A DNA stretch of 32,000 nucleotides from positions 2,040,001 to 2,072,000 of the forward strand of contig NC_013202.1 in NCBI RefSeq assembly GCF_000023965.1, given 5' to 3'. Each line of letters begins with the position of its first letter. The first letter of the stretch is position 1. The notes under the pieces are model-generated. The model was not told the origin of the DNA. It saw only the letters and a program-made list of their open reading frames with translations, and made no database searches. Positions 1 to 32,000 of this stretch are shown here, piece after piece. The DNA comes from Halomicrobium mukohataei DSM 12286. Lineage in GTDB: Archaea; Halobacteriota; Halobacteria; Halobacteriales; Haloarculaceae. Both the position numbers and the translations under genes were made by a program.

Positions 1-9
1 TACGGGCGT

Positions 10-39
10 GGCGTCGAAAAAAGCGCGGCGAAAGCGCAG
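10..39 (-). terminator. oligo-T terminator candidate downstream of rps3ae
   Basis: On the minus strand the stop at 40-42 is followed by GCGC-TTTCGCC-GCGC (short hairpin) and a T6 run (plus-strand A6 at 17-22). Archaeal termination commonly uses oligo-T tracts. Confidence 0.45.
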
Positions 40-660
40 TTACTCCTCGACGTCGACCGTGGTCTCTTCTTCGGCTGCGACTTCCTCGGGACGGGCTTCC
101 ATCGTGGTCTTCTGGATCTCGACCCGGCGAAGCGGGTAGATGTCCTTGCACTCGCTGTACAGTGCAGAGGAGAGCCGCCCCTCGACGATGGAGTCGACGA
201 GCTGCTCGAAGCTGCGGTCCTCGGCAGTCTCCTCGACGATGTCGATCATCTGTCGACGGATCGCCTTCTCCTGGGAGGCGTCGGCCTTCTTGGTCGTCAG
301 CGCGACCGGCTGGATCTGGACGCGGTAGTCGTCCGTCGTCAGCACGGTGATGAAGGCCTCGACCTTCGAGGAGCCTCGGCGGACGAGCGACCGCAGGTAG
401 TCGCGGGTCAGCTCGTGCTTGATGAACTCCGTGTACGCGGAGTCGGAGGCGACCTCGTTGATCTTGAAGGTCAGCTTCGTGTTGTTCTCGCTGGCGTCGT
501 CTTTCAGATCGCCAAGCGTTGTCTGGATGGTGCGTCCGAGCACCTTCTCTGCCTCGTCTGCCGTGGTCTCACCGAGTTCCTCCCGGTCGAACTGCTCGGG
601 AGCGAGCACGGTGTACCACCGCTTTTCTTGCTTCTGTCGGGATACGGATCGTTCGCTCAT
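40..660 (-). CDS. rps3ae: 30S ribosomal protein S3Ae (eS1)
   Basis: ORF 40..1026 trimmed to the internal ATG at 660 (MSERSVSRQKQEKRWYTVLAPEQFDREELGETTADE...), 206 aa with an acidic tail. I recognise it as the eS1/S3Ae family. The upstream part of the ORF is Arg/Pro-rich junk. The ATG overlaps the stop of the preceding gene (ATGA). Confidence 0.9.
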   Translation of the reverse strand: MSERSVSRQKQEKRWYTVLAPEQFDREELGETTADEAEKVLGRTIQTTLGDLKDDASENNTKLTFKINEVASDSAYTEFIKHELTRDYLRSLVRRGSSKVEAFITVLTTDDYRVQIQPVALTTKKADASQEKAIRRQMIDIVEETAEDRSFEQLVDSIVEGRLSSALYSECKDIYPLRRVEIQKTTMEARPEEVAAEEETTVDVEE

Positions 661-893
661 GATGTGTGTGTTGTGTGTTGGTCGGCAAGCTGTGCTGCGA
701 CGCGGAGGTTGACGACGTAGTCGTCGACTGTCGAGTGGAGTCCGCCGGTCGTCTCGCGGTCGATCGTCGTCACGATCTCGTCGCCGTCGACGCGCGTGTC
801 CATCTCGTCGGTGTTGTCCGGGCGGAGCGCGCTGGCGATCCGCTCGGCCGTGGCGTCGTCGCCGTGGGCCGTCCGGATCGTCGCTTCTCTCAT
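657..893 (-). CDS. pcc1: KEOPS complex subunit Pcc1-like protein
   Basis: 78-aa acidic ORF (MREATIRTAHGDDATAERIASALRPDNTDEMDTRVDGDEIVTTIDRETTGGLHSTVDDYVVNLRVA). Size and pattern match archaeal Pcc1 as I recall it. ATGA overlaps with both neighbours. Named from memory, not from a search. Confidence 0.6.
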   Translation of the reverse strand: MREATIRTAHGDDATAERIASALRPDNTDEMDTRVDGDEIVTTIDRETTGGLHSTVDDYVVNLRVAAQLADQHTTHTS

Positions 894-1990
894 AGTGCCT
901 CCCGGACCTGCTCGACGAGGTCGTCGGCGTCGCCCTCGAACCGCGCGTTCGTGCGGGTCGCCGTTCCGCCGACGGCGGTCGTCGCGGCGTCGAGCGCGGG
1001 CGCGACGGATCGGTCGTCGGTCCCACGAACCGCGGCCCTGTTGCCAGCGACGACCAGCGTCACCGGCTCGGGCGAGCGAAACCGCGCGACGAGTCTGGCG
1101 ACCGTCTCGACGGGCATCGCGTCGCCACGGACGACGAACAGGCCGTCGTACCGCTGGGTCGACGCGGTCCGGATTCCGGTATGGGCCCGACTCGCGTGCG
1201 TGCGCCAGACGTCGAGTGCCTGCTCGCGCACGCCGTCGTGGCCGAGCGCGAGCGCGACGCCGAGACCGGGCCGTTCGCGTGCGACGGCATCCAGCACGTC
1301 GCCGTAGCCGCCGATCGTCTCGAACGGGCCGCCGACGTAGGGGTGCAGCGCCCGCTCGATCGCCTCGGTGGCTCGATCGGTGGCGGTCTCGTCGCCCGCG
1401 ATCGCCAGCGCGACCAGCGAGGCGACGCGACGGTGTCGGTCCGTGTCGTCGTCGGAGCCCAGCGCCTCGATCGCGTCCTCGACGGCCGCGCGCTCGCCCG
1501 AAAAGGGCGCGTGCAACAGCGTCGAGTGTGCGAGCCCGTCGACGTACTCGCTCACCGGGACGGCGACGCCGGGGCGGCGCTCGAACCCGGCGGCTTCGGC
1601 CAGCGTGGCCTCGCCGGAGTCGCCGTCGGCGACGGTCGCCCCGGCCAGCGCGAGCGCCAGATCGGGCTCGGTGCCAAGCGCCCGCACCGTCTCGACGGCC
1701 GCGGTGCTCAGTGGCTCGTCCGCGAGTGTCGCGGTCGCGTCGACGCCTTCGGCACCGACGCTGACCGTGACGTCGGCGTCCGTCGTCCGGGCTCCCGCCT
1801 CGCCCGTTCGCGCGACCGACGCCTGGAATGGCGTCTCGCGCGCCGTGAGAGCGCGTGCGAGGAGTCCCGTGGCTGCCAGCCCGTCCCCGTCGGCGCGCGC
1901 GACGAGCCGAACGAAGTCGGCCCCGTCGAGCGTGCCGGCGAGGTCACTGGGCGGCGTGGCGGACGCCTGATCGCGACCGGCTGTGGACAT
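890..1990 (-). CDS. RecJ-like DHH-family protein, possibly non-catalytic
   Basis: 366-aa ORF with a DHH-like N-terminal motif (VARADGDGLAATGLLARAL) but no obvious DHH histidines. It sits between rps15 and pcc1, as I recall for haloarchaeal RecJ-like paralogues. Overlaps or abuts both neighbours. Confidence 0.55.
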   Translation of the reverse strand: MSTAGRDQASATPPSDLAGTLDGADFVRLVARADGDGLAATGLLARALTARETPFQASVARTGEAGARTTDADVTVSVGAEGVDATATLADEPLSTAAVETVRALGTEPDLALALAGATVADGDSGEATLAEAAGFERRPGVAVPVSEYVDGLAHSTLLHAPFSGERAAVEDAIEALGSDDDTDRHRRVASLVALAIAGDETATDRATEAIERALHPYVGGPFETIGGYGDVLDAVARERPGLGVALALGHDGVREQALDVWRTHASRAHTGIRTASTQRYDGLFVVRGDAMPVETVARLVARFRSPEPVTLVVAGNRAAVRGTDDRSVAPALDAATTAVGGTATRTNARFEGDADDLVEQVREAL

Positions 1991-1993
1991 CGA

Positions 1994-2458
1994 TTACTCG
2001 ATCAGTTGCTTCGCTCGCTCGTAGCTGTAGGTGAAGTCCGCGTCGATCTCGTCGCCGCGGTAGTAGTCGACGAGGCGGCGGATCTTCGACTGGTTGTTCT
2101 GGAGCGCGCGCTTGTTCTGGTGGTCGCCCGGGTTCTCGTCCATGTGCTCTCGCAGGCGGACGGCCTTCTTCATCAGGTTCCGGAGGTCTTCGGGCAGTTC
2201 GGCGGTCGCGTCGTTCTCTTCGAGGATCTCGGTGACCTTCTTGCCCGTCGCGAGCGAGACGTCCGGGATCGGCGTCCCCTGGACACCCTCGTCGCGGAGC
2301 TTGAGGCCGATCTCGCTGGGCGAGTGGCCCTGCTCTGCGAGCTCGACGACTCGCTCCTCGATCGCGTCTTCGTCTACGTCGCTCCACTCCGGCGGTTCGT
2401 CTGCCACGGGCTTGTCCGAGTCGGACGAGCCGCGGCGTCGTGTGTGCATTCGTGCCAT
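1994..2458 (-). CDS. rps15: 30S ribosomal protein S15 (uS15)
   Basis: ORF 1994..2608 trimmed to the ATG at 2458 (MARMHTRRRGSSDSDKPVADEPPEW...HQNKRALQNNQSKIRRLVDYYRGDEI), 154 aa. Recognisable archaeal S15/S13e pattern. Confidence 0.9.
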   Translation of the reverse strand: MARMHTRRRGSSDSDKPVADEPPEWSDVDEDAIEERVVELAEQGHSPSEIGLKLRDEGVQGTPIPDVSLATGKKVTEILEENDATAELPEDLRNLMKKAVRLREHMDENPGDHQNKRALQNNQSKIRRLVDYYRGDEIDADFTYSYERAKQLIE

Positions 2459-2620
2459 TGTTAGGTTGGAACGGCACAGACCGCTACGTGCTACTCGCAG
2501 CGCGAGCGTGTGGTGTCGAAACACCGGACACGGCCGCAATCTCGAAGCCACGCAACCGCGTGGCGGGTCAGATTTGCGGTCGTGCTGTTCCCGACGTACT
2601 CTCCCCACTCGGCGCGTAAA

Positions 2621-2738
2621 ACCGTTTCTACTGCGGCCGGTGACTGTCGGTGAACGGTGACCGGCCGGCCCGACCGACTTTTCCTCTCGAATATCACCGG
2701 CGATAACCGTTTGAACGGTCCTAAACGGTTCGAACGGT
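2621..2738. repeat. cluster of six AACGGT/ACCGTT hexamers in the rps15 / F1 divergent intergenic region
   Basis: AACGGT at 2653, 2714, 2724 and 2733. ACCGTT at 2621 and 2706. 2706-2719 forms ACCGTT-TG-AACGGT (inverted arms). The last three direct copies are spaced 10 and 9 nt apart. Confidence 0.6.
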
Positions 2739-2746
2739 CGCGCGCC

Positions 2747-2752
2747 TTATTC
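2747..2752 (+). promoter_or_regulatory. TATA-like box (TTATTC) for a leaderless F1 transcript
   Basis: Lies 24-29 nt upstream of the ATG at 2776. AT-rich hexamers sit at about the same distance before the starts at 22762, 22861, 23865 and 27164. Confidence 0.45.
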
Positions 2753-2775
2753 CCCTCAGTCGCGTCCGTGACGGT

Positions 2776-4518
2776 ATGTACCGGGGCCTCGGCCGGCGCG
2801 GGCAGTCGTCGCCGATCGCCGTGATCCTCCTCGTCTCGATGGTCGTCGCCGGCTCGCTGGCCGTCGTGACGCTGGGTGCCCAGTCGCTGTCTGACACCCG
2901 AGAGACGATGGACGTCGAGCGCGCCGAGAAGGGCCTGACACAACTGGACTCGAACGTCGCGATGGTCGCGCTGGGGAGTGCCGGCGGACAGGAGCTCTCG
3001 CTGTCGAGGACGGACGGGGCCGCCTATCGGCTCCGGGACGACGCGGGGCGGATGACCGTCGCGGTGACGAACACGTCCAACGACTCCACGAAGACGGTGA
3101 TGAACGCGACGCTCGGCTCGATCGCCTACGAGAACGACGGCCGCTCGGTCGCGTACCAGGGCGGCGGCGTCTGGAAGACGGACGGCGACGGCGGCTCGCT
3201 GATGGTCTCGCCGCCGGAGTTTCACTACCGGGACGCGACGCTGACGCTCCCGCTGGTGACCGTCTCCGGCGACGAGTCGCTCGACGGCCGGATCGCGGTT
3301 CGGCCGGGCGGTCGCTCGACGCAGCACTTTCCGAACGCCTCGGCCGACGAACAGTGGGTGAACCCGCTCGACGGCGGCCGCGTCAACGTGACCGTCAGGA
3401 GTGAGTACTACCGGGCGTGGGGCCGATTCTTCGAAGAGCGTACGGACGGCGAGGCCACGCTCGATCACGCGAACGAGACGGCGACGGTGACACTCGTCGT
3501 CCCGGCCGGGCCACAGACCGTCACGAACGCCGTCGCGGCCACGTCAGCGGGCGGCGAGATCGTACTGGCCGGAAGCGGCGATCAGACCCGGACCGACAGC
3601 TACAACTCCTCGAAAGGGACCGGGCTGTACGCCGACACGAAGACGCACAACGGGTCGATCCGGACGGCCGGCGACGTGACGGTCAAGGGCAACAGCCAGG
3701 TCAACGGCTCGCTGGCGTCGGGAGGCAAGGTGACCGTCAAAGGGAGCGGTGTGGTGACCCGAGACGCCGGTTACACCGACGACATCAAGGTCACCGGCAG
3801 CGGCGGTGTCGACGGCTCGATCGAACAGCTCTCGGGCGTCGACGGGATCGGTCCGATCGACGCCGTCGTCGATCGACGGTACGAGAACGCGACCGGGGAC
3901 AACGACAACGGCGACACGAGCGCGATCACGGGGACGACGCTGAGCGACGGCGACCAGACGCTCTCGGCCGGCGAGTACCACCTCGATCGGCTCGTTCTCG
4001 ACGGCGAGACGCTGACGCTGGACACCGGGACCGGCGGGACGATCAGTCTCGCGGTCCGTGACTACGTCCAGCTGAAGAACGACGGCCGAATCCACGTCGT
4101 CGGAAACGGGACGGTCCGCCTGTACGTCGACGGACAGGCGACGACGGCGTCGAACCACCACTTCTCGATCGAGGGAAGCGGCGGCCAGATCGACATCGAC
4201 GAGGGGCAGAACGCCTCCCAGTTCTGGCTCTACGGCCGCGAGGACTTCCAGGGACGGATCGACGGGACCTCCAGTGACACCCATCTGTTCGAGGGCGTCG
4301 TCTTCGCACCCGGCGGCACGCTCGGCAGTAGCTCGTTCACGGTCGAGAAAGGGAGCCTCTACGGCGGTGTCGTCACCGGGAGCGTCACGATGGACAACGG
4401 CGGACAGGTCCACTACGACCGGTCGCTGAAGCGGGTCAACGCCGTCCCGCCGGCCGAGAACATCGTCCGACTGACCTACCTCCACGTCTCGGAGATCGAG
4501 ATCGAAGCTCGCGACTGA
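2776..4518 (+). CDS. F1: class III signal peptide (type IV pilin-like) protein with C-terminal beta-helix-like repeat domain
   Basis: - 580 aa; N-terminus MYRGLGRRG|QSSPIAVILLVSMVVAGSLAVV.
- The next ~200 aa resemble E1, E2 and F2 (SIAYENDGRSVAYQGGGVWK...SPPEF).
- Middle: G/V/T-rich short repeats (GDVTVKGNSQVNGSLASGGKVTVKGSGVV) reminiscent of bactofilin or polymer-forming beta-helix repeats.
- The C-terminal region (GTVRLYVDG...FEGVVFAPGG...GGVVTG) is reminiscent of large bacterial Tad/T4P-associated pilin-like proteins. Confidence 0.8.
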   Translation: MYRGLGRRGQSSPIAVILLVSMVVAGSLAVVTLGAQSLSDTRETMDVERAEKGLTQLDSNVAMVALGSAGGQELSLSRTDGAAYRLRDDAGRMTVAVTNTSNDSTKTVMNATLGSIAYENDGRSVAYQGGGVWKTDGDGGSLMVSPPEFHYRDATLTLPLVTVSGDESLDGRIAVRPGGRSTQHFPNASADEQWVNPLDGGRVNVTVRSEYYRAWGRFFEERTDGEATLDHANETATVTLVVPAGPQTVTNAVAATSAGGEIVLAGSGDQTRTDSYNSSKGTGLYADTKTHNGSIRTAGDVTVKGNSQVNGSLASGGKVTVKGSGVVTRDAGYTDDIKVTGSGGVDGSIEQLSGVDGIGPIDAVVDRRYENATGDNDNGDTSAITGTTLSDGDQTLSAGEYHLDRLVLDGETLTLDTGTGGTISLAVRDYVQLKNDGRIHVVGNGTVRLYVDGQATTASNHHFSIEGSGGQIDIDEGQNASQFWLYGREDFQGRIDGTSSDTHLFEGVVFAPGGTLGSSSFTVEKGSLYGGVVTGSVTMDNGGQVHYDRSLKRVNAVPPAENIVRLTYLHVSEIEIEARD

Positions 4519-4519
4519 C

Positions 4520-4531
4520 ACTGTCGGCTGT
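4520..4531 (+). repeat. post-stop motif ACTGTCGGCTGT, copy 1 (1 nt after the F1 stop)
   Basis: Exact 12-mer. See copies at 4581-4592, 7434-7445 and 12946-12957. Confidence 0.7.
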
Positions 4532-4580
4532 ACCTTCGTGACGATATTCGCCGCCCGGGGTGGCGACATCGGTCACGCAC

Positions 4581-4592
4581 ACAGCCGACAGT
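4581..4592 (-). repeat. post-stop motif ACTGTCGGCTGT, copy 2 (15 nt after the E1 stop, minus strand)
   Basis: Exact 12-mer on the minus strand. On that strand it is followed after 29 nt by GCGAATATCGT (plus coordinates 4541-4551). Confidence 0.7.
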
Positions 4593-4607
4593 GGGACTCC
4601 TCGGCCG

Positions 4608-5360
4608 TCACAGCTCGATCGTCAGATCGATCTCGTGGACGGGAACGTACAGTCGATCCGGCGACGCCCCCGGCTCCAGGTAGCACGTCACGCTGGCCGC
4701 GTCCGGATCGGGCGCACACTCCGAGAGAGCTGTCTGCTCGAAGGCTCGCTGCCAGAGCTCCCACCGCGGCGACGTGACGGTCACGCTGACGTTCTCGAAC
4801 TGTCCACCGGAGACGGCGACGGCCGAGGACTGCTGGTTCGCGCGTACCAGGACGGTCGACCCGCCGACGCTCCGGACGCGCTCGGTCCGCGTCTGGACGA
4901 TCGGGACGAGCACACGGCCGTCTCGGGCCACCAGCGGCGGTTCGACGGTGTGAAATCCGCCATCACGGGAGACCTGAAACACCGCGCCACCCTCGTAGAC
5001 GAGCCGTTGCGCTCCGTCGCTCTCGTAGACGATCGGCCTGACCGATCGCTCGACGCTCTCGTTCCCGTCGGCGGTGTCGCGGTCGATTGCGGTCACGTTG
5101 ATCGTCACGTTCTCGCCCGTGTACAACTGTGCGCTGCCGAGGCTGACCTCGGTCGCTCGGCTCGGGGCCCCCCGCTGATGGATGTCGGCCATGTTGTCCG
5201 CCAGCACGTCGAAGGCCTGCTGTGCGTTGTTCGTCTGCTCGGCGTCCCGCACGTCCTGGAGCGTCCCCAGTCCGCTGACCGAGATGATCGCGACCGAGGC
5301 GACGACCATTCCGAACACGAGGGCGAACCCGAGCACCTCACTGACCGCGCGATCAGTCAT
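4608..5360 (-). CDS. E1: class III signal peptide (pilin-like) protein, same fold family as the F N-terminal domain
   Basis: 250 aa; MTDRA|VSEVLGFALVFGMVVASVAIISV; PIVYESDGAQRLVYEGGAVFQVSRDGGFHTVEPPLV parallels F1 and F2. The ATG at 5360 overlaps the D1 stop. I recall this family being annotated as a haloarchaeal DUF (possibly DUF7289); unverified. Confidence 0.85.
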   Translation of the reverse strand: MTDRAVSEVLGFALVFGMVVASVAIISVSGLGTLQDVRDAEQTNNAQQAFDVLADNMADIHQRGAPSRATEVSLGSAQLYTGENVTINVTAIDRDTADGNESVERSVRPIVYESDGAQRLVYEGGAVFQVSRDGGFHTVEPPLVARDGRVLVPIVQTRTERVRSVGGSTVLVRANQQSSAVAVSGGQFENVSVTVTSPRWELWQRAFEQTALSECAPDPDAASVTCYLEPGASPDRLYVPVHEIDLTIEL

Positions 5361-5796
5361 TGCTCACCCCCAGGGCGCTGCCGTCGTAGCCGACGACGAC
5401 CGTTCCGCCGTCGGCCGACGAGTTGCTGAGTGCCGTCCTGTTCTGAACGCCCACCGTGACACGGACCTCGGGACTGCTCGACCGCAGGCGGATCGTCGGT
5501 GACGGCGTCGCCACGAGTTCGAGTCGGTAGGTCGTGCCCGTGATTCGGGCGGGGAACTGCTGTTCGATCCGCACCGTCGCACCGGCCGGATCGTCACTGG
5601 CTCTGACGAGCCTGTCCGCGCGTGCGACGTCCGCCGACACCTGCTGGCCGATCACCTGGAGTTCGGATCTGACGACCTGGCGCTGGCGGTCCTCGACGAA
5701 GCTGCCGGACGCGACGAGCAGCCCCGTCACCAGCATGGTCGCGATCGCGAGGCTGAGAACGTAGCTGAACGTCGAGGAGACGGCGCGATCGTTCAC
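5353..5796 (-). CDS. D1: small class III signal peptide (pilin-like) protein
   Basis: 147 aa; GTG start at 5796 forming GTGA with the C1 stop; MNDRA|VSSTFSYVLSLAIATMLVTGLLV. Paralogue of D2 (13693-14139). Confidence 0.8.
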   Translation of the reverse strand: MNDRAVSSTFSYVLSLAIATMLVTGLLVASGSFVEDRQRQVVRSELQVIGQQVSADVARADRLVRASDDPAGATVRIEQQFPARITGTTYRLELVATPSPTIRLRSSSPEVRVTVGVQNRTALSNSSADGGTVVVGYDGSALGVSND

Positions 5797-6788
5797 GGCG
5801 GCTCACCCGGCGCGACCCGGATCGTCGTCTCGTAGCGCAGCTTCGCCCCGTCGTAGCGGTACGTGACGTTCGCGGCGTAGATGGCGGGCGTCGCGTACGG
5901 ATCGTCTCCGGTCGACGACGACGGCAGGTTCCCGTTGCTGGTGGCGTCGTCGCCGACGACCAGCGAGTAGTTGCCGGTCACCTCGTCGCCCTCCTCGTAG
6001 GCGATCTCGTAGGGTTCCGACACGCCCTCGCCGAACGACAGCGCCGGACACGGTGCTCCGTCGACGAGCCCCGCCGTCAGATCGACGTGGAAGTAGTCGA
6101 CCCCGTCGTCGACCGCACAGACACCCTGCCGTCCGGCACCGTCCTCGACGCCGATCTTGTAGGTCCCGTCGGCGGTGTCGTGGGTGACGTTCATGATCCA
6201 GGTCGCGCCCGCGCCGTCCTCGATCCGCACACGGAACTGGTCGGCCGGGCCGCCGAAGTTGCCCGTCCGGTTGACGCCGCTCACGTTCATCCTGTAGGCA
6301 CGCGTCTCCGCGACGCCCTGGGCGACGCGCCAGTCGACACTCGTCGCGTTGCCTTCGCTCGCGTTTTCGAACGAGGAGCCGCCGGGGGCGTCGTCCCTGA
6401 CTCTGGTCCCGTTCTCGATGTCGGTCGGCCCCGCGACGCTGACCACCTTCCCGCCCGAGGCGTGATGCGCTCCCGACAGCGCCGAGAGCGTCCCGACGCT
6501 CTCGTCGAGGCTCGTCGCCAGCGTCGTCGTGTCGCTGGCGTTGTGCGTGTTCGCGTACTCGATCGCGTGGCCGGTCGACTGCTCGATCGACTGGCGCACC
6601 AGCAACGCGTCGTCGCTGCCAGCCGTTTCGCCGCGGCTGGCGAGGTTCTCCGTGAAGATCGCCGAGTTGACGACCAGCGCCAGCATGACGAACGTGACTG
6701 CCATCACGAAGGCCGCCACCAGAATGACCTGTGCGCGGTCGTCGCCCAGCGAGCGACAGCGGCGACGCAGGCGGCTCAGATCCGCCAC
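5793..6788 (-). CDS. C1: class III signal peptide (pilin-like) protein
   Basis: 331 aa; GTG start at 6788 overlapping the B1 end; ...LGDDRA|QVILVAAFVMAVTFVMLALVV. Collinear with C2. Shares a Cys pair 23-24 residues apart near the C-terminal third. Confidence 0.8.
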   Translation of the reverse strand: MADLSRLRRRCRSLGDDRAQVILVAAFVMAVTFVMLALVVNSAIFTENLASRGETAGSDDALLVRQSIEQSTGHAIEYANTHNASDTTTLATSLDESVGTLSALSGAHHASGGKVVSVAGPTDIENGTRVRDDAPGGSSFENASEGNATSVDWRVAQGVAETRAYRMNVSGVNRTGNFGGPADQFRVRIEDGAGATWIMNVTHDTADGTYKIGVEDGAGRQGVCAVDDGVDYFHVDLTAGLVDGAPCPALSFGEGVSEPYEIAYEEGDEVTGNYSLVVGDDATSNGNLPSSSTGDDPYATPAIYAANVTYRYDGAKLRYETTIRVAPGEPP

Positions 6789-7384
6789 GCGACCACCTCC
6801 ACGCGGACCACGTTGTACACCGAGGTGCCGACCTGCTGGACGGGATAGCGACTCGCCGAACCGACCGTCACCGACTCGTTCGCGGTCTCGTCCGGTCGCA
6901 TCAGCGGATCGTCCGGCTCGAGTGTCACGGTCCGTGAGGCCGACACCGCGTTGTCGCTCGGCCGACCCCGGTAGATCATCCGCCGGGTGGCGATTCCGCC
7001 GCTCGGCCTGCGGTACCGGAGGTAGACGTTGTAGGAGATACTGCGCTCGTCGAGCGTCCGTTCCAGGATCTGCCCGAAGGTCGTGTCCGGCGGCTCGTTC
7101 GTGTAGAACCCGATGTCGGGCGCGCCGTGGAACCGACCGTCGGTGTCGTTCCAGTAGCGGACGCTCGTCGAGAGCGCGCCCCGGTCGGCCGCCGTCGCGA
7201 GCACGCCCTGCGCGACCGAACGCTGCTGGTTCTCGATGTGCTGGCTCGAGGTGCTGGCCGACAGCGGCGTCACTGCCGTCATCTGCATCGCGAAGACGAC
7301 GCTGCTCAACAGCAGCAGCCCCGCGATCACCGCTTCGAGCGTGTGGGCCTGCCCGCGGTCAGGACTCGTACTGCCGGGTGTCAC
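6776..7384 (-). CDS. B1: class III signal peptide (pilin-like) protein (start uncertain: GTG 7384 or ATG 7453)
   Basis: - DRG|QAHTLEAVIAGLLLLSSVVFAM matches B2 (MERG|QAYTLEGTIGAIIVVIAVLIGL); ends ...VVRVEVVAWRI.
- The ORF can extend to the ATG at 7453 (overlapping the A1 stop).
- However, 7385-7446 carries the same noncoding-type element found after the E1 stop, and would encode a basic, non-halophilic peptide.
- I therefore prefer the GTG at 7384, giving a 202-aa product. Confidence 0.7.
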   Translation of the reverse strand: MTPGSTSPDRGQAHTLEAVIAGLLLLSSVVFAMQMTAVTPLSASTSSQHIENQQRSVAQGVLATAADRGALSTSVRYWNDTDGRFHGAPDIGFYTNEPPDTTFGQILERTLDERSISYNVYLRYRRPSGGIATRRMIYRGRPSDNAVSASRTVTLEPDDPLMRPDETANESVTVGSASRYPVQQVGTSVYNVVRVEVVAWRI

Positions 7385-7433
7385 TGTTTCACGATATTCG
7401 CGACCACGGGACCGCAATATTCTGTACAGACGT

Positions 7434-7445
7434 ACAGCCGGCAGT
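7434..7445 (-). repeat. post-stop motif ACTGCCGGCTGT, copy 3 (1 nt after the A1 stop, minus strand)
   Basis: Matches the motif at 11 of 12 positions (13 of 14 if the following AC is included). On the minus strand it is followed after 32 nt by GCGAATATCGT (plus coordinates 7391-7401), the same arrangement as after the E1 stop. Confidence 0.65.
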
Positions 7446-7446
7446 A

Positions 7447-7989
7447 TCACCATAGTACGACCTCCAGCGTGACGACCTCGCGATTCAGCGACACCACTCG
7501 ACGCGCGGTCACCGACTCGTCCACGTCGGCCGTCGTCGGTTCGCCCGCCCGGAGAGACACGTCGCCACTCTCGCAGTCGCTCCGGTCCCGCAGCGACGCG
7601 GTGTCCGCGTCCCAGCACAGCGGACTCGCCCCCTCCCGGGCCGTCGTCCCGTTTCGCGTCACCGTGACGTTGACCCGCTGGCGGCTGTCCAGCCCCAGCC
7701 GCTCGTTCGTCGTCTCGCCCGCGAAGTGACAGCCACTCGCAGAGCGATTGTCGAAAAACACCGCCGTACACGTGCCGTTCAGGACCTTCGGACGCTCGGC
7801 GCTGCCCAGCGTCGCCCGCGAGAGATCGTCCGCCACCCTGTCGACGGCGACGGTCTCCTCCTGTGCCCCCGCGGTGAACGGCTCGACCACGCCGGGCACG
7901 AACAGGAAGACGAACAGCACGACGGCGAGGAAGAGACTCATACCGAACGCGAAATCCAACGTCGTCTGTCCGCGTGTGTGACCCCGCAT
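7447..7989 (-). CDS. A1: class III signal peptide (pilin-like) protein
   Basis: 180 aa; MRGHTRG|QTTLDFAFGMSLFLAVVLFVFLF; ends VVTLEVVLW. Paralogue of A2. First gene of the minus-strand array in cassette 1. Confidence 0.8.
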   Translation of the reverse strand: MRGHTRGQTTLDFAFGMSLFLAVVLFVFLFVPGVVEPFTAGAQEETVAVDRVADDLSRATLGSAERPKVLNGTCTAVFFDNRSASGCHFAGETTNERLGLDSRQRVNVTVTRNGTTAREGASPLCWDADTASLRDRSDCESGDVSLRAGEPTTADVDESVTARRVVSLNREVVTLEVVLW

Positions 7990-8040
7990 ACTGTGACCCG
8001 AAACCGCGCTGACTCTGATGGAGGGAGGCTGTTGCCCGCC

Positions 8041-8049
8041 TTATCTATT
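8041..8049 (-). promoter_or_regulatory. AT-rich TATA-like element (AATAGATAA on the minus strand) upstream of A1
   Basis: The only AT-rich block between the tRNA and A1, 52-60 nt upstream of the ATG at 7989. It would imply a short leader. Confidence 0.3.
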
Positions 8050-8133
8050 GTGGCCGAACTGTACATCAGTCGACACGACGTGCTCGACGACGGCGGACGA
8101 CACCGTGACCCACGGTCCGATCCCTTCGATGGG

Positions 8134-8139
8134 TTTAAG
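8134..8139 (+). promoter_or_regulatory. TATA box (TTTAAG) of tRNA-Ala
   Basis: Lies inside GGGTTTAAGAAAACCC, 29-34 nt upstream of tRNA position 1 (8168). This is a canonical archaeal TATA sequence at the canonical distance. Confidence 0.6.
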
Positions 8140-8167
8140 AAAACCCACACGGTACGAAACGATGCGA

Positions 8168-8239
8168 GGGCTCGTAGATCAGTGGTAGATCATCCCCCTG
8201 GCACGGGGAAGGCCCCGGGTTCAAATCCCGGCGAGTCCA
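8168..8239 (+). tRNA. tRNA-Ala (anticodon GGC)
   Basis: Hand-folded cloverleaf:
- Acceptor GGGCTCG/CGAGTCC with the G3:U70 alanine identity pair.
- D arm GATC-AGTGGTA-GATC.
- Anticodon arm TCCCC-CTGGCAC-GGGGA, anticodon GGC at 8200-8202.
- Variable loop AGGCC.
- T arm CCGGG-TTCAAAT-CCCGG.
- Discriminator A at 8239; CCA is not encoded. Confidence 0.9.
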
Positions 8240-8290
8240 CTATTCTGCGTCGCGAGCAAAATTCGCGAGCGGCGCGAATCGTCGTCGACA

Positions 8291-8306
8291 CCCGGATTTG
8301 AACCCC
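8291..8306 (-). other. inverted tRNA T-arm-like fragment (non-functional)
   Basis: The minus strand reads GGGGTTCAAATCCGGG and shares the 12-nt core GGGTTCAAATCC with the tRNA-Ala T arm. The flanks cannot form a T stem or acceptor stem. Confidence 0.5.
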
Positions 8307-8345
8307 TGGAAGTCGCAGCGCCGAGCGCAGCGAGGTGACCGTCTT

Positions 8346-8372
8346 CCCCTGGCTCAAATCCCGTCGAGCCCA
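8346..8372 (+). pseudogene. degenerate direct copy of a tRNA 3' end (T arm plus acceptor)
   Basis: CCCCTGGCTCAAATCCCGTCGAGCCCA versus the tRNA-Ala segment CCCCGGGTTCAAATCCCGGCGAGTCCA: 23 of 27 identical by hand alignment. It has no 5' half and its T stem no longer pairs. Confidence 0.5.
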
Positions 8373-8706
8373 TCTGTAACTAAACGATGCTGGTGCCATC
8401 TTGAATCGCATTTTCGCTGAAATAACGTCTTTAGCGGAGCGATTGGCGTTTTCGAATGATCCTCAGAAAACGGAGATGCTAAGGAGAGCAAGCGGAGGTC
8501 CCGCAGTCTGGCGGTTCCTGAAAGGGAAGTCCGTCGCTAGTACGGCTCGTCTGTCGACGAGTATATCGATTCCCCGGCTCTCCCCAATGGAAGGTGCTGG
8601 CCATGAGCGATCCGGCCGAGACGTCCACGAGCCAGAGTGCGAGCATATTGCGGAGACAATCTGGGAAGTACCGTGATCACTCTGTGAGAGCACAGCTATG
8701 CCTCCC

Positions 8707-8728
8707 GATAGATTTAATCCTATCTATC
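8707..8728 (+). promoter_or_regulatory. F2 promoter: TATA box (TTTAAT, 8713-8718) embedded in the perfect 7-bp inverted repeat GATAGAT-N8-ATCTATC
   Basis: The TATA lies 26-35 nt upstream of the candidate F2 starts (8739 TTG, 8748 ATG). The palindrome arms flank the TATA, which suggests an operator overlapping the core promoter. Confidence 0.5.
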
Positions 8729-8747
8729 CGGTGGGTTTTTGTTCTCT

Positions 8748-11700
8748 ATGATACAATGCTGTGCTAGCGATCACTGGGAAAATATGTGGGGTCAATACGA
8801 ACTGGACGAACGCGGTGTCTCGAATCTTGTGGGTGTTATCCTGCTAGTAGCAATTTCCATAACGGGGGCGTTACTGATCCTTACAGCGGGTCAAACGACA
8901 ATTCAGGACACTCAAAACGAGCAGAACGCGGAAGTCGTATCGGACATGTTCAAACAGGTCGACTCGATGTTCCAGTCGGTACCACGAAACGAGAGCAACT
9001 CTGGATCACGATCGGTTGCGGTTCCAGAGAGTGTTCAGGGGTCAGTAAAGGCGAACAACGATACGACATATAGGATACGACTGAACGATAATCCGACCTG
9101 TGACACAGGTGTACAACCACTGGGATCAATGCAGTACGAGGAGGATGGCACGGTAGTCGGCTACGAAGGAGGGGGCGTTTGGGAGTCCAGAGAGGGTAGT
9201 ACAGTGATGGAGTCGCCGCCGGCACTCACGTACAAGGACGGAAGCCTCAACGTCCAGTTCCAGCGTGTGTCTGGAAACATCACTGACTCCAACGAAATTA
9301 CCGCACAAGTCAACGCTACGGACGAACGCGCGCTCAATGACGAACTCTCGGTACTACTGTACACGAATCTCACACCGTCGAACATCAGCAGTGCAACGTC
9401 GTACAGTCTGACGTGTGCGCCGGCACGACTTCAGAACGCCACTGTGTTCATCAATGACAGTCAGTTCGCTGGCGGGTGGGCACGCTACGCAGAGGACCGT
9501 TTTAATGACCGCCGTGTCGATGTCCAACCCAGCAACTCAGTGAGTCCACGCGAGAACGTTTCGATCACCTTCGAACTCGGTGATGTGTCGCTGCCAGAAT
9601 TCTCTGCTCGGAACGTGACCACGAAACGATACAGTGATACGGGCCCACTGTACGTCAACGCCACCGTCCAGAACGAGGGTGGACTGAGCAGTGAGCAAAC
9701 GGTGACGTTCACCTTCGAAGACCCGGGCGGTAACGAAGTCTCGACCGATTCGAGGGATGTTTCGCTCAACGGTGGTGAGTCAAAGCGAATGAAGTTCGAA
9801 GTCCCTGCTAGCGACTTGAGTTCGGTCACCGCTGGGACGTACGACGCAACGATCGAGACGGAAGACGAGTCAGAATCCAGGGCAGTTCAGTTCACGTCTG
9901 GGAATCACGTGCCAGAGTTCCAGATCACTTCTGTTTCAGCCCCCTCACAGGGACAGGTCGGCGACGACCTGACAGTTGACGTGACTGTCGAGAACCGCGG
10001 AAGTATGACCGGGACGCGAGCAGTCGCCTACGGGTTCGACGGGTCGACAGAGAATACGACAATGTTGCGCCTCCATCCCGGCCAGACGAAGACTCTGAGT
10101 TACCCCCTGTCGACGACTACAGACGGAAGCCACGACTGGACGGTCCAGACCGATGGCACTTCCGAGCAAGGAACTGTCTTTGTGGGGACGGGACCGACGT
10201 TCACCATCAGTGATACGGACGCACCGAAACATGCGGGCGCTGGCAACACCTTCTGGCTCAATGCCACGATTGGCAATACTGGTCAACTCAACGGCACGCG
10301 TGATATCAACCTCACGATCCGGAACGACACTAACGGGAATGTCGTCACGGACGAAGATCAAACTGTCAGCATCAACGGCACGATCGCTGACAGCAGCGAC
10401 GAGGCGACGGTCAACGCCTCGGGAACAATCACCACACCAGGGACTTACGAGTACAAAATCGACACGGGAGATATGGTCCAGACCGGCGGTTTCACTGTCG
10501 GACCGGCACGGTACCCGAATTTCATCGTCACGTCCCTGCGCTTCTCCGACGATCCCGTCGTGAAAGGTGATCAAGTCACCATCGAAGCAGACATCAAGAA
10601 TACTGGCCGTGTAGATGACACACAGCCTGTCAAGATCTCGACCGAGCGCGATATCTTGACGGCACCTAACCGACACGTCGATCCCGGCGACGTAGTGACG
10701 GTTAGTACTACTGTCGACGTCGCGTCACCGACGTTCGTCCTCGGAGAGGCCAACGAAATCACCGTCGAGACCGACAACAATACCGTCGCTCAGAATCTGG
10801 AGGTATTGGCCCAAGAGCCCATCGGCGAGACCGACGACGGACAGATCATCGCCAACGAACGTCTAGACGTTAGCGTCAGACTCCTCGGAGCAGAACTGGA
10901 AGGGAGCAACAGAGAATGGTGCAATCCCAGATACCGCTCGTGTCTCGGCAGCTTCCGGACAAACGGTGGCTACCAGCGTTACGGTATCATCAACGATCCC
11001 GTCGAAATGTCACTCCTGATCAACGGCCAAACGGAGAGTGATCTCTGGCAGTCACTGCCGGGTGATGGCGATGTGAATCACCCTGAAGCCGAACAGGAAC
11101 TTCTGAACGGTCAGAACCCGTACAACGAGACAGCCACCCTAGAGAAAGACGATCGGGCAATCGTGACTGCAACATCGTACCGCTGTAGTTATTACCAGTA
11201 CACGGATGTACGGTTCCCCGACCTCATCACGTTGGGTAACACCGAGCAAGACGCCGTCGGCAAAGAGTGCGCCAACCGTGGGAGGACACGGCTTTCGATA
11301 AACGGGAATGGCGAAGACGACAGAGTTGTCATAAGGAAGGACGGAGAGAGCATCCGCGGCGGCGAGGAGTTTGAGCCTCAGGCGGCAAACTACCAGCGCA
11401 ACGTCAAGCAGATGTTGCAGGGTCGCCTGAACGAGACCGGCCACCTTGACCTGTCGCCCGGCGAACGAGTGCTGATTTACGAACTCTCTGACCGAGACGC
11501 GACCATTGAACAAGCAAGCCAGTCAGGCGATCCCGACTACAACGACGCCCTCGTACTGTTCAAAGTCCTGTCGAAGAACCGCACTCTCTCGCCGCCGGCA
11601 TCCTACGAGATTACCGATCTTAGCGCACCGGCGAGCGTTCGACGCGGCGACTCCGAGACGATTACAGCGACCATCAACAACACCGGTGGACAGGAAGGTG

Positions 11701-12626
11701 AGACAGACATCCAGTTTGCATTCGGCGGTACGACTGTCGAGACAGAATCGACTGGAAAACTCGAACCCGGTGAGAAGACGACCGTAACCTTCGACGTTCC
11801 CACGGGATCGACTGGGACCTTCGGATACACCGTAACTGTCGCAGACGAGCCGACGGAAAATCGGGCAGGACAATTGACCGTCGGTGTGCCACGATCGCCC
11901 CACTTCCAAGTCACCCAGTTCACTCCCGACGCAACCGCTGTTGAACGGGGTGAGACGGTCGGGATCGAGACGACGATCACCAATGTCGGCGCCACAAGCG
12001 ACACTCAAACTGTCGAACTGCGCAACGTCACTGGTAGCAACGACACGGTCGTCGACACAGTATCTGGCGTGTCTCTGGCGGGCAACGCCGACACCACACT
12101 CCCTCTTGACCTTCCGACACACACCAATGGGACCATCCGGTATACGGTATCGACTGAGGACGACCGTGCGATCCCACAGCGAGCTTACGTCAACGAATCG
12201 CACGTTAAGATCAATCAGACTGAGGTTGGGCTGAGTACCTACAACGAGAGTGAACTCATCGAACGAAAGTCAGTGCCACGGATGACCGTGAAACTGAACA
12301 ATCGTGGCGGACTGGGAGACGACCGTGATGTCAAATTAACAATCACGAACCAGTCCGACGGCACTACTCACTCCGACACGACTACCGTAAGTGTCGGAGA
12401 CGGGGAAATAAAGCCACTGTACCCCGGATATGCTACGTTCGACACTTCCTCGATGGGGATCTCTGAAGGCTACTACAGTTACTCGATCGAGGTTGAAGAC
12501 GACGGGGCTCGCGAGGACTACTGGACGGGTGAACTATTCGTTCACGAAGATGGGACGGTCGAACAATCGTCTGACTCTGACTCGCCAATCAACGTCGACT
12601 CTGGACAGATCGAAGTCGGCAGCTGA
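8748..12626 (+). CDS. F2: giant class III signal peptide (pilin-like) adhesin candidate with 7 CARDB-like repeats
   Basis: - The ORF opens at TTG 8739; ATGs at 8748 and 8784 are alternative starts.
- Signal: ...YELDERG|VSNLVGVILLVAISITGALLIL.
- N-terminal domain like E and F1 (MQYEEDGTVVGYEGGGVWESREGSTVMESPPAL).
- Seven ~100-aa repeats start near 9595, 9911, 10194, 10515, 11595, 11898 and 12204, each beginning P-x-F-x-[IV]-T/S.
- Each repeat contains a [VI]-x-[VI]-x-N-x-G core (VNATVQNEGG, VDVTVENRGS, LNATIGNTGQ, IEADIKNTGR, ITATINNTGG, IETTITNVGA, VKLNNRGG), as in CARDB domains.
- The central 10810-11594 segment is unique and has 4 Cys. There are many N-x-S/T sequons. Confidence 0.85.
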   Translation: MIQCCASDHWENMWGQYELDERGVSNLVGVILLVAISITGALLILTAGQTTIQDTQNEQNAEVVSDMFKQVDSMFQSVPRNESNSGSRSVAVPESVQGSVKANNDTTYRIRLNDNPTCDTGVQPLGSMQYEEDGTVVGYEGGGVWESREGSTVMESPPALTYKDGSLNVQFQRVSGNITDSNEITAQVNATDERALNDELSVLLYTNLTPSNISSATSYSLTCAPARLQNATVFINDSQFAGGWARYAEDRFNDRRVDVQPSNSVSPRENVSITFELGDVSLPEFSARNVTTKRYSDTGPLYVNATVQNEGGLSSEQTVTFTFEDPGGNEVSTDSRDVSLNGGESKRMKFEVPASDLSSVTAGTYDATIETEDESESRAVQFTSGNHVPEFQITSVSAPSQGQVGDDLTVDVTVENRGSMTGTRAVAYGFDGSTENTTMLRLHPGQTKTLSYPLSTTTDGSHDWTVQTDGTSEQGTVFVGTGPTFTISDTDAPKHAGAGNTFWLNATIGNTGQLNGTRDINLTIRNDTNGNVVTDEDQTVSINGTIADSSDEATVNASGTITTPGTYEYKIDTGDMVQTGGFTVGPARYPNFIVTSLRFSDDPVVKGDQVTIEADIKNTGRVDDTQPVKISTERDILTAPNRHVDPGDVVTVSTTVDVASPTFVLGEANEITVETDNNTVAQNLEVLAQEPIGETDDGQIIANERLDVSVRLLGAELEGSNREWCNPRYRSCLGSFRTNGGYQRYGIINDPVEMSLLINGQTESDLWQSLPGDGDVNHPEAEQELLNGQNPYNETATLEKDDRAIVTATSYRCSYYQYTDVRFPDLITLGNTEQDAVGKECANRGRTRLSINGNGEDDRVVIRKDGESIRGGEEFEPQAANYQRNVKQMLQGRLNETGHLDLSPGERVLIYELSDRDATIEQASQSGDPDYNDALVLFKVLSKNRTLSPPASYEITDLSAPASVRRGDSETITATINNTGGQEGETDIQFAFGGTTVETESTGKLEPGEKTTVTFDVPTGSTGTFGYTVTVADEPTENRAGQLTVGVPRSPHFQVTQFTPDATAVERGETVGIETTITNVGATSDTQTVELRNVTGSNDTVVDTVSGVSLAGNADTTLPLDLPTHTNGTIRYTVSTEDDRAIPQRAYVNESHVKINQTEVGLSTYNESELIERKSVPRMTVKLNNRGGLGDDRDVKLTITNQSDGTTHSDTTTVSVGDGEIKPLYPGYATFDTSSMGISEGYYSYSIEVEDDGAREDYWTGELFVHEDGTVEQSSDSDSPINVDSGQIEVGS

Positions 12627-12945
12627 GCACTCGAAGCGGTTGGCTGTTGTCCTTGTTTCTGATGCTCTTTTCGATGCTCCTCTGCGTCGTGGCCTGATGC
12701 CCCCGCTCACAGCTACTGTCACGTCAGAAGCGACTGATCGACAGAATGCACTACTACAGTACGCCAGTGTCATCGGTACCCGAACCGCTAGCTCGCTGTC
12801 TCGTCACAGCAGCACGCGTCTCGGACAACGAAAGCACGATATCATCTCTCTGTTGAGCGACATCGACTGCTTCATACTGCCAGCAATCCGTTACGAAGCG
12901 TTTCTCGACTCCGAGATCCCGAACCCGAAATCCCTTGCAATAGTG

Positions 12946-12957
12946 ACAGCCGACAGT
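12946..12957 (-). repeat. post-stop motif ACTGTCGGCTGT, copy 4 (1 nt after the E2 stop, minus strand)
   Basis: Exact 12-mer inside the low-GC block, at the same position relative to the E gene stop as in cassette 1. A degenerate plus-strand partner, GCGGTTGGCTGT, lies at 12636-12647, just after the F2 stop. Confidence 0.7.
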
Positions 12958-12958
12958 A

Positions 12959-13690
12959 TCAGTTTACAGCTATTCCGACGGTCGTATTGTGGACGACAGC
13001 TCGGTCAATCCCGTCACAGGTGTATCGTCCGTTCCCGCCGTTCCATCTCGGAAGTTCCGACTCGAACAGACGCTCCCAGGCGTCGGTGTGTCGTGTGTTT
13101 CGAACGTTTACACTCACGTTCTTTACACCTTTATCTGGACTTAGCGGCGTGATCGACTCGCGGTTCTGTGCGTTCGCTCGCACTGTTACGGGACCGTCGC
13201 TACTCTGGCTCACCTGACCGTTGATCCTGACCAACGAGACGTGAGCCGTGTCACTCCCACAGCGCAGTGCCGGTGTACCCGTCACGACTTCGCCGTTCGG
13301 TTGGCTGCGGAACGTGGCACCAGCCGTGTATATAAATCGTGTCCCACTGTCGGTTCGACGGACGAAGCTCTCGACTGGCACGGTTTCGTTGGTGTAGCTG
13401 TCGTCCTCGTAGCCGATCTCGATTCGTATCTCGGCGTCGGCAGTCTGGAGTCGGTCGCCGCTGAGCTCTAGCCGCTGGACGTGCTGTGGGGCTCTGTTGT
13501 CTCGGACTGCCCCGACTCCCCTCGCAAAACTGGTCATCGATCGCTCTGCTGTGTTCGCCTGTGCACTATCACTGATATCTTCGACGGCTTCGACACCGTA
13601 GACTCCGGTGAAGCCGACCGACGTAATAATGATCGTGAACACGAGAGTAAATGCTAACGTATCCGAGACGGCGCGGTCGGTTCCGGTCAT
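12959..13690 (-). CDS. E2: class III signal peptide (pilin-like) protein
   Basis: ORF 12959..13717 trimmed to the ATG at 13690 (2 nt after the D2 stop); 243 aa; MTGTDRA|VSDTLAFTLVFTIIITSVGF; FIYTAGATFRSQPNGEVVTGTPAL parallels E1. Confidence 0.85.
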   Translation of the reverse strand: MTGTDRAVSDTLAFTLVFTIIITSVGFTGVYGVEAVEDISDSAQANTAERSMTSFARGVGAVRDNRAPQHVQRLELSGDRLQTADAEIRIEIGYEDDSYTNETVPVESFVRRTDSGTRFIYTAGATFRSQPNGEVVTGTPALRCGSDTAHVSLVRINGQVSQSSDGPVTVRANAQNRESITPLSPDKGVKNVSVNVRNTRHTDAWERLFESELPRWNGGNGRYTCDGIDRAVVHNTTVGIAVN

Positions 13691-13692
13691 AA

Positions 13693-14139
13693 TTAGGGAT
13701 CCCTCAATTCGAGACACGGTTCCGAAACGTCGAAAACGACGTTGATTTTCCCGCCATCAACAGCACTCGCACAGACACTGCTCTCGTTCTCGAACCGATA
13801 GACGACGGTGCGTTGTGACTCTCCGGTCGCTTCGAGTACTAGAGTCGACTTCGGGGAGTCTGGTTCTAGAACCACGTCGTAGGTCCGCCCTCCGACCCGC
13901 GCCGGATGAGTAGTAGTGTAGCTCAGGTCCGCATCGACACCAGTGGTGTTGAACTGGTCCATACTGACGAGTTCACTCGTGACTGCGCTACCAACGTTCT
14001 CGAGCCCGTTTTCGACGACGTATGATCGCTGGTCGTCTAGTAGCCCACCAGCACCCACGAGTAAGCCCGTGATCATGATTGCCGAAATACCGATCGTCAG
14101 AGCGTGTGTGACGGCCGGCGTCACTGCACGGTTGTCCAT
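13693..14139 (-). CDS. D2: small class III signal peptide (pilin-like) protein
   Basis: 148 aa from the ATG at 14139 (a TTG at 14142 is also possible); MDNRA|VTPAVTHALTIGISAIMITGLLV. Paralogue of D1. Its start overlaps the C2 stop by 1 nt (TGATG). Confidence 0.85.
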   Translation of the reverse strand: MDNRAVTPAVTHALTIGISAIMITGLLVGAGGLLDDQRSYVVENGLENVGSAVTSELVSMDQFNTTGVDADLSYTTTHPARVGGRTYDVVLEPDSPKSTLVLEATGESQRTVVYRFENESSVCASAVDGGKINVVFDVSEPCLELRDP

Positions 14140-15050
14140 CAAGATCCCGCCTCCCCAACGGCGAAAGTGCGGTTGTACGCCGTCGACGGGCTACGATACT
14201 TGTAATCGATGCCCGGATACAGAATTCGTTCACGGGTGCCTGCAAAGTTACCTGTATTGACTGAGCCACCGACGACGGCAATCTCGTATCCACCCTCGGC
14301 TCTGTTACCCTTTTCGAACTCGATAGTGTACGGGCCGTCTAGCGCATCAGTGAACGACGTGAACGTACAACTGGGGGGTGTCATGGCATCTTCGCCATCG
14401 ATCAAGTTCAGTTCGATATCGTCGGCATCCGACCGCCTACATGCTGTATTCGTCGATGTCGGCGTTTCGACGACGACATCAACATCGTCTGGGCCTGGCC
14501 CAGCTACTGGCACTCCCTCGAGCTTGAGTCTCCATTCGTCTCCCGCAGGGTTGCTGACGACGACTTGGAACGACGTTCCGCCAGTTTTGACGGAAGACTC
14601 GTTGAGCCAGAACTGTGACACGGTTTCCGCATCGGTGACCAAGTCCCAGCTGGGCCGCCTGGGACTCGTTTGTTTCCGGTACGGGTCATCCGACTGTGTC
14701 ATTACTGTTTCGTTGACCGACGCCGCCAGGTTGAGCGTGACGTTCGTGTACGTTGCCCCGCCTGCCGCCGTCATGTTCTCTGAGTAGTTCTGGTACGTCG
14801 AGACGTTCTCGCGTAGCGCCTCCTGATACTCCGATCGGTCTGTTCCGTTTCGGACTCTCATATCGAGCCCATAGAGGGCAGCCCGCGTCTCGGCTTCCGC
14901 CTGTGCTGCCTGGTCGATGGCGTCAGTCTGAGCGTTAGATCCTATGGTGTCGGTGTACTGGAGGTCATTCAGTTGGATTACGACGCCGACGATGACGACC
15001 GAAAAGAGGATTGCTCCGACGAGCAAGAGCTGGCCACGTTCGGCTACCAT
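14139..15050 (-). CDS. C2: class III signal peptide (pilin-like) protein
   Basis: 303 aa; MVAERG|QLLLVGAILFSVVIVGVVI. Collinear with C1 and keeps the conserved Cys pair (ACRRSD...PPSC). Overlaps the B2 end by 7 nt. Confidence 0.85.
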   Translation of the reverse strand: MVAERGQLLLVGAILFSVVIVGVVIQLNDLQYTDTIGSNAQTDAIDQAAQAEAETRAALYGLDMRVRNGTDRSEYQEALRENVSTYQNYSENMTAAGGATYTNVTLNLAASVNETVMTQSDDPYRKQTSPRRPSWDLVTDAETVSQFWLNESSVKTGGTSFQVVVSNPAGDEWRLKLEGVPVAGPGPDDVDVVVETPTSTNTACRRSDADDIELNLIDGEDAMTPPSCTFTSFTDALDGPYTIEFEKGNRAEGGYEIAVVGGSVNTGNFAGTRERILYPGIDYKYRSPSTAYNRTFAVGEAGS

Positions 15051-15622
15051 ACGACCAGTCGAACCTCCACGATGTTGTATAGTGGGGAGTCCTCGTCGAC
15101 ATCTGGGATCTTGAACGCTCCCTCACTAATCTCGTATCCTGCTGTCCCACAGCCGTTCCCGAACTGGATCGTCTGATCGTCGTAGAGAGTGATCCGCTGG
15201 GTCCCGACCGCGGTGGTCCGGCCGGGCGAAGCGAGCGCCTGGTTCTCACTGGTCGAGATCACCCGCTCTGTGCGATCGTCGACAGAGTCGTTCCAGTAGC
15301 TCAGATAGAGGTTGTAGTTTCGGTTTTGCCTATCGAAGGTGTGATTCAGCATCTTCTCAAAGCGAGCGTTCCTGTCGCTCTCGACCGTCCCGTCGACAAC
15401 TGATTTGTCTGCACCCCAACACCGAACGACTTCCGACAGCGCACCTGTTTCGGCACCTACGGTCAGCACGTCTTCGCTCTGGGTACTGAGTTGCTCCGAG
15501 ACTTGATCCTGTTGACTGTTCAACTGTCCCGTGTCGACTGCTTGGAGGCCGATCAACACAGCGATTACGACGATGATGGCACCGATTGTCCCTTCCAGCG
15601 TGTACGCCTGTCCCCGTTCCAT
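15044..15622 (-). CDS. B2: class III signal peptide (pilin-like) protein
   Basis: 192 aa; MERG|QAYTLEGTIGAIIVVIAVLIGL; ends IVEVRLVVW. Paralogue of B1. Confidence 0.85.
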   Translation of the reverse strand: MERGQAYTLEGTIGAIIVVIAVLIGLQAVDTGQLNSQQDQVSEQLSTQSEDVLTVGAETGALSEVVRCWGADKSVVDGTVESDRNARFEKMLNHTFDRQNRNYNLYLSYWNDSVDDRTERVISTSENQALASPGRTTAVGTQRITLYDDQTIQFGNGCGTAGYEISEGAFKIPDVDEDSPLYNIVEVRLVVW

Positions 15623-15624
15623 CG

Positions 15625-16170
15625 TTACCAGACCCTCACGACTAGCAGACAGTTGCTCGAACAGATTGTGCTCTCGTCTTCGAGGGTAACCACCCTCGCT
15701 GTACTGGCTGCCCCGTCCTGGTTCTTATAAGCTTCACCCCAAGTCAGTTCTCCGGATATTCCTGTGGCTGGTTTTCGAGAACCATCCGCAAGAGCGTCGC
15801 TGCCGACGACTGTGACGTTGATCGATAGATTGATGCGTCGGTCTGTGGCCACGTCTAGCCCAGCACCGGCTCGCAACCGGTCCAGAGAGTCGGTATCCCG
15901 GTTGAGTGATTGCTCGATCCCGTCAGACGAATCGTACCGCAAGATATTGTCTTTGTCTTCGACGCTGTAGTTCTCGACGACGTAGGAGGCGACTCGGTCC
16001 GCGGACTCTTGTACGTCTCCGCTGACCGGGCGGTCGTACGTCGTTACGACGCTGTTCTGTATGAAAACGAAGGTCGCAATGATCGTCAGCAACAGAACCG
16101 CAACCCCAACCGCAAAGTCCTGCGGTGTCTGTCCACGGTCGTTCGTCGGCTTGTCTTTCCGTACTGTCAA
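15625..16170 (-). CDS. A2: class III signal peptide (pilin-like) protein (start uncertain: TTG 16170 or ATG 16314)
   Basis: ...KPTNDRG|QTPQDFAVGVAVLLLTIIATFVFI; ends CLLVVRVW. The ORF runs up to the ATG at 16314, but that adds 48 basic residues with no counterpart in A1. A TTG at 16170, preceded by GGGGGGAG, gives 181 aa, matching A1 (180 aa). Confidence 0.7.
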   Translation of the reverse strand: MTVRKDKPTNDRGQTPQDFAVGVAVLLLTIIATFVFIQNSVVTTYDRPVSGDVQESADRVASYVVENYSVEDKDNILRYDSSDGIEQSLNRDTDSLDRLRAGAGLDVATDRRINLSINVTVVGSDALADGSRKPATGISGELTWGEAYKNQDGAASTARVVTLEDESTICSSNCLLVVRVW

Positions 16171-16478
16171 TCTTACTCCCCCCACAAATGCGAGCGGATG
16201 GCTGATCCGCCGTCGTACCGCTCGCTTCGTAGCTGCCCCCCGTCGCAGTTCTGCTGGCTGCTGAACTCTCTCAACAACTGTCCGCAACTTCTGCACAGCG
16301 TCCCGAGCCAGCATTGTACTCTCGACATATTCTATCCACGACGGGGCCTGTTGTCACGCACCCAGAAGATGCGTTCGAGTTGATTCAAAATTTGCCCGTC
16401 GGATTATTAGTGTTTTGTTACCATAGCGATGTGAAAGGGAACTGCTCGTGTTGAATCTACGATTCGTGAGGTCTGGTG

Positions 16479-18518
16479 CTATCCGACCGCGATCCAGGTG
16501 ATGAGCGCGATCGTCGGGAGGATCACCGCGAACTTCACTCCCGAGATGATGTTCACGTCCCGGATGTACCCCGCGATGAACGACGAGAGGAGCGCCTGCA
16601 GCGTGACGGCGTGGAAGAACAGCAACGAGAGCAGGTCCGTGTCGACGTTGCCGCCGAAGCTCTGCCCGGTCGCGCCACTTCCCCCCGCACCGGCCGCGCT
16701 CTCGGACAGTCCCGCCATCACGTCGAGGAACTGAGTCTTCAGCAGTGCCATCACGCCGAGCAGCGTCAGGTACGTCATGAGGATGATGACGACCTGCATT
16801 CGGGTCCGGGCGATCCGCTCGCGGTCGATGTCGTCCTGATTCTCCGAGGCCTGTGCCGCCGTCGAGAGCACGTTCTGGATCTGGCTGGACGCTTCCTGTG
16901 CCTCGCTGATGAGCTTGACCGTCCGGGCGAGTCGCGGGACGTGGTACTTGTTGTTGAACTCCCTGAGGGCGTCTTTGAGGCTGGTGCCGTAGTTGACCTT
17001 CGCGTGCATGATCTCGAACTCCTCCGAGAGCTTGCCTCCCGATGTCGTCGAGACCACCTGTACGGACTCCAGCAGCGTCATGCCCGTGTCGTTCGCGCTG
17101 GCGAGTTTCCTGAGGTTCTCCGAGAGACTGCCGATGATCGTCTTGCGCGAGCGGACGTTCCACTCGTAGAAGATCGCTAGCGGGAGCAGGTTGATGTACA
17201 GTGGCACGTACACCCAGAAGAACGTCCCGAGCACTGGTCGAGCGATCATCCCGTCGAGGCTCATCGGTGCGAGATCGAACACGACGACCAGCAGCAACGC
17301 GACGATCGTCACGGGGACCGTCACGCCGAGCACGAACAGCGGGTGATCGCGGAAGAACAGGTCCGGGCGCTTGAGCACCTGCATGAACTCGTAGGTCCCT
17401 TCGCGGCTCTTGATGCGGTCGAAGATCGTGTACTGGCCGGTGTAGTTCTCGACCAGTCCGAGGTTCAGAAAGCCCAGCCCGTCGTCGACGACGAAGTCGT
17501 CGTCCTTGCCGTCGGGCCGCAAGTAGCCGTCGCCGACCTCGTCTCGGGTCACCGTCGAGACGAGCACGAGGAAGCCGGCACCGGTCAGCGGGATCAGCCC
17601 GTAGACCGTGCCATAGAGGAGCCGGTTCTGCGCGTCGCCCATCATCGACATGATGACGAGGATGATGATGAGCAAGAGCGGAAACAGCGACAGGGTCATG
17701 TACATCTCCCCGAACAGTTCGAGGGTGTCGAGCATCTTCTGCTGTTCCTGCTTTGCGGTCCGCATGTGCTTGTCCTTCTGGTCTTCGAGGAAGGAGGTCA
17801 TGTCCCCGCCGGAGTTGATGATCGAGAGCATGTCGGTCAGGAACTGCGAGAGCTCGTCCGACGGCGTCTCGAGTGCCTGATTGCGGATCGCGGTCCGGTA
17901 GTCAGTATCGAAGTACTCCGTCTCCAAGACGATCGACTGGAACTCCTTGGCACACTCCCCGTAGGTGTCGTCGGCCTTGGCCATCGCCTGGAGAATCTCC
18001 AACTGGTTGAGCCCCCCGACCGACAGCGCGTACATGAACGAGATCGAGTCCGACAGCAGGACGTTCACCTCCCGCTCGCGTGCGTTGGCCCGGAAGTACG
18101 GGATCGAGACCAGCGATCCGAAGCCGATACCGAAGCCGATGACACCGAACACCAGCCCGGTGACCAGGATCAGCGCCGGGATCTTGATCACGTCGAGCGC
18201 GGCCGAGACCCCCTCTGGCAGTGGGATCCCGATGAACGTCGGTGCCTCGGCTCCAGTGCCGCCCAGCAGGAAGGTGACGCCGAGGTAGCCGATCAGCGTG
18301 CCCACGAGCCACAGCGCCAGTCCCGAGATGACGCCGATCGCCAGCGCGCGTGCGAGGAACATCTCGACGTTGTCGGCCATCCGGGCCTGTGCGAGCTTCT
18401 TCTCGACGTTCCTGACGAAGTCGCCGTCCTCGTTGAACAGCCACTGGAAGAGGGGATAGAACGTGTCCCCGAGCGCGCCACCCGAGAGCTGTCGCTGGCC
18501 GCGCGTGTCGAGGCTCAT
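16479..18518 (-). CDS. pilC: type IV pilus/archaellum-family membrane platform protein (PilC/TadC/FlaJ-like, T2SS protein F family)
   Basis: ORF 16479..19040 trimmed to the ATG at 18518, which overlaps the pilB stop (ATGA). 679 aa, polytopic, with two large cytoplasmic helical domains separated by TM clusters, as in FlaJ/TadC-type proteins. Immediately downstream of the ATPase gene. Confidence 0.85.
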   Translation of the reverse strand: MSLDTRGQRQLSGGALGDTFYPLFQWLFNEDGDFVRNVEKKLAQARMADNVEMFLARALAIGVISGLALWLVGTLIGYLGVTFLLGGTGAEAPTFIGIPLPEGVSAALDVIKIPALILVTGLVFGVIGFGIGFGSLVSIPYFRANAREREVNVLLSDSISFMYALSVGGLNQLEILQAMAKADDTYGECAKEFQSIVLETEYFDTDYRTAIRNQALETPSDELSQFLTDMLSIINSGGDMTSFLEDQKDKHMRTAKQEQQKMLDTLELFGEMYMTLSLFPLLLIIILVIMSMMGDAQNRLLYGTVYGLIPLTGAGFLVLVSTVTRDEVGDGYLRPDGKDDDFVVDDGLGFLNLGLVENYTGQYTIFDRIKSREGTYEFMQVLKRPDLFFRDHPLFVLGVTVPVTIVALLLVVVFDLAPMSLDGMIARPVLGTFFWVYVPLYINLLPLAIFYEWNVRSRKTIIGSLSENLRKLASANDTGMTLLESVQVVSTTSGGKLSEEFEIMHAKVNYGTSLKDALREFNNKYHVPRLARTVKLISEAQEASSQIQNVLSTAAQASENQDDIDRERIARTRMQVVIILMTYLTLLGVMALLKTQFLDVMAGLSESAAGAGGSGATGQSFGGNVDTDLLSLLFFHAVTLQALLSSFIAGYIRDVNIISGVKFAVILPTIALITWIAVG

Positions 18519-21010
18519 TCGCCTTCGGCCTCCGCGCCGGCTTTGGGTACGAACTCTCCGAAGTCCACCTCCTCGTCGTCCGTCTGCTCGGTGCCCTCGT
18601 CGCCGCTCATCAGCGCCGAGACGATGTCCGGCGTCTCGCGCTCCTGGAACTTCTCGAACAGCGGGCCGGCGTTGTCGAGGATGTCGGCGGTCTCGTCGAG
18701 CATCTCCGGCGGTGCCTCGGGTCTGGGGACCATCTCCTCTTTGGCCTCGTCGATGTCGATCTTGACCGACTCCATCTCTCGGAGGTCCTCCAGCGAACTC
18801 TCCAGGTCGTCGTTGGCGATCAGCGTGAGGATCGTTCCGGGATCGTTGATGAACGCCTGGATCGTCGCCGCCACCTGCGTGTACGTGTTGAGCCCGTTCT
18901 CGATGAGGTGTGCCAGTACGACCTTGCGCTTGAACAGCTCCTCGTCGAGTTTCTCCTGGGTCCACCCGCGGTCGAACTTGATCTCTTCGAGGGTGTTGGA
19001 GTTGCCCATCTGGATGTACTCGTCGGTCTCGGCGCGCCACTCGTAGACGTCTCGGACGTTGATTTCGTCGTTCTCGGCGGAGTACTCGTTGATCTCGGTC
19101 AGGGTCTTGTTTCGGCGGACCTTGCTGCCGTCGACGCGGGTCTGGGTCTGGATCGAAACGAGGTCGAGGGCGGTAAACAGCGTCTTCGAGACGTTGATCG
19201 GATCGGTGGTGAACCGCTTGATGACCTCGCCGACGGAGTCGGCGTGGAAGGTGGTGTAGGTGGTGTGACCGGTCGACATGACCTGAAAGAGCACGCGCCC
19301 TTCCTCGCCGCGGATCTCGCCCATGACGATGTAGTCCGGGCGCTGGCGGAGCGCGGCTTCCAGCAGGTCGAACTCGTCGACGTCGCCCTTGTCGTCGTCG
19401 CCGAACGAGGGCCGGGTGACGCTGGCGACCCAGTTGCGCTGGGGCAGTTCGACCTCGCGGGTGTCCTCGATGGAGACGATCTTCGAGTTCGACGGGATGA
19501 AAAGCGAGACGGCGTTCAGGCTGGTCGTCTTCCCCGACGCGGTCCCGCCAGCGAAGATGAGGCTCTTGTTGTTCTCGATACAGAGCCAGAGAAACGCCAT
19601 CTCGTCGAGCGAGAAGGTGTTCCAGTTGATGAGGTCGATCGGCGTGAAGGGAACGTCCTTGAACTGCCGGATCGTGTAGTTCGTCCCGTGGTCCGACACT
19701 TCTCGACCGAGCGTCAGTTGCGCGCGCGAGCCGTCCGGCAGGGTCGCGTCGACCTGTGGCTGGCGCTTCGAGATGCCCTTGCCAGAGCGCTGGGCGAGCT
19801 TGACGACGAAGTCGTCGAGGCTCTCTCGACCGTGCTCGACGTTCGAGATGATCTGTTCGTAGTCGGTGTGGTAGACGAACACGCGCGAGTTGTAGCCGTC
19901 ACAGGAGATGTCCTCGACGTTGATGTCGTGTTTCACCGGGTCGATCTTCTGGTAGCCGATGAAGTCCCGCTTGAGGACGTACAGCAGCTTCTCGACCTGG
20001 TACTCGGAGAGTTGCTCGGGGTCGTCTTCGAGGACGGCCGGCTCGGGCCGGGCACTGATGCCGTCGAGCTGGCCGGTCCCGACTGCCTGGGCTTCGACCT
20101 CCATGCCCAGGAACTCTTTGAACTGATCGAGCACTCCGGGTTCGGCGCTACCCACGGGGCCGCTGTACAGATCGTAGCGGTTCAGCAGCTGCTCGGCTTC
20201 CCGCTGGATCACGTCGGCCCGGTCGGCCTCCGACCCCTGTACGATCACGTCGTCCTCGGAGTACTTGATCGCGGTCTTCAGCTTGTTCGAGAGGAATCCC
20301 TTGAGATCGTCCTCGATCTCGTTGTGGTAGGGCTCGACGACGTAGTACTTCTTCTCGTTTTCCTTCCGAGAGTGGAAGATGATCACGCAGGCGTAGGGTT
20401 TGTTGACCCAGTAGCGCTCGATCTCCGTGAAGTGCGTCTTCTTCTTCAGCGGGACGGCCTTCTCCAGATCGTAGCGGTTGACGACGGTCGTGTGACCGTC
20501 CTGTGTCGAGAAGAAGGCGTCTTCGTCCAGTTCCGGATTGACGTCGACGGTTCGCTGCTCGACGAGGTTGTCGAGTAGCTCTGCGGCCCCGTCGGCCGCC
20601 GACAGTTCGCTCTCGACTTCCTCGGGCTCGAAGCCCAGATACTCGGCGGGGTCGAACGGGATCTTCTCGCCGTCGCCGTCCGTCGGCGGCGTACTGTCTT
20701 CCTCGTAGTAGTACTCTTGCTTGAAGTGTTCCCACGTGTAGACCCCTTTCGCGACCGGCGTCGCCGCCGGATCGACGTAGGCGTCGAAGGGCTGTTTCAG
20801 CGTCTTGGCGTTGCTCGCGGCATCTGTCAGTACCGATTCGATGTCGTTCGGGTCGAAGCCCAGATACTGGCTTCGATCGAACCGACCCCCGCTGTGGTGG
20901 TCCCGCCGAAGATCTTCCCAGGTGTACTCACCGACGATGGCCGGCGGATCCTCGGTCACCTCCCCCCGAGTGACCTCGGACCGGCTCTCCCCCGTGTCAT
21001 CAATTGCCAT
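18515..21010 (-). CDS. pilB: type II/IV secretion system family ATPase (PilB/FlaI/VirB11-like) with long acidic N-terminal extension
   Basis: 831 aa. Walker A FAGGTASGKTTSLNA; Walker B-like RPDYIVMGEIRGEE; His-box GHTTYTTFHADS. The ~300-aa N-terminal extension contains a duplicated YTWE...YLGF[DE]P...ES motif. Confidence 0.9.
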   Translation of the reverse strand: MAIDDTGESRSEVTRGEVTEDPPAIVGEYTWEDLRRDHHSGGRFDRSQYLGFDPNDIESVLTDAASNAKTLKQPFDAYVDPAATPVAKGVYTWEHFKQEYYYEEDSTPPTDGDGEKIPFDPAEYLGFEPEEVESELSAADGAAELLDNLVEQRTVDVNPELDEDAFFSTQDGHTTVVNRYDLEKAVPLKKKTHFTEIERYWVNKPYACVIIFHSRKENEKKYYVVEPYHNEIEDDLKGFLSNKLKTAIKYSEDDVIVQGSEADRADVIQREAEQLLNRYDLYSGPVGSAEPGVLDQFKEFLGMEVEAQAVGTGQLDGISARPEPAVLEDDPEQLSEYQVEKLLYVLKRDFIGYQKIDPVKHDINVEDISCDGYNSRVFVYHTDYEQIISNVEHGRESLDDFVVKLAQRSGKGISKRQPQVDATLPDGSRAQLTLGREVSDHGTNYTIRQFKDVPFTPIDLINWNTFSLDEMAFLWLCIENNKSLIFAGGTASGKTTSLNAVSLFIPSNSKIVSIEDTREVELPQRNWVASVTRPSFGDDDKGDVDEFDLLEAALRQRPDYIVMGEIRGEEGRVLFQVMSTGHTTYTTFHADSVGEVIKRFTTDPINVSKTLFTALDLVSIQTQTRVDGSKVRRNKTLTEINEYSAENDEINVRDVYEWRAETDEYIQMGNSNTLEEIKFDRGWTQEKLDEELFKRKVVLAHLIENGLNTYTQVAATIQAFINDPGTILTLIANDDLESSLEDLREMESVKIDIDEAKEEMVPRPEAPPEMLDETADILDNAGPLFEKFQERETPDIVSALMSGDEGTEQTDDEEVDFGEFVPKAGAEAEGE

Positions 21011-21034
21011 TGTGTTTTCTCTGCCCCTACCGGT

Positions 21035-21046
21035 GAAAAAGCTTTA
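21035..21046 (-). promoter_or_regulatory. AT-rich TATA-like block (TAAAGCTTTTTC on the minus strand) upstream of pilB
   Basis: The only AT-rich block in the 109-nt gap between the aminotransferase stop and the pilB ATG, 25-36 nt upstream of the ATG at 21010. Confidence 0.4.
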
Positions 21047-21119
21047 CGCCATCGATGGTGGTCGCTGATACTCGGCCCGCCGTCGCCACCGCGATGCCGG
21101 TGGCTCGATCGCGGGAGCG

Positions 21120-22271
21120 CTACTGGTCGGCGAGGAACGACTCGATTCGGTCCATCGCCGTCTTCAGGTCCGACATCCCGGTCGCGTACGACACTCGGAG
21201 GTGGCCGTCCCCGCCCACGCCGAAGGCAGAGCCCGGCACGACGGCGACCCGTTCGGCTTCGAGCAACGCCTCGGCGAACGCGTCGGCGTCGTCCCAGGGA
21301 CACTCCGGGAACGCGTAGAACGCGCCCTTGGCGGTAAAGCAGTCCAGCCCCATCTCGTCGAACCGCGAGAGGACGAGCTGTCGACGGCGGTCGTACTGCT
21401 CGCGCATCTCTCGGAGTTCGCTCTCGCAGTTGTCCAGCGCCTCGATCGCCGCGTACTGGGGCGTCGTCGGGGCCGACAGCATCGTGTACTGGTGGATCCG
21501 GTTCATCGCTGTGATCGCCTCGGGCGGGGCCAGCGCGTATCCGAGGCGCAGGCCGGTCATCGCGTACGCCTTCGAGAAGCCGTTGAAGACGACGGTCCGC
21601 TCGCGCATCCCCGGGAGGGTGGCGATCGACGTGTGATCGTGCTCGTAGGACAGCTCCGAGTAGATCTCGTCGGCGAACACGAGCAGGTCGTGCTCTCGGG
21701 CGAACTCGGCGACCGGGCGCAGCTCCGCCTCCGTCATCGTCGCCCCGGTCGGGTTGTTCGGGTAACAGAAGATCAGCGCGTCCGCCTCGGCCGCGCCGCT
21801 GTCTTCCAGGACCTCCCGGGTGAGCTTGAAGTCGTCCGCGACGCGCGTGGGCACGTCGATCACGTCGGCCCCGGCGAAGGTGACGCCCGGTTTGTAGGAG
21901 ACGTAGCAGGGCTGGGCCACGGCGACCTTGTCGCCGGGGTTCAGCAGTGCGCGAAAGGCCAGGTCGACGCCCTCGCTGGCCCCGGTCGTCACGAGGACCT
22001 CCTCGTCGGGATCGTAGTCGAGGTCGTACCGCTCGGCCACGTCGTCGGCGATTCGCTCGCGCAGCTCTCGCTTGCCGCGGTTGGCGGTGTAGGAGGTCTT
22101 GCCCTGTTCGAGCGAGGCGATCGCCGCCTCGCGCGCGCTCCACGGGGTCGAGAAGTCCGGCTCGCCGACGCCGAGCGAGATGATGTCGTCCATCTCTTCG
22201 GCCAGCTCGAAGAACCGCCGGATTCCGGAAGGGGGCACTTGATCGACGCGGTCGGCTGGTTCGAACGTCAT
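21120..22271 (-). CDS. pyridoxal-phosphate-dependent aminotransferase, class I/II (aspartate aminotransferase-like)
   Basis: 383 aa. PLP-lysine motif FNGFSKAYAMTGLRLGY; NPTGA motif (YPNNPTGATMT). The start overlaps the Lrp stop (ATGA). Confidence 0.85.
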   Translation of the reverse strand: MTFEPADRVDQVPPSGIRRFFELAEEMDDIISLGVGEPDFSTPWSAREAAIASLEQGKTSYTANRGKRELRERIADDVAERYDLDYDPDEEVLVTTGASEGVDLAFRALLNPGDKVAVAQPCYVSYKPGVTFAGADVIDVPTRVADDFKLTREVLEDSGAAEADALIFCYPNNPTGATMTEAELRPVAEFAREHDLLVFADEIYSELSYEHDHTSIATLPGMRERTVVFNGFSKAYAMTGLRLGYALAPPEAITAMNRIHQYTMLSAPTTPQYAAIEALDNCESELREMREQYDRRRQLVLSRFDEMGLDCFTAKGAFYAFPECPWDDADAFAEALLEAERVAVVPGSAFGVGGDGHLRVSYATGMSDLKTAMDRIESFLADQ

Positions 22272-22762
22272 GGCGAGATCGAGAGTCGATCGTCGTCGCT
22301 GCCGTCGCCGAACTCGATGCCCTGTTCCTTGTACGACTCCATGATGTAGTGTGTCACGGTCTGAGTGATCTCGGGGATCGGCGCTATCTTGTCGCTGACG
22401 AAGTGTGACACCTCGCTCATCGAGTCGCCTTCCACCTCCATGTCGAAGTCGTAGTCCCCACTGATCAGGCGCAGCGACTTCACCTGTGGGAACTTGGCGA
22501 TGCGCTCGGCGATGTCGATGTAGCTGGTCTCGCGGTCCAGCGTGACGTTCAGTTCGACGGTGGCACGCACGGGCTCGTCGCCCTCCTCGACGGCCTCCCA
22601 GTCGACGATCGCCGTGTACCCCTTGACGACGCCCTCGGATTCGAGTTCGTCGACGATACGCTCGACCTCTGGCTCGGTCAGGCCGGTCTGGCGGGCGATG
22701 TCCGCGTTCGACTGGCGGGCGTTCTCGCGGAGGACCGCCAGCACGTCCTTCCGATTGCTCAT
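22268..22762 (-). CDS. Lrp/AsnC family transcriptional regulator
   Basis: 164 aa. N-terminal HTH (LAVLRENARQSNADIARQTGLTEPEVERIVDELESEGVVKGYTAIVD) followed by an RAM/ACT-like C-terminal domain. Confidence 0.85.
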   Translation of the reverse strand: MSNRKDVLAVLRENARQSNADIARQTGLTEPEVERIVDELESEGVVKGYTAIVDWEAVEEGDEPVRATVELNVTLDRETSYIDIAERIAKFPQVKSLRLISGDYDFDMEVEGDSMSEVSHFVSDKIAPIPEITQTVTHYIMESYKEQGIEFGDGSDDDRLSISP

Positions 22763-22785
22763 ACGTATACCCGCGCTGGGGCCGA

Positions 22786-22791
22786 CTAAAG
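22786..22791 (-). promoter_or_regulatory. TATA-like box (CTTTAG on the minus strand) for a leaderless lrp-aminotransferase transcript
   Basis: 24-29 nt upstream of the ATG at 22762. Confidence 0.4.
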
Positions 22792-22831
22792 CGTTGCTAC
22801 ACCGTGGTGGGTCGACACACGCTCGGACACG

Positions 22832-22837
22832 TTTATC
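22832..22837 (+). promoter_or_regulatory. TATA-like box (TTTATC) for the leaderless transcript of the 22861 gene
   Basis: 24-29 nt upstream of the ATG at 22861. This supports the internal start over the longer ORF start at 22804. Confidence 0.45.
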
Positions 22838-22860
22838 TTATTCCAGACCGACGACCGGAT

Positions 22861-23181
22861 ATGGACGGCCCCGACAGCGACGACACTGCATGGCACGTCG
22901 TCGCGGAGCACGACGACGCTGCGGCACTGATAGACACGCTCCTCGAACTCGACCCCGAGGCGTCGTTCACCAAGACAGAACTGAGCGACCGGGCGGACGT
23001 GCCGCTCAAGTCGCTGTACCTCAACGGAACGCTGGACGCGGTCACGGAGCTCGGCCTGCTGGAGAAACGCGAGCGCGACGGCGAAGAGCCGCTGTACTCT
23101 GTCGACGACGACAGCGACGCCTTCGCGGCGGCCCGGTCGTTCGGTAACGTCACCCGAGCGGCGGCGTCGACGGAACCGTAA
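22861..23181 (+). CDS. small acidic hypothetical protein, possible winged-helix fold
   Basis: ORF 22804..23181 trimmed to the ATG at 22861 (MDGPDSDDTAWHVVAEHDDAAALIDTLLELDPEASFTKTELSDRADVPLKSLY...); 106 aa. Halophile-like composition. No motif I can name with confidence. Confidence 0.6.
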   Translation: MDGPDSDDTAWHVVAEHDDAAALIDTLLELDPEASFTKTELSDRADVPLKSLYLNGTLDAVTELGLLEKRERDGEEPLYSVDDDSDAFAAARSFGNVTRAAASTEP

Positions 23182-23226
23182 CGACTGGCGAGGTTTCTTG
23201 GGCGCTCCCGACCAACTCTCGGTGAA

Positions 23227-23817
23227 ATGGTCGCACTCGATTCGGAGGACGACGTCCTCCAGCGTGGCGACGAGGCACCGGTCTTCGAACTGCCAGGGAC
23301 AGACGGCGAGAGCTACACCCTCGACGCGTTCGCCGACCGCGAGGCACTGCTCGTCGTCTTCACCTGCAACCACTGCCCGTACGCACAGGCGAAGTTCGAC
23401 GAGCTGAACCACCTCGCGGCGGAGTACGACGAGGTCGCCGTCGTCGGGATCAACGCCAACGATCCCGAGGAGTACCCCGACGACTCCTTCGAGAAGATGC
23501 GGGAACTCGTCGACGACGGGACCGTCGACTACGACGCGTACCTCTTCGACGAGTCTCAGGAGATCGCGGCGGCCTACGGCGCTCGCTGTACGCCCGATCC
23601 GTTCCTCTTCGTCGACGACGGCGGGACCTTCCGGCTGGCCTACCACGGTCGCCTCGACGACGCGACCAACCCCGACGACGAGCCCACCGAGCGCGAGATG
23701 AAGGCCCACATCGAGACGCTGCTGGCCGGCGAGGAGATCACGGCCGAAGCGAAGCCGTCGCGTGGCTGTTCGATCAAGTGGAAGCCGGGCAACGAACCCG
23801 ACTACTGGGACGCGTAG
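23227..23817 (+). CDS. thioredoxin-fold thiol-disulfide oxidoreductase (redoxin/AhpC-TSA-like)
   Basis: 196 aa. CxxC motif in VVFTCNHCPYAQAKF. RCTPDPFLF carries the cis-Pro region typical of the thioredoxin fold. Confidence 0.75.
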   Translation: MVALDSEDDVLQRGDEAPVFELPGTDGESYTLDAFADREALLVVFTCNHCPYAQAKFDELNHLAAEYDEVAVVGINANDPEEYPDDSFEKMRELVDDGTVDYDAYLFDESQEIAAAYGARCTPDPFLFVDDGGTFRLAYHGRLDDATNPDDEPTEREMKAHIETLLAGEEITAEAKPSRGCSIKWKPGNEPDYWDA

Positions 23818-23864
23818 CACGGGTCGTCCAGCGCCCTTTTCTCCCGGTCGGCCGAACGACGGGC

Positions 23865-24662
23865 ATGACCGAAACTGCACTCGGAGCGATCCGACCGCTC
23901 GTCGGGATGGTCCACCTGCCGGCACTGCCCGGCGCGCCCGGCTTCGAGGACCGAGAGGCGGTCCGGGAACACGCGCTGGCAGACGCTCGCACGCTCGCCG
24001 ACGTGGGCGTCGACGCGCTGGTCGTCGAGAACTTCGGCGACGCGCCGTTCTACCCCGACGACGTACCGGCCCACGTCGTCGCCGAGATGACGGCCGTGAC
24101 GCGTGCGATCACCGACGCCGTCGACTGCCCCGTCGGCGTCAACGTCCTGCGAAACGACGCCACGGCAGCGGTCTCGGTCGCCGCAGCGGCCGATGCCGAC
24201 TTCGTCCGCGTGAACGTCCATACCGGCGCACGCCTGACGGACCAGGGTATCGTCGAGGGACGGGCCCACGAGACGGTCCGCCTGCGCGAGCGCATCGACG
24301 CGGACGTGTCCATCCTCGCCGACGTGGCGGTCAAACACTCGGCCCCGCTGGCAGCACGTGGCGTCGCCGAGATCGTCGGCGACACGATCGAGCGCGGTCA
24401 CGCCGACGGGGTCGTCGTCTCGGGGGTCGGGACGGGGAGCGAGACCGACGCGCCGGACGTGGAGGCCGTCGCCGCCGCACGGGACGCTGTCGACCCGACC
24501 GTCCCGGTGTTCGTCGGCAGCGGCGTGACGAGCGAGACGGCCGCCTCGCTGCTCGACATCGCCGACGGGCTGATCGTCGGAACGGCGCTCAAAGCCGGTG
24601 GCGCGGTCGAGAACCCGGTCGATCGCGACCGCGTGGCCCAACTCGTGGCCGCGGTCCGCTGA
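23865..24662 (+). CDS. BtpA/SgcQ family TIM-barrel protein
   Basis: ORF 23778..24662 trimmed to the ATG at 23865 (MTETALGAIRPLVGMVHLPALPGAPGF...VVENFGDAPF...GVNVLRND...VRVNVHTG); 265 aa. The pattern matches BtpA family proteins as I recall them. A TATA-like CTTTTC lies 24-29 nt upstream. Confidence 0.7.
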   Translation: MTETALGAIRPLVGMVHLPALPGAPGFEDREAVREHALADARTLADVGVDALVVENFGDAPFYPDDVPAHVVAEMTAVTRAITDAVDCPVGVNVLRNDATAAVSVAAAADADFVRVNVHTGARLTDQGIVEGRAHETVRLRERIDADVSILADVAVKHSAPLAARGVAEIVGDTIERGHADGVVVSGVGTGSETDAPDVEAVAAARDAVDPTVPVFVGSGVTSETAASLLDIADGLIVGTALKAGGAVENPVDRDRVAQLVAAVR

Positions 24663-24677
24663 TCGGTCCCAACGGTT

Positions 24678-25655
24678 TTGTCCGCCGGGCCGCACCTCAC
24701 GGTCGTGAAACGACCCGTCGGCTACGGCTCGCTCCTGCTCGCCGCCGTCCTGGCTGTCGGTGCCGCGTACGCAGATCTGCTTCCGGTCGAGGGCGTGGTC
24801 GGTGGGGTGCCGACGCCGCTCGTCGTCGCACAGGCGCTCTCGGCGGCTGCGATCCTGTTCGCGAGCTACGGGCTCTACATGTTGACGCGGCGCGTCCTGG
24901 TGGACAACGCACCGACCAAACGCCGCGGCCACGACGTTCGAAACGTGCTCCGGCTGGCGTTCGGAGCCGCGACGGTGATCGCGCTGCTGGGCGTGCTCAC
25001 CCAGCAGTGGGTCGGCGTCCTCTTCTCGCTGGGCGTCGTCGGCTTCGCCGTCACGTTCGCGCTCCAGCAACCGCTGTTCTCGGCCATCGGGTGGCTGTAC
25101 ATCATGGTCAAGCGGCCCTATCAGGTCGGGGACCGCGTCGCGATCGAGGATTCCAGAGGGGACGTGGTCGAGGTCGACTTCCTCGTGACGACGCTGTGGG
25201 AGATCGACGGCGGCCTCGTCAGTTCGAACCAGCCCTCCGGACGGATCATCACGCTGCCCAACAGCGTCGTCCTCTCCTCGCACGTCGCCAACTACACCCG
25301 CGAGGAGTTTCCCTACGTCTGGAACGAGCTCACGGTCCAGGTCGCCTACGAGACCGAACTGGAGTACGCCCGCGAGCGGATGATCACCATCGCCGACGAC
25401 TATCTGGGCGACGAGATGGCCGCCCGGATCGAGACCTACCGGGAACGGCTCTCCGAGACGCCGGTGGAGCTGGAGGTCCGGGACCGCCCCTCGGTCAACG
25501 TCGTCCAGCAGGAGTCGTGGGTCGAGCTGCGACTGCGCTACCTCGTCCACCCGCGGCGGGGCCAGCGGGTCCGCAACGAACTGTACGAGCGGATCCTCGC
25601 CGACTTCAACGAGGCACCGGATCGGGTCCGGTTCCCCGTCAGCCGGAACCGGTAG
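24678..25655 (+). CDS. mechanosensitive ion channel family protein (MscS-like)
   Basis: 325 aa from the TTG at 24678 (a GTG at 24705 is also possible). N-terminal TM helices, then PYQVGDRVAIEDSRGDVVEVDFLVTTLWE...ITLPNSVVLSSHVANYT, typical of the MscS beta-domain. Confidence 0.8.
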   Translation: MSAGPHLTVVKRPVGYGSLLLAAVLAVGAAYADLLPVEGVVGGVPTPLVVAQALSAAAILFASYGLYMLTRRVLVDNAPTKRRGHDVRNVLRLAFGAATVIALLGVLTQQWVGVLFSLGVVGFAVTFALQQPLFSAIGWLYIMVKRPYQVGDRVAIEDSRGDVVEVDFLVTTLWEIDGGLVSSNQPSGRIITLPNSVVLSSHVANYTREEFPYVWNELTVQVAYETELEYARERMITIADDYLGDEMAARIETYRERLSETPVELEVRDRPSVNVVQQESWVELRLRYLVHPRRGQRVRNELYERILADFNEAPDRVRFPVSRNR

Positions 25656-25691
25656 CGGACGTTTTTCACGGCCGGTGCTGTACGGGCGAGT

Positions 25692-26357
25692 ATGCCTGAC
25701 GATCCGCTGCCCGACGTGACCGAGGAGTTCGCGCGAACGCTGGCACCCGGCCGTGACGACGTGATCCGTGCGATGGACGAGCGCGCCGACCGCGAGGGCT
25801 TTCCCACCGTCGGCCCGGCAGTCGGGGGGTGGCTCCGCCTGCTCGCCCGGGCCGTCGACGCCGAGCGCGTCTTCGAGTTCGGCTCTGGCTACGGCTACTC
25901 GGCGTACTGGGTCGCGTCGGCGATCCCGGCGGACGGCGAGATCGTCCTGACCGAGATCGACGCCGACGAACTGGACGACGCGCGTGAGAACCTCGCGGCG
26001 GGCGGGTTCGAGGATCGCGCGCACTTCGAACACGGCGACGCCATCGAGACCGTCGACGCGTACGACGGCCCCTTCGACCTCGTGTTGATCGACAACGAGA
26101 AGGACCGCTACGCCGAGGCTTTCGAGGCCGTTCGCGAGAAGGTCGCGCCCGGCGGGATCGTCGCCGCCGACAACGCCATCGAAGCGGGGCCGATCGACTT
26201 CGAGGACGTGCGCGCGCTCCTGGCGGGCGACGCCGTCGACGCGACGGCGTCGAGCCACGGGATCGCCGACTACCTGGCGACGGTCCGAGACGATCCCGAC
26301 TTCGAGACCAGTCTGCTCCCGCTCGGTGAGGGGATGGCCGTCTCGATCCGGGTCTGA
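25692..26357 (+). CDS. class I SAM-dependent O-methyltransferase (family 3, caffeoyl-CoA OMT-like)
   Basis: 221 aa. SAM-binding motif VFEFGSGYGYSAYW; acidic loop LTEID; LVLIDNEKDRY. The T5 tract at 25662-25666 could serve both as the MscS terminator and as a TATA-like box 26-30 nt upstream. Confidence 0.8.
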   Translation: MPDDPLPDVTEEFARTLAPGRDDVIRAMDERADREGFPTVGPAVGGWLRLLARAVDAERVFEFGSGYGYSAYWVASAIPADGEIVLTEIDADELDDARENLAAGGFEDRAHFEHGDAIETVDAYDGPFDLVLIDNEKDRYAEAFEAVREKVAPGGIVAADNAIEAGPIDFEDVRALLAGDAVDATASSHGIADYLATVRDDPDFETSLLPLGEGMAVSIRV

Positions 26358-26491
26358 TCCGACGGCGGTCGGACGCGCCGTGGTTCGTCCTCGCTCGGCC
26401 CCGGATTCGTTCCCCAATTCTCGTCTCCGAAAATGAGGGTGCATAGCTTATGTGTGAGGCCGGGTAACCCCTGTCCAACGATCGACTACTC

Positions 26492-27094
26492 ATGAGCCTG
26501 ATGATCGATATCCGGAAGCTGGGGCTGTTCAACAAGATGGCGAAGGAGGGCGGCAACACCGTCGCGAACCACCTGAGCCAGATGACTGGGATGGAAACGG
26601 AGATGGAGATCACCAAGATCAACTTCATCGACATCCCCGACATCAAGACCCACATCGGTGACGAACGCCAGATCGGGATCTCGATCCGGATGCTCGAACC
26701 CCCACACGGCTACATCCTCTTCCTGTTCAACGCCGAGAACGCGAAGAAGCTGGCCAGCGGGATGATCGGCGACATGGGCGAGACAAGCGACGCCACCGAC
26801 GGCTTCACCGACATGGAGCGGTCCGCGATCCAGGAGATCGGCAACATCATGACCAGCGGCTTCATCGACGGCTGGGCGAACGTCCTGGAGACGACCATCG
26901 ACATCTCGACGCCGAACTTCACCTTCGGCCCCGGCAGCGGGATGGTCGACGAGCTCGTCGGCGACCGCGAGACGGACATGGCGCTGATGTTCGACTCTCG
27001 CGTTCACGCGCTGGAGTCAGACATCAACGTCAAGGTGTACACCTTCCCCGAACTCGACGAACTGGTCGAACTGATGCAGGAGATCGAAGTATAG
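26492..27094 (+). CDS. CheC-like protein (CheC/CheX/FliY phosphatase family)
   Basis: 200 aa. Contains ERSAIQEIGNIMTSGFIDGWAN, matching the CheC E-x2-N-type active-site helix. An N-terminal half-repeat (EGGNTVANHLSQMTG) is consistent with the pseudo-twofold CheC fold. Confidence 0.75.
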   Translation: MSLMIDIRKLGLFNKMAKEGGNTVANHLSQMTGMETEMEITKINFIDIPDIKTHIGDERQIGISIRMLEPPHGYILFLFNAENAKKLASGMIGDMGETSDATDGFTDMERSAIQEIGNIMTSGFIDGWANVLETTIDISTPNFTFGPGSGMVDELVGDRETDMALMFDSRVHALESDINVKVYTFPELDELVELMQEIEV

Positions 27095-27163
27095 GCCGTA
27101 AACCTCACTATCGTTTGCCGGTGTTCCACGAGCTATTTGGGAACGCGGCCCGTAATACTGTAC

Positions 27164-28318
27164 ATGGATCTCCTAGAAGAGACAGTCGTTCCCGAAGAAG
27201 CACGGGACATCAAACAGGAAGCCCGTGAGTTCGCAGCGGAACACATCGAACCGAACGCCCAGGAGTACTACGAGCGCGGCGAGTACCCGGTCGACATCCT
27301 GGAGGAGGGGATGGAAGCCGGGCTGGTCGCACAGGACATCGGCGAGGAGTACGGCGGGCGCGGGCTCTCCCTCCAGCAGGTCCTCGCGATGGCCGAGGAG
27401 TTCTACAAGGCCGACGCCGGCATCGCTCTGACCCTACAGCTCGCGAGCTTCGGCGCGGAGATGCTCGAAGACCACGGCAACGAGGAACAGAAAGAGGAGT
27501 ACCTCCGTCCGGTCGCGGAGAACGAACAGCTCACCGGCCTGGCCGTCTCGGAGCCCGAGACCGGGAGCGACATGGCCGGGATGCAGACGACGGCGGAGAA
27601 AGACGGCGACGAGTACGTCCTCAACGGCGAGAAGTACTGGATCGGCAACGGCGTCGAAGCCGACTGGGTCACGGTCTACGCCAAGACCGGCGACGACCCC
27701 AACAACCGCTACGGCAACTACTCGCTGTTCATCGTCCCGACCGACACCGACGGCTACGACGCCGAGCACATCCCGGAGAAGATGGGGTTCCGTGCGTCCA
27801 AACAGGCCCACATCGTCTTCGACGACTGCCGGGTTCCCGAGGAGAACGTCATCGGCCACGAGGGCGCTGGCTTCTACATGCTCGCGGAGTTCTTCAACCA
27901 CGGCCGCGTGATCGTCGCCGGCCACGGCCTCGGACTGGCCGCGGCCGCCATCGAGGAGGCGTGGGAGTTCGTCCACGACCGCGAAGCCTTCGGCAAGTCC
28001 GTCGACGAGTTCCAGGCGGTCCAGCACAAGCTCGCGGACATGCGCATGGAGTTCGAGTCCGCCCGTGCACTCACGTGGCGCGCGGCCGACAAGGTGGCCA
28101 ACCAGGAGGACGCGGGATTCTGGGCGGCCATGGCCAAGACGAAGGCGACCGAAGTGTCGACCCAGTGTGCCGAGAAGGGGATGCAGCTCCACGGCGGCCG
28201 TTCGGTCCTGACCGAGAACCGGATCTCTCGGGTCTACCGCGACGTGCGCATCCCGGTCATCTACGAGGGCGCGAACGACATCCAGCGCAATCTCATCTAC
28301 AGTCAGACGCCCCAGTAA
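27164..28318 (+). CDS. acyl-CoA dehydrogenase
   Basis: ORF 27137..28318 trimmed to the ATG at 27164; 384 aa. Motifs: GLAVSEPETGSDMAGMQTTA, YWIGNG, HGGRSVLTENRISRVYRDVRIPVIYEGANDIQRNLI (ACAD C-terminal signature with catalytic Glu). A TATA-like TATTTG lies about 25-30 nt upstream. Confidence 0.9.
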   Translation: MDLLEETVVPEEARDIKQEAREFAAEHIEPNAQEYYERGEYPVDILEEGMEAGLVAQDIGEEYGGRGLSLQQVLAMAEEFYKADAGIALTLQLASFGAEMLEDHGNEEQKEEYLRPVAENEQLTGLAVSEPETGSDMAGMQTTAEKDGDEYVLNGEKYWIGNGVEADWVTVYAKTGDDPNNRYGNYSLFIVPTDTDGYDAEHIPEKMGFRASKQAHIVFDDCRVPEENVIGHEGAGFYMLAEFFNHGRVIVAGHGLGLAAAAIEEAWEFVHDREAFGKSVDEFQAVQHKLADMRMEFESARALTWRAADKVANQEDAGFWAAMAKTKATEVSTQCAEKGMQLHGGRSVLTENRISRVYRDVRIPVIYEGANDIQRNLIYSQTPQ

Positions 28319-28684
28319 CGCGTCGCGGGAGTGAAGCAGCTCAACCACGGCGATCCTTTCTCCTAACCGGCCGTAAATGATCTTGTCAGCCGCTGGCACA
28401 GCGTTCTCGGCAACCGACATCGGATAGTTCGTTTCCCCCTTCTGTAGCTATATATTATCAAAACAGACTTATACGATAGGTAGTTCTGACAGAATAGAAC
28501 GCGACGGCTACTCGGTGGTGGCTGGTCGAATGAAGCGCTCAACGACCGCTTCGGGAGGTGGGTCTACAATGAACGAGAGGATCAACGCATCACGACGACA
28601 GTTGCCGGACGGTAGACAATTGCATGAAAAAATAAGAATGTTGTCACTATCGCAGCGAGGGCGACACCCGCTGTGGAGACTACG

Positions 28685-31600
28685 ATGACGGCAGCGACAC
28701 CAGGTGGGCGCTCGCTGCGGTCGCTGTGGCTCGCTACGCTACTCGTCGTCTCCGCGTGCTGTGTGCCCGGGCTACTCGTTGGGACCGCAGCGGCCGCGAA
28801 CAGTCCGACAGCGCCCGAAATCAGCGGTAACCCGGCTGTCACGATCGACGAGAGCGCCACCCGCACGGTCGACGTAAGCTTCGAGGTGACAAACCTCAAC
28901 GAGAATCAGTCGGGCGGACCAGTCGATTTCACTGTCGCTCCCGGCGAGGGCGTCACAGCCACCAGTGTCAGTGCAGTCTCGGTGAGCGGTGACGGAGTGG
29001 TGGTCTCAGACGCGAGCGTCGATGGAGGCGAAGTCTCCTTCGCTCTCAACCAGAGCACTCGTGCGTACGATCCAGAGACGATCACACTCCACAACGTAGT
29101 GCTCGCTGCCGACGAGGTCTCTTTCCCCGATCTCGCAGCAAACCTCTCGGTGTCCGTCATCGACGCCGGTGGCTCCAATGCGTCCGTCACGAACGTCGAC
29201 GCGATTCGGATCAACGAGACAGCGACGCCGGAATTTCTGTACGCACCGAACGTCACGGATGCCGACGACGACGGAACACTCTCCGCTGGTGAGAAGCTCA
29301 CAGTGAGTGGCGAAGTTGCCCCGACACCTGTCCAACCGAGTGAGATCCGTGCGACGGGCGCAAACGTGACAGCAAACGGTGGCTACGTGACAAGCGACTC
29401 AGTGTGGACCAGCGACACACCGGTCGGCCAATCGAGAGTCCTCTTTCACGGGTTCTTCACGTCGAGCCAGCGCGTCGATACTGTCGAGGTGACCTTCGCG
29501 AACGAGCCGCCGAACTCACTGCGCGTCCAGCACGGAGCGACCCGAGAGATAGTCACTCCGACGAATCGAACTGTCCGAGCGAACGTCTCTGGTGGTGAAT
29601 CGAGTCTCGTGCTACTCGACGACAGAGACGAGTCGAGCACCCACCATCTGCAGGTTTCGGACATCGATCTGTATCGGAACGGATCGAAGATCGACGAATC
29701 GTGGGGCTACACCGGATTCACGACTCGTGTCGAAAGCGGGGTCGCGGACGAACTCTCATCTCCGGACGGTGACTGGGAGACGCGGATGCCTCTCGCGTCG
29801 AACTATGCGTTCGTCGACGTAGTCCTCGACGAGCCACAGCCGATCACTGGTCTCCGCCTCGACCAAGCACCAAGCAATTATTCGTCGAATGGCACTGTTC
29901 GACTCTTGAATACCACAGGCGGAGATCGCAACCACGTCGCCAACTGGGACCGCAACGTCACCAGTGCCGAGACGGAGCTCTCGATCCCTGCGACGAGTGC
30001 TGACACGGTTCAACTACGCTCCACTCGCTCGGCGGCCGACCGGCCGTGGACGATCGAGCAGATCACGCCACTCGTCGAGCCGACTGCCGACACCACTTCG
30101 GTTACGATCGACGCTTCCAGTATCGGTGCCGGGACCGTCGATGCAACCGTCGAAAATGGATCGTTCGCGGCGACGATCCAGCCCGATGTCTCGTCTGTCG
30201 AAGACGGCACGTACACCTTGCCAGTGACGATCACCGACGAGGATGGCAACAGTCGAACGATCCAGTCGACGTCCGTAACCGTCGCGAAGGCACCTGAACA
30301 ATCGGTTGCTATCGAGGAACGTATCGTCTCTGGACCTGCAGACGGTTCGATGGCGATCAACGTCTCGCTGGTGGACACCGACCGAGCGACGATCTCGATC
30401 AGCCACGAGCAATCAGACTACAGGTCTACCAGTGTGATTGAGGACGACTCCGGAGACGGGACTGTGACGGTCCAGTTCGATCCATCGAGTGACTCGAATA
30501 CCATCACCACTGCGAATCCAAGCGACACCGTTGGACACCTCTCTCTCAGCCCCGTTCCGGAAACCTCCGATGGTGACTACCTTGTCAGAACGAAGCCAGT
30601 CCTCAACGACTCAGGTCCGTTCCCGGTCGCGGATAGTGCCCTGCTCTCCTTTGGAACACCCGAGCCAGATGTCTCTGGGCAGCCCACGATTGCACTCCGA
30701 GACAGCGGCGGGGACGGCGTGTTAGATGACGGAGAGTCGCTCACCGCAGTCGTCGACAGTACACAGTCGCTCGATCCAGATCGGACTGCAGTGGCGGCGA
30801 CGAATCAGTCGACTGGAACGAACGTCAGTTCGAACAGTCGCCCCATTGCGCTGGAGACCGACCAGTTGACCTGGATCTCGGATCACTCGCTCGACTCGGC
30901 GAGATACGAAATCGTCTTGCAGCCCGATGGGCCGCGTCCGATCTCTGGCGTCGAGATCGCACACGCGAACGGATCGGCGATGCCCGAACACGTCGCAGTC
31001 ATCGTGACCGACGCCGACGGAAAAGAGCAGGTCTATAACCGCTCGCTCGCGAGTCGGAACGAGACGCTCACGATTCCGACGACCGAGGCGAAAGCGCTTC
31101 GGATCGTCGATCGCGACCGAACGAGGACTCGATCCTGGCATGTCACTGACCTCTCGTTCGTCGTCCCTGGCGGTGCGTACGAGACGGGAACGATTAACGC
31201 AACGTCACTCGGTGCCGGGACCGTTGTGATGAGCGAGGGCCAGAGCGGAGCGCTCAGTGCGACGTTCGAACCTGACCTCTCCGTTACGTCCCGTGATGAA
31301 GCGCAGCTGCCGGTCACTCTCACCAGCTACGACGATCGCTTTTTCCTCGGGGTGAGCGAGTCGATCTCGATCGCATCGTCGACAGATGCCGGGCAAGACG
31401 ACGGTGGGGGTGGCGACTCCGGTGACCAGACCGACAGCAACGACGATGGGACCGACGGTAACGACGACGGACCAAGCCGTGAGACCGGCGACGGCGTTTC
31501 CGGTGGGTCGACTGCACCGACTGGTCCCGTCTCCTCGGGGAGCACCGGTACGAACGTCGACATCGAGATCGTCGACGTGACACTGGCGAACCAGACCATC

Positions 31601-32000
31601 GAACCGGATTCGGACGTTCAACTGAACATCACGGTCGAGAACGCCGGCAACGCGGACGGAAGCGAGACAGTTCTGGTTACTGCGGGTGAGCACCGCTGGA
31701 CGACCGACGTGACCGTGCCGTCGCAGGAACGCAAGACAGTCAGCATTCGACGGTCGCTCTCGCAGGCAGGATCGTATACGGTCGAATCCGGGGACGTCAG
31801 TGCCGGGACACTCACGGTGACGGCGTCGAAGCCGGTATCGAACGAGACTACGACGCCAACACCGGTATCGACGGTCGACTCGACAGATACCGAGACTGCA
31901 GTCGAGACGGTGTCGGCCGACCAGACTGACACACCGGCCAAGTCACCGCCTCCAACGGATCGAACGACGCCCGAAGAGACGGTGACGGAGACGCTCGCCG
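28685..32000 (+). CDS. large secreted cell-surface glycoprotein-like protein, 5' part only (runs off the window); not in the supplied ORF track
   Basis: - I translated frame 2 codon by codon from the ATG at 28685 to 31999 and found no stop (1105 codons). The in-frame upstream stop is at 28625-28627.
- N-terminal signal peptide: MTAATPGGRSLRSLWLATLLVVSACCVPGLLVGTAAAANS.
- Many N-x-S/T sequons and an internal module duplication.
- CARDB-like domain at about 31555-31830 (VDIEIVDVTLANQTIEPDSDVQLNITVENAGNADGSE).
- D/G-rich and T/P-rich linkers near the end. Confidence 0.85.
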   Translation, partial: MTAATPGGRSLRSLWLATLLVVSACCVPGLLVGTAAAANSPTAPEISGNPAVTIDESATRTVDVSFEVTNLNENQSGGPVDFTVAPGEGVTATSVSAVSVSGDGVVVSDASVDGGEVSFALNQSTRAYDPETITLHNVVLAADEVSFPDLAANLSVSVIDAGGSNASVTNVDAIRINETATPEFLYAPNVTDADDDGTLSAGEKLTVSGEVAPTPVQPSEIRATGANVTANGGYVTSDSVWTSDTPVGQSRVLFHGFFTSSQRVDTVEVTFANEPPNSLRVQHGATREIVTPTNRTVRANVSGGESSLVLLDDRDESSTHHLQVSDIDLYRNGSKIDESWGYTGFTTRVESGVADELSSPDGDWETRMPLASNYAFVDVVLDEPQPITGLRLDQAPSNYSSNGTVRLLNTTGGDRNHVANWDRNVTSAETELSIPATSADTVQLRSTRSAADRPWTIEQITPLVEPTADTTSVTIDASSIGAGTVDATVENGSFAATIQPDVSSVEDGTYTLPVTITDEDGNSRTIQSTSVTVAKAPEQSVAIEERIVSGPADGSMAINVSLVDTDRATISISHEQSDYRSTSVIEDDSGDGTVTVQFDPSSDSNTITTANPSDTVGHLSLSPVPETSDGDYLVRTKPVLNDSGPFPVADSALLSFGTPEPDVSGQPTIALRDSGGDGVLDDGESLTAVVDSTQSLDPDRTAVAATNQSTGTNVSSNSRPIALETDQLTWISDHSLDSARYEIVLQPDGPRPISGVEIAHANGSAMPEHVAVIVTDADGKEQVYNRSLASRNETLTIPTTEAKALRIVDRDRTRTRSWHVTDLSFVVPGGAYETGTINATSLGAGTVVMSEGQSGALSATFEPDLSVTSRDEAQLPVTLTSYDDRFFLGVSESISIASSTDAGQDDGGGGDSGDQTDSNDDGTDGNDDGPSRETGDGVSGGSTAPTGPVSSGSTGTNVDIEIVDVTLANQTIEPDSDVQLNITVENAGNADGSETVLVTAGEHRWTTDVTVPSQERKTVSIRRSLSQAGSYTVESGDVSAGTLTVTASKPVSNETTTPTPVSTVDSTDTETAVETVSADQTDTPAKSPPPTDRTTPEETVTETLA

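Follow-up and report, generated by a model that had tools for sequence, protein, structure and literature searches.

When one pilus assembly motor stands beside two sets of prepilin-like genes, which set does it serve, and how did the second arise? The question is raised by a window of 32,000 nucleotides from Halomicrobium mukohataei DSM 12286, in which two collinear six-gene cassettes lie beside a single PilB/PilC pair. We consider it probable that this is a PilB4/PilC4-type locus in which one motor has two paralogous sets, cassette 2 having been replaced, and that either set would be assembled, giving two surfaces.

All 12 ORFs that the first-pass annotation had singled out as prepilin-like are present at the positions claimed, and each has a class III (prepilin) N-terminus, R-[GA]/[QV] ahead of a stretch of ~20 hydrophobic residues (Table 1). 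The order and strand reported for them were also confirmed, with five minus-strand genes and a convergent large F gene per cassette, as were the paired sizes (for F, 580 and 1280–1295 aa). The proposed homology of the six pairs holds beyond chance. Both members of every A–F pair match the same Pfam family above its gathering score, so the profile check gave no sign of unrelated partners, with a within-pair identity of just 22–35% (direct BLASTP). In the F pair the shared N-terminal DUF7289 is followed by DUF7305 in F1 and by CARDB-type Ig repeats in F2.

Table 1 Features of the two-cassette pilin locus; the slash marks the junction in the class III N-terminus.
Feature	Coordinates	Strand	N-terminus	Evidence and remarks
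rpS15 gene with leader	1994–2594	-		Conserved right frame; synteny, Rfam RF03143
F1, 580 aa, N-terminal DUF7289, C-terminal DUF7305	2776–4518	+	..GRRG/QSSPIAV	Convergent on E1; Pfam 6e-26 (DUF7289)
E1, DUF7289 (arCOG02911-type), 250 aa	4608–5360	-	MTDRA/VSEVLGF	Pfam 1.1e-78
D1, DUF7266 (arCOG03926-type), 147 aa	5353–5796	-	MNDRA/VSSTF	Pfam 4e-26
C1, DUF7261 (arCOG07777-type), 331 aa	5793–6788	-	..GDDRA/QVILVAAF	Pfam 3e-9; Cys pair 23 apart
B1, DUF7288 (arCOG04652-type), 202 aa	6776–7384	-	..SPDRG/QAHTLEAV	Pfam 4e-67
A1, DUF7287 (arCOG06117-type), 180 aa	7447–7989	-	MRGHTRG/QTTLDF	Pfam 1.9e-42; first gene of cassette 1 operon
tRNA-Ala(GGC) between cassettes	8168–8240	+		ARAGORN, Rfam
Degenerate 27-nt direct copy (85%) of tRNA 3′ end	8346–8372	+		Repeat search; att-like scar
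Replacement block, whole cassette 2	8373–16351			Identity, GC and dS comparisons
F2, class III-signal protein, ~1280–1292 aa	8748–12626	+	..LDERG/VSNLVG	Convergent on E2; Pfam 9e-16 (DUF7289)
E2, DUF7289, 243 aa	12959–13690	-	MTGTDRA/VSDTL	Pfam 1.2e-35
D2, DUF7266, 148 aa	13693–14139	-	MDNRA/VTPAV	Pfam 7.7e-18
C2, DUF7261, 303 aa	14139–15050	-	MVAERG/QLLLVG	Pfam 5.2e-6, barely over gathering score; Cys pair 24 apart
B2, DUF7288, 192 aa	15044–15622	-	MERG/QAYTLEG	Pfam 1.7e-45
A2, DUF7287, ~181 aa	15625–16170	-	..TNDRG/QTPQDF	Pfam 1.4e-34; start TTG at 16170
PilC/TadC platform, 679 aa, two T2SSF domains	16479–18518	-		Pfam, NCBIfam
PilB assembly ATPase, 831 aa, FlaI/VirB11 family	18515–21010	-		T2SSE 1.3e-31
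Aminotransferase and Lrp/AsnC regulator	21120–22762	-		Conserved left frame; synteny in >20 loci

The family landmarks noted by eye are mostly real. The C-terminal tryptophan is invariant (W200) across 72 DUF7288 sequences and the Cys pair of C is present in both copies, but the Y-x-GGG-V-W...PP motif, found in E1, F1 and F2, is replaced in E2 by Y-T-A-G-A-T-F...T-P-A. B1 is the most conserved member of its cassette, with 1544 homologues, and its AF2 model (pLDDT 90.4) consists of a 55-residue helix and an alpha/beta head with no match in PDB. A protein identical to E1 is present in Halomicrobium genomes. The F1 model (pLDDT 87.6) has a 54-residue N-terminal helix (residues 12–65), a beta domain and a C-terminal beta-solenoid, for which the top Foldseek matches were DUF3494/ice-binding-like beta-helices at a non-significant level (E > 1e-3). 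F2, with candidate ATG starts at 8748 and 8784, comprises a DUF7289 head, four CARDB-like Ig repeats, a unique Cys-containing insert of ~260 aa with no Pfam or PDB match, and three further Ig repeats. For A2, an alternative ATG at 16314 would give an atypical leader of ~60 aa.

Pfam and NCBIfam recovered one T2SSE and one T2SSF protein in the window, in agreement with the single ATPase/platform pair first described; the motor is single in cis but not genome-wide, as two ATPases of clade 2 and two of clade 4 are present in H. mukohataei. PilB is extended at both termini, as is usual for haloarchaeal PilB4, matches PilB3_N and PilB3_C below gathering and matches NCBIfam FlaI at 1e-121, under the cutoff of that model. 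A prepilin peptidase, reported as missing, was indeed absent from the other window ORFs scanned. The claim that the window has no PilA-type major pilin stands in that there is no Pilin_N (PilA) gene and no A–F protein passes the Pilin_N threshold (0.022 for E1), but needs qualifying for D, which corresponds to arCOG03926, a published predicted major pilin.

Cassettes of this type, for which the first-pass annotation knew of no described function, are already known in silico as the pilin set of PilB4-type loci of euryarchaeal clade 2, arCOG06117-04652-07777-03926-02911 x2 (Makarova 2016, PMC4858521). The orthologous Haloferax volcanii locus is HVO_1154-1160, pilB4-pilC4 with HVO_1158-1154 (Fig. 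4B in Makarova, Koonin & Albers 2016), and arCOG03926 is annotated as a FlaG/FlaF/PilA family member distantly related to PilA (PMC4858521). Table S4 of that study lists both sets for Haloarcula hispanica, at two loci and without discussion, and it is by order and size in this list that D1 was assigned to its arCOG. The locus described here resembles the published type in its FlaI/VirB11-family ATPase with haloarchaeal extensions at both termini, its TadC/PilC protein, the same pilin order with a larger arCOG02911 protein, and a neighbourhood that in Haloarcula likewise includes Lrp, an aminotransferase and S15. It differs in having two full sets per ATPase/TadC pair in cis, whereas the published analysis stresses the opposite case of a duplicated ATPase/TadC with one common pilin set (PMC4858521), and in a previously undescribed second set that is foreign in composition, strain-variable and tRNA-adjacent.

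Synteny across more than 20 loci shows that the pilin genes are framed in a conserved way, Lrp-aminotransferase-PilB-PilC-...-rpS15. Within this frame a single set is the rule for most genera; the canonical single cassette directly follows PilC in ~18 loci, and the cassette 1 ortholog of most genera comes immediately after the orthologous PilB/PilC, often with a gap of 0–10 bp. Cassette 1, orthologous to the lone set of most haloarchaea, has been inherited vertically and, together with the motor, makes up the vertical backbone of the locus. Several Haloarculaceae have two sets separated by tRNA-Ala(GGC), an arrangement that recurs in Halomicrobium, Haloarcula, Halorientalis and HArc-gm2; cassette 2 is absent from some Haloarcula (H. 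rara, H. regularis) and from Halosimplex, and one Halorientalis strain has no cassette 1 within 4 kb. The position in the frame, the tRNA-separated double set and the replacement of cassette 2 are new findings of this analysis.

The tRNA-Ala(GGC) lies ~200 bp upstream of A1 in all scanned Haloarculaceae loci that have one, and its 3′ end is an integration hotspot. Sequence identity to H. katesii stops exactly at this 3′ end, where H. katesii carries a ~44-kb integrase element separating cassette 1 from F2, and Haloarcula genomes have integrase or defence islands at the same hotspot. The divergent block is bounded on the left by the att-like repeat, and BLAST breakpoints against the sister strain KBTZ05 fall at 8372 and 16183–16352.

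Between these sharp edges the nucleotide identity to KBTZ05 is 75%, against 94–95% in the flanks, and GC is ~56%; GC3 is 0.62–0.70 in cassette 2 and 0.86–0.92 elsewhere. PilC is 99.3% identical to that of KBTZ05 at the amino-acid level. In the same comparison dS is 0.10–0.15 for Lrp, the aminotransferase, PilB, PilC, A1, B1 and C1 and 0.97–1.69 for A2–F2 (~10x the backbone), while dN/dS is 0.09–0.15 for cassette 2 and 0.17–0.32 for A1–C1. The same trend is found between two Haloarcula species, with dS of 0.41 for PilC, 0.44–0.85 for cassette 1 and 0.92–2.2 for cassette 2. The low GC3, the elevated dS, the sharp edges and the purifying selection therefore identify cassette 2 as a functional module, horizontally replaced by a divergent allele beside the tRNA hotspot. 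Its source may be an ancient tandem duplication with accelerated evolution, or import; in a neighbour-joining tree of the B proteins, type 2 sequences form long branches outside a multi-family type 1 clade, a placement possibly due to long-branch attraction. The two cassettes are not equivalent, one being vertical and the other compositionally foreign and strain-variable. Purifying selection on both also argues against decay of either, a possibility raised at the outset. Loss of a redundant duplicate is accordingly very improbable: cassette 2 is missing from the genomes named above and cassette 1 from the vicinity in one Halorientalis strain, but 12/12 ORFs are intact and both sets are kept in several genera.

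That both sets are paralogous, complete, intact, type IV pilin-like and located beside one PilB/PilC is supported, and it is plausible that they would act as two alternative modules for one motor. The five minus-strand genes of each set form a translationally coupled operon, joined by the convergent gene for a large protein whose pilin-like DUF7289 head bears a C-terminal domain exposed at the surface. The precursors would be cleaved by a prepilin peptidase encoded elsewhere, and PilB/PilC would build a pilus, or a pilus-priming complex, from either set. F would be anchored through its pilin domain and display a beta-solenoid (F1) or an Ig stalk with the unique insert (F2), and the cell would present two surfaces for adhesion or recognition, of which one is conserved and the other strain-variable. 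Judged by the F1 model and the F2 repeats, the F proteins have the appearance of surface proteins or adhesins anchored by a pilin domain, the adhesin role being a prediction from domain architecture. A comparable motor, H. volcanii PilB3-PilC3, assembles several class III-signal pilins (PilA1-6), including pilins encoded in trans, and the modularity of pilin sets is shown by cross-complementation between paralogous PilB/C pairs; unlike A–F, the PilA proteins are small Pilin_N (arCOG02416) proteins with genes scattered over the genome, and no pilin gene lies in cis at the PilB3 locus. In H. gibbonsii, PilB4C4 is expressed. Co-transcription of cassette 2 with pilBC is not assured because the PilC-A2 gap in Halomicrobium is 165–308 bp.

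Each cassette could encode a self-sufficient pilus, with D as major pilin, A, B, C and E as minor pilins and F at the tip or decorating the fibre, giving two filaments; we regard this as possible but somewhat doubtful. The published prediction for arCOG03926 points this way, as do the small size of D, the smallest protein of the set, its canonical DRA/VS N-terminus and the lack of a PilA gene in the window. Gene overlaps are present inside both five-gene operons, however, and D sits mid-operon, overlapping both neighbours (in cassette 1, by 4 and 8 nt for C1 and E1, respectively), which suggests expression equimolar with the others; this is unusual where a subunit is required in a thousand-fold excess. 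A plasmid-borne copy of the system in Halobaculum, moreover, has a small Pilin_N gene immediately upstream of PilB. This last arrangement, the translational coupling, the in-trans assembly by PilB3C3 and the complement of five small and one large pilin-like proteins, reminiscent of bacterial minor pilins and PilY1, would instead suit minor-pilin priming or tip complexes for PilA-type filaments encoded elsewhere, with F as tip adhesin. We regard this, too, as possible but somewhat doubtful: there is no sequence or fold similarity to those bacterial proteins, B1 has no PDB match and the C-terminal domain of F1 is a beta-solenoid. A role in the tip or initiation complex only is argued by analogy, and the published model instead assigns each set a major pilin of its own, D.

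Cassette 1 might also be uncoupled from the local PilB/PilC, working with another paralog or alone and adjacent by an accident of tRNA insertions. It is a separate transcription unit behind the tRNA and an oppositely oriented gene, it is 44 kb from F2 in H. katesii and ~140 kb from PilBC in the H. hispanica/sebkhae group, and further ATPases exist in the genus. This seems unlikely given the position of its ortholog directly after the same PilB/PilC in most genera, the retained syntenic frame and the single PilB4-clade ATPase of H. hispanica (Table S3/S4).

Bacterial type IVa systems have four to five minor pilins and PilY1, and type IVb systems have tip minor pilins (CofB/TcpB) with large C-terminal domains. 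The cassettes resemble them in grouping multiple low-abundance pilin-like proteins in one operon and in a large protein, here a pilin head with an effector domain, that would carry a non-pilin domain to the filament end; they differ in having an archaeal signal and motor and no detectable sequence or fold relationship, location at the tip being an analogy. In Pseudomonas aeruginosa, pilA alleles and accessory genes between pilB and tRNA-Thr are reportedly exchanged horizontally. Both loci have a variable pilin block flanked on one side by a tRNA gene and on the other by the conserved assembly ATPase side, with divergent alleles among close strains, but the block here is a six-gene unit (~8 kb) rather than a major pilin with one accessory gene, and a second, conserved set lies just past the tRNA. 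Replacement-type flexible genomic islands of halophiles usually carry glycosylation, S-layer or O-chain genes, and no pilin-set example was found among them in the literature searched. Cassette 2 resembles these islands in its low GC, fixed position, equivalent but highly divergent alleles and surface products.

The twelve A–F genes are arranged in two sets, cassette 1 lying beyond the tRNA-Ala and distal to PilC, and cassette 2 lying next to PilC. The first-pass annotation had read them as twelve ORFs with class III (archaeal prepilin) N-termini in six homologous pairs, and this was borne out: all 12 proteins carry a short charged leader, R-G or R-A, Q or V and then ~20 hydrophobic residues, each pair shares one Pfam family, and the order of the DUF families is the same in both cassettes. 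The Y-x-GGG-V-W...PP landmark it described is kept with the exception of E2, where the motif departs. Within-pair identity is merely 22–35%, which indicates old paralogy or fast-evolving sequences. In the five-gene operons neighbouring genes abut or overlap by 1–13 nt, apart from a 62-nt gap between A1 and B1. No NCBIfam model matched A–F, and none of these proteins matched Pfam Pilin_N above threshold, the only match being that of E1 (E = 0.022; 16.1 bits against a cutoff of 25.2). The GC content of the window is 63% overall. The Halomicrobium chromosome CP045142.1 matches the window exactly and Halomicrobium katesii is ~98% identical over the locus.

Features of the pilus locus and its flanks (window coordinates)
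Feature	Position	Strand	Description
S15-Halobacteria leader (Rfam)	2528-2594	-	ribosomal leader upstream of rpS15
F1	2776-4518	+	DUF7289 head + DUF7305
E1	4608-5360	-	DUF7289
D1	5353-5796	-	DUF7266
C1	5793-6788	-	DUF7261
B1	6776-7384	-	DUF7288
A1	7447-7989	-	DUF7287
tRNA-Ala(GGC)	8168-8240	+	
Inverted fragment	8291-8322		T-arm-like
Degenerate 27-nt copy of tRNA 3' end	8346-8372		att-like
F2	8748 or 8784 to 12626	+	DUF7289 head + CARDB-type Ig repeats
E2	12959-13690	-	DUF7289
D2	13693-14139	-	DUF7266
C2	14139-15050	-	DUF7261
B2	15044-15622	-	DUF7288
A2	15625-16170	-	DUF7287
PilC	16479-18518	-	membrane platform
PilB	18515-21010	-	assembly ATPase
BtpA-family and MscS-like channel genes	23778-25655		strain-variable
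CheC-like phosphatase gene	26492-27094	+	stand-alone
Very large ORF	~28660-32000	+	> 1100 aa, extends past window end

The ATPase gene adjoins the platform gene with a 4-nt overlap, and the two products match T2SSE (1.3e-31) and T2SSF (5.7e-26), respectively. PilB4-like ATPases of haloarchaea carry additional domains at both termini; PilB is 831 aa long with its ATPase core at residues 413-633, and its PilB3_N and PilB3_C matches are below the gathering score. No prepilin peptidase gene was found among the window ORFs scanned. The "single motor" of the first-pass annotation holds within the window but not genome-wide, since the ATPases of H. mukohataei include, in addition to that of the archaellum, two of clade 2 and two of clade 4.

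The first-pass annotation knew of no described function for the cassette type. The type itself, the clade 2 PilB4-type pilin set, has been described in silico (Makarova, Koonin and Albers, PMC4858521). Clade 2 pilus systems of Euryarchaeota come in two kinds, one of which is typified by the Haloferax volcanii PilB4 locus and consists of an ATPase/TadC module with its own pilin set, where arCOG03926 is the predicted major pilin and arCOG02911 (250-550 aa, duplication-prone) a signature minor pilin (PMC4858521). For Haloarcula hispanica two gene strings are given, Lrp-aminotransferase-FlaI-TadC-arCOG06117-04652-07777-03926-02911 at 1.78 Mb and L1-L10-L12-<arCOG02911 (1238 aa)-arCOG06117-04652-07777-03926-02911-<02911-<02911-S15 at 1.93 Mb (PMC4858521, Table S4). 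Because the flanking genes and gene sizes equal those of the window, A to D correspond to arCOG06117, 04652, 07777 and 03926, and E and F to arCOG02911, memberships assigned via synteny and not by scoring. The six-gene order is identical in Archaeoglobus. The H. volcanii and H. gibbonsii locus comprises pilB4-pilC4 (HVO_1160/1159) and HVO_1158-1154; pilB4C4 is expressed and is down-regulated upon virus infection. A literature search found no occurrence of the Pfam DUF names of A–F. The system is of a known kind, computationally described and experimentally unstudied. New are the two-set architecture around a tRNA hotspot and the evidence for horizontal replacement of the motor-proximal set, a module under purifying selection.

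The two cassettes have had different histories, as is evident from comparison with the sister Halomicrobium strain KBTZ05. For Lrp, the aminotransferase, PilB, PilC, A1, B1 and C1, dS is 0.10-0.15, dN/dS 0.03-0.32 and amino-acid identity 94-99%, whereas for A2–F2 the respective values are 0.97-1.69, 0.09-0.15 and 72-85%. At the nucleotide level identity is 94-95% up to position 8372, 75% over 8724-16183 and 95% from 16352, so that the edges of divergence are sharp (8372 and 16183-16352). In each of the six genes of cassette 2, GC3 lies at 0.62-0.70, as against 0.86-0.92 in all other genes tested, including PilB and PilC. The same trend is seen between two Haloarcula species (dS of 0.41 for PilC, 0.44-0.85 for cassette 1 and 0.92-2.2 for cassette 2) and in cross-genus protein identities (75-96%, 33-89% and 23-63%, respectively). 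Together these contrasts show that cassette 2, a functional module, was replaced by a divergent allele, and that cassette 1 and the motor are the backbone. The dN/dS values led us to reject a decaying duplicate. The cassette 2 lineage may have arisen either by tandem duplication of the cassette with its tRNA, followed by acceleration, or by import; a neighbour-joining tree of the B proteins could not separate the two because the branches of this lineage are long.

In the Haloarculaceae loci that have it, the tRNA-Ala(GGC) lies ~200 bp upstream of and antisense to A1; this tRNA is found behind F, adjoining S15, in Halorarius, Natronomonas and Halogranum. What lies between PilC and the 3' end of the tRNA differs from genome to genome, being cassette 2, low-GC islands with an integrase and restriction/defence-like genes in Haloarcula salina, H. 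pellucida and others, a Tat-signal protein or almost nothing. In Haloarcula salina (locus L007, 1-9100) and H. pellucida (locus L010, 3700-8700) low-GC islands (GC 0.39-0.59) take the place of cassette 2 and contain, besides an integrase, large ORFs that are helicase/restriction-like or defence-like. Identity between H. katesii and the window ends exactly at the tRNA 3' end (position 8239), and ~44 kb containing a tyrosine integrase gene separate the tRNA from F2 in this organism (loci L005 and L089). The 3' end of the tRNA-Ala(GGC) appears to be an active site of integration. Integrase elements sit in the corresponding position in H. katesii, H. salina and Halorientalis IM1011. Beyond the tRNA, the window itself contains an att-like repeat of the tRNA 3' end together with an inverted T-arm-like fragment, and no integrase. 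A search for another such repeat at the edge of cassette 2 facing PilC found none; a simple island with two att sites is therefore unsupported, and homologous replacement is the more likely route.

The distribution of these arrangements was surveyed in 80 loci that surround DUF7288 relatives in the genomes of GTDB species, with further loci from exact protein look-up, all annotated with HMMs made from the window proteins. The frame Lrp-aminotransferase-PilB-PilC-...-rpS15-RecJ/Cdc45-like is conserved across many genera. A survey of cassette copy number had been proposed in the first-pass annotation, and its outcome is that one set is commonest and the double arrangement recurrent. The single cassette lies right behind PilC (~18 loci among those with full flank) in Haloglomus, Natronomonas, Halorarius, Haloplanus, Halogranum, Haladaptatus, Natrialba and others. 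The double state, PilC-A2..E2-<F2-tRNA-Ala-A1..E1-<F1, recurs in three Halomicrobium strains, Haloarcula sediminis, Haloarcula onubensis, HArc-gm2, Halorientalis pallida, Halorientalis marina and one metagenome-assembled genome (MAG). In the Haloarcula hispanica/sebkhae/japonica group the double locus is split by a rearrangement between E2 and F2, such that F2-tRNA-cassette 1-S15 lies behind ribosomal protein genes, ~140 kb from PilBC-A2..E2. An IS240-family transposase gene occupies the same E2–F2 junction in KBTZ05 (locus L088, 12859-13494). Haloarcula rara and Haloarcula regularis have cassette 1 only, behind PilC and the tRNA; Halorientalis IM1011 has an integrase behind cassette 2, and one MAG (locus L050) has its extra cassette downstream instead. 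In most genomes the exchangeable set adjoins pilBC with gaps of 5-60 bp, which we read as operonic.

Complete systems are also present on megaplasmids of Halobaculum, Haloferax mediterranei, Salinigranum and Salinibaculum. On the 187-kb plasmid of Halobaculum halophilum (locus L090) a small gene annotated as a type IV pilin N-terminal domain protein (1957-2406) lies directly upstream of PilB in a complete PilB-PilC-A-E-F system, and could encode a major pilin for this type of system. The D-type gene is enlarged in some second cassettes, encoding 434 aa in locus L036 (3644-4948) and 885 aa in L050 (16980-19637) compared with ~150 aa, and the arCOG03926 member of A. fulgidus is likewise large (959 aa); large extra domains can therefore occur in the predicted "major pilin". 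A scan of IMG/VR found no viral contigs with DUF7288 relatives and thus no sign of viruses carrying the cassettes.

AlphaFold2 models of F1 (85 homologues, pLDDT 87.6) and B1 (72 sequences, pLDDT 90.4) have N-terminal helices of 54-55 residues. In F1 the helix (residues 12-65) precedes a beta-rich domain and a C-terminal beta-solenoid; in B1 it carries an alpha/beta head. The nearest Foldseek matches of F1 in the PDB were DUF3494/ice-binding-type beta-helices (probability up to 0.99, TM 0.42-0.48), which with E > 1e-3 are below significance; weak tapirin matches are not counted as evidence. The F1 family profile gave nothing below E = 0.2 against the PDB, and the B1 model found no relative there, its best match (E = 0.41) being noise. 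In F2 the DUF7289 head is followed by four CARDB-like Ig repeats, a ~260-residue Cys-containing insert at about residues 690-950, and three further repeats; the insert has no match in Pfam or the PDB, and the F2 sequence no significant match in the PDB. The modelled shapes are as would be expected of pilins, and in the case of F of pilin-anchored surface proteins, and do not reveal a binding partner.

The locus is best explained as one PilB4-type machine accompanied in cis by a conserved and an exchangeable pilin set. This agrees in part with the first-pass interpretation of two filament-initiation or tip complexes modelled on bacterial minor pilins: two pilin-like sets do lie beside one PilB/PilC, but the bacterial folds were not found, neither B1 nor the C-terminal domain of F1 matching the GspH/I/J/K-type folds or the PilY1 beta-propeller. 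What the sets assemble can be read in two ways. Each may build a filament of its own in which D is the major subunit, and the published prediction leans this way. Alternatively, the sets may only prime and tip a PilA filament, which is slightly favoured by D being tightly coupled in translation to the genes beside it and by the small Pilin_N gene adjoining the plasmid-borne copy.

Beyond the arrangement of one machine with a conserved and an exchangeable set, the PilC-proximal cassette might be a six-gene "specificity module", horizontally exchanged between strains via recombination at the tRNA-Ala/PilC borders and setting pilus recognition or virus attachment, with the conserved cassette as the invariant default. 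We consider this proposal rather unlikely as it stands; if true, the targets would be a surface, a partner cell or episymbiont, or the pilus-binding viruses admitted. Few pilus loci of haloarchaea and related Euryarchaeota are as widespread as the PilB4-type locus. Here, a conserved set and a set replaced between sister strains behind one motor constitute a natural experiment, which thereby identifies the proteins likely to face the outside world. The locus also offers clean genetic handles, as either set can be deleted and alleles can be swapped. Whole pilin sets, not just single pilin genes, can thus move as units in archaea, which is relevant to adhesion, to the formation of biofilms and to the diversity of virus receptors in hypersaline communities.

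Several other features were noted in the flanks. The rpS15 leader and the start of F1 share a divergent intergenic region of ~180 bp. Within the region of the BtpA-family and MscS-like channel genes, H. katesii lacks ~1.6 kb (23983-25626) and KBTZ05 ~1 kb (24671-25638). The very large ORF at the end of the window, in a region of lower GC (about 0.60), has a signal that is Sec/Tat-like and not of class III. It contains repeated beta-rich segments as well as a Thr/Asp-rich acidic stretch, and probably encodes a cell-surface glycoprotein. The position of the CheC-like phosphatase gene near the pilus locus is kept in other Halomicrobium strains, and in a Natrialba locus (L086) che genes lie directly behind F.

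Follow-up and report, generated by a model that had tools for sequence, protein, structure and literature searches.

The low-GC block at 8376-16478 of the window (the whole stretch of 32,000 nt of Halomicrobium mukohataei DSM 12286 that we analysed) is a replacement-type flexible genomic island carrying a type IV pilus cassette. We consider it probable that this block is one allele, allele A, which came to occupy a fixed type IV pilus slot through replacement by recombination and which originates from a lower-GC background. By analogy, the cassette may be seen as an archaeal counterpart of the bacterial surface-antigen switching islands.

The compositional data support the foreign character of the block. 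Its GC is 0.560 versus 0.652 for the remaining window, and 500-nt windows average 0.562 inside it (range 0.494-0.600, n=31) versus 0.652 outside (n=93), a significant discontinuity (Mann-Whitney p=4e-16). The first-pass annotation, which had sampled lines of 43-48% GC, was thus right about the drop but overstated its average depth, the block mean being 56.0%. The codon usage and tetranucleotide checks that it proposed besides the sliding-window GC concur: GC3 is 0.63-0.70 for the six genes of the block versus 0.86-0.92 for cassette 1, pilC, pilB and housekeeping genes, and the tetranucleotide correlation with the rest of the window is 0.76-0.81 for the block versus 0.92-0.97 for the other 4-kb chunks. 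The shift reaches the first codon position (GC1 0.55-0.59 versus 0.62-0.68) and the proteins (FYMINK content 0.18-0.20 versus 0.14-0.15); pilC has a constant composition over the same hosts. The block consists of six pilin-like genes over about 7.1 kb and of about 1.0 kb of non-coding DNA (372 + 332 + 308 nt), and no integrase or transposase was found by Pfam within 8376-16478. Over 20,579 nt the window matches Halomicrobium sp. ZPS1 (CP045142.1) and assembly GCA_003992375.1, both of the H. mukohataei group, at 100.00% identity.

Comparison of strains places the edges of the allele-specific DNA at 8372/8373 on the left and within 16352-16483 on the right. Strain KBTZ05 matches the window at 94-95% identity as far as 8372 and again at 95% from 16352 on, whereas from 8373 to 16351 the identity is about 75% or the sequence is unalignable; against MAG L002 the breaks lie at 8372 and 16483. 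The breakpoints coincide against three states of the slot, namely allele B, allele C and the null state, in agreement with the early proposal that the drop begins just beyond tRNA-Ala and its scars and ends sharply at pilC. The right edge is sharp because the corrected pilC has a GC3 of 0.91; a compositionally intermediate pilC (GC3 0.79) was an artefact of an over-extended listed ORF. The border SNP peaks expected from recombination are only modest: versus H. katesii a single 250-nt bin, the last 250 nt of pilC, reaches 4.8%. Just inside the left edge lies the allele-specific non-coding leader of the large gene (8373-8747; 52.7% GC, unalignable with allele B), in which an ORF at 8401-8676 has no Pfam match.

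The left anchor of the slot is a tRNA-Ala(GGC) gene (8168-8240, plus strand; ARAGORN, Rfam). Its last 14 nt, CCCGGCGAGTCCAC at 8227-8240, are a live attachment core for integrase-bearing elements: H. katesii, which has the same cassette allele as the window, carries a tyrosine integrase abutting this core, its homology to the window beginning at 8226 where the integrase adjoins, and in L084 an identical core lies just after the integrase gene of a provirus of the pleolipovirus type. Further on, a degenerate copy of the tRNA-Ala 3' end (8347-8373, plus strand; 22/27 matches) is an old att-type scar, whose final base is the left limit of the allele-specific DNA. The same duplicate is found 131-136 nt from the tRNA in KBTZ05, L002, L011 and Haloferax, and a T-loop fragment lies at 8294-8304 (minus strand). 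The tRNA-like scars mark a real integrase att site, yet the cassette is outside it: core and scar are positioned between integrase and cassette, which leaves the latter on the chromosomal side of the att-bounded interval. Since in addition allele A is present with the integrase (H. katesii) and without it (window), the cassette is independent of tRNA-integrating elements. A search for an att-like or matching repeat on the pilC side of the block returned none. The reported lack of integrase and transposase holds for the window but not for its relatives, given the integrase of H. katesii and an IS240-family transposase contained in cassette 2 of KBTZ05.

On the right the slot is anchored by pilC (16479-18518, minus strand), a TadC/T2SSF platform protein of 679 aa (Pfam T2SSF) with 99% aa identity and a dS of 0.12 to KBTZ05. 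The conserved anchor also includes pilB (18515-21010, minus strand), a type IV pilus assembly ATPase of 831 aa with a host-like GC3 of 0.88, 97% identical to KBTZ05 in amino acids (dS about 0.15). Besides the T2SSE domain (residues 413-633), Pfam detects PilB3_N and PilB3_C; the protein has a long N-terminal extension (about 400 aa) and one of about 200 aa at the C-terminus, an architecture that matches the Halobacteria-specific PilB4 (PMC4858521). Between pilC and cassette 2, a spacer (16352-16478, minus strand), kept among alleles A, B, C and D and lacking in the cassette-less L002, contains a promoter-like block, GTAACAAAACACTAATA at 16405-16421, and a hairpin-forming element, ACGCATCTTCTGGGTGCGT at 16356-16374. 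This spacer is likely the putative promoter and leader of cassette 2 itself, and the right-hand limit of the allele-specific DNA.

Cassette 2 starts, on the pilC side, with five small pilin-like genes on the minus strand. Gene 1 (15625-16314; DUF7287, PF23958, E=2e-34) is annotated as an ORF of 229 aa; its class III signal NDRGQ sits at about residue 60 of this long ORF, so that the true start is likely near 16170. It has a GC3 of 0.65 and 71-81% aa identity to allele B. The DUF7288 protein of gene 2 (15044-15622, 192 aa; PF23959, E=2e-45) displays a MERGQ signal followed by a hydrophobic helix, and is 85% identical to allele B in amino acids for a dS of 1.19; its AF2 model (pLDDT 78), made of an N-terminal helix and a beta-sheet, has no counterpart in the PDB, no solved pilin matching it. 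The most variable member is gene 3 (14139-15050; DUF7261, 303 aa, PF23922, ERGQ signal), which shares 76% of its amino acids with allele B and 51-53% with allele D. The smallest, gene 4 (13693-14142; DUF7266, 149 aa, PF23928, DNRAV signal; dS 1.41 to allele B), might be the major subunit. Gene 5 (12959-13690; DUF7289, 243 aa, PF23960, E=1e-35, TDRAVS signal; dS 1.62 to allele B) is the counterpart of the minor pilin of arCOG02911 type described in PMC4858521. Convergent to these five, gene 6 (8748-12626, plus strand) encodes a large pilin-adhesin fusion of 1292 aa: an N-terminal class III signal (ERGVS), a DUF7289 pilin module (Pfam, residues 25-191) and CARDB/Ig-like repeats (CARDB E=6e-22). 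It has no sequence relative in the PDB, and it differs from allele B by a dS of 1.50 with 78% aa identity and a dN/dS of 0.09. The six Pfam families, their order and the class III signals are constant in every allele.

A paralogous six-gene set, cassette 1 (2776-7989; families assigned by Pfam), lies on the other side of the tRNA. It comprises a large DUF7289+DUF7305 protein (2776-4518, plus strand) and, on the minus strand, DUF7289 (4608-5360), DUF7266 (5353-5796), DUF7261 (5793-6788), DUF7288 (6776-7384) and DUF7287 (7447-7989). With only 22-35% aa identity to cassette 2, a host-like GC3 (0.86-0.91) and a dS to KBTZ05 of 0.10-0.12, the same as the flanks, it is a vertically inherited paralogue. 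The order pilB-pilC-cassette 2-tRNA-Ala-cassette 1 is not confined to Halomicrobium: Haloarcula, Halorientalis and further members of the Haloarculaceae have it too. Slot and two-cassette layout are thus old, and only the allele filling the slot is recent; as this layout is spread over genera, cassette 2 was not newly inserted beside a resident cassette, contrary to one of the initial proposals.

Among close relatives the same slot displays at least four alleles and a null state: allele A in H. mukohataei, ZPS1 and H. katesii, allele B in KBTZ05 and IBSBa, allele C in L084-86, allele D in L092-96 (the hosts of C and D being known from metagenomic contigs only), and no cassette in L002. The question raised at first, whether relatives share both cassettes with the same composition, has a mixed answer: two cassettes of the same composition are found, but the cassette is a different one, and L002 has none. 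Between the window and KBTZ05 the dS is 0.130 for the flanks and 0.115 for cassette 1, against 1.25 for the five small genes of cassette 2 and 1.50 for the large one; values above 1 are saturated and thus only rough. The synonymous divergence of cassette 2 is nevertheless about ten times that of the flanks between sister lineages, and its dN/dS of about 0.1 indicates purifying selection. Within allele groups the relation is reversed: for the window and H. katesii the dS is 0.021-0.032 in the cassette and 0.066 in the flanks, and for KBTZ05 and IBSBa 0.004-0.012 and 0.032; the SNP profiles agree with this pattern. Such a cassette, less diverged than its flanks, rules out local hypermutation and implies that within each group the cassette goes back to a more recent common ancestor than the flanks do. 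The tenfold dS and the shared breakpoints bear out the first-pass view of a whole-unit exchange between the pilC side and the tRNA-Ala side, for which mobile-element machinery is not needed.

A low GC is no inherent property of the gene family, since related alleles with a native GC exist: allele D has a GC3 of 0.82-0.92 in hosts whose pilC is at 0.94, the cassette-2-type sets of L003, L011 and L024 have a native GC3, and those of other genera range from native to intermediate. Some GC3 deficit is seen in the pilC-adjacent set of many genera. Polarised third-position changes number 24 AT-to-GC versus 8 GC-to-AT in cassette 2 (hand-computed binomial p about 0.007 against 1:1) and 21 versus 47 in the flanks (Fisher p=4e-5 for cassette versus flanks), in a test that relies on 32 cassette changes and an outgroup 25% diverged. 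Cassette 2 is therefore out of compositional equilibrium, its recent substitutions going toward GC, and a shift toward AT that extends to GC1 and amino-acid usage implies a long evolution under a different pressure. The search for donors, which covered 5.8 billion proteins and the genomes of 185,579 species, found none, the closest homologues all being in Halomicrobium-like high-GC hosts; the lower-GC haloarchaeal donor proposed at the outset would thus have to be an unsampled one.

We propose that the slot, bordered by tRNA-Ala(GGC) with the old duplicate of its 3' end and by pilC with the conserved promoter/leader element, would accommodate a self-contained module—five small class-III-signal proteins and the 1292-aa fusion—which the adjacent PilB/PilC machine may assemble. 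Whole modules might be swapped by homologous recombination in the conserved borders, without integrase or transposase. Allele A would have evolved for long under an AT-richer pressure, presumably in that unsampled haloarchaeon, then taken the place of a cassette-2-type allele already resident in the H. mukohataei / H. katesii lineage, spread between these two lineages after their split, and be now drifting toward the host GC. The likely pay-off would be an altered adhesion specificity, an altered virus receptor, or both; haloarchaeal pili do act as virus receptors (PMC12426801), and cell-surface diversification, as first suggested, is plausible.

Could alleles A-D rather be a long-lived polymorphism of the Halomicrobium clade, segregating and shuffled among close relatives with no foreign donor? 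Every allele has its nearest relatives in Halomicrobium-like hosts, no lower-GC donor appears, exchange among close relatives is evident, and the alleles branch as ((A,B),D),C, just as their hosts do by pilB/pilC, so that descent within the clade would fit too. In alleles A, B and C the low GC would then reflect a regime of the locus, e.g. little recombination and hence little GC-biased gene conversion in a hyperdivergent region, in line with the GC3 deficit of the pilC-adjacent set in many genera. However, allele D and the sets of L003, L011 and L024 argue against an intrinsic low-GC equilibrium at the locus, allele A is measurably moving toward GC under the substitution process of its host, and the shift in GC1 and amino acids points to a long and different pressure, which makes this reading unlikely. 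Vertical inheritance with fast divergence in place, by AT-biased hypermutation, relaxed constraint or diversifying selection and without any transfer, is highly improbable. Certainly the pilin-like genes outpace PilB/PilC everywhere (dN ratio of about 6, even in vertical-looking pairs), and gene order and content are equal in all alleles; but the dN/dS denotes purifying selection, the tenfold excess is in dS, which selection on proteins cannot produce, two independent within-allele pairs have a cassette dS lower than that of the flanks, and the recent changes go toward GC, not AT.

The tRNA gives some appeal to delivery by an integrative element (provirus or integrative plasmid) that later lost its integrase and distal att: the att site is live in H. 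katesii and L084, the allele-specific DNA starts exactly where the tRNA-like scar ends, genes for type IV pilins are found in SNJ2-like proviruses (PMC12426801), and the 56% GC of the block resembles the roughly 54% of haloarchaeal pleomorphic viruses (PMC4535781). We nevertheless hold it for quite improbable, as the cassette lies on the chromosomal side of core and scar with no att-like repeat near pilC, and as the same allele exists with and without an integrated element. Moreover, in several genera pilC is followed, in operon orientation, by a cassette-2-type set with its conserved promoter block; no cassette-2-type DUF7288 was found on virus records or viral contigs, and its sole plasmid match (33.5%) is on a 437-kb megaplasmid. 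Replacement of one pilus allele by another through recombination remains our preferred reading.

In aquatic bacteria, replacement flexible genomic islands include gene clusters for the O-chain, for flagellum glycosylation, for the S-layer and for giant proteins (Lopez-Perez et al. 2014, PMC4033161; Martin-Cuadrado et al. 2015, PMC4535781), and the cell-wall island of Haloquadratum walsbyi is another case (PMC4033161; PMC4535781). The pilus block shares with them a fixed chromosomal site, deeply divergent clusters of equivalent function with surface-exposed products, borders devoid of integrase or IS hallmarks, purifying selection within alleles, and near-identical islands in more diverged genomes, where exchange would occur by homologous recombination in conserved borders. 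It differs by its cargo, a type IV pilus minor-pilin/adhesin operon instead of glycosylation or S-layer genes, by a border made of a tRNA gene with an att-type scar, also a hotspot for additive islands, by alleles that are homologous and collinear over six families and not unrelated gene sets, and by a strong GC contrast with measurable amelioration while border SNP peaks are weak. With the additive islands and tRNA-integrating proviruses, such as pleolipoviruses of the SNJ2 type with their pilin genes (Xiang et al. 2025, PMC12426801), the block has in common its position next to a tRNA 3' end really used by integrase-bearing elements in H. katesii and L084, the partial tRNA repeat and a GC below that of the host; unlike them it has neither integrase nor second att site, lies beyond core and scar, continues the pilB-pilC operon behind a promoter-like element and has no homologues on viral records.

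For haloarchaeal type IV pili, modular association of PilB/C with pilin sets has been reported, including an ATPase of the PilB4 type specific to Halobacteria and minor pilins of arCOG02911 (Makarova et al. 2016, PMC4858521), as well as cross-complementation between PilB1-C1 and PilB3-C3 (Legerme and Pohlschroder 2019, PMC6491452). Our locus resembles these systems by a PilB extended at both termini, a TadC/PilC platform protein and, downstream, about five class-III-signal proteins with a large putative adhesin, and here too one ATPase/platform may serve different pilin sets. Whereas these studies deal with modularity on a deep phylogenetic scale, the swap described here is seen between genomes that are nearly identical (flank dS 0.13), its borders are mapped and evidence from composition is at hand; moreover, a single pilB-pilC pair is accompanied by two complete paralogous sets, one on each side of the tRNA. 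Bacterial minor-pilin/PilY1 tip complexes likewise encode several low-abundance pilin-like proteins together with a large adhesin, and in modular pilin-adhesin fusions, e.g. S. sanguinis PilB (PMC8179133), extra domains on a pilin module could present an adhesin on the filament; with no sequence or fold similarity detected to either, the likeness is an architectural analogy only.

From 8376 to 16478 the GC content is 56.0%, against 65.2% in the remaining window. The first-pass annotation had described a low-GC block here from a few hand-counted lines: the drop is real but those lines exaggerated its depth, while its edges, its six genes (cassette 2) and its ~1 kb of non-coding DNA were correctly described, as judged from composition and Pfam. 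The discontinuity is clear in every profile computed. GC forms a plateau of 0.52–0.59 at ~8.3–16.5 kb, with 0.66–0.70 on the left side; 500-nt windows average 0.562 in the block and 0.652 elsewhere (Mann-Whitney p=4e-16); and the tetranucleotide correlation with the rest of the window is 0.76–0.81 in the block versus 0.92–0.97 elsewhere. The contrast is sharpest in third codon positions: GC3 is 0.63–0.70 for the six block genes and 0.86–0.92 for cassette 1 (the paralogous six-gene set at 2776–7989, beyond tRNA-Ala), pilC, pilB and the housekeeping genes. The GC3 of pilC (16479–18518, minus strand) appeared intermediate at first because a mechanical ORF was over-extended, and is 0.91 once the real gene bounds are used. 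Overall GC is only 0.62 for pilC and pilB (18515–21010, minus strand), because of their amino-acid composition (GC2 ~0.36). An Rfam scan found no known RNA in the non-coding parts of the block, and a scan of the convergent intergenic region of cassette 2 found no terminator of bacterial type.

Eighty loci, orthologous through pilC, were retrieved and mapped. By blastn, Halomicrobium sp. ZPS1 (CP045142.1) and GCA_003992375.1 match the window over 20,579 nt at 100.00% identity, and the proteins of the window cluster with those of H. mukohataei DSM 12286. The closely related H. katesii DSM 19301 shows 98.4% identity over the locus (pilC 100%, flank proteins 96–98%). ZPS1, GCA_003992375, H. katesii, KBTZ05, IBSBa and the metagenomic loci L084–86 all have a cassette-2-type set in the pilC–tRNA-Ala interval, as have several Haloarculaceae genera; on the short contigs L092–96 such a set follows pilC. 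The full order pilB–pilC, cassette-2-type set, tRNA-Ala, cassette-1-type set is found in HArc-gm2 (L005), Haloarcula sediminis (L009), Haloarcula onubensis (L024), Halorientalis marina (L026) and Halorientalis pallida (L037). In Haloferax, Natronomonas and Halorarius, pilC is followed at once by a cassette-1-type set, then by tRNA-Ala and S15. Other loci have no cassette 2: in the close MAG L002 (pilC 90%) the interval contains a nucleotidyltransferase/HTH pair, in Halosimplex lipoprotein genes whose GC is that of the host, and in Haloarcula pellucida (L008) a 7.7-kb island of 51.7% GC (12034–19690 of that locus). From this spread of layouts and variety of occupants, the two-cassette architecture is ancestral to much of the Haloarculaceae and the pilC–tRNA interval is a general hotspot. 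The L008 island shows that the slot can have an occupant of another kind: along with a metallo-beta-lactamase gene it has ORFs of very low GC, among them one with weak likeness to a replication protein (Rep). Besides, GC3 is depressed in the cassette-1-type sets beyond tRNA-Ala of Salinibaculum rarum (L039; 0.64 versus 0.76–0.84) and Haloarcula rubra (L016; 0.80 versus 0.89), so that replacement may also occur at the second slot in other lineages.

Searches with two cassette-2 proteins, cluster membership and contig look-ups defined five states of the slot. Allele A (cassette GC3 0.63–0.70) is that of the mukohataei group, ZPS1 and H. katesii; allele B (0.57–0.63) is shared by KBTZ05 and IBSBa; alleles C (0.59–0.66; L084–86, pilC 90%) and D (0.82–0.92; L092–96, pilC 93–94%) are known from metagenomic contigs alone; and L002 represents the null state. 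The GC3 of pilC is 0.90–0.97 in all five. The six Pfam families and their order do not vary among the cassette-2 alleles, whose amino-acid identities to A are 71–85% for B (dS 1.25–1.5), 39–64% for C and 51–79% for D.

The limits of the allele-specific stretch were mapped. By blastn, the breakpoints between A and B, taken against KBTZ05, fall at 8372/8373 and 16351/16352, and those against the cassette-less L002 at 8372 and 16483. Between the window and KBTZ05, dS (Nei-Gojobori, like dN) is 0.130 in the flanks and 0.115 in cassette 1 (top HSP only, paralogue HSPs excluded), and rises to 1.25 in the five small genes of cassette 2 and 1.50 in its large gene, values above 1 being saturated. Such an excess could in principle arise in place, through selection on the proteins or a locally raised mutation rate. 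It is synonymous (dN/dS ~0.1 for cassette 2 in this pair), so protein-level selection does not explain it. Local hypermutation is ruled out by the two pairs that share an allele, where cassette 2 is less diverged than its flanks: dS is 0.066 in the flanks, 0.032 in the five small genes and 0.021 in the large gene for the window and H. katesii (no value for cassette 1), and 0.032, 0.012 and 0.004 respectively for KBTZ05 and IBSBa (cassette 1, 0.043). SNP profiles within the allele groups agree, the cassette being the least diverged stretch. Each allele was thus shared more recently than the split of the surrounding chromosome. At the borders, SNPs between the window and H. katesii reach 4.8% in the last 250-nt bin of pilC (its 3' end) versus 0.4–2.8% in neighbouring bins, and are raised near the tRNA, a modest signal from few genomes. 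We consider that cassette-2 alleles have probably been replaced by recombination.

The low GC could also be an intrinsic property of these gene families; this is ruled out by allele D, whose GC3 is native, as is that of the sets in L003, L011 and L024. The GC3 deficit of the set next to pilC runs from 0 (native) to 0.14 in other genera, and is extreme, 0.27–0.33, in Halomicrobium A, B and C. The direction of change was read from third-position differences between the window and H. katesii, with allele B as outgroup; sites are few, and the test is conservative because a saturated outgroup would bias it the opposite way. The cassette shows 24 AT-to-GC versus 8 GC-to-AT changes and the flanks 21 versus 47 (Fisher p=4e-5). 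The 24:8 count departs from 1:1 (hand-computed binomial, p ~0.007); under the host substitution process at GC3 ~0.65 a ratio of ~2.2–2.5 to 1 is predicted, by our own arithmetic from the same counts. The shift reaches beyond third positions: alleles A, B and C have GC1 of 0.55–0.59 versus 0.62–0.68 in the native alleles, and FYMINK content of 0.18–0.20 versus 0.14–0.15, while GC1 and amino-acid usage of pilC are constant over the same hosts. Altogether, the native-GC alleles, the GC-ward drift and the shift in GC1 and amino acids fit a cassette that evolved for long under AT-richer pressure and arrived recently. A lower-GC haloarchaeon had been proposed as donor; no lower-GC host was found in two scans of a 5.8-billion-protein database with cassette-2 proteins, in cluster membership or on nine contigs. 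We have less confidence in this particular source than in the replacement itself.

The other route to be considered for such an arrival is a mobile element, and the locus has a suitable neighbour. The tRNA-Ala(GGC) gene lies at 8168–8240, and its last 14 nt (8227–8240) are an att core in use among relatives. Homology of H. katesii to the window begins at 8226, that is with the last 15 nt of the tRNA, and in H. katesii (L001) a 335-aa tyrosine recombinase (20416–21423 of that locus, minus strand; PF00589 and a SAM-like N-domain) abuts the core, so that a tRNA-integrated element is present there that is missing from the window strain. The same core, CCCGGCGAGTCCAC at the tRNA-Ala 3' end, closes a pleolipovirus-type provirus in L084 (52–9553 of that locus; VP3, HRPV envelope protein, integrase), which directly adjoins the large cassette-2 gene of that organism; IBSBa has 1.27 kb extra at the tRNA. 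These integrases, provirus and extra DNA make the tRNA a live additive hotspot. Cassette 2 nevertheless stands apart from this traffic: it lies on the chromosomal side of the core and of the degenerate tRNA-end copy, the integrases of H. katesii and L084 lie on the opposite side of the core, and allele A is found both with an integrated element (H. katesii) and without (the window). No integrase was found by Pfam at 8241–16478, and the earlier statement that the block has neither integrase nor transposase holds, no Pfam match being obtained. Neither a fuzzy search of the window for the tRNA end (27 nt) and the core (14 nt) nor a base-level alignment at the pilC junction gave a second att site, and at the pilC side (16184–16479) no tRNA-end repeat exists with up to 6 mismatches in 27 or 2 in 14. 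In KBTZ05 (L081) an IS240-family DDE transposase (12859–13494 of that locus) sits in the intergenic region between the convergent DUF7289 and large genes of cassette 2; neither IBSBa nor the window has it, and like the H. katesii integrase it is a strain-specific addition. A viral or plasmid shuttle is improbable: the cassette-2 DUF7288 protein has no match in 50,697 phage and virus records (tblastn) or in IMG/VR viral contigs, and its sole match on plasmids (PLSDB) is a distant one, at 33.5%, on a Salinigranum megaplasmid.

The only tRNA-end repeat in the window, left of the cassette, is the copy of the tRNA-Ala 3' end at 8347–8373 (22/27 matches), 106 nt from the tRNA, and a minus-strand T-loop fragment lies at 8294–8304. 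Equivalents of the copy occur in L081, L002, L011 and L070, 131–136 nt from the tRNA and in lineages as distant as Haloferax, with 25/27 matches in KBTZ05 and L002 versus 22/27 in the window. A recurrent att scar, gene conversion keeping the similarity, or a function are candidate explanations.

On the other side, the AT-rich spacer that follows pilC is not random DNA. A promoter-like block, GTAACAAAACACTAATA (16405–16421, minus strand), and a hairpin-forming element (16356–16374) are common to alleles A–D; both are absent from L002 and no such element exists in cassette 1. They are probably cassette 2's own promoter and leader, and the region may also give the homology for the right-hand crossover.

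Judged by its genes, the locus is a haloarchaeal type IV pilus operon. PilB (831 aa) has T2SSE at residues 413–633 with long extensions at both ends, and the product of the adjacent gene, PilC, has a T2SSF domain (Pfam). Makarova et al. 2016 (PMC4858521) described a PilB4-type ATPase that is specific to Halobacteria and has additional domains at its ends, as well as ~5-minor-pilin sets, large putative adhesins, and a minor pilin, arCOG02911, variable in length and prone to duplication. In architecture, the PilB here agrees with their description of HVO_1160. Both cassettes encode DUF7287, DUF7288, DUF7261, DUF7266 and DUF7289 proteins (minus strand) and a convergent large protein with an N-terminal DUF7289 module, of 1292 aa with CARDB/Ig-like repeats in cassette 2 (8748–12626) and of 580 aa with DUF7305 in cassette 1. 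In public records the former is either a 1165-aa 'CARDB domain-containing protein' or a 1280–1292-aa 'DUF7289 family protein', the 1165-aa version being without class III signal and pilin module. In all twelve products of the two cassettes a hydrophobic helix of ~20 residues comes after the class III motif [D/E/T]R[G/A][Q/V], and all are acidic, as is usual for secreted proteins of haloarchaea. The class III (prepilin-type) signals, the pilB–pilC operon and the CARDB/Ig-like repeats suggest that the six cassette-2 products are exposed at the surface. An AlphaFold (AF2) model of cassette-2 DUF7288 (pLDDT 78, pTM 0.71) has a long N-terminal helix on a beta-sheet, a pilin-like topology. It has no significant counterpart, hence no likeness to a solved pilin, in the PDB (Foldseek best E=1.2, TM <=0.22), and the large protein has no sequence relative there; the pilin assignment is therefore drawn from signal peptides, topology and operon context. 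No prepilin peptidase gene is present in the window. With 22–35% identity, the two cassettes are old paralogues and not the result of a recent duplication.

Some other features of the window deserve mention. The stretch at 28.4–32 kb is not rRNA, which Rfam rules out, and is occupied by a long ORF leaving the window: a single frame of at least 1124 aa (28628–32000, plus strand) with a signal-peptide-like N-terminus, DUF7827 and a weak bacterial Ig-like domain. With GC3 at 0.71 versus ~0.9 for the host, it adds a further large surface protein of lowered GC3, whose locus may be variable as well. A ~970-nt stretch (24671–25638), which holds an MscS-type mechanosensitive-channel gene (PF00924, GC3 0.91), is absent at this position from KBTZ05, IBSBa and H. 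katesii, and 80 nt at the DUF7288/DUF7287 junction of cassette 1 (7367–7447) are missing from KBTZ05 and IBSBa. Upstream of the S15 gene, Rfam places an S15-Halobacteria ribosomal-protein leader at 2528–2594 (minus strand; RF03143, 71.6 bits), which also shows that the S15 ORF as listed starts too far upstream.

A bolder reading can be proposed, although we think it improbable: the slot would be a dedicated exchange site, with the tRNA-end copy, which ends to the base at the allele-specific start, as left anchor and the promoter/hairpin block as right anchor. Complete pilin/adhesin modules would reach several high-GC Haloarculaceae again and again from a hidden reservoir, either a low-GC replicon or an unsampled haloarchaeal lineage of lower GC. 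Archaea would then have a form of serotype switching for their pili. Allelic replacement by recombination, which we prefer, already offers material for several questions. One is whether a single PilB/PilC machine serves interchangeable pilin sets; such modularity was proposed by Makarova et al. 2016 (PMC4858521) and has experimental support (Legerme and Pohlschroder 2019, PMC6491452). Another is whether viruses drive cassette turnover in hypersaline communities: haloarchaeal type IV pili can act as virus receptors (PMC12426801), which would make viruses a plausible selective agent on the cassette. A third concerns tRNA genes that are both homology anchors and integrase targets at the same locus. 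In practice, a locus by which strains of Halomicrobium and related genera can be typed is concealed by the DUF annotation.

The open-access literature yielded no published account in which this pilus cassette is treated as a replacement island. The case would extend to an archaeal type IV pilus operon the replacement-island model of surface diversification, developed for the O-antigen, capsule, flagellar-glycosylation and S-layer loci of bacteria and for the Haloquadratum cell-wall island. It is unusually clean: its borders are mapped, dS jumps ten-fold, alleles are shared across species and amelioration is measurable. As in PilB4-type archaeal pilus systems, an ATPase with Halobacteria-specific N- and C-terminal extensions stands beside a TadC/PilC partner, and the substrates carry class III signals. 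Compared with tRNA-integrated (additive) islands and proviruses, cassette 2 has neither the terminal integrase nor the paired attL/attR repeats of the tRNA 3' end. Of the six features by which replacement flexible genomic islands are recognised (PMC4033161, PMC4535781), one, peaks of mostly synonymous SNPs in the conserved genes at the borders, has the modest signal given above for pilC and the tRNA side. Cassette 2 displays the other five: a constant chromosomal position in related strains, equivalent but highly divergent versions, genes for a surface structure (its exposure being predicted from sequence), borders without integrase, transposase or att hallmarks, and a cassette nearly unchanged between genomes with more diverged cores, as in a recent exchange.

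Follow-up and report, generated by a model that had tools for sequence, protein, structure and literature searches.

Little has been established about how archaeal type IV pili recognise their targets, and the minor pilins encoded in haloarchaeal pil operons carry no annotation beyond DUF numbers. The 32,000-nt stretch of Halomicrobium mukohataei DNA analysed here (the window) poses this question in a specific form. Convergent to an operon of pilB, pilC and genes for DUF7287, DUF7288, DUF7261, DUF7266 and DUF7289 proteins lies an intact, genuine open reading frame (8739..12626, + strand in the open reading frame list) for a 137 kDa protein; is this protein a pilin, and what might it present? 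The alternative annotated start at 8748, which corresponds to the NCBI model start, gives 1292 aa, the length of the 99% identical "DUF7289 family protein" of Halomicrobium katesii. Because the alignment of orthologues at 46-48% identity begins at ATG 8784 (MWGQYELDERG/VS...), we consider 8784 the likelier start (Table 1).

Table 1. Features of the modular protein and its neighbourhood; positions are those of the window.
Feature	Position	Strand	Evidence or remark
Modular pilin-like protein, CDS	8784..12626	+	1280 aa, stop codon included; ORF list
Class III (prepilin-type) signal leader, aa 1-11 (MWGQYELDERG)	8784..8816	+	predicted cleavage after G11
Hydrophobic N-terminal segment, aa 12-38, within predicted alpha-1 helix (model residues 14-65)	8817..8978	+	hydropathy scan, AlphaFold2
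DUF7289 pilin-like domain, aa 1-270: long helix and beta-rich head, conserved Cys106 and Cys211	8784..9593	+	PF23960, alignment with F1/E1/E2, model
CARDB-like Ig-fold repeats R1-R4 (n=4), aa 271-676	9594..10811	+	Pfam, phmmer
Central conserved beta-sandwich domain (~240-260 aa), aa 677-935; candidate Ca-dependent lectin-like module	10812..11588	+	family search, model, Foldseek
D916-P-D918-Y-N920-D921 motif, aligned to LecB calcium-loop D99, D101, N103, D104	11529..11546	+	PDB profile search, hhalign, conservation
CARDB-like repeats R5-R7 (n=3), aa 936-1250; R7 divergent	11589..12533	+	phmmer, Pfam
Acidic C-terminal tail, 30 aa	12534..12623	+	translation, hydropathy scan
Cassette 2, five small pilin-like genes	12959..16314	-	Pfam; R-[GA]-[VQ] motif and hydrophobic stretch in each
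Cassette 2 DUF7289	12959-13717	-	Pfam
Cassette 2 DUF7266	13693-14142	-	Pfam
Cassette 2 DUF7261	14139-15050	-	Pfam
Cassette 2 DUF7288	15044-15622	-	Pfam
Cassette 2 DUF7287	15625-16314	-	Pfam
pilC (T2SSF, 16479-18527) and pilB (T2SSE ATPase, 18515-21010)	16479..21010	-	Pfam; assembly machinery upstream of cassette 2
Cassette 1, paralogous, without its own ATPase	2776..7989	mixed	Pfam
Cassette 1 F1 (DUF7289+DUF7305)	2776-4518	+	Pfam
Cassette 1 DUF7289	4608-5360	-	Pfam
Cassette 1 DUF7266	5353-5796	-	Pfam
Cassette 1 DUF7261	5793-6788	-	Pfam
Cassette 1 DUF7288	about 6776-7360	-	Pfam
Cassette 1 DUF7287	7447-7989	-	Pfam
tRNA-Ala(GGC)	8168..8240	+	ARAGORN; Rfam 70.5 bits

The N-terminus carries a class III signal, as the preliminary description had proposed. 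It fits the class III pattern of a short polar leader that ends in a [KRDE][GA] pair and precedes about 20 hydrophobic residues; the signal motif is R10-G11/V12-S13 (...DER10-G11/V12-S13-NLVGVILLVAISITGALLIL, the slash marking the predicted cleavage site), and neither R10 nor S13 varies among 34 family members. The hydropathy scan finds no hydrophobic window in the protein other than aa 12-38, and an R-[GA]/[VQ] motif is common to this protein and all five small cassette proteins. Pilin_N (PF07790; 11.5 bits, cutoff 25.2) and NCBIfam TIGR02537 (17.6, cutoff 20) fall below threshold on this protein, but PF07790 does match the short relatives P0056 and P0057. DUF7289 (PF23960) matches aa 10-176 with 58.5 bits against a gathering cutoff of 27 and also recognises F1 (92 bits), E1 (264 bits) and E2 (124 bits), bearing out the earlier claim that these four proteins share a domain of about 200 aa. 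In the AlphaFold2 model (pLDDT 85, pTM 0.78) a beta-rich globular head sits on an N-terminal helix some 50 residues long, the predicted outline being that of a "lollipop"; in Foldseek searches no solved pilin resembles the head.

The genomic context is likewise that of a pilin: genes for a PilB-type ATPase and for a platform protein of the PilC/TadC type lie close by. It forms a conserved sixth pilin-like gene beside pilB-pilC and the five small ones: in 22 of the 38 species loci it adjoins a pil operon, either whole or truncated where the contig stops, and the locus of the 46% identical orthologue has the same gene arrangement. This synteny extends over several genera of haloarchaea, some belonging to Haloarculaceae and some not, including genera that have only a short form of about 500 aa.

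Beyond the pilin-like domain the protein consists largely of repeats. Using a single repeat (aa 936-1035) as query, phmmer recovered six others (aa 291-373, 378-456, 472-530, 591-656, 1041-1127 and 1163-1241; independent E-values 1.5e-6 to 3e-3), and their boundaries agree within a few bases with the four tandem repeats (9595-10810) and three more (11595-12550) first described. Their proposed Ig-like CARDB identity is supported by PF07705, which scores 78.4 bits over the whole protein (cutoff 22.7, E 5e-22, five stretches). When the repeats are scanned singly, two of the seven (R2 and R5) exceed the gathering score, R1, R3 and R6 fall just below it at about 18.5 bits (E ~2e-3), R4 is marginal (13.7 bits) and R7 gives no CARDB match. 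Two motifs had been ascribed to every repeat: P-x-F-x-[IV]-[TS] is present in four of seven (0.03 expected), and the strict [VI]x[VI]xNxG core in only one, rising to six when relaxed to [AV]x[VIL]xNxG. With DUF7289 and CARDB both above their Pfam thresholds, the originally described fusion of a pilin N-terminus to a long Ig-like stalk stands. So does the abundance of N-glycosylation sequons, of which there are 30 against 15.8 ± 3.4 in shuffled sequences, an approximately twofold enrichment reached by 0 of 1000 shuffles. The acidic C-terminal tail shows no hydrophobic segment fit for membrane anchoring in the hydropathy scan.

Taken by themselves, the repeats might indicate a CARDB protein that is secreted or associated with the S-layer (a structural wall protein, say, or an accessory to a protease) and lies beside pil genes by coincidence, and the nearest matches outside the family are indeed CARDB-rich S8 proteases (P0005-P0010). 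We regard this as very improbable: those matches span the repeats only, Pfam and NCBIfam scans found no catalytic domain, the N-terminus is of pilin type, and the pilB/pilC neighbourhood is kept across the genera mentioned above.

The module between R4 and R5 is the hallmark that defines the family. This 259-aa segment had been called unique; it is instead a conserved domain found in about 47 representative clusters from 38 species, confined to proteins whose complete N-termini bear a class III-type signal. Relatives of about 500 aa comprise the pilin domain and the central domain and nothing else, and in Haloarculaceae the protein has been extended by Ig-like spacers in a fixed 4+3 arrangement. 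The central and pilin domains are the most conserved parts (mean identity 35-38%, versus 26-30% for the repeats). The central domain is likely the binding domain. It is not distal, as had been envisaged, since it has four Ig-like repeats on its N-terminal side and three on its C-terminal side, and such a central rather than terminal position is unusual for a tip adhesin. The domain has no Pfam model: none of 18 members scanned matched any Pfam family, so that PA-IIL and DUF4114, like related motif families, are unmatched at E <= 10. Its predicted structure has a pLDDT of 89 and a pTM of 0.87.

Three signals, weak but concordant, appear to tie the central domain to the two-calcium lectin LecB/PA-IIL. 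A PDB profile search aligned sGDPDYNDAVV to LecB EDSTDNDYNDAVVV, a weak match (E 5.4), and hhalign of the domain against LecB gave a probability of 65% (E 6e-5) over about 36 aligned columns. Among 350,542 PDB chains searched with Foldseek using the model, BclA and LecB rank first (BclA E 0.024, prob 0.94; for both, E 0.02-0.1 and TM 0.52-0.60 on lectin length, 0.28-0.30 on query length). The family's near-invariant D-P-D-Y-N-D-A-V motif matches the LecB calcium loop, whose D-x-D-Y-N-D ligands, assigned on the basis of PMC8752737, align with D916, D918, N920 and D921. In an unbiased set of 50 sequences these residues are 83-100% conserved (39/47, 46/47, 47/47 and 47/47, respectively). E900 is also invariant and a candidate ligand, but hhalign sets it against LecB E86, not E95.

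The same comparisons bear on the possibility that the protein is pilus-borne but its central domain is not a lectin. Calcium at DPDYND could be purely structural at high salt, or the domain could dock a protein partner: another minor pilin, a secreted adhesin (as in CofB-CofJ) or a virus. The short alignment to LecB and the TM of about 0.3 on query length would fit such a role, as would a domain twice LecB's size, TNF/C1q-like protein-binding jelly rolls that score almost as high as the lectins, and the fact that counterparts of LecB Asn21 and of the neighbouring subunit's C-terminal Gly114 were not identified in the central domain. We nevertheless consider it unlikely, if worth keeping in view, because the best-conserved residues of the domain coincide with those aligned to LecB's sugar-bridging calcium ligands and both top structural neighbours are two-calcium lectins of one family.

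We therefore lean, with slightly more confidence than doubt, towards reading the protein as a modular minor pilin that belongs to a type IV pilus-like system of haloarchaea and displays a glycan-binding domain on the pilus. Because it joins a pilin-like anchor, seven Ig-like spacers and a conserved calcium-lectin-like domain, the protein is a good candidate for a pilus-borne sugar-binding adhesin. Prepilin peptidase would cut after G11, and PilB/PilC would insert the alpha-1 helix into the filament. Given the size of the protein, the filament tip would be its likeliest site, where the five small pilin-like proteins might serve as an initiation or tip complex in parallel with bacterial minor-pilin complexes. 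The Ig-like stalk, presumably heavily N-glycosylated, would hold the central domain some 15-20 nm off the filament. The LecB-like acidic loop of this domain (D916, D918, N920, D921 and perhaps E900) would bind calcium and, through calcium, a glycan, which might belong to a surface, a polymer or the S-layer of another cell; the outcome would be adhesion or cell-cell recognition.

Alternatively, the class III signal and PilB/PilC might serve only to position this protein and the five small ones, which would then form a short pseudopilus or "bindosome-like" assembly at the cell surface rather than an extended filament, with the Ig-like stalk crossing the S-layer. Such an arrangement would resemble the sugar-binding proteins of Sulfolobus, which reportedly carry class III signals. 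It would suit the composition of each cassette (six different single-copy pilin-like proteins, none clearly PilA-like, with no obvious major pilin encoded in the window), a mass too bulky for the filament body, and a lectin-like domain that lies mid-protein instead of at the distal end. Several observations nonetheless make us think it rather improbable. Deletion of Hbt. salinarum pilB1 (pil-1 locus, together with flaI) abolished pili-like filaments (PMC4292770) and deletion of Hfx. volcanii pilB1-pilC1 lowered adhesion (PMC6491452), at loci that may or may not be orthologous to this one; bacterial modular pilins of similar design have been proposed to sit at pilus tips (PMC8179133); and the major pilin could lie elsewhere, as PilA1-6 do for PilB3-C3 (PMC4858521).

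Base composition also differs along the locus. The six-gene pilin set, that is, the gene for the modular protein together with cassette 2, has foreign codon usage, with a sharp break between pilC and the pilin genes: GC3 is about 0.65 for the set (0.63-0.70 for the cassette 2 genes, like that of the large gene), as against 0.88-0.91 for pilB and pilC, which have native composition, and 0.86-0.92 for cassette 1. A tRNA-Ala(GGC) gene lies within the low-GC3 module, close to its edge on the cassette 1 side (about 7990), and occupies the same junction in loci L010, L012 and L038. Comparison with F1 had earlier suggested swapping of the effector part, but comparison with other Haloarculaceae does not show this: detected cassette-1-like sets are flanked by a DUF7305-type or a further DUF7289-like gene, and the lectin-like type adjoins the pilB-pilC-linked cassette. 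The exchanged unit appears instead to be the whole six-gene set, with pilB-pilC as the resident pair behind which it is inserted. Such modular exchange of pilin sets, in which the ATPase/platform pair ahead of them is conserved, has been proposed, and the sharp codon-usage break provides direct sequence evidence for it.

A bolder proposal, which we consider doubtful at present, is that the central domain is the first member of a new family of calcium-dependent archaeal lectins displayed on type IV pili, and that the six-gene set is a horizontally exchanged "adhesion cassette" for the resident PilB/PilC motor. If so, the glycan specificity of pilus binding would be one factor in whether a strain adheres to a given surface or haloarchaeal cell, as when partners are chosen for aggregation or mating; Sulfolobales Ups pili, whose recognition is described as species-specific and dependent on glycans, offer a parallel (PMC7064770). 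The analysis also defines a domain family missing from Pfam. The protein and its relatives of about 500 aa offer a specific candidate, open to testing, for a binding module carried on a pilus; the module is compact and confidently modelled, with a near-invariant acidic loop that could be mutated.

The preliminary description knew of no characterised archaeal pilin of such size and architecture, and literature searches found no paper on this protein family. In bacterial T4aP, PilY1/PilC tip adhesins go with a minor-pilin priming complex, one large adhesin being encoded alongside four or five minor pilins; PilY1, however, is not a pilin and docks by a beta-propeller, whereas the large Halomicrobium protein bears its own pilin module. 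Among haloarchaea, adhesion depends in part on pil operons that encode pilin sets of their own (PMC6491452, PMC4292770). In Hbt. salinarum pil-2, with its seven co-transcribed ORFs, and in Hfx. volcanii pilB1-C1, as here, several small class III-signal genes follow pilB and pilC, and the system is haloarchaea-specific and adhesion-linked; whether or not these loci are orthologous to the one in the window, the papers do not describe a large convergent sixth gene. DUF7289 probably corresponds to arCOG02911, the "signature" predicted minor pilin of euryarchaeal T4P loci (Makarova et al., 2016; PMC4858521), which is FlaFind-positive, all-beta and pilin-like, prone to duplication, variable in length and found in haloarchaeal pil loci. 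It is described there at about 250-550 aa, without the central domain or the ~1280-aa architecture of four CARDB repeats, a lectin-like domain and three more repeats.

The central domain shares with LecB/PA-IIL of Pseudomonas and BclA (BC2L-A) of Burkholderia a D-x-D-Y-N-D-A-V-V loop followed by a beta strand. Those lectins, however, are soluble oligomers of 114-128-aa subunits whose sugar site is completed by the C-terminus of a neighbouring subunit, whereas the ~240-260-aa central domain is embedded, has long insertions including a beta hairpin of about 50 residues, and lacks a Pfam PA-IIL match. For the protein as a whole, the comparison is with two modular type IV pilins of the bacterium Streptococcus sanguinis, PilC with a lectin module and PilB with a vWA module (PMC9934059, PMC8179133). 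These, too, join functional modules of non-pilin type to a pilin module made up of class III signal, alpha-1 helix and small head. Genes for further minor pilins accompany theirs, both proteins are proposed to lie at the tip and bind ligands there, and PilC binds glycans. The S. sanguinis proteins carry the bacterial IPR012902 N-methylation motif and the Halomicrobium protein an archaeal signal type and a DUF7289 head, and the PilC lectin is concanavalin-A-like whereas the putative Halomicrobium lectin is LecB-like. The Halomicrobium protein is also far larger, with seven Ig-like spacers distributed on both sides of its putative binding domain.

The central domain of the modular pilin-like protein (aa 677-935), regarded as unique in the preliminary description, is a family hallmark. 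Because a word-index homologue search yielded little (an N-terminal-domain query found nothing and missed the protein itself; an alignment of the insert gave only two proteins), we searched the domain exhaustively with HMMER against 1.84 billion representatives and recovered it in 47 clusters. About 25 of these share the architecture of the query (1257-1325 aa, domain at ~680-930), and in a second group, of ~500 aa, the domain directly follows the pilin-like domain. A class III-type signal opens nearly every match with a complete N-terminus. When one genome per species was scanned, the domain was found in 38 species. Nineteen complete long forms come from Haloarcula, Halorientalis, unclassified Halobacteria and haloarchaeal MAGs, to which the window adds Halomicrobium; short forms occur in Haloarchaeobius, Halorussus, Haladaptatus, Halomicrococcus, Halobaculum and one Haloferax, and are known in Halorubrum from cluster look-up. 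Outside both classes lie a Halapricum gene truncated by its contig and two MAG forms, one of 688 aa from Haladaptatus and one of 1048 aa. Named members are exclusively haloarchaeal and annotated just as hypothetical, DUF7289 or CARDB proteins. Pfam matched no family to the central domain of 18 members at E <= 10, and tblastn against plasmids returned domain-level matches only, with no plasmid-borne copy of the gene. Haloarchaeobius sp. DFWS5 carries two short-form genes in tandem (522 and 492 aa; L026, 7552-10699). On an uncultured Halobacteriales contig, a 1048-aa protein (L039, 5757-8903) matches both the lectin-like domain and the DUF7305-type C-terminus of F1, the large protein beside cassette 1, and may be a chimeric architecture.

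Structure prediction for the insert, a check proposed in the preliminary description, gave a confident, mainly beta model (pLDDT 89, pTM 0.87). In a profile search of all PDB sequences, the segment sGDPDYNDAVV aligned to EDSTDNDYNDAVVV of the fucose lectin LecB (PA-IIL; E 5.4), and the family profile compared with LecB by hhalign reached a probability of 65%, with a pairwise E of 6e-5 across 36 columns. The LecB sequence used for this comparison is consistent with the segment printed in the PDB match. Foldseek against 350,542 PDB chains placed BclA, a lectin of the LecB family, at the top (E 0.024, prob 0.94) and LecB next, at TM 0.52-0.60 normalised on lectin length, with TNF/C1q-like jelly rolls close behind; against viral structures, the model found only weak C1q/TNF-like tail-fibre heads. 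These three independent results, each weak alone, concur on a likeness to LecB. In LecB, the two calcium ions that bridge to the sugar are held by D99, D101, N103, D104, E95 and N21 and by G114 of a neighbouring subunit (PMC8752737). The aligned residues of the central domain are D916 (conserved in 39/47), D918 (46/47), N920 and D921 (47/47 each); across the unbiased hit set, no positions of the domain are conserved more strongly than these four and the invariant E900 and Q871. Sequence and model thus point to a candidate site that would bind calcium and probably glycans. The mechanism may be LecB-like, but the evidence does not suffice to place the domain in the LecB family.

The protein is encoded by an open reading frame of the high-GC haloarchaeal window (see table), and is 99% identical to a Halomicrobium katesii "DUF7289 family protein" (1292 aa; family Haloarculaceae), whose NCBI start corresponds to the ATG at 8748. 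The orthologues P0003 and P0004 (46-48% identity) have ~10 residues ahead of a conserved D-E-R-G-V-S, and in alignment their starts match the ATG at 8784, so we numbered the protein from there (1280 aa). Another homologue, P0002 (Halomicrobium sp. IBSBa, 1167 aa, 78% identity), starts at the position matching aa 115, with neither signal nor helix; the likely cause is a wrongly called start, a frameshift or a fault in the contig.

Features of the window (nucleotide positions) and of the modular pilin-like protein (residues)
Feature	Position	Strand	Source or remark
F1, DUF7289-DUF7305 protein	2776-4518	+	convergent with cassette 1
Cassette 1	4608-7989		without ATPase; five families as in cassette 2
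Low-GC block	7990-16500		
tRNA-Ala(GGC)	8168-8240		between cassette 1 and the pilin-like gene
Open reading frame	8739-12626	+	ORF list
Modular pilin-like gene	8784-12626	+	
Short DUF7289	12959-13717	-	Pfam
DUF7266	13693-14142	-	Pfam
DUF7261	14139-15050	-	Pfam
DUF7288	15044-15622	-	Pfam
DUF7287	15625-16314	-	Pfam
pilC	16479-18527	-	Pfam
pilB	18515-21010	-	Pfam
CheC-like chemotaxis phosphatase gene	26492-27094	+	
Large secreted protein	28628-32000, past window end	+	
Polar leader	aa 1-11		translation; ends R10-G11, then V12-S13
Hydrophobic stretch	aa 12-38		hydropathy scan; sole one in the protein
R1-R4	aa 271-676		repeat search
Central domain	aa 677-935		259 aa
R5-R7	aa 936-1250		repeat search
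Acidic tail	after R7		30 aa

A class III signal peptide had been read at the N-terminus, and the polar leader followed by the hydrophobic stretch bears this out; a hydropathy scan for a C-terminal membrane anchor found no other hydrophobic segment. Pfam places DUF7289 (PF23960) at the N-terminus with 58.5 bits. The generic archaeal pilin N-terminal models of Pfam and NCBIfam score under threshold, and the NCBIfam scan gave no relevant match. From an alignment of 20 relatives, AlphaFold2 gave a confident model of aa 1-272 (pLDDT 85), with a predicted helix at 14-65 and then a beta-rich head, the "lollipop" shape of a pilin. Foldseek found no meaningful match for the DUF7289 model in the PDB and no solved structure like its head, so the pilin assignment draws on topology and context. 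The predicted mature protein is ~137 kDa with a pI of 4.3, and the abundance of N-glycosylation sequons remarked on earlier is real (30, vs 15.8 +/- 3.4 in shuffles). Conserved cysteines form two pairs that may be disulfides: C106 (nearly invariant) and C211 (in a C-x-P context) in the pilin head, and aa 801/829 (ATSYxC ... xxC) in the central domain; C713 and C720 sit in a variable loop.

Self-BLAST did not detect the repeats; phmmer seeded with one repeat recovered six more, and the layout of four plus three around the insert agrees with the preliminary description within a few bases. Their description as CARDB (Ig-like) domains also holds, with PF07705 matching along the protein at 78.4 bits (E 5e-22). 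In single-repeat Pfam scans, R2 and R5 exceed the CARDB threshold, R1, R3 and R6 fall slightly under it, R4 is marginal and R7 is undetected. The motifs ascribed to every repeat stand in part: P-x-F-x-[IV]-[TS] is present in 4/7 only, and the N-x-G core in 6/7, in relaxed form. Across the long family the 4+3 count is constant, and mean identity is 35-38% in the pilin and central domains, the best conserved, versus 26-30% in the repeats.

The gene is convergent with pilB, pilC and the five small genes of cassette 2, all of whose products (5/5) have a hydrophobic stretch preceded by an R-[GA]-[VQ] motif. The arrangement is identical around the 46% orthologue, adjoining the same aminotransferase and AsnC genes, and in 22 of 38 loci the central-domain gene lies directly beside the operon of pilB, pilC and five small genes, whether whole or truncated at a contig end. 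In several Haloarcula loci (L006, L008, L009, L011, L013-L016, L019 and L034), phmmer at E 1e-5 detected neither cassette 2 nor pilB/pilC on the downstream side of the long gene; the cassette there may be too divergent or the arrangement different. F1 scores 129 bits for DUF7305 and contains G/S/V-rich repetitive sequence; Haloarcula loci L012-L015 have two F1-like DUF7305 genes in tandem. A few kb separate a CheC-like phosphatase gene from the pil locus, and the secreted protein at the window end (at least 1124 aa in open frame, atypical GC3 of 0.71) is signal-like at its N-terminus and matches DUF7827 and, weakly, Big_13.

GC3 is 0.63-0.70 in the long gene and the five cassette-2 genes, versus 0.86-0.92 in pilB, pilC, cassette 1 and housekeeping genes, breaking exactly at the pilC/DUF7287 junction; GC is ~0.55-0.58 in the low-GC block and 0.62-0.72 outside. 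L001, the orthologous locus, shows the same contrast, and L010, L012, L038 and L007 show it in weaker form. Just inside the other edge of the block is tRNA-Ala(GGC), and a tRNA-Ala occupies the same junction in L010, L012 and L038. About 50 bases downstream of the window's tRNA is a short T-arm-like string, ggatttgaaccc, not called as RNA; a search for a second tRNA or att-like remnant near 8290-8350 with Rfam gave tRNA-Ala only. On L001, the contig of a metagenomic orthologue, an integrase gene and genes with pleolipovirus-type matches (VP3, HRPV envelope protein) stand in place of cassette 1 (1-9800); this region resembles a provirus immediately upstream of the large pilin-like gene. By composition, the low-GC block suggests horizontal replacement of a pilin set. 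The pattern supports an exchange in which the entire pilin set is replaced behind a resident motor, a scheme that Makarova et al. put forward in general form (PMC4858521); it does not support a swap of the C-terminal module alone. Swapping of the effector part had been envisaged in the preliminary description; we considered a recent swap of this part alone between F1 and the long protein and rejected it, since the two large-subunit types adjoin their own cassette types in the other genomes.

The observation on this protein is confirmed and its interpretation partly supported and sharpened; its function we infer. Of the new findings, the most useful is a LecB-like domain, unannotated and conserved widely, on archaeal pilin-like proteins. 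Our literature searches found no paper on DUF7289 or this architecture. For archaea, Makarova et al. predicted arCOG02911, of variable length (250-550 aa), as a signature minor pilin, along with adhesins of unspecified kind at pil loci (PMC4858521); in haloarchaea, pil operons that bring their own pilin set are transcribed and have a role in adhesion (PMC4292770, PMC6491452). Bacterial "modular pilins" are pilins with a functional module grafted on, for which presentation at the pilus tip has been proposed; examples are Streptococcus sanguinis PilB, with a vWA module, and PilC, with a lectin module (PMC8179133, PMC9934059). The haloarchaeal protein matches this design, with a non-pilin module joined to a pilin-like domain.
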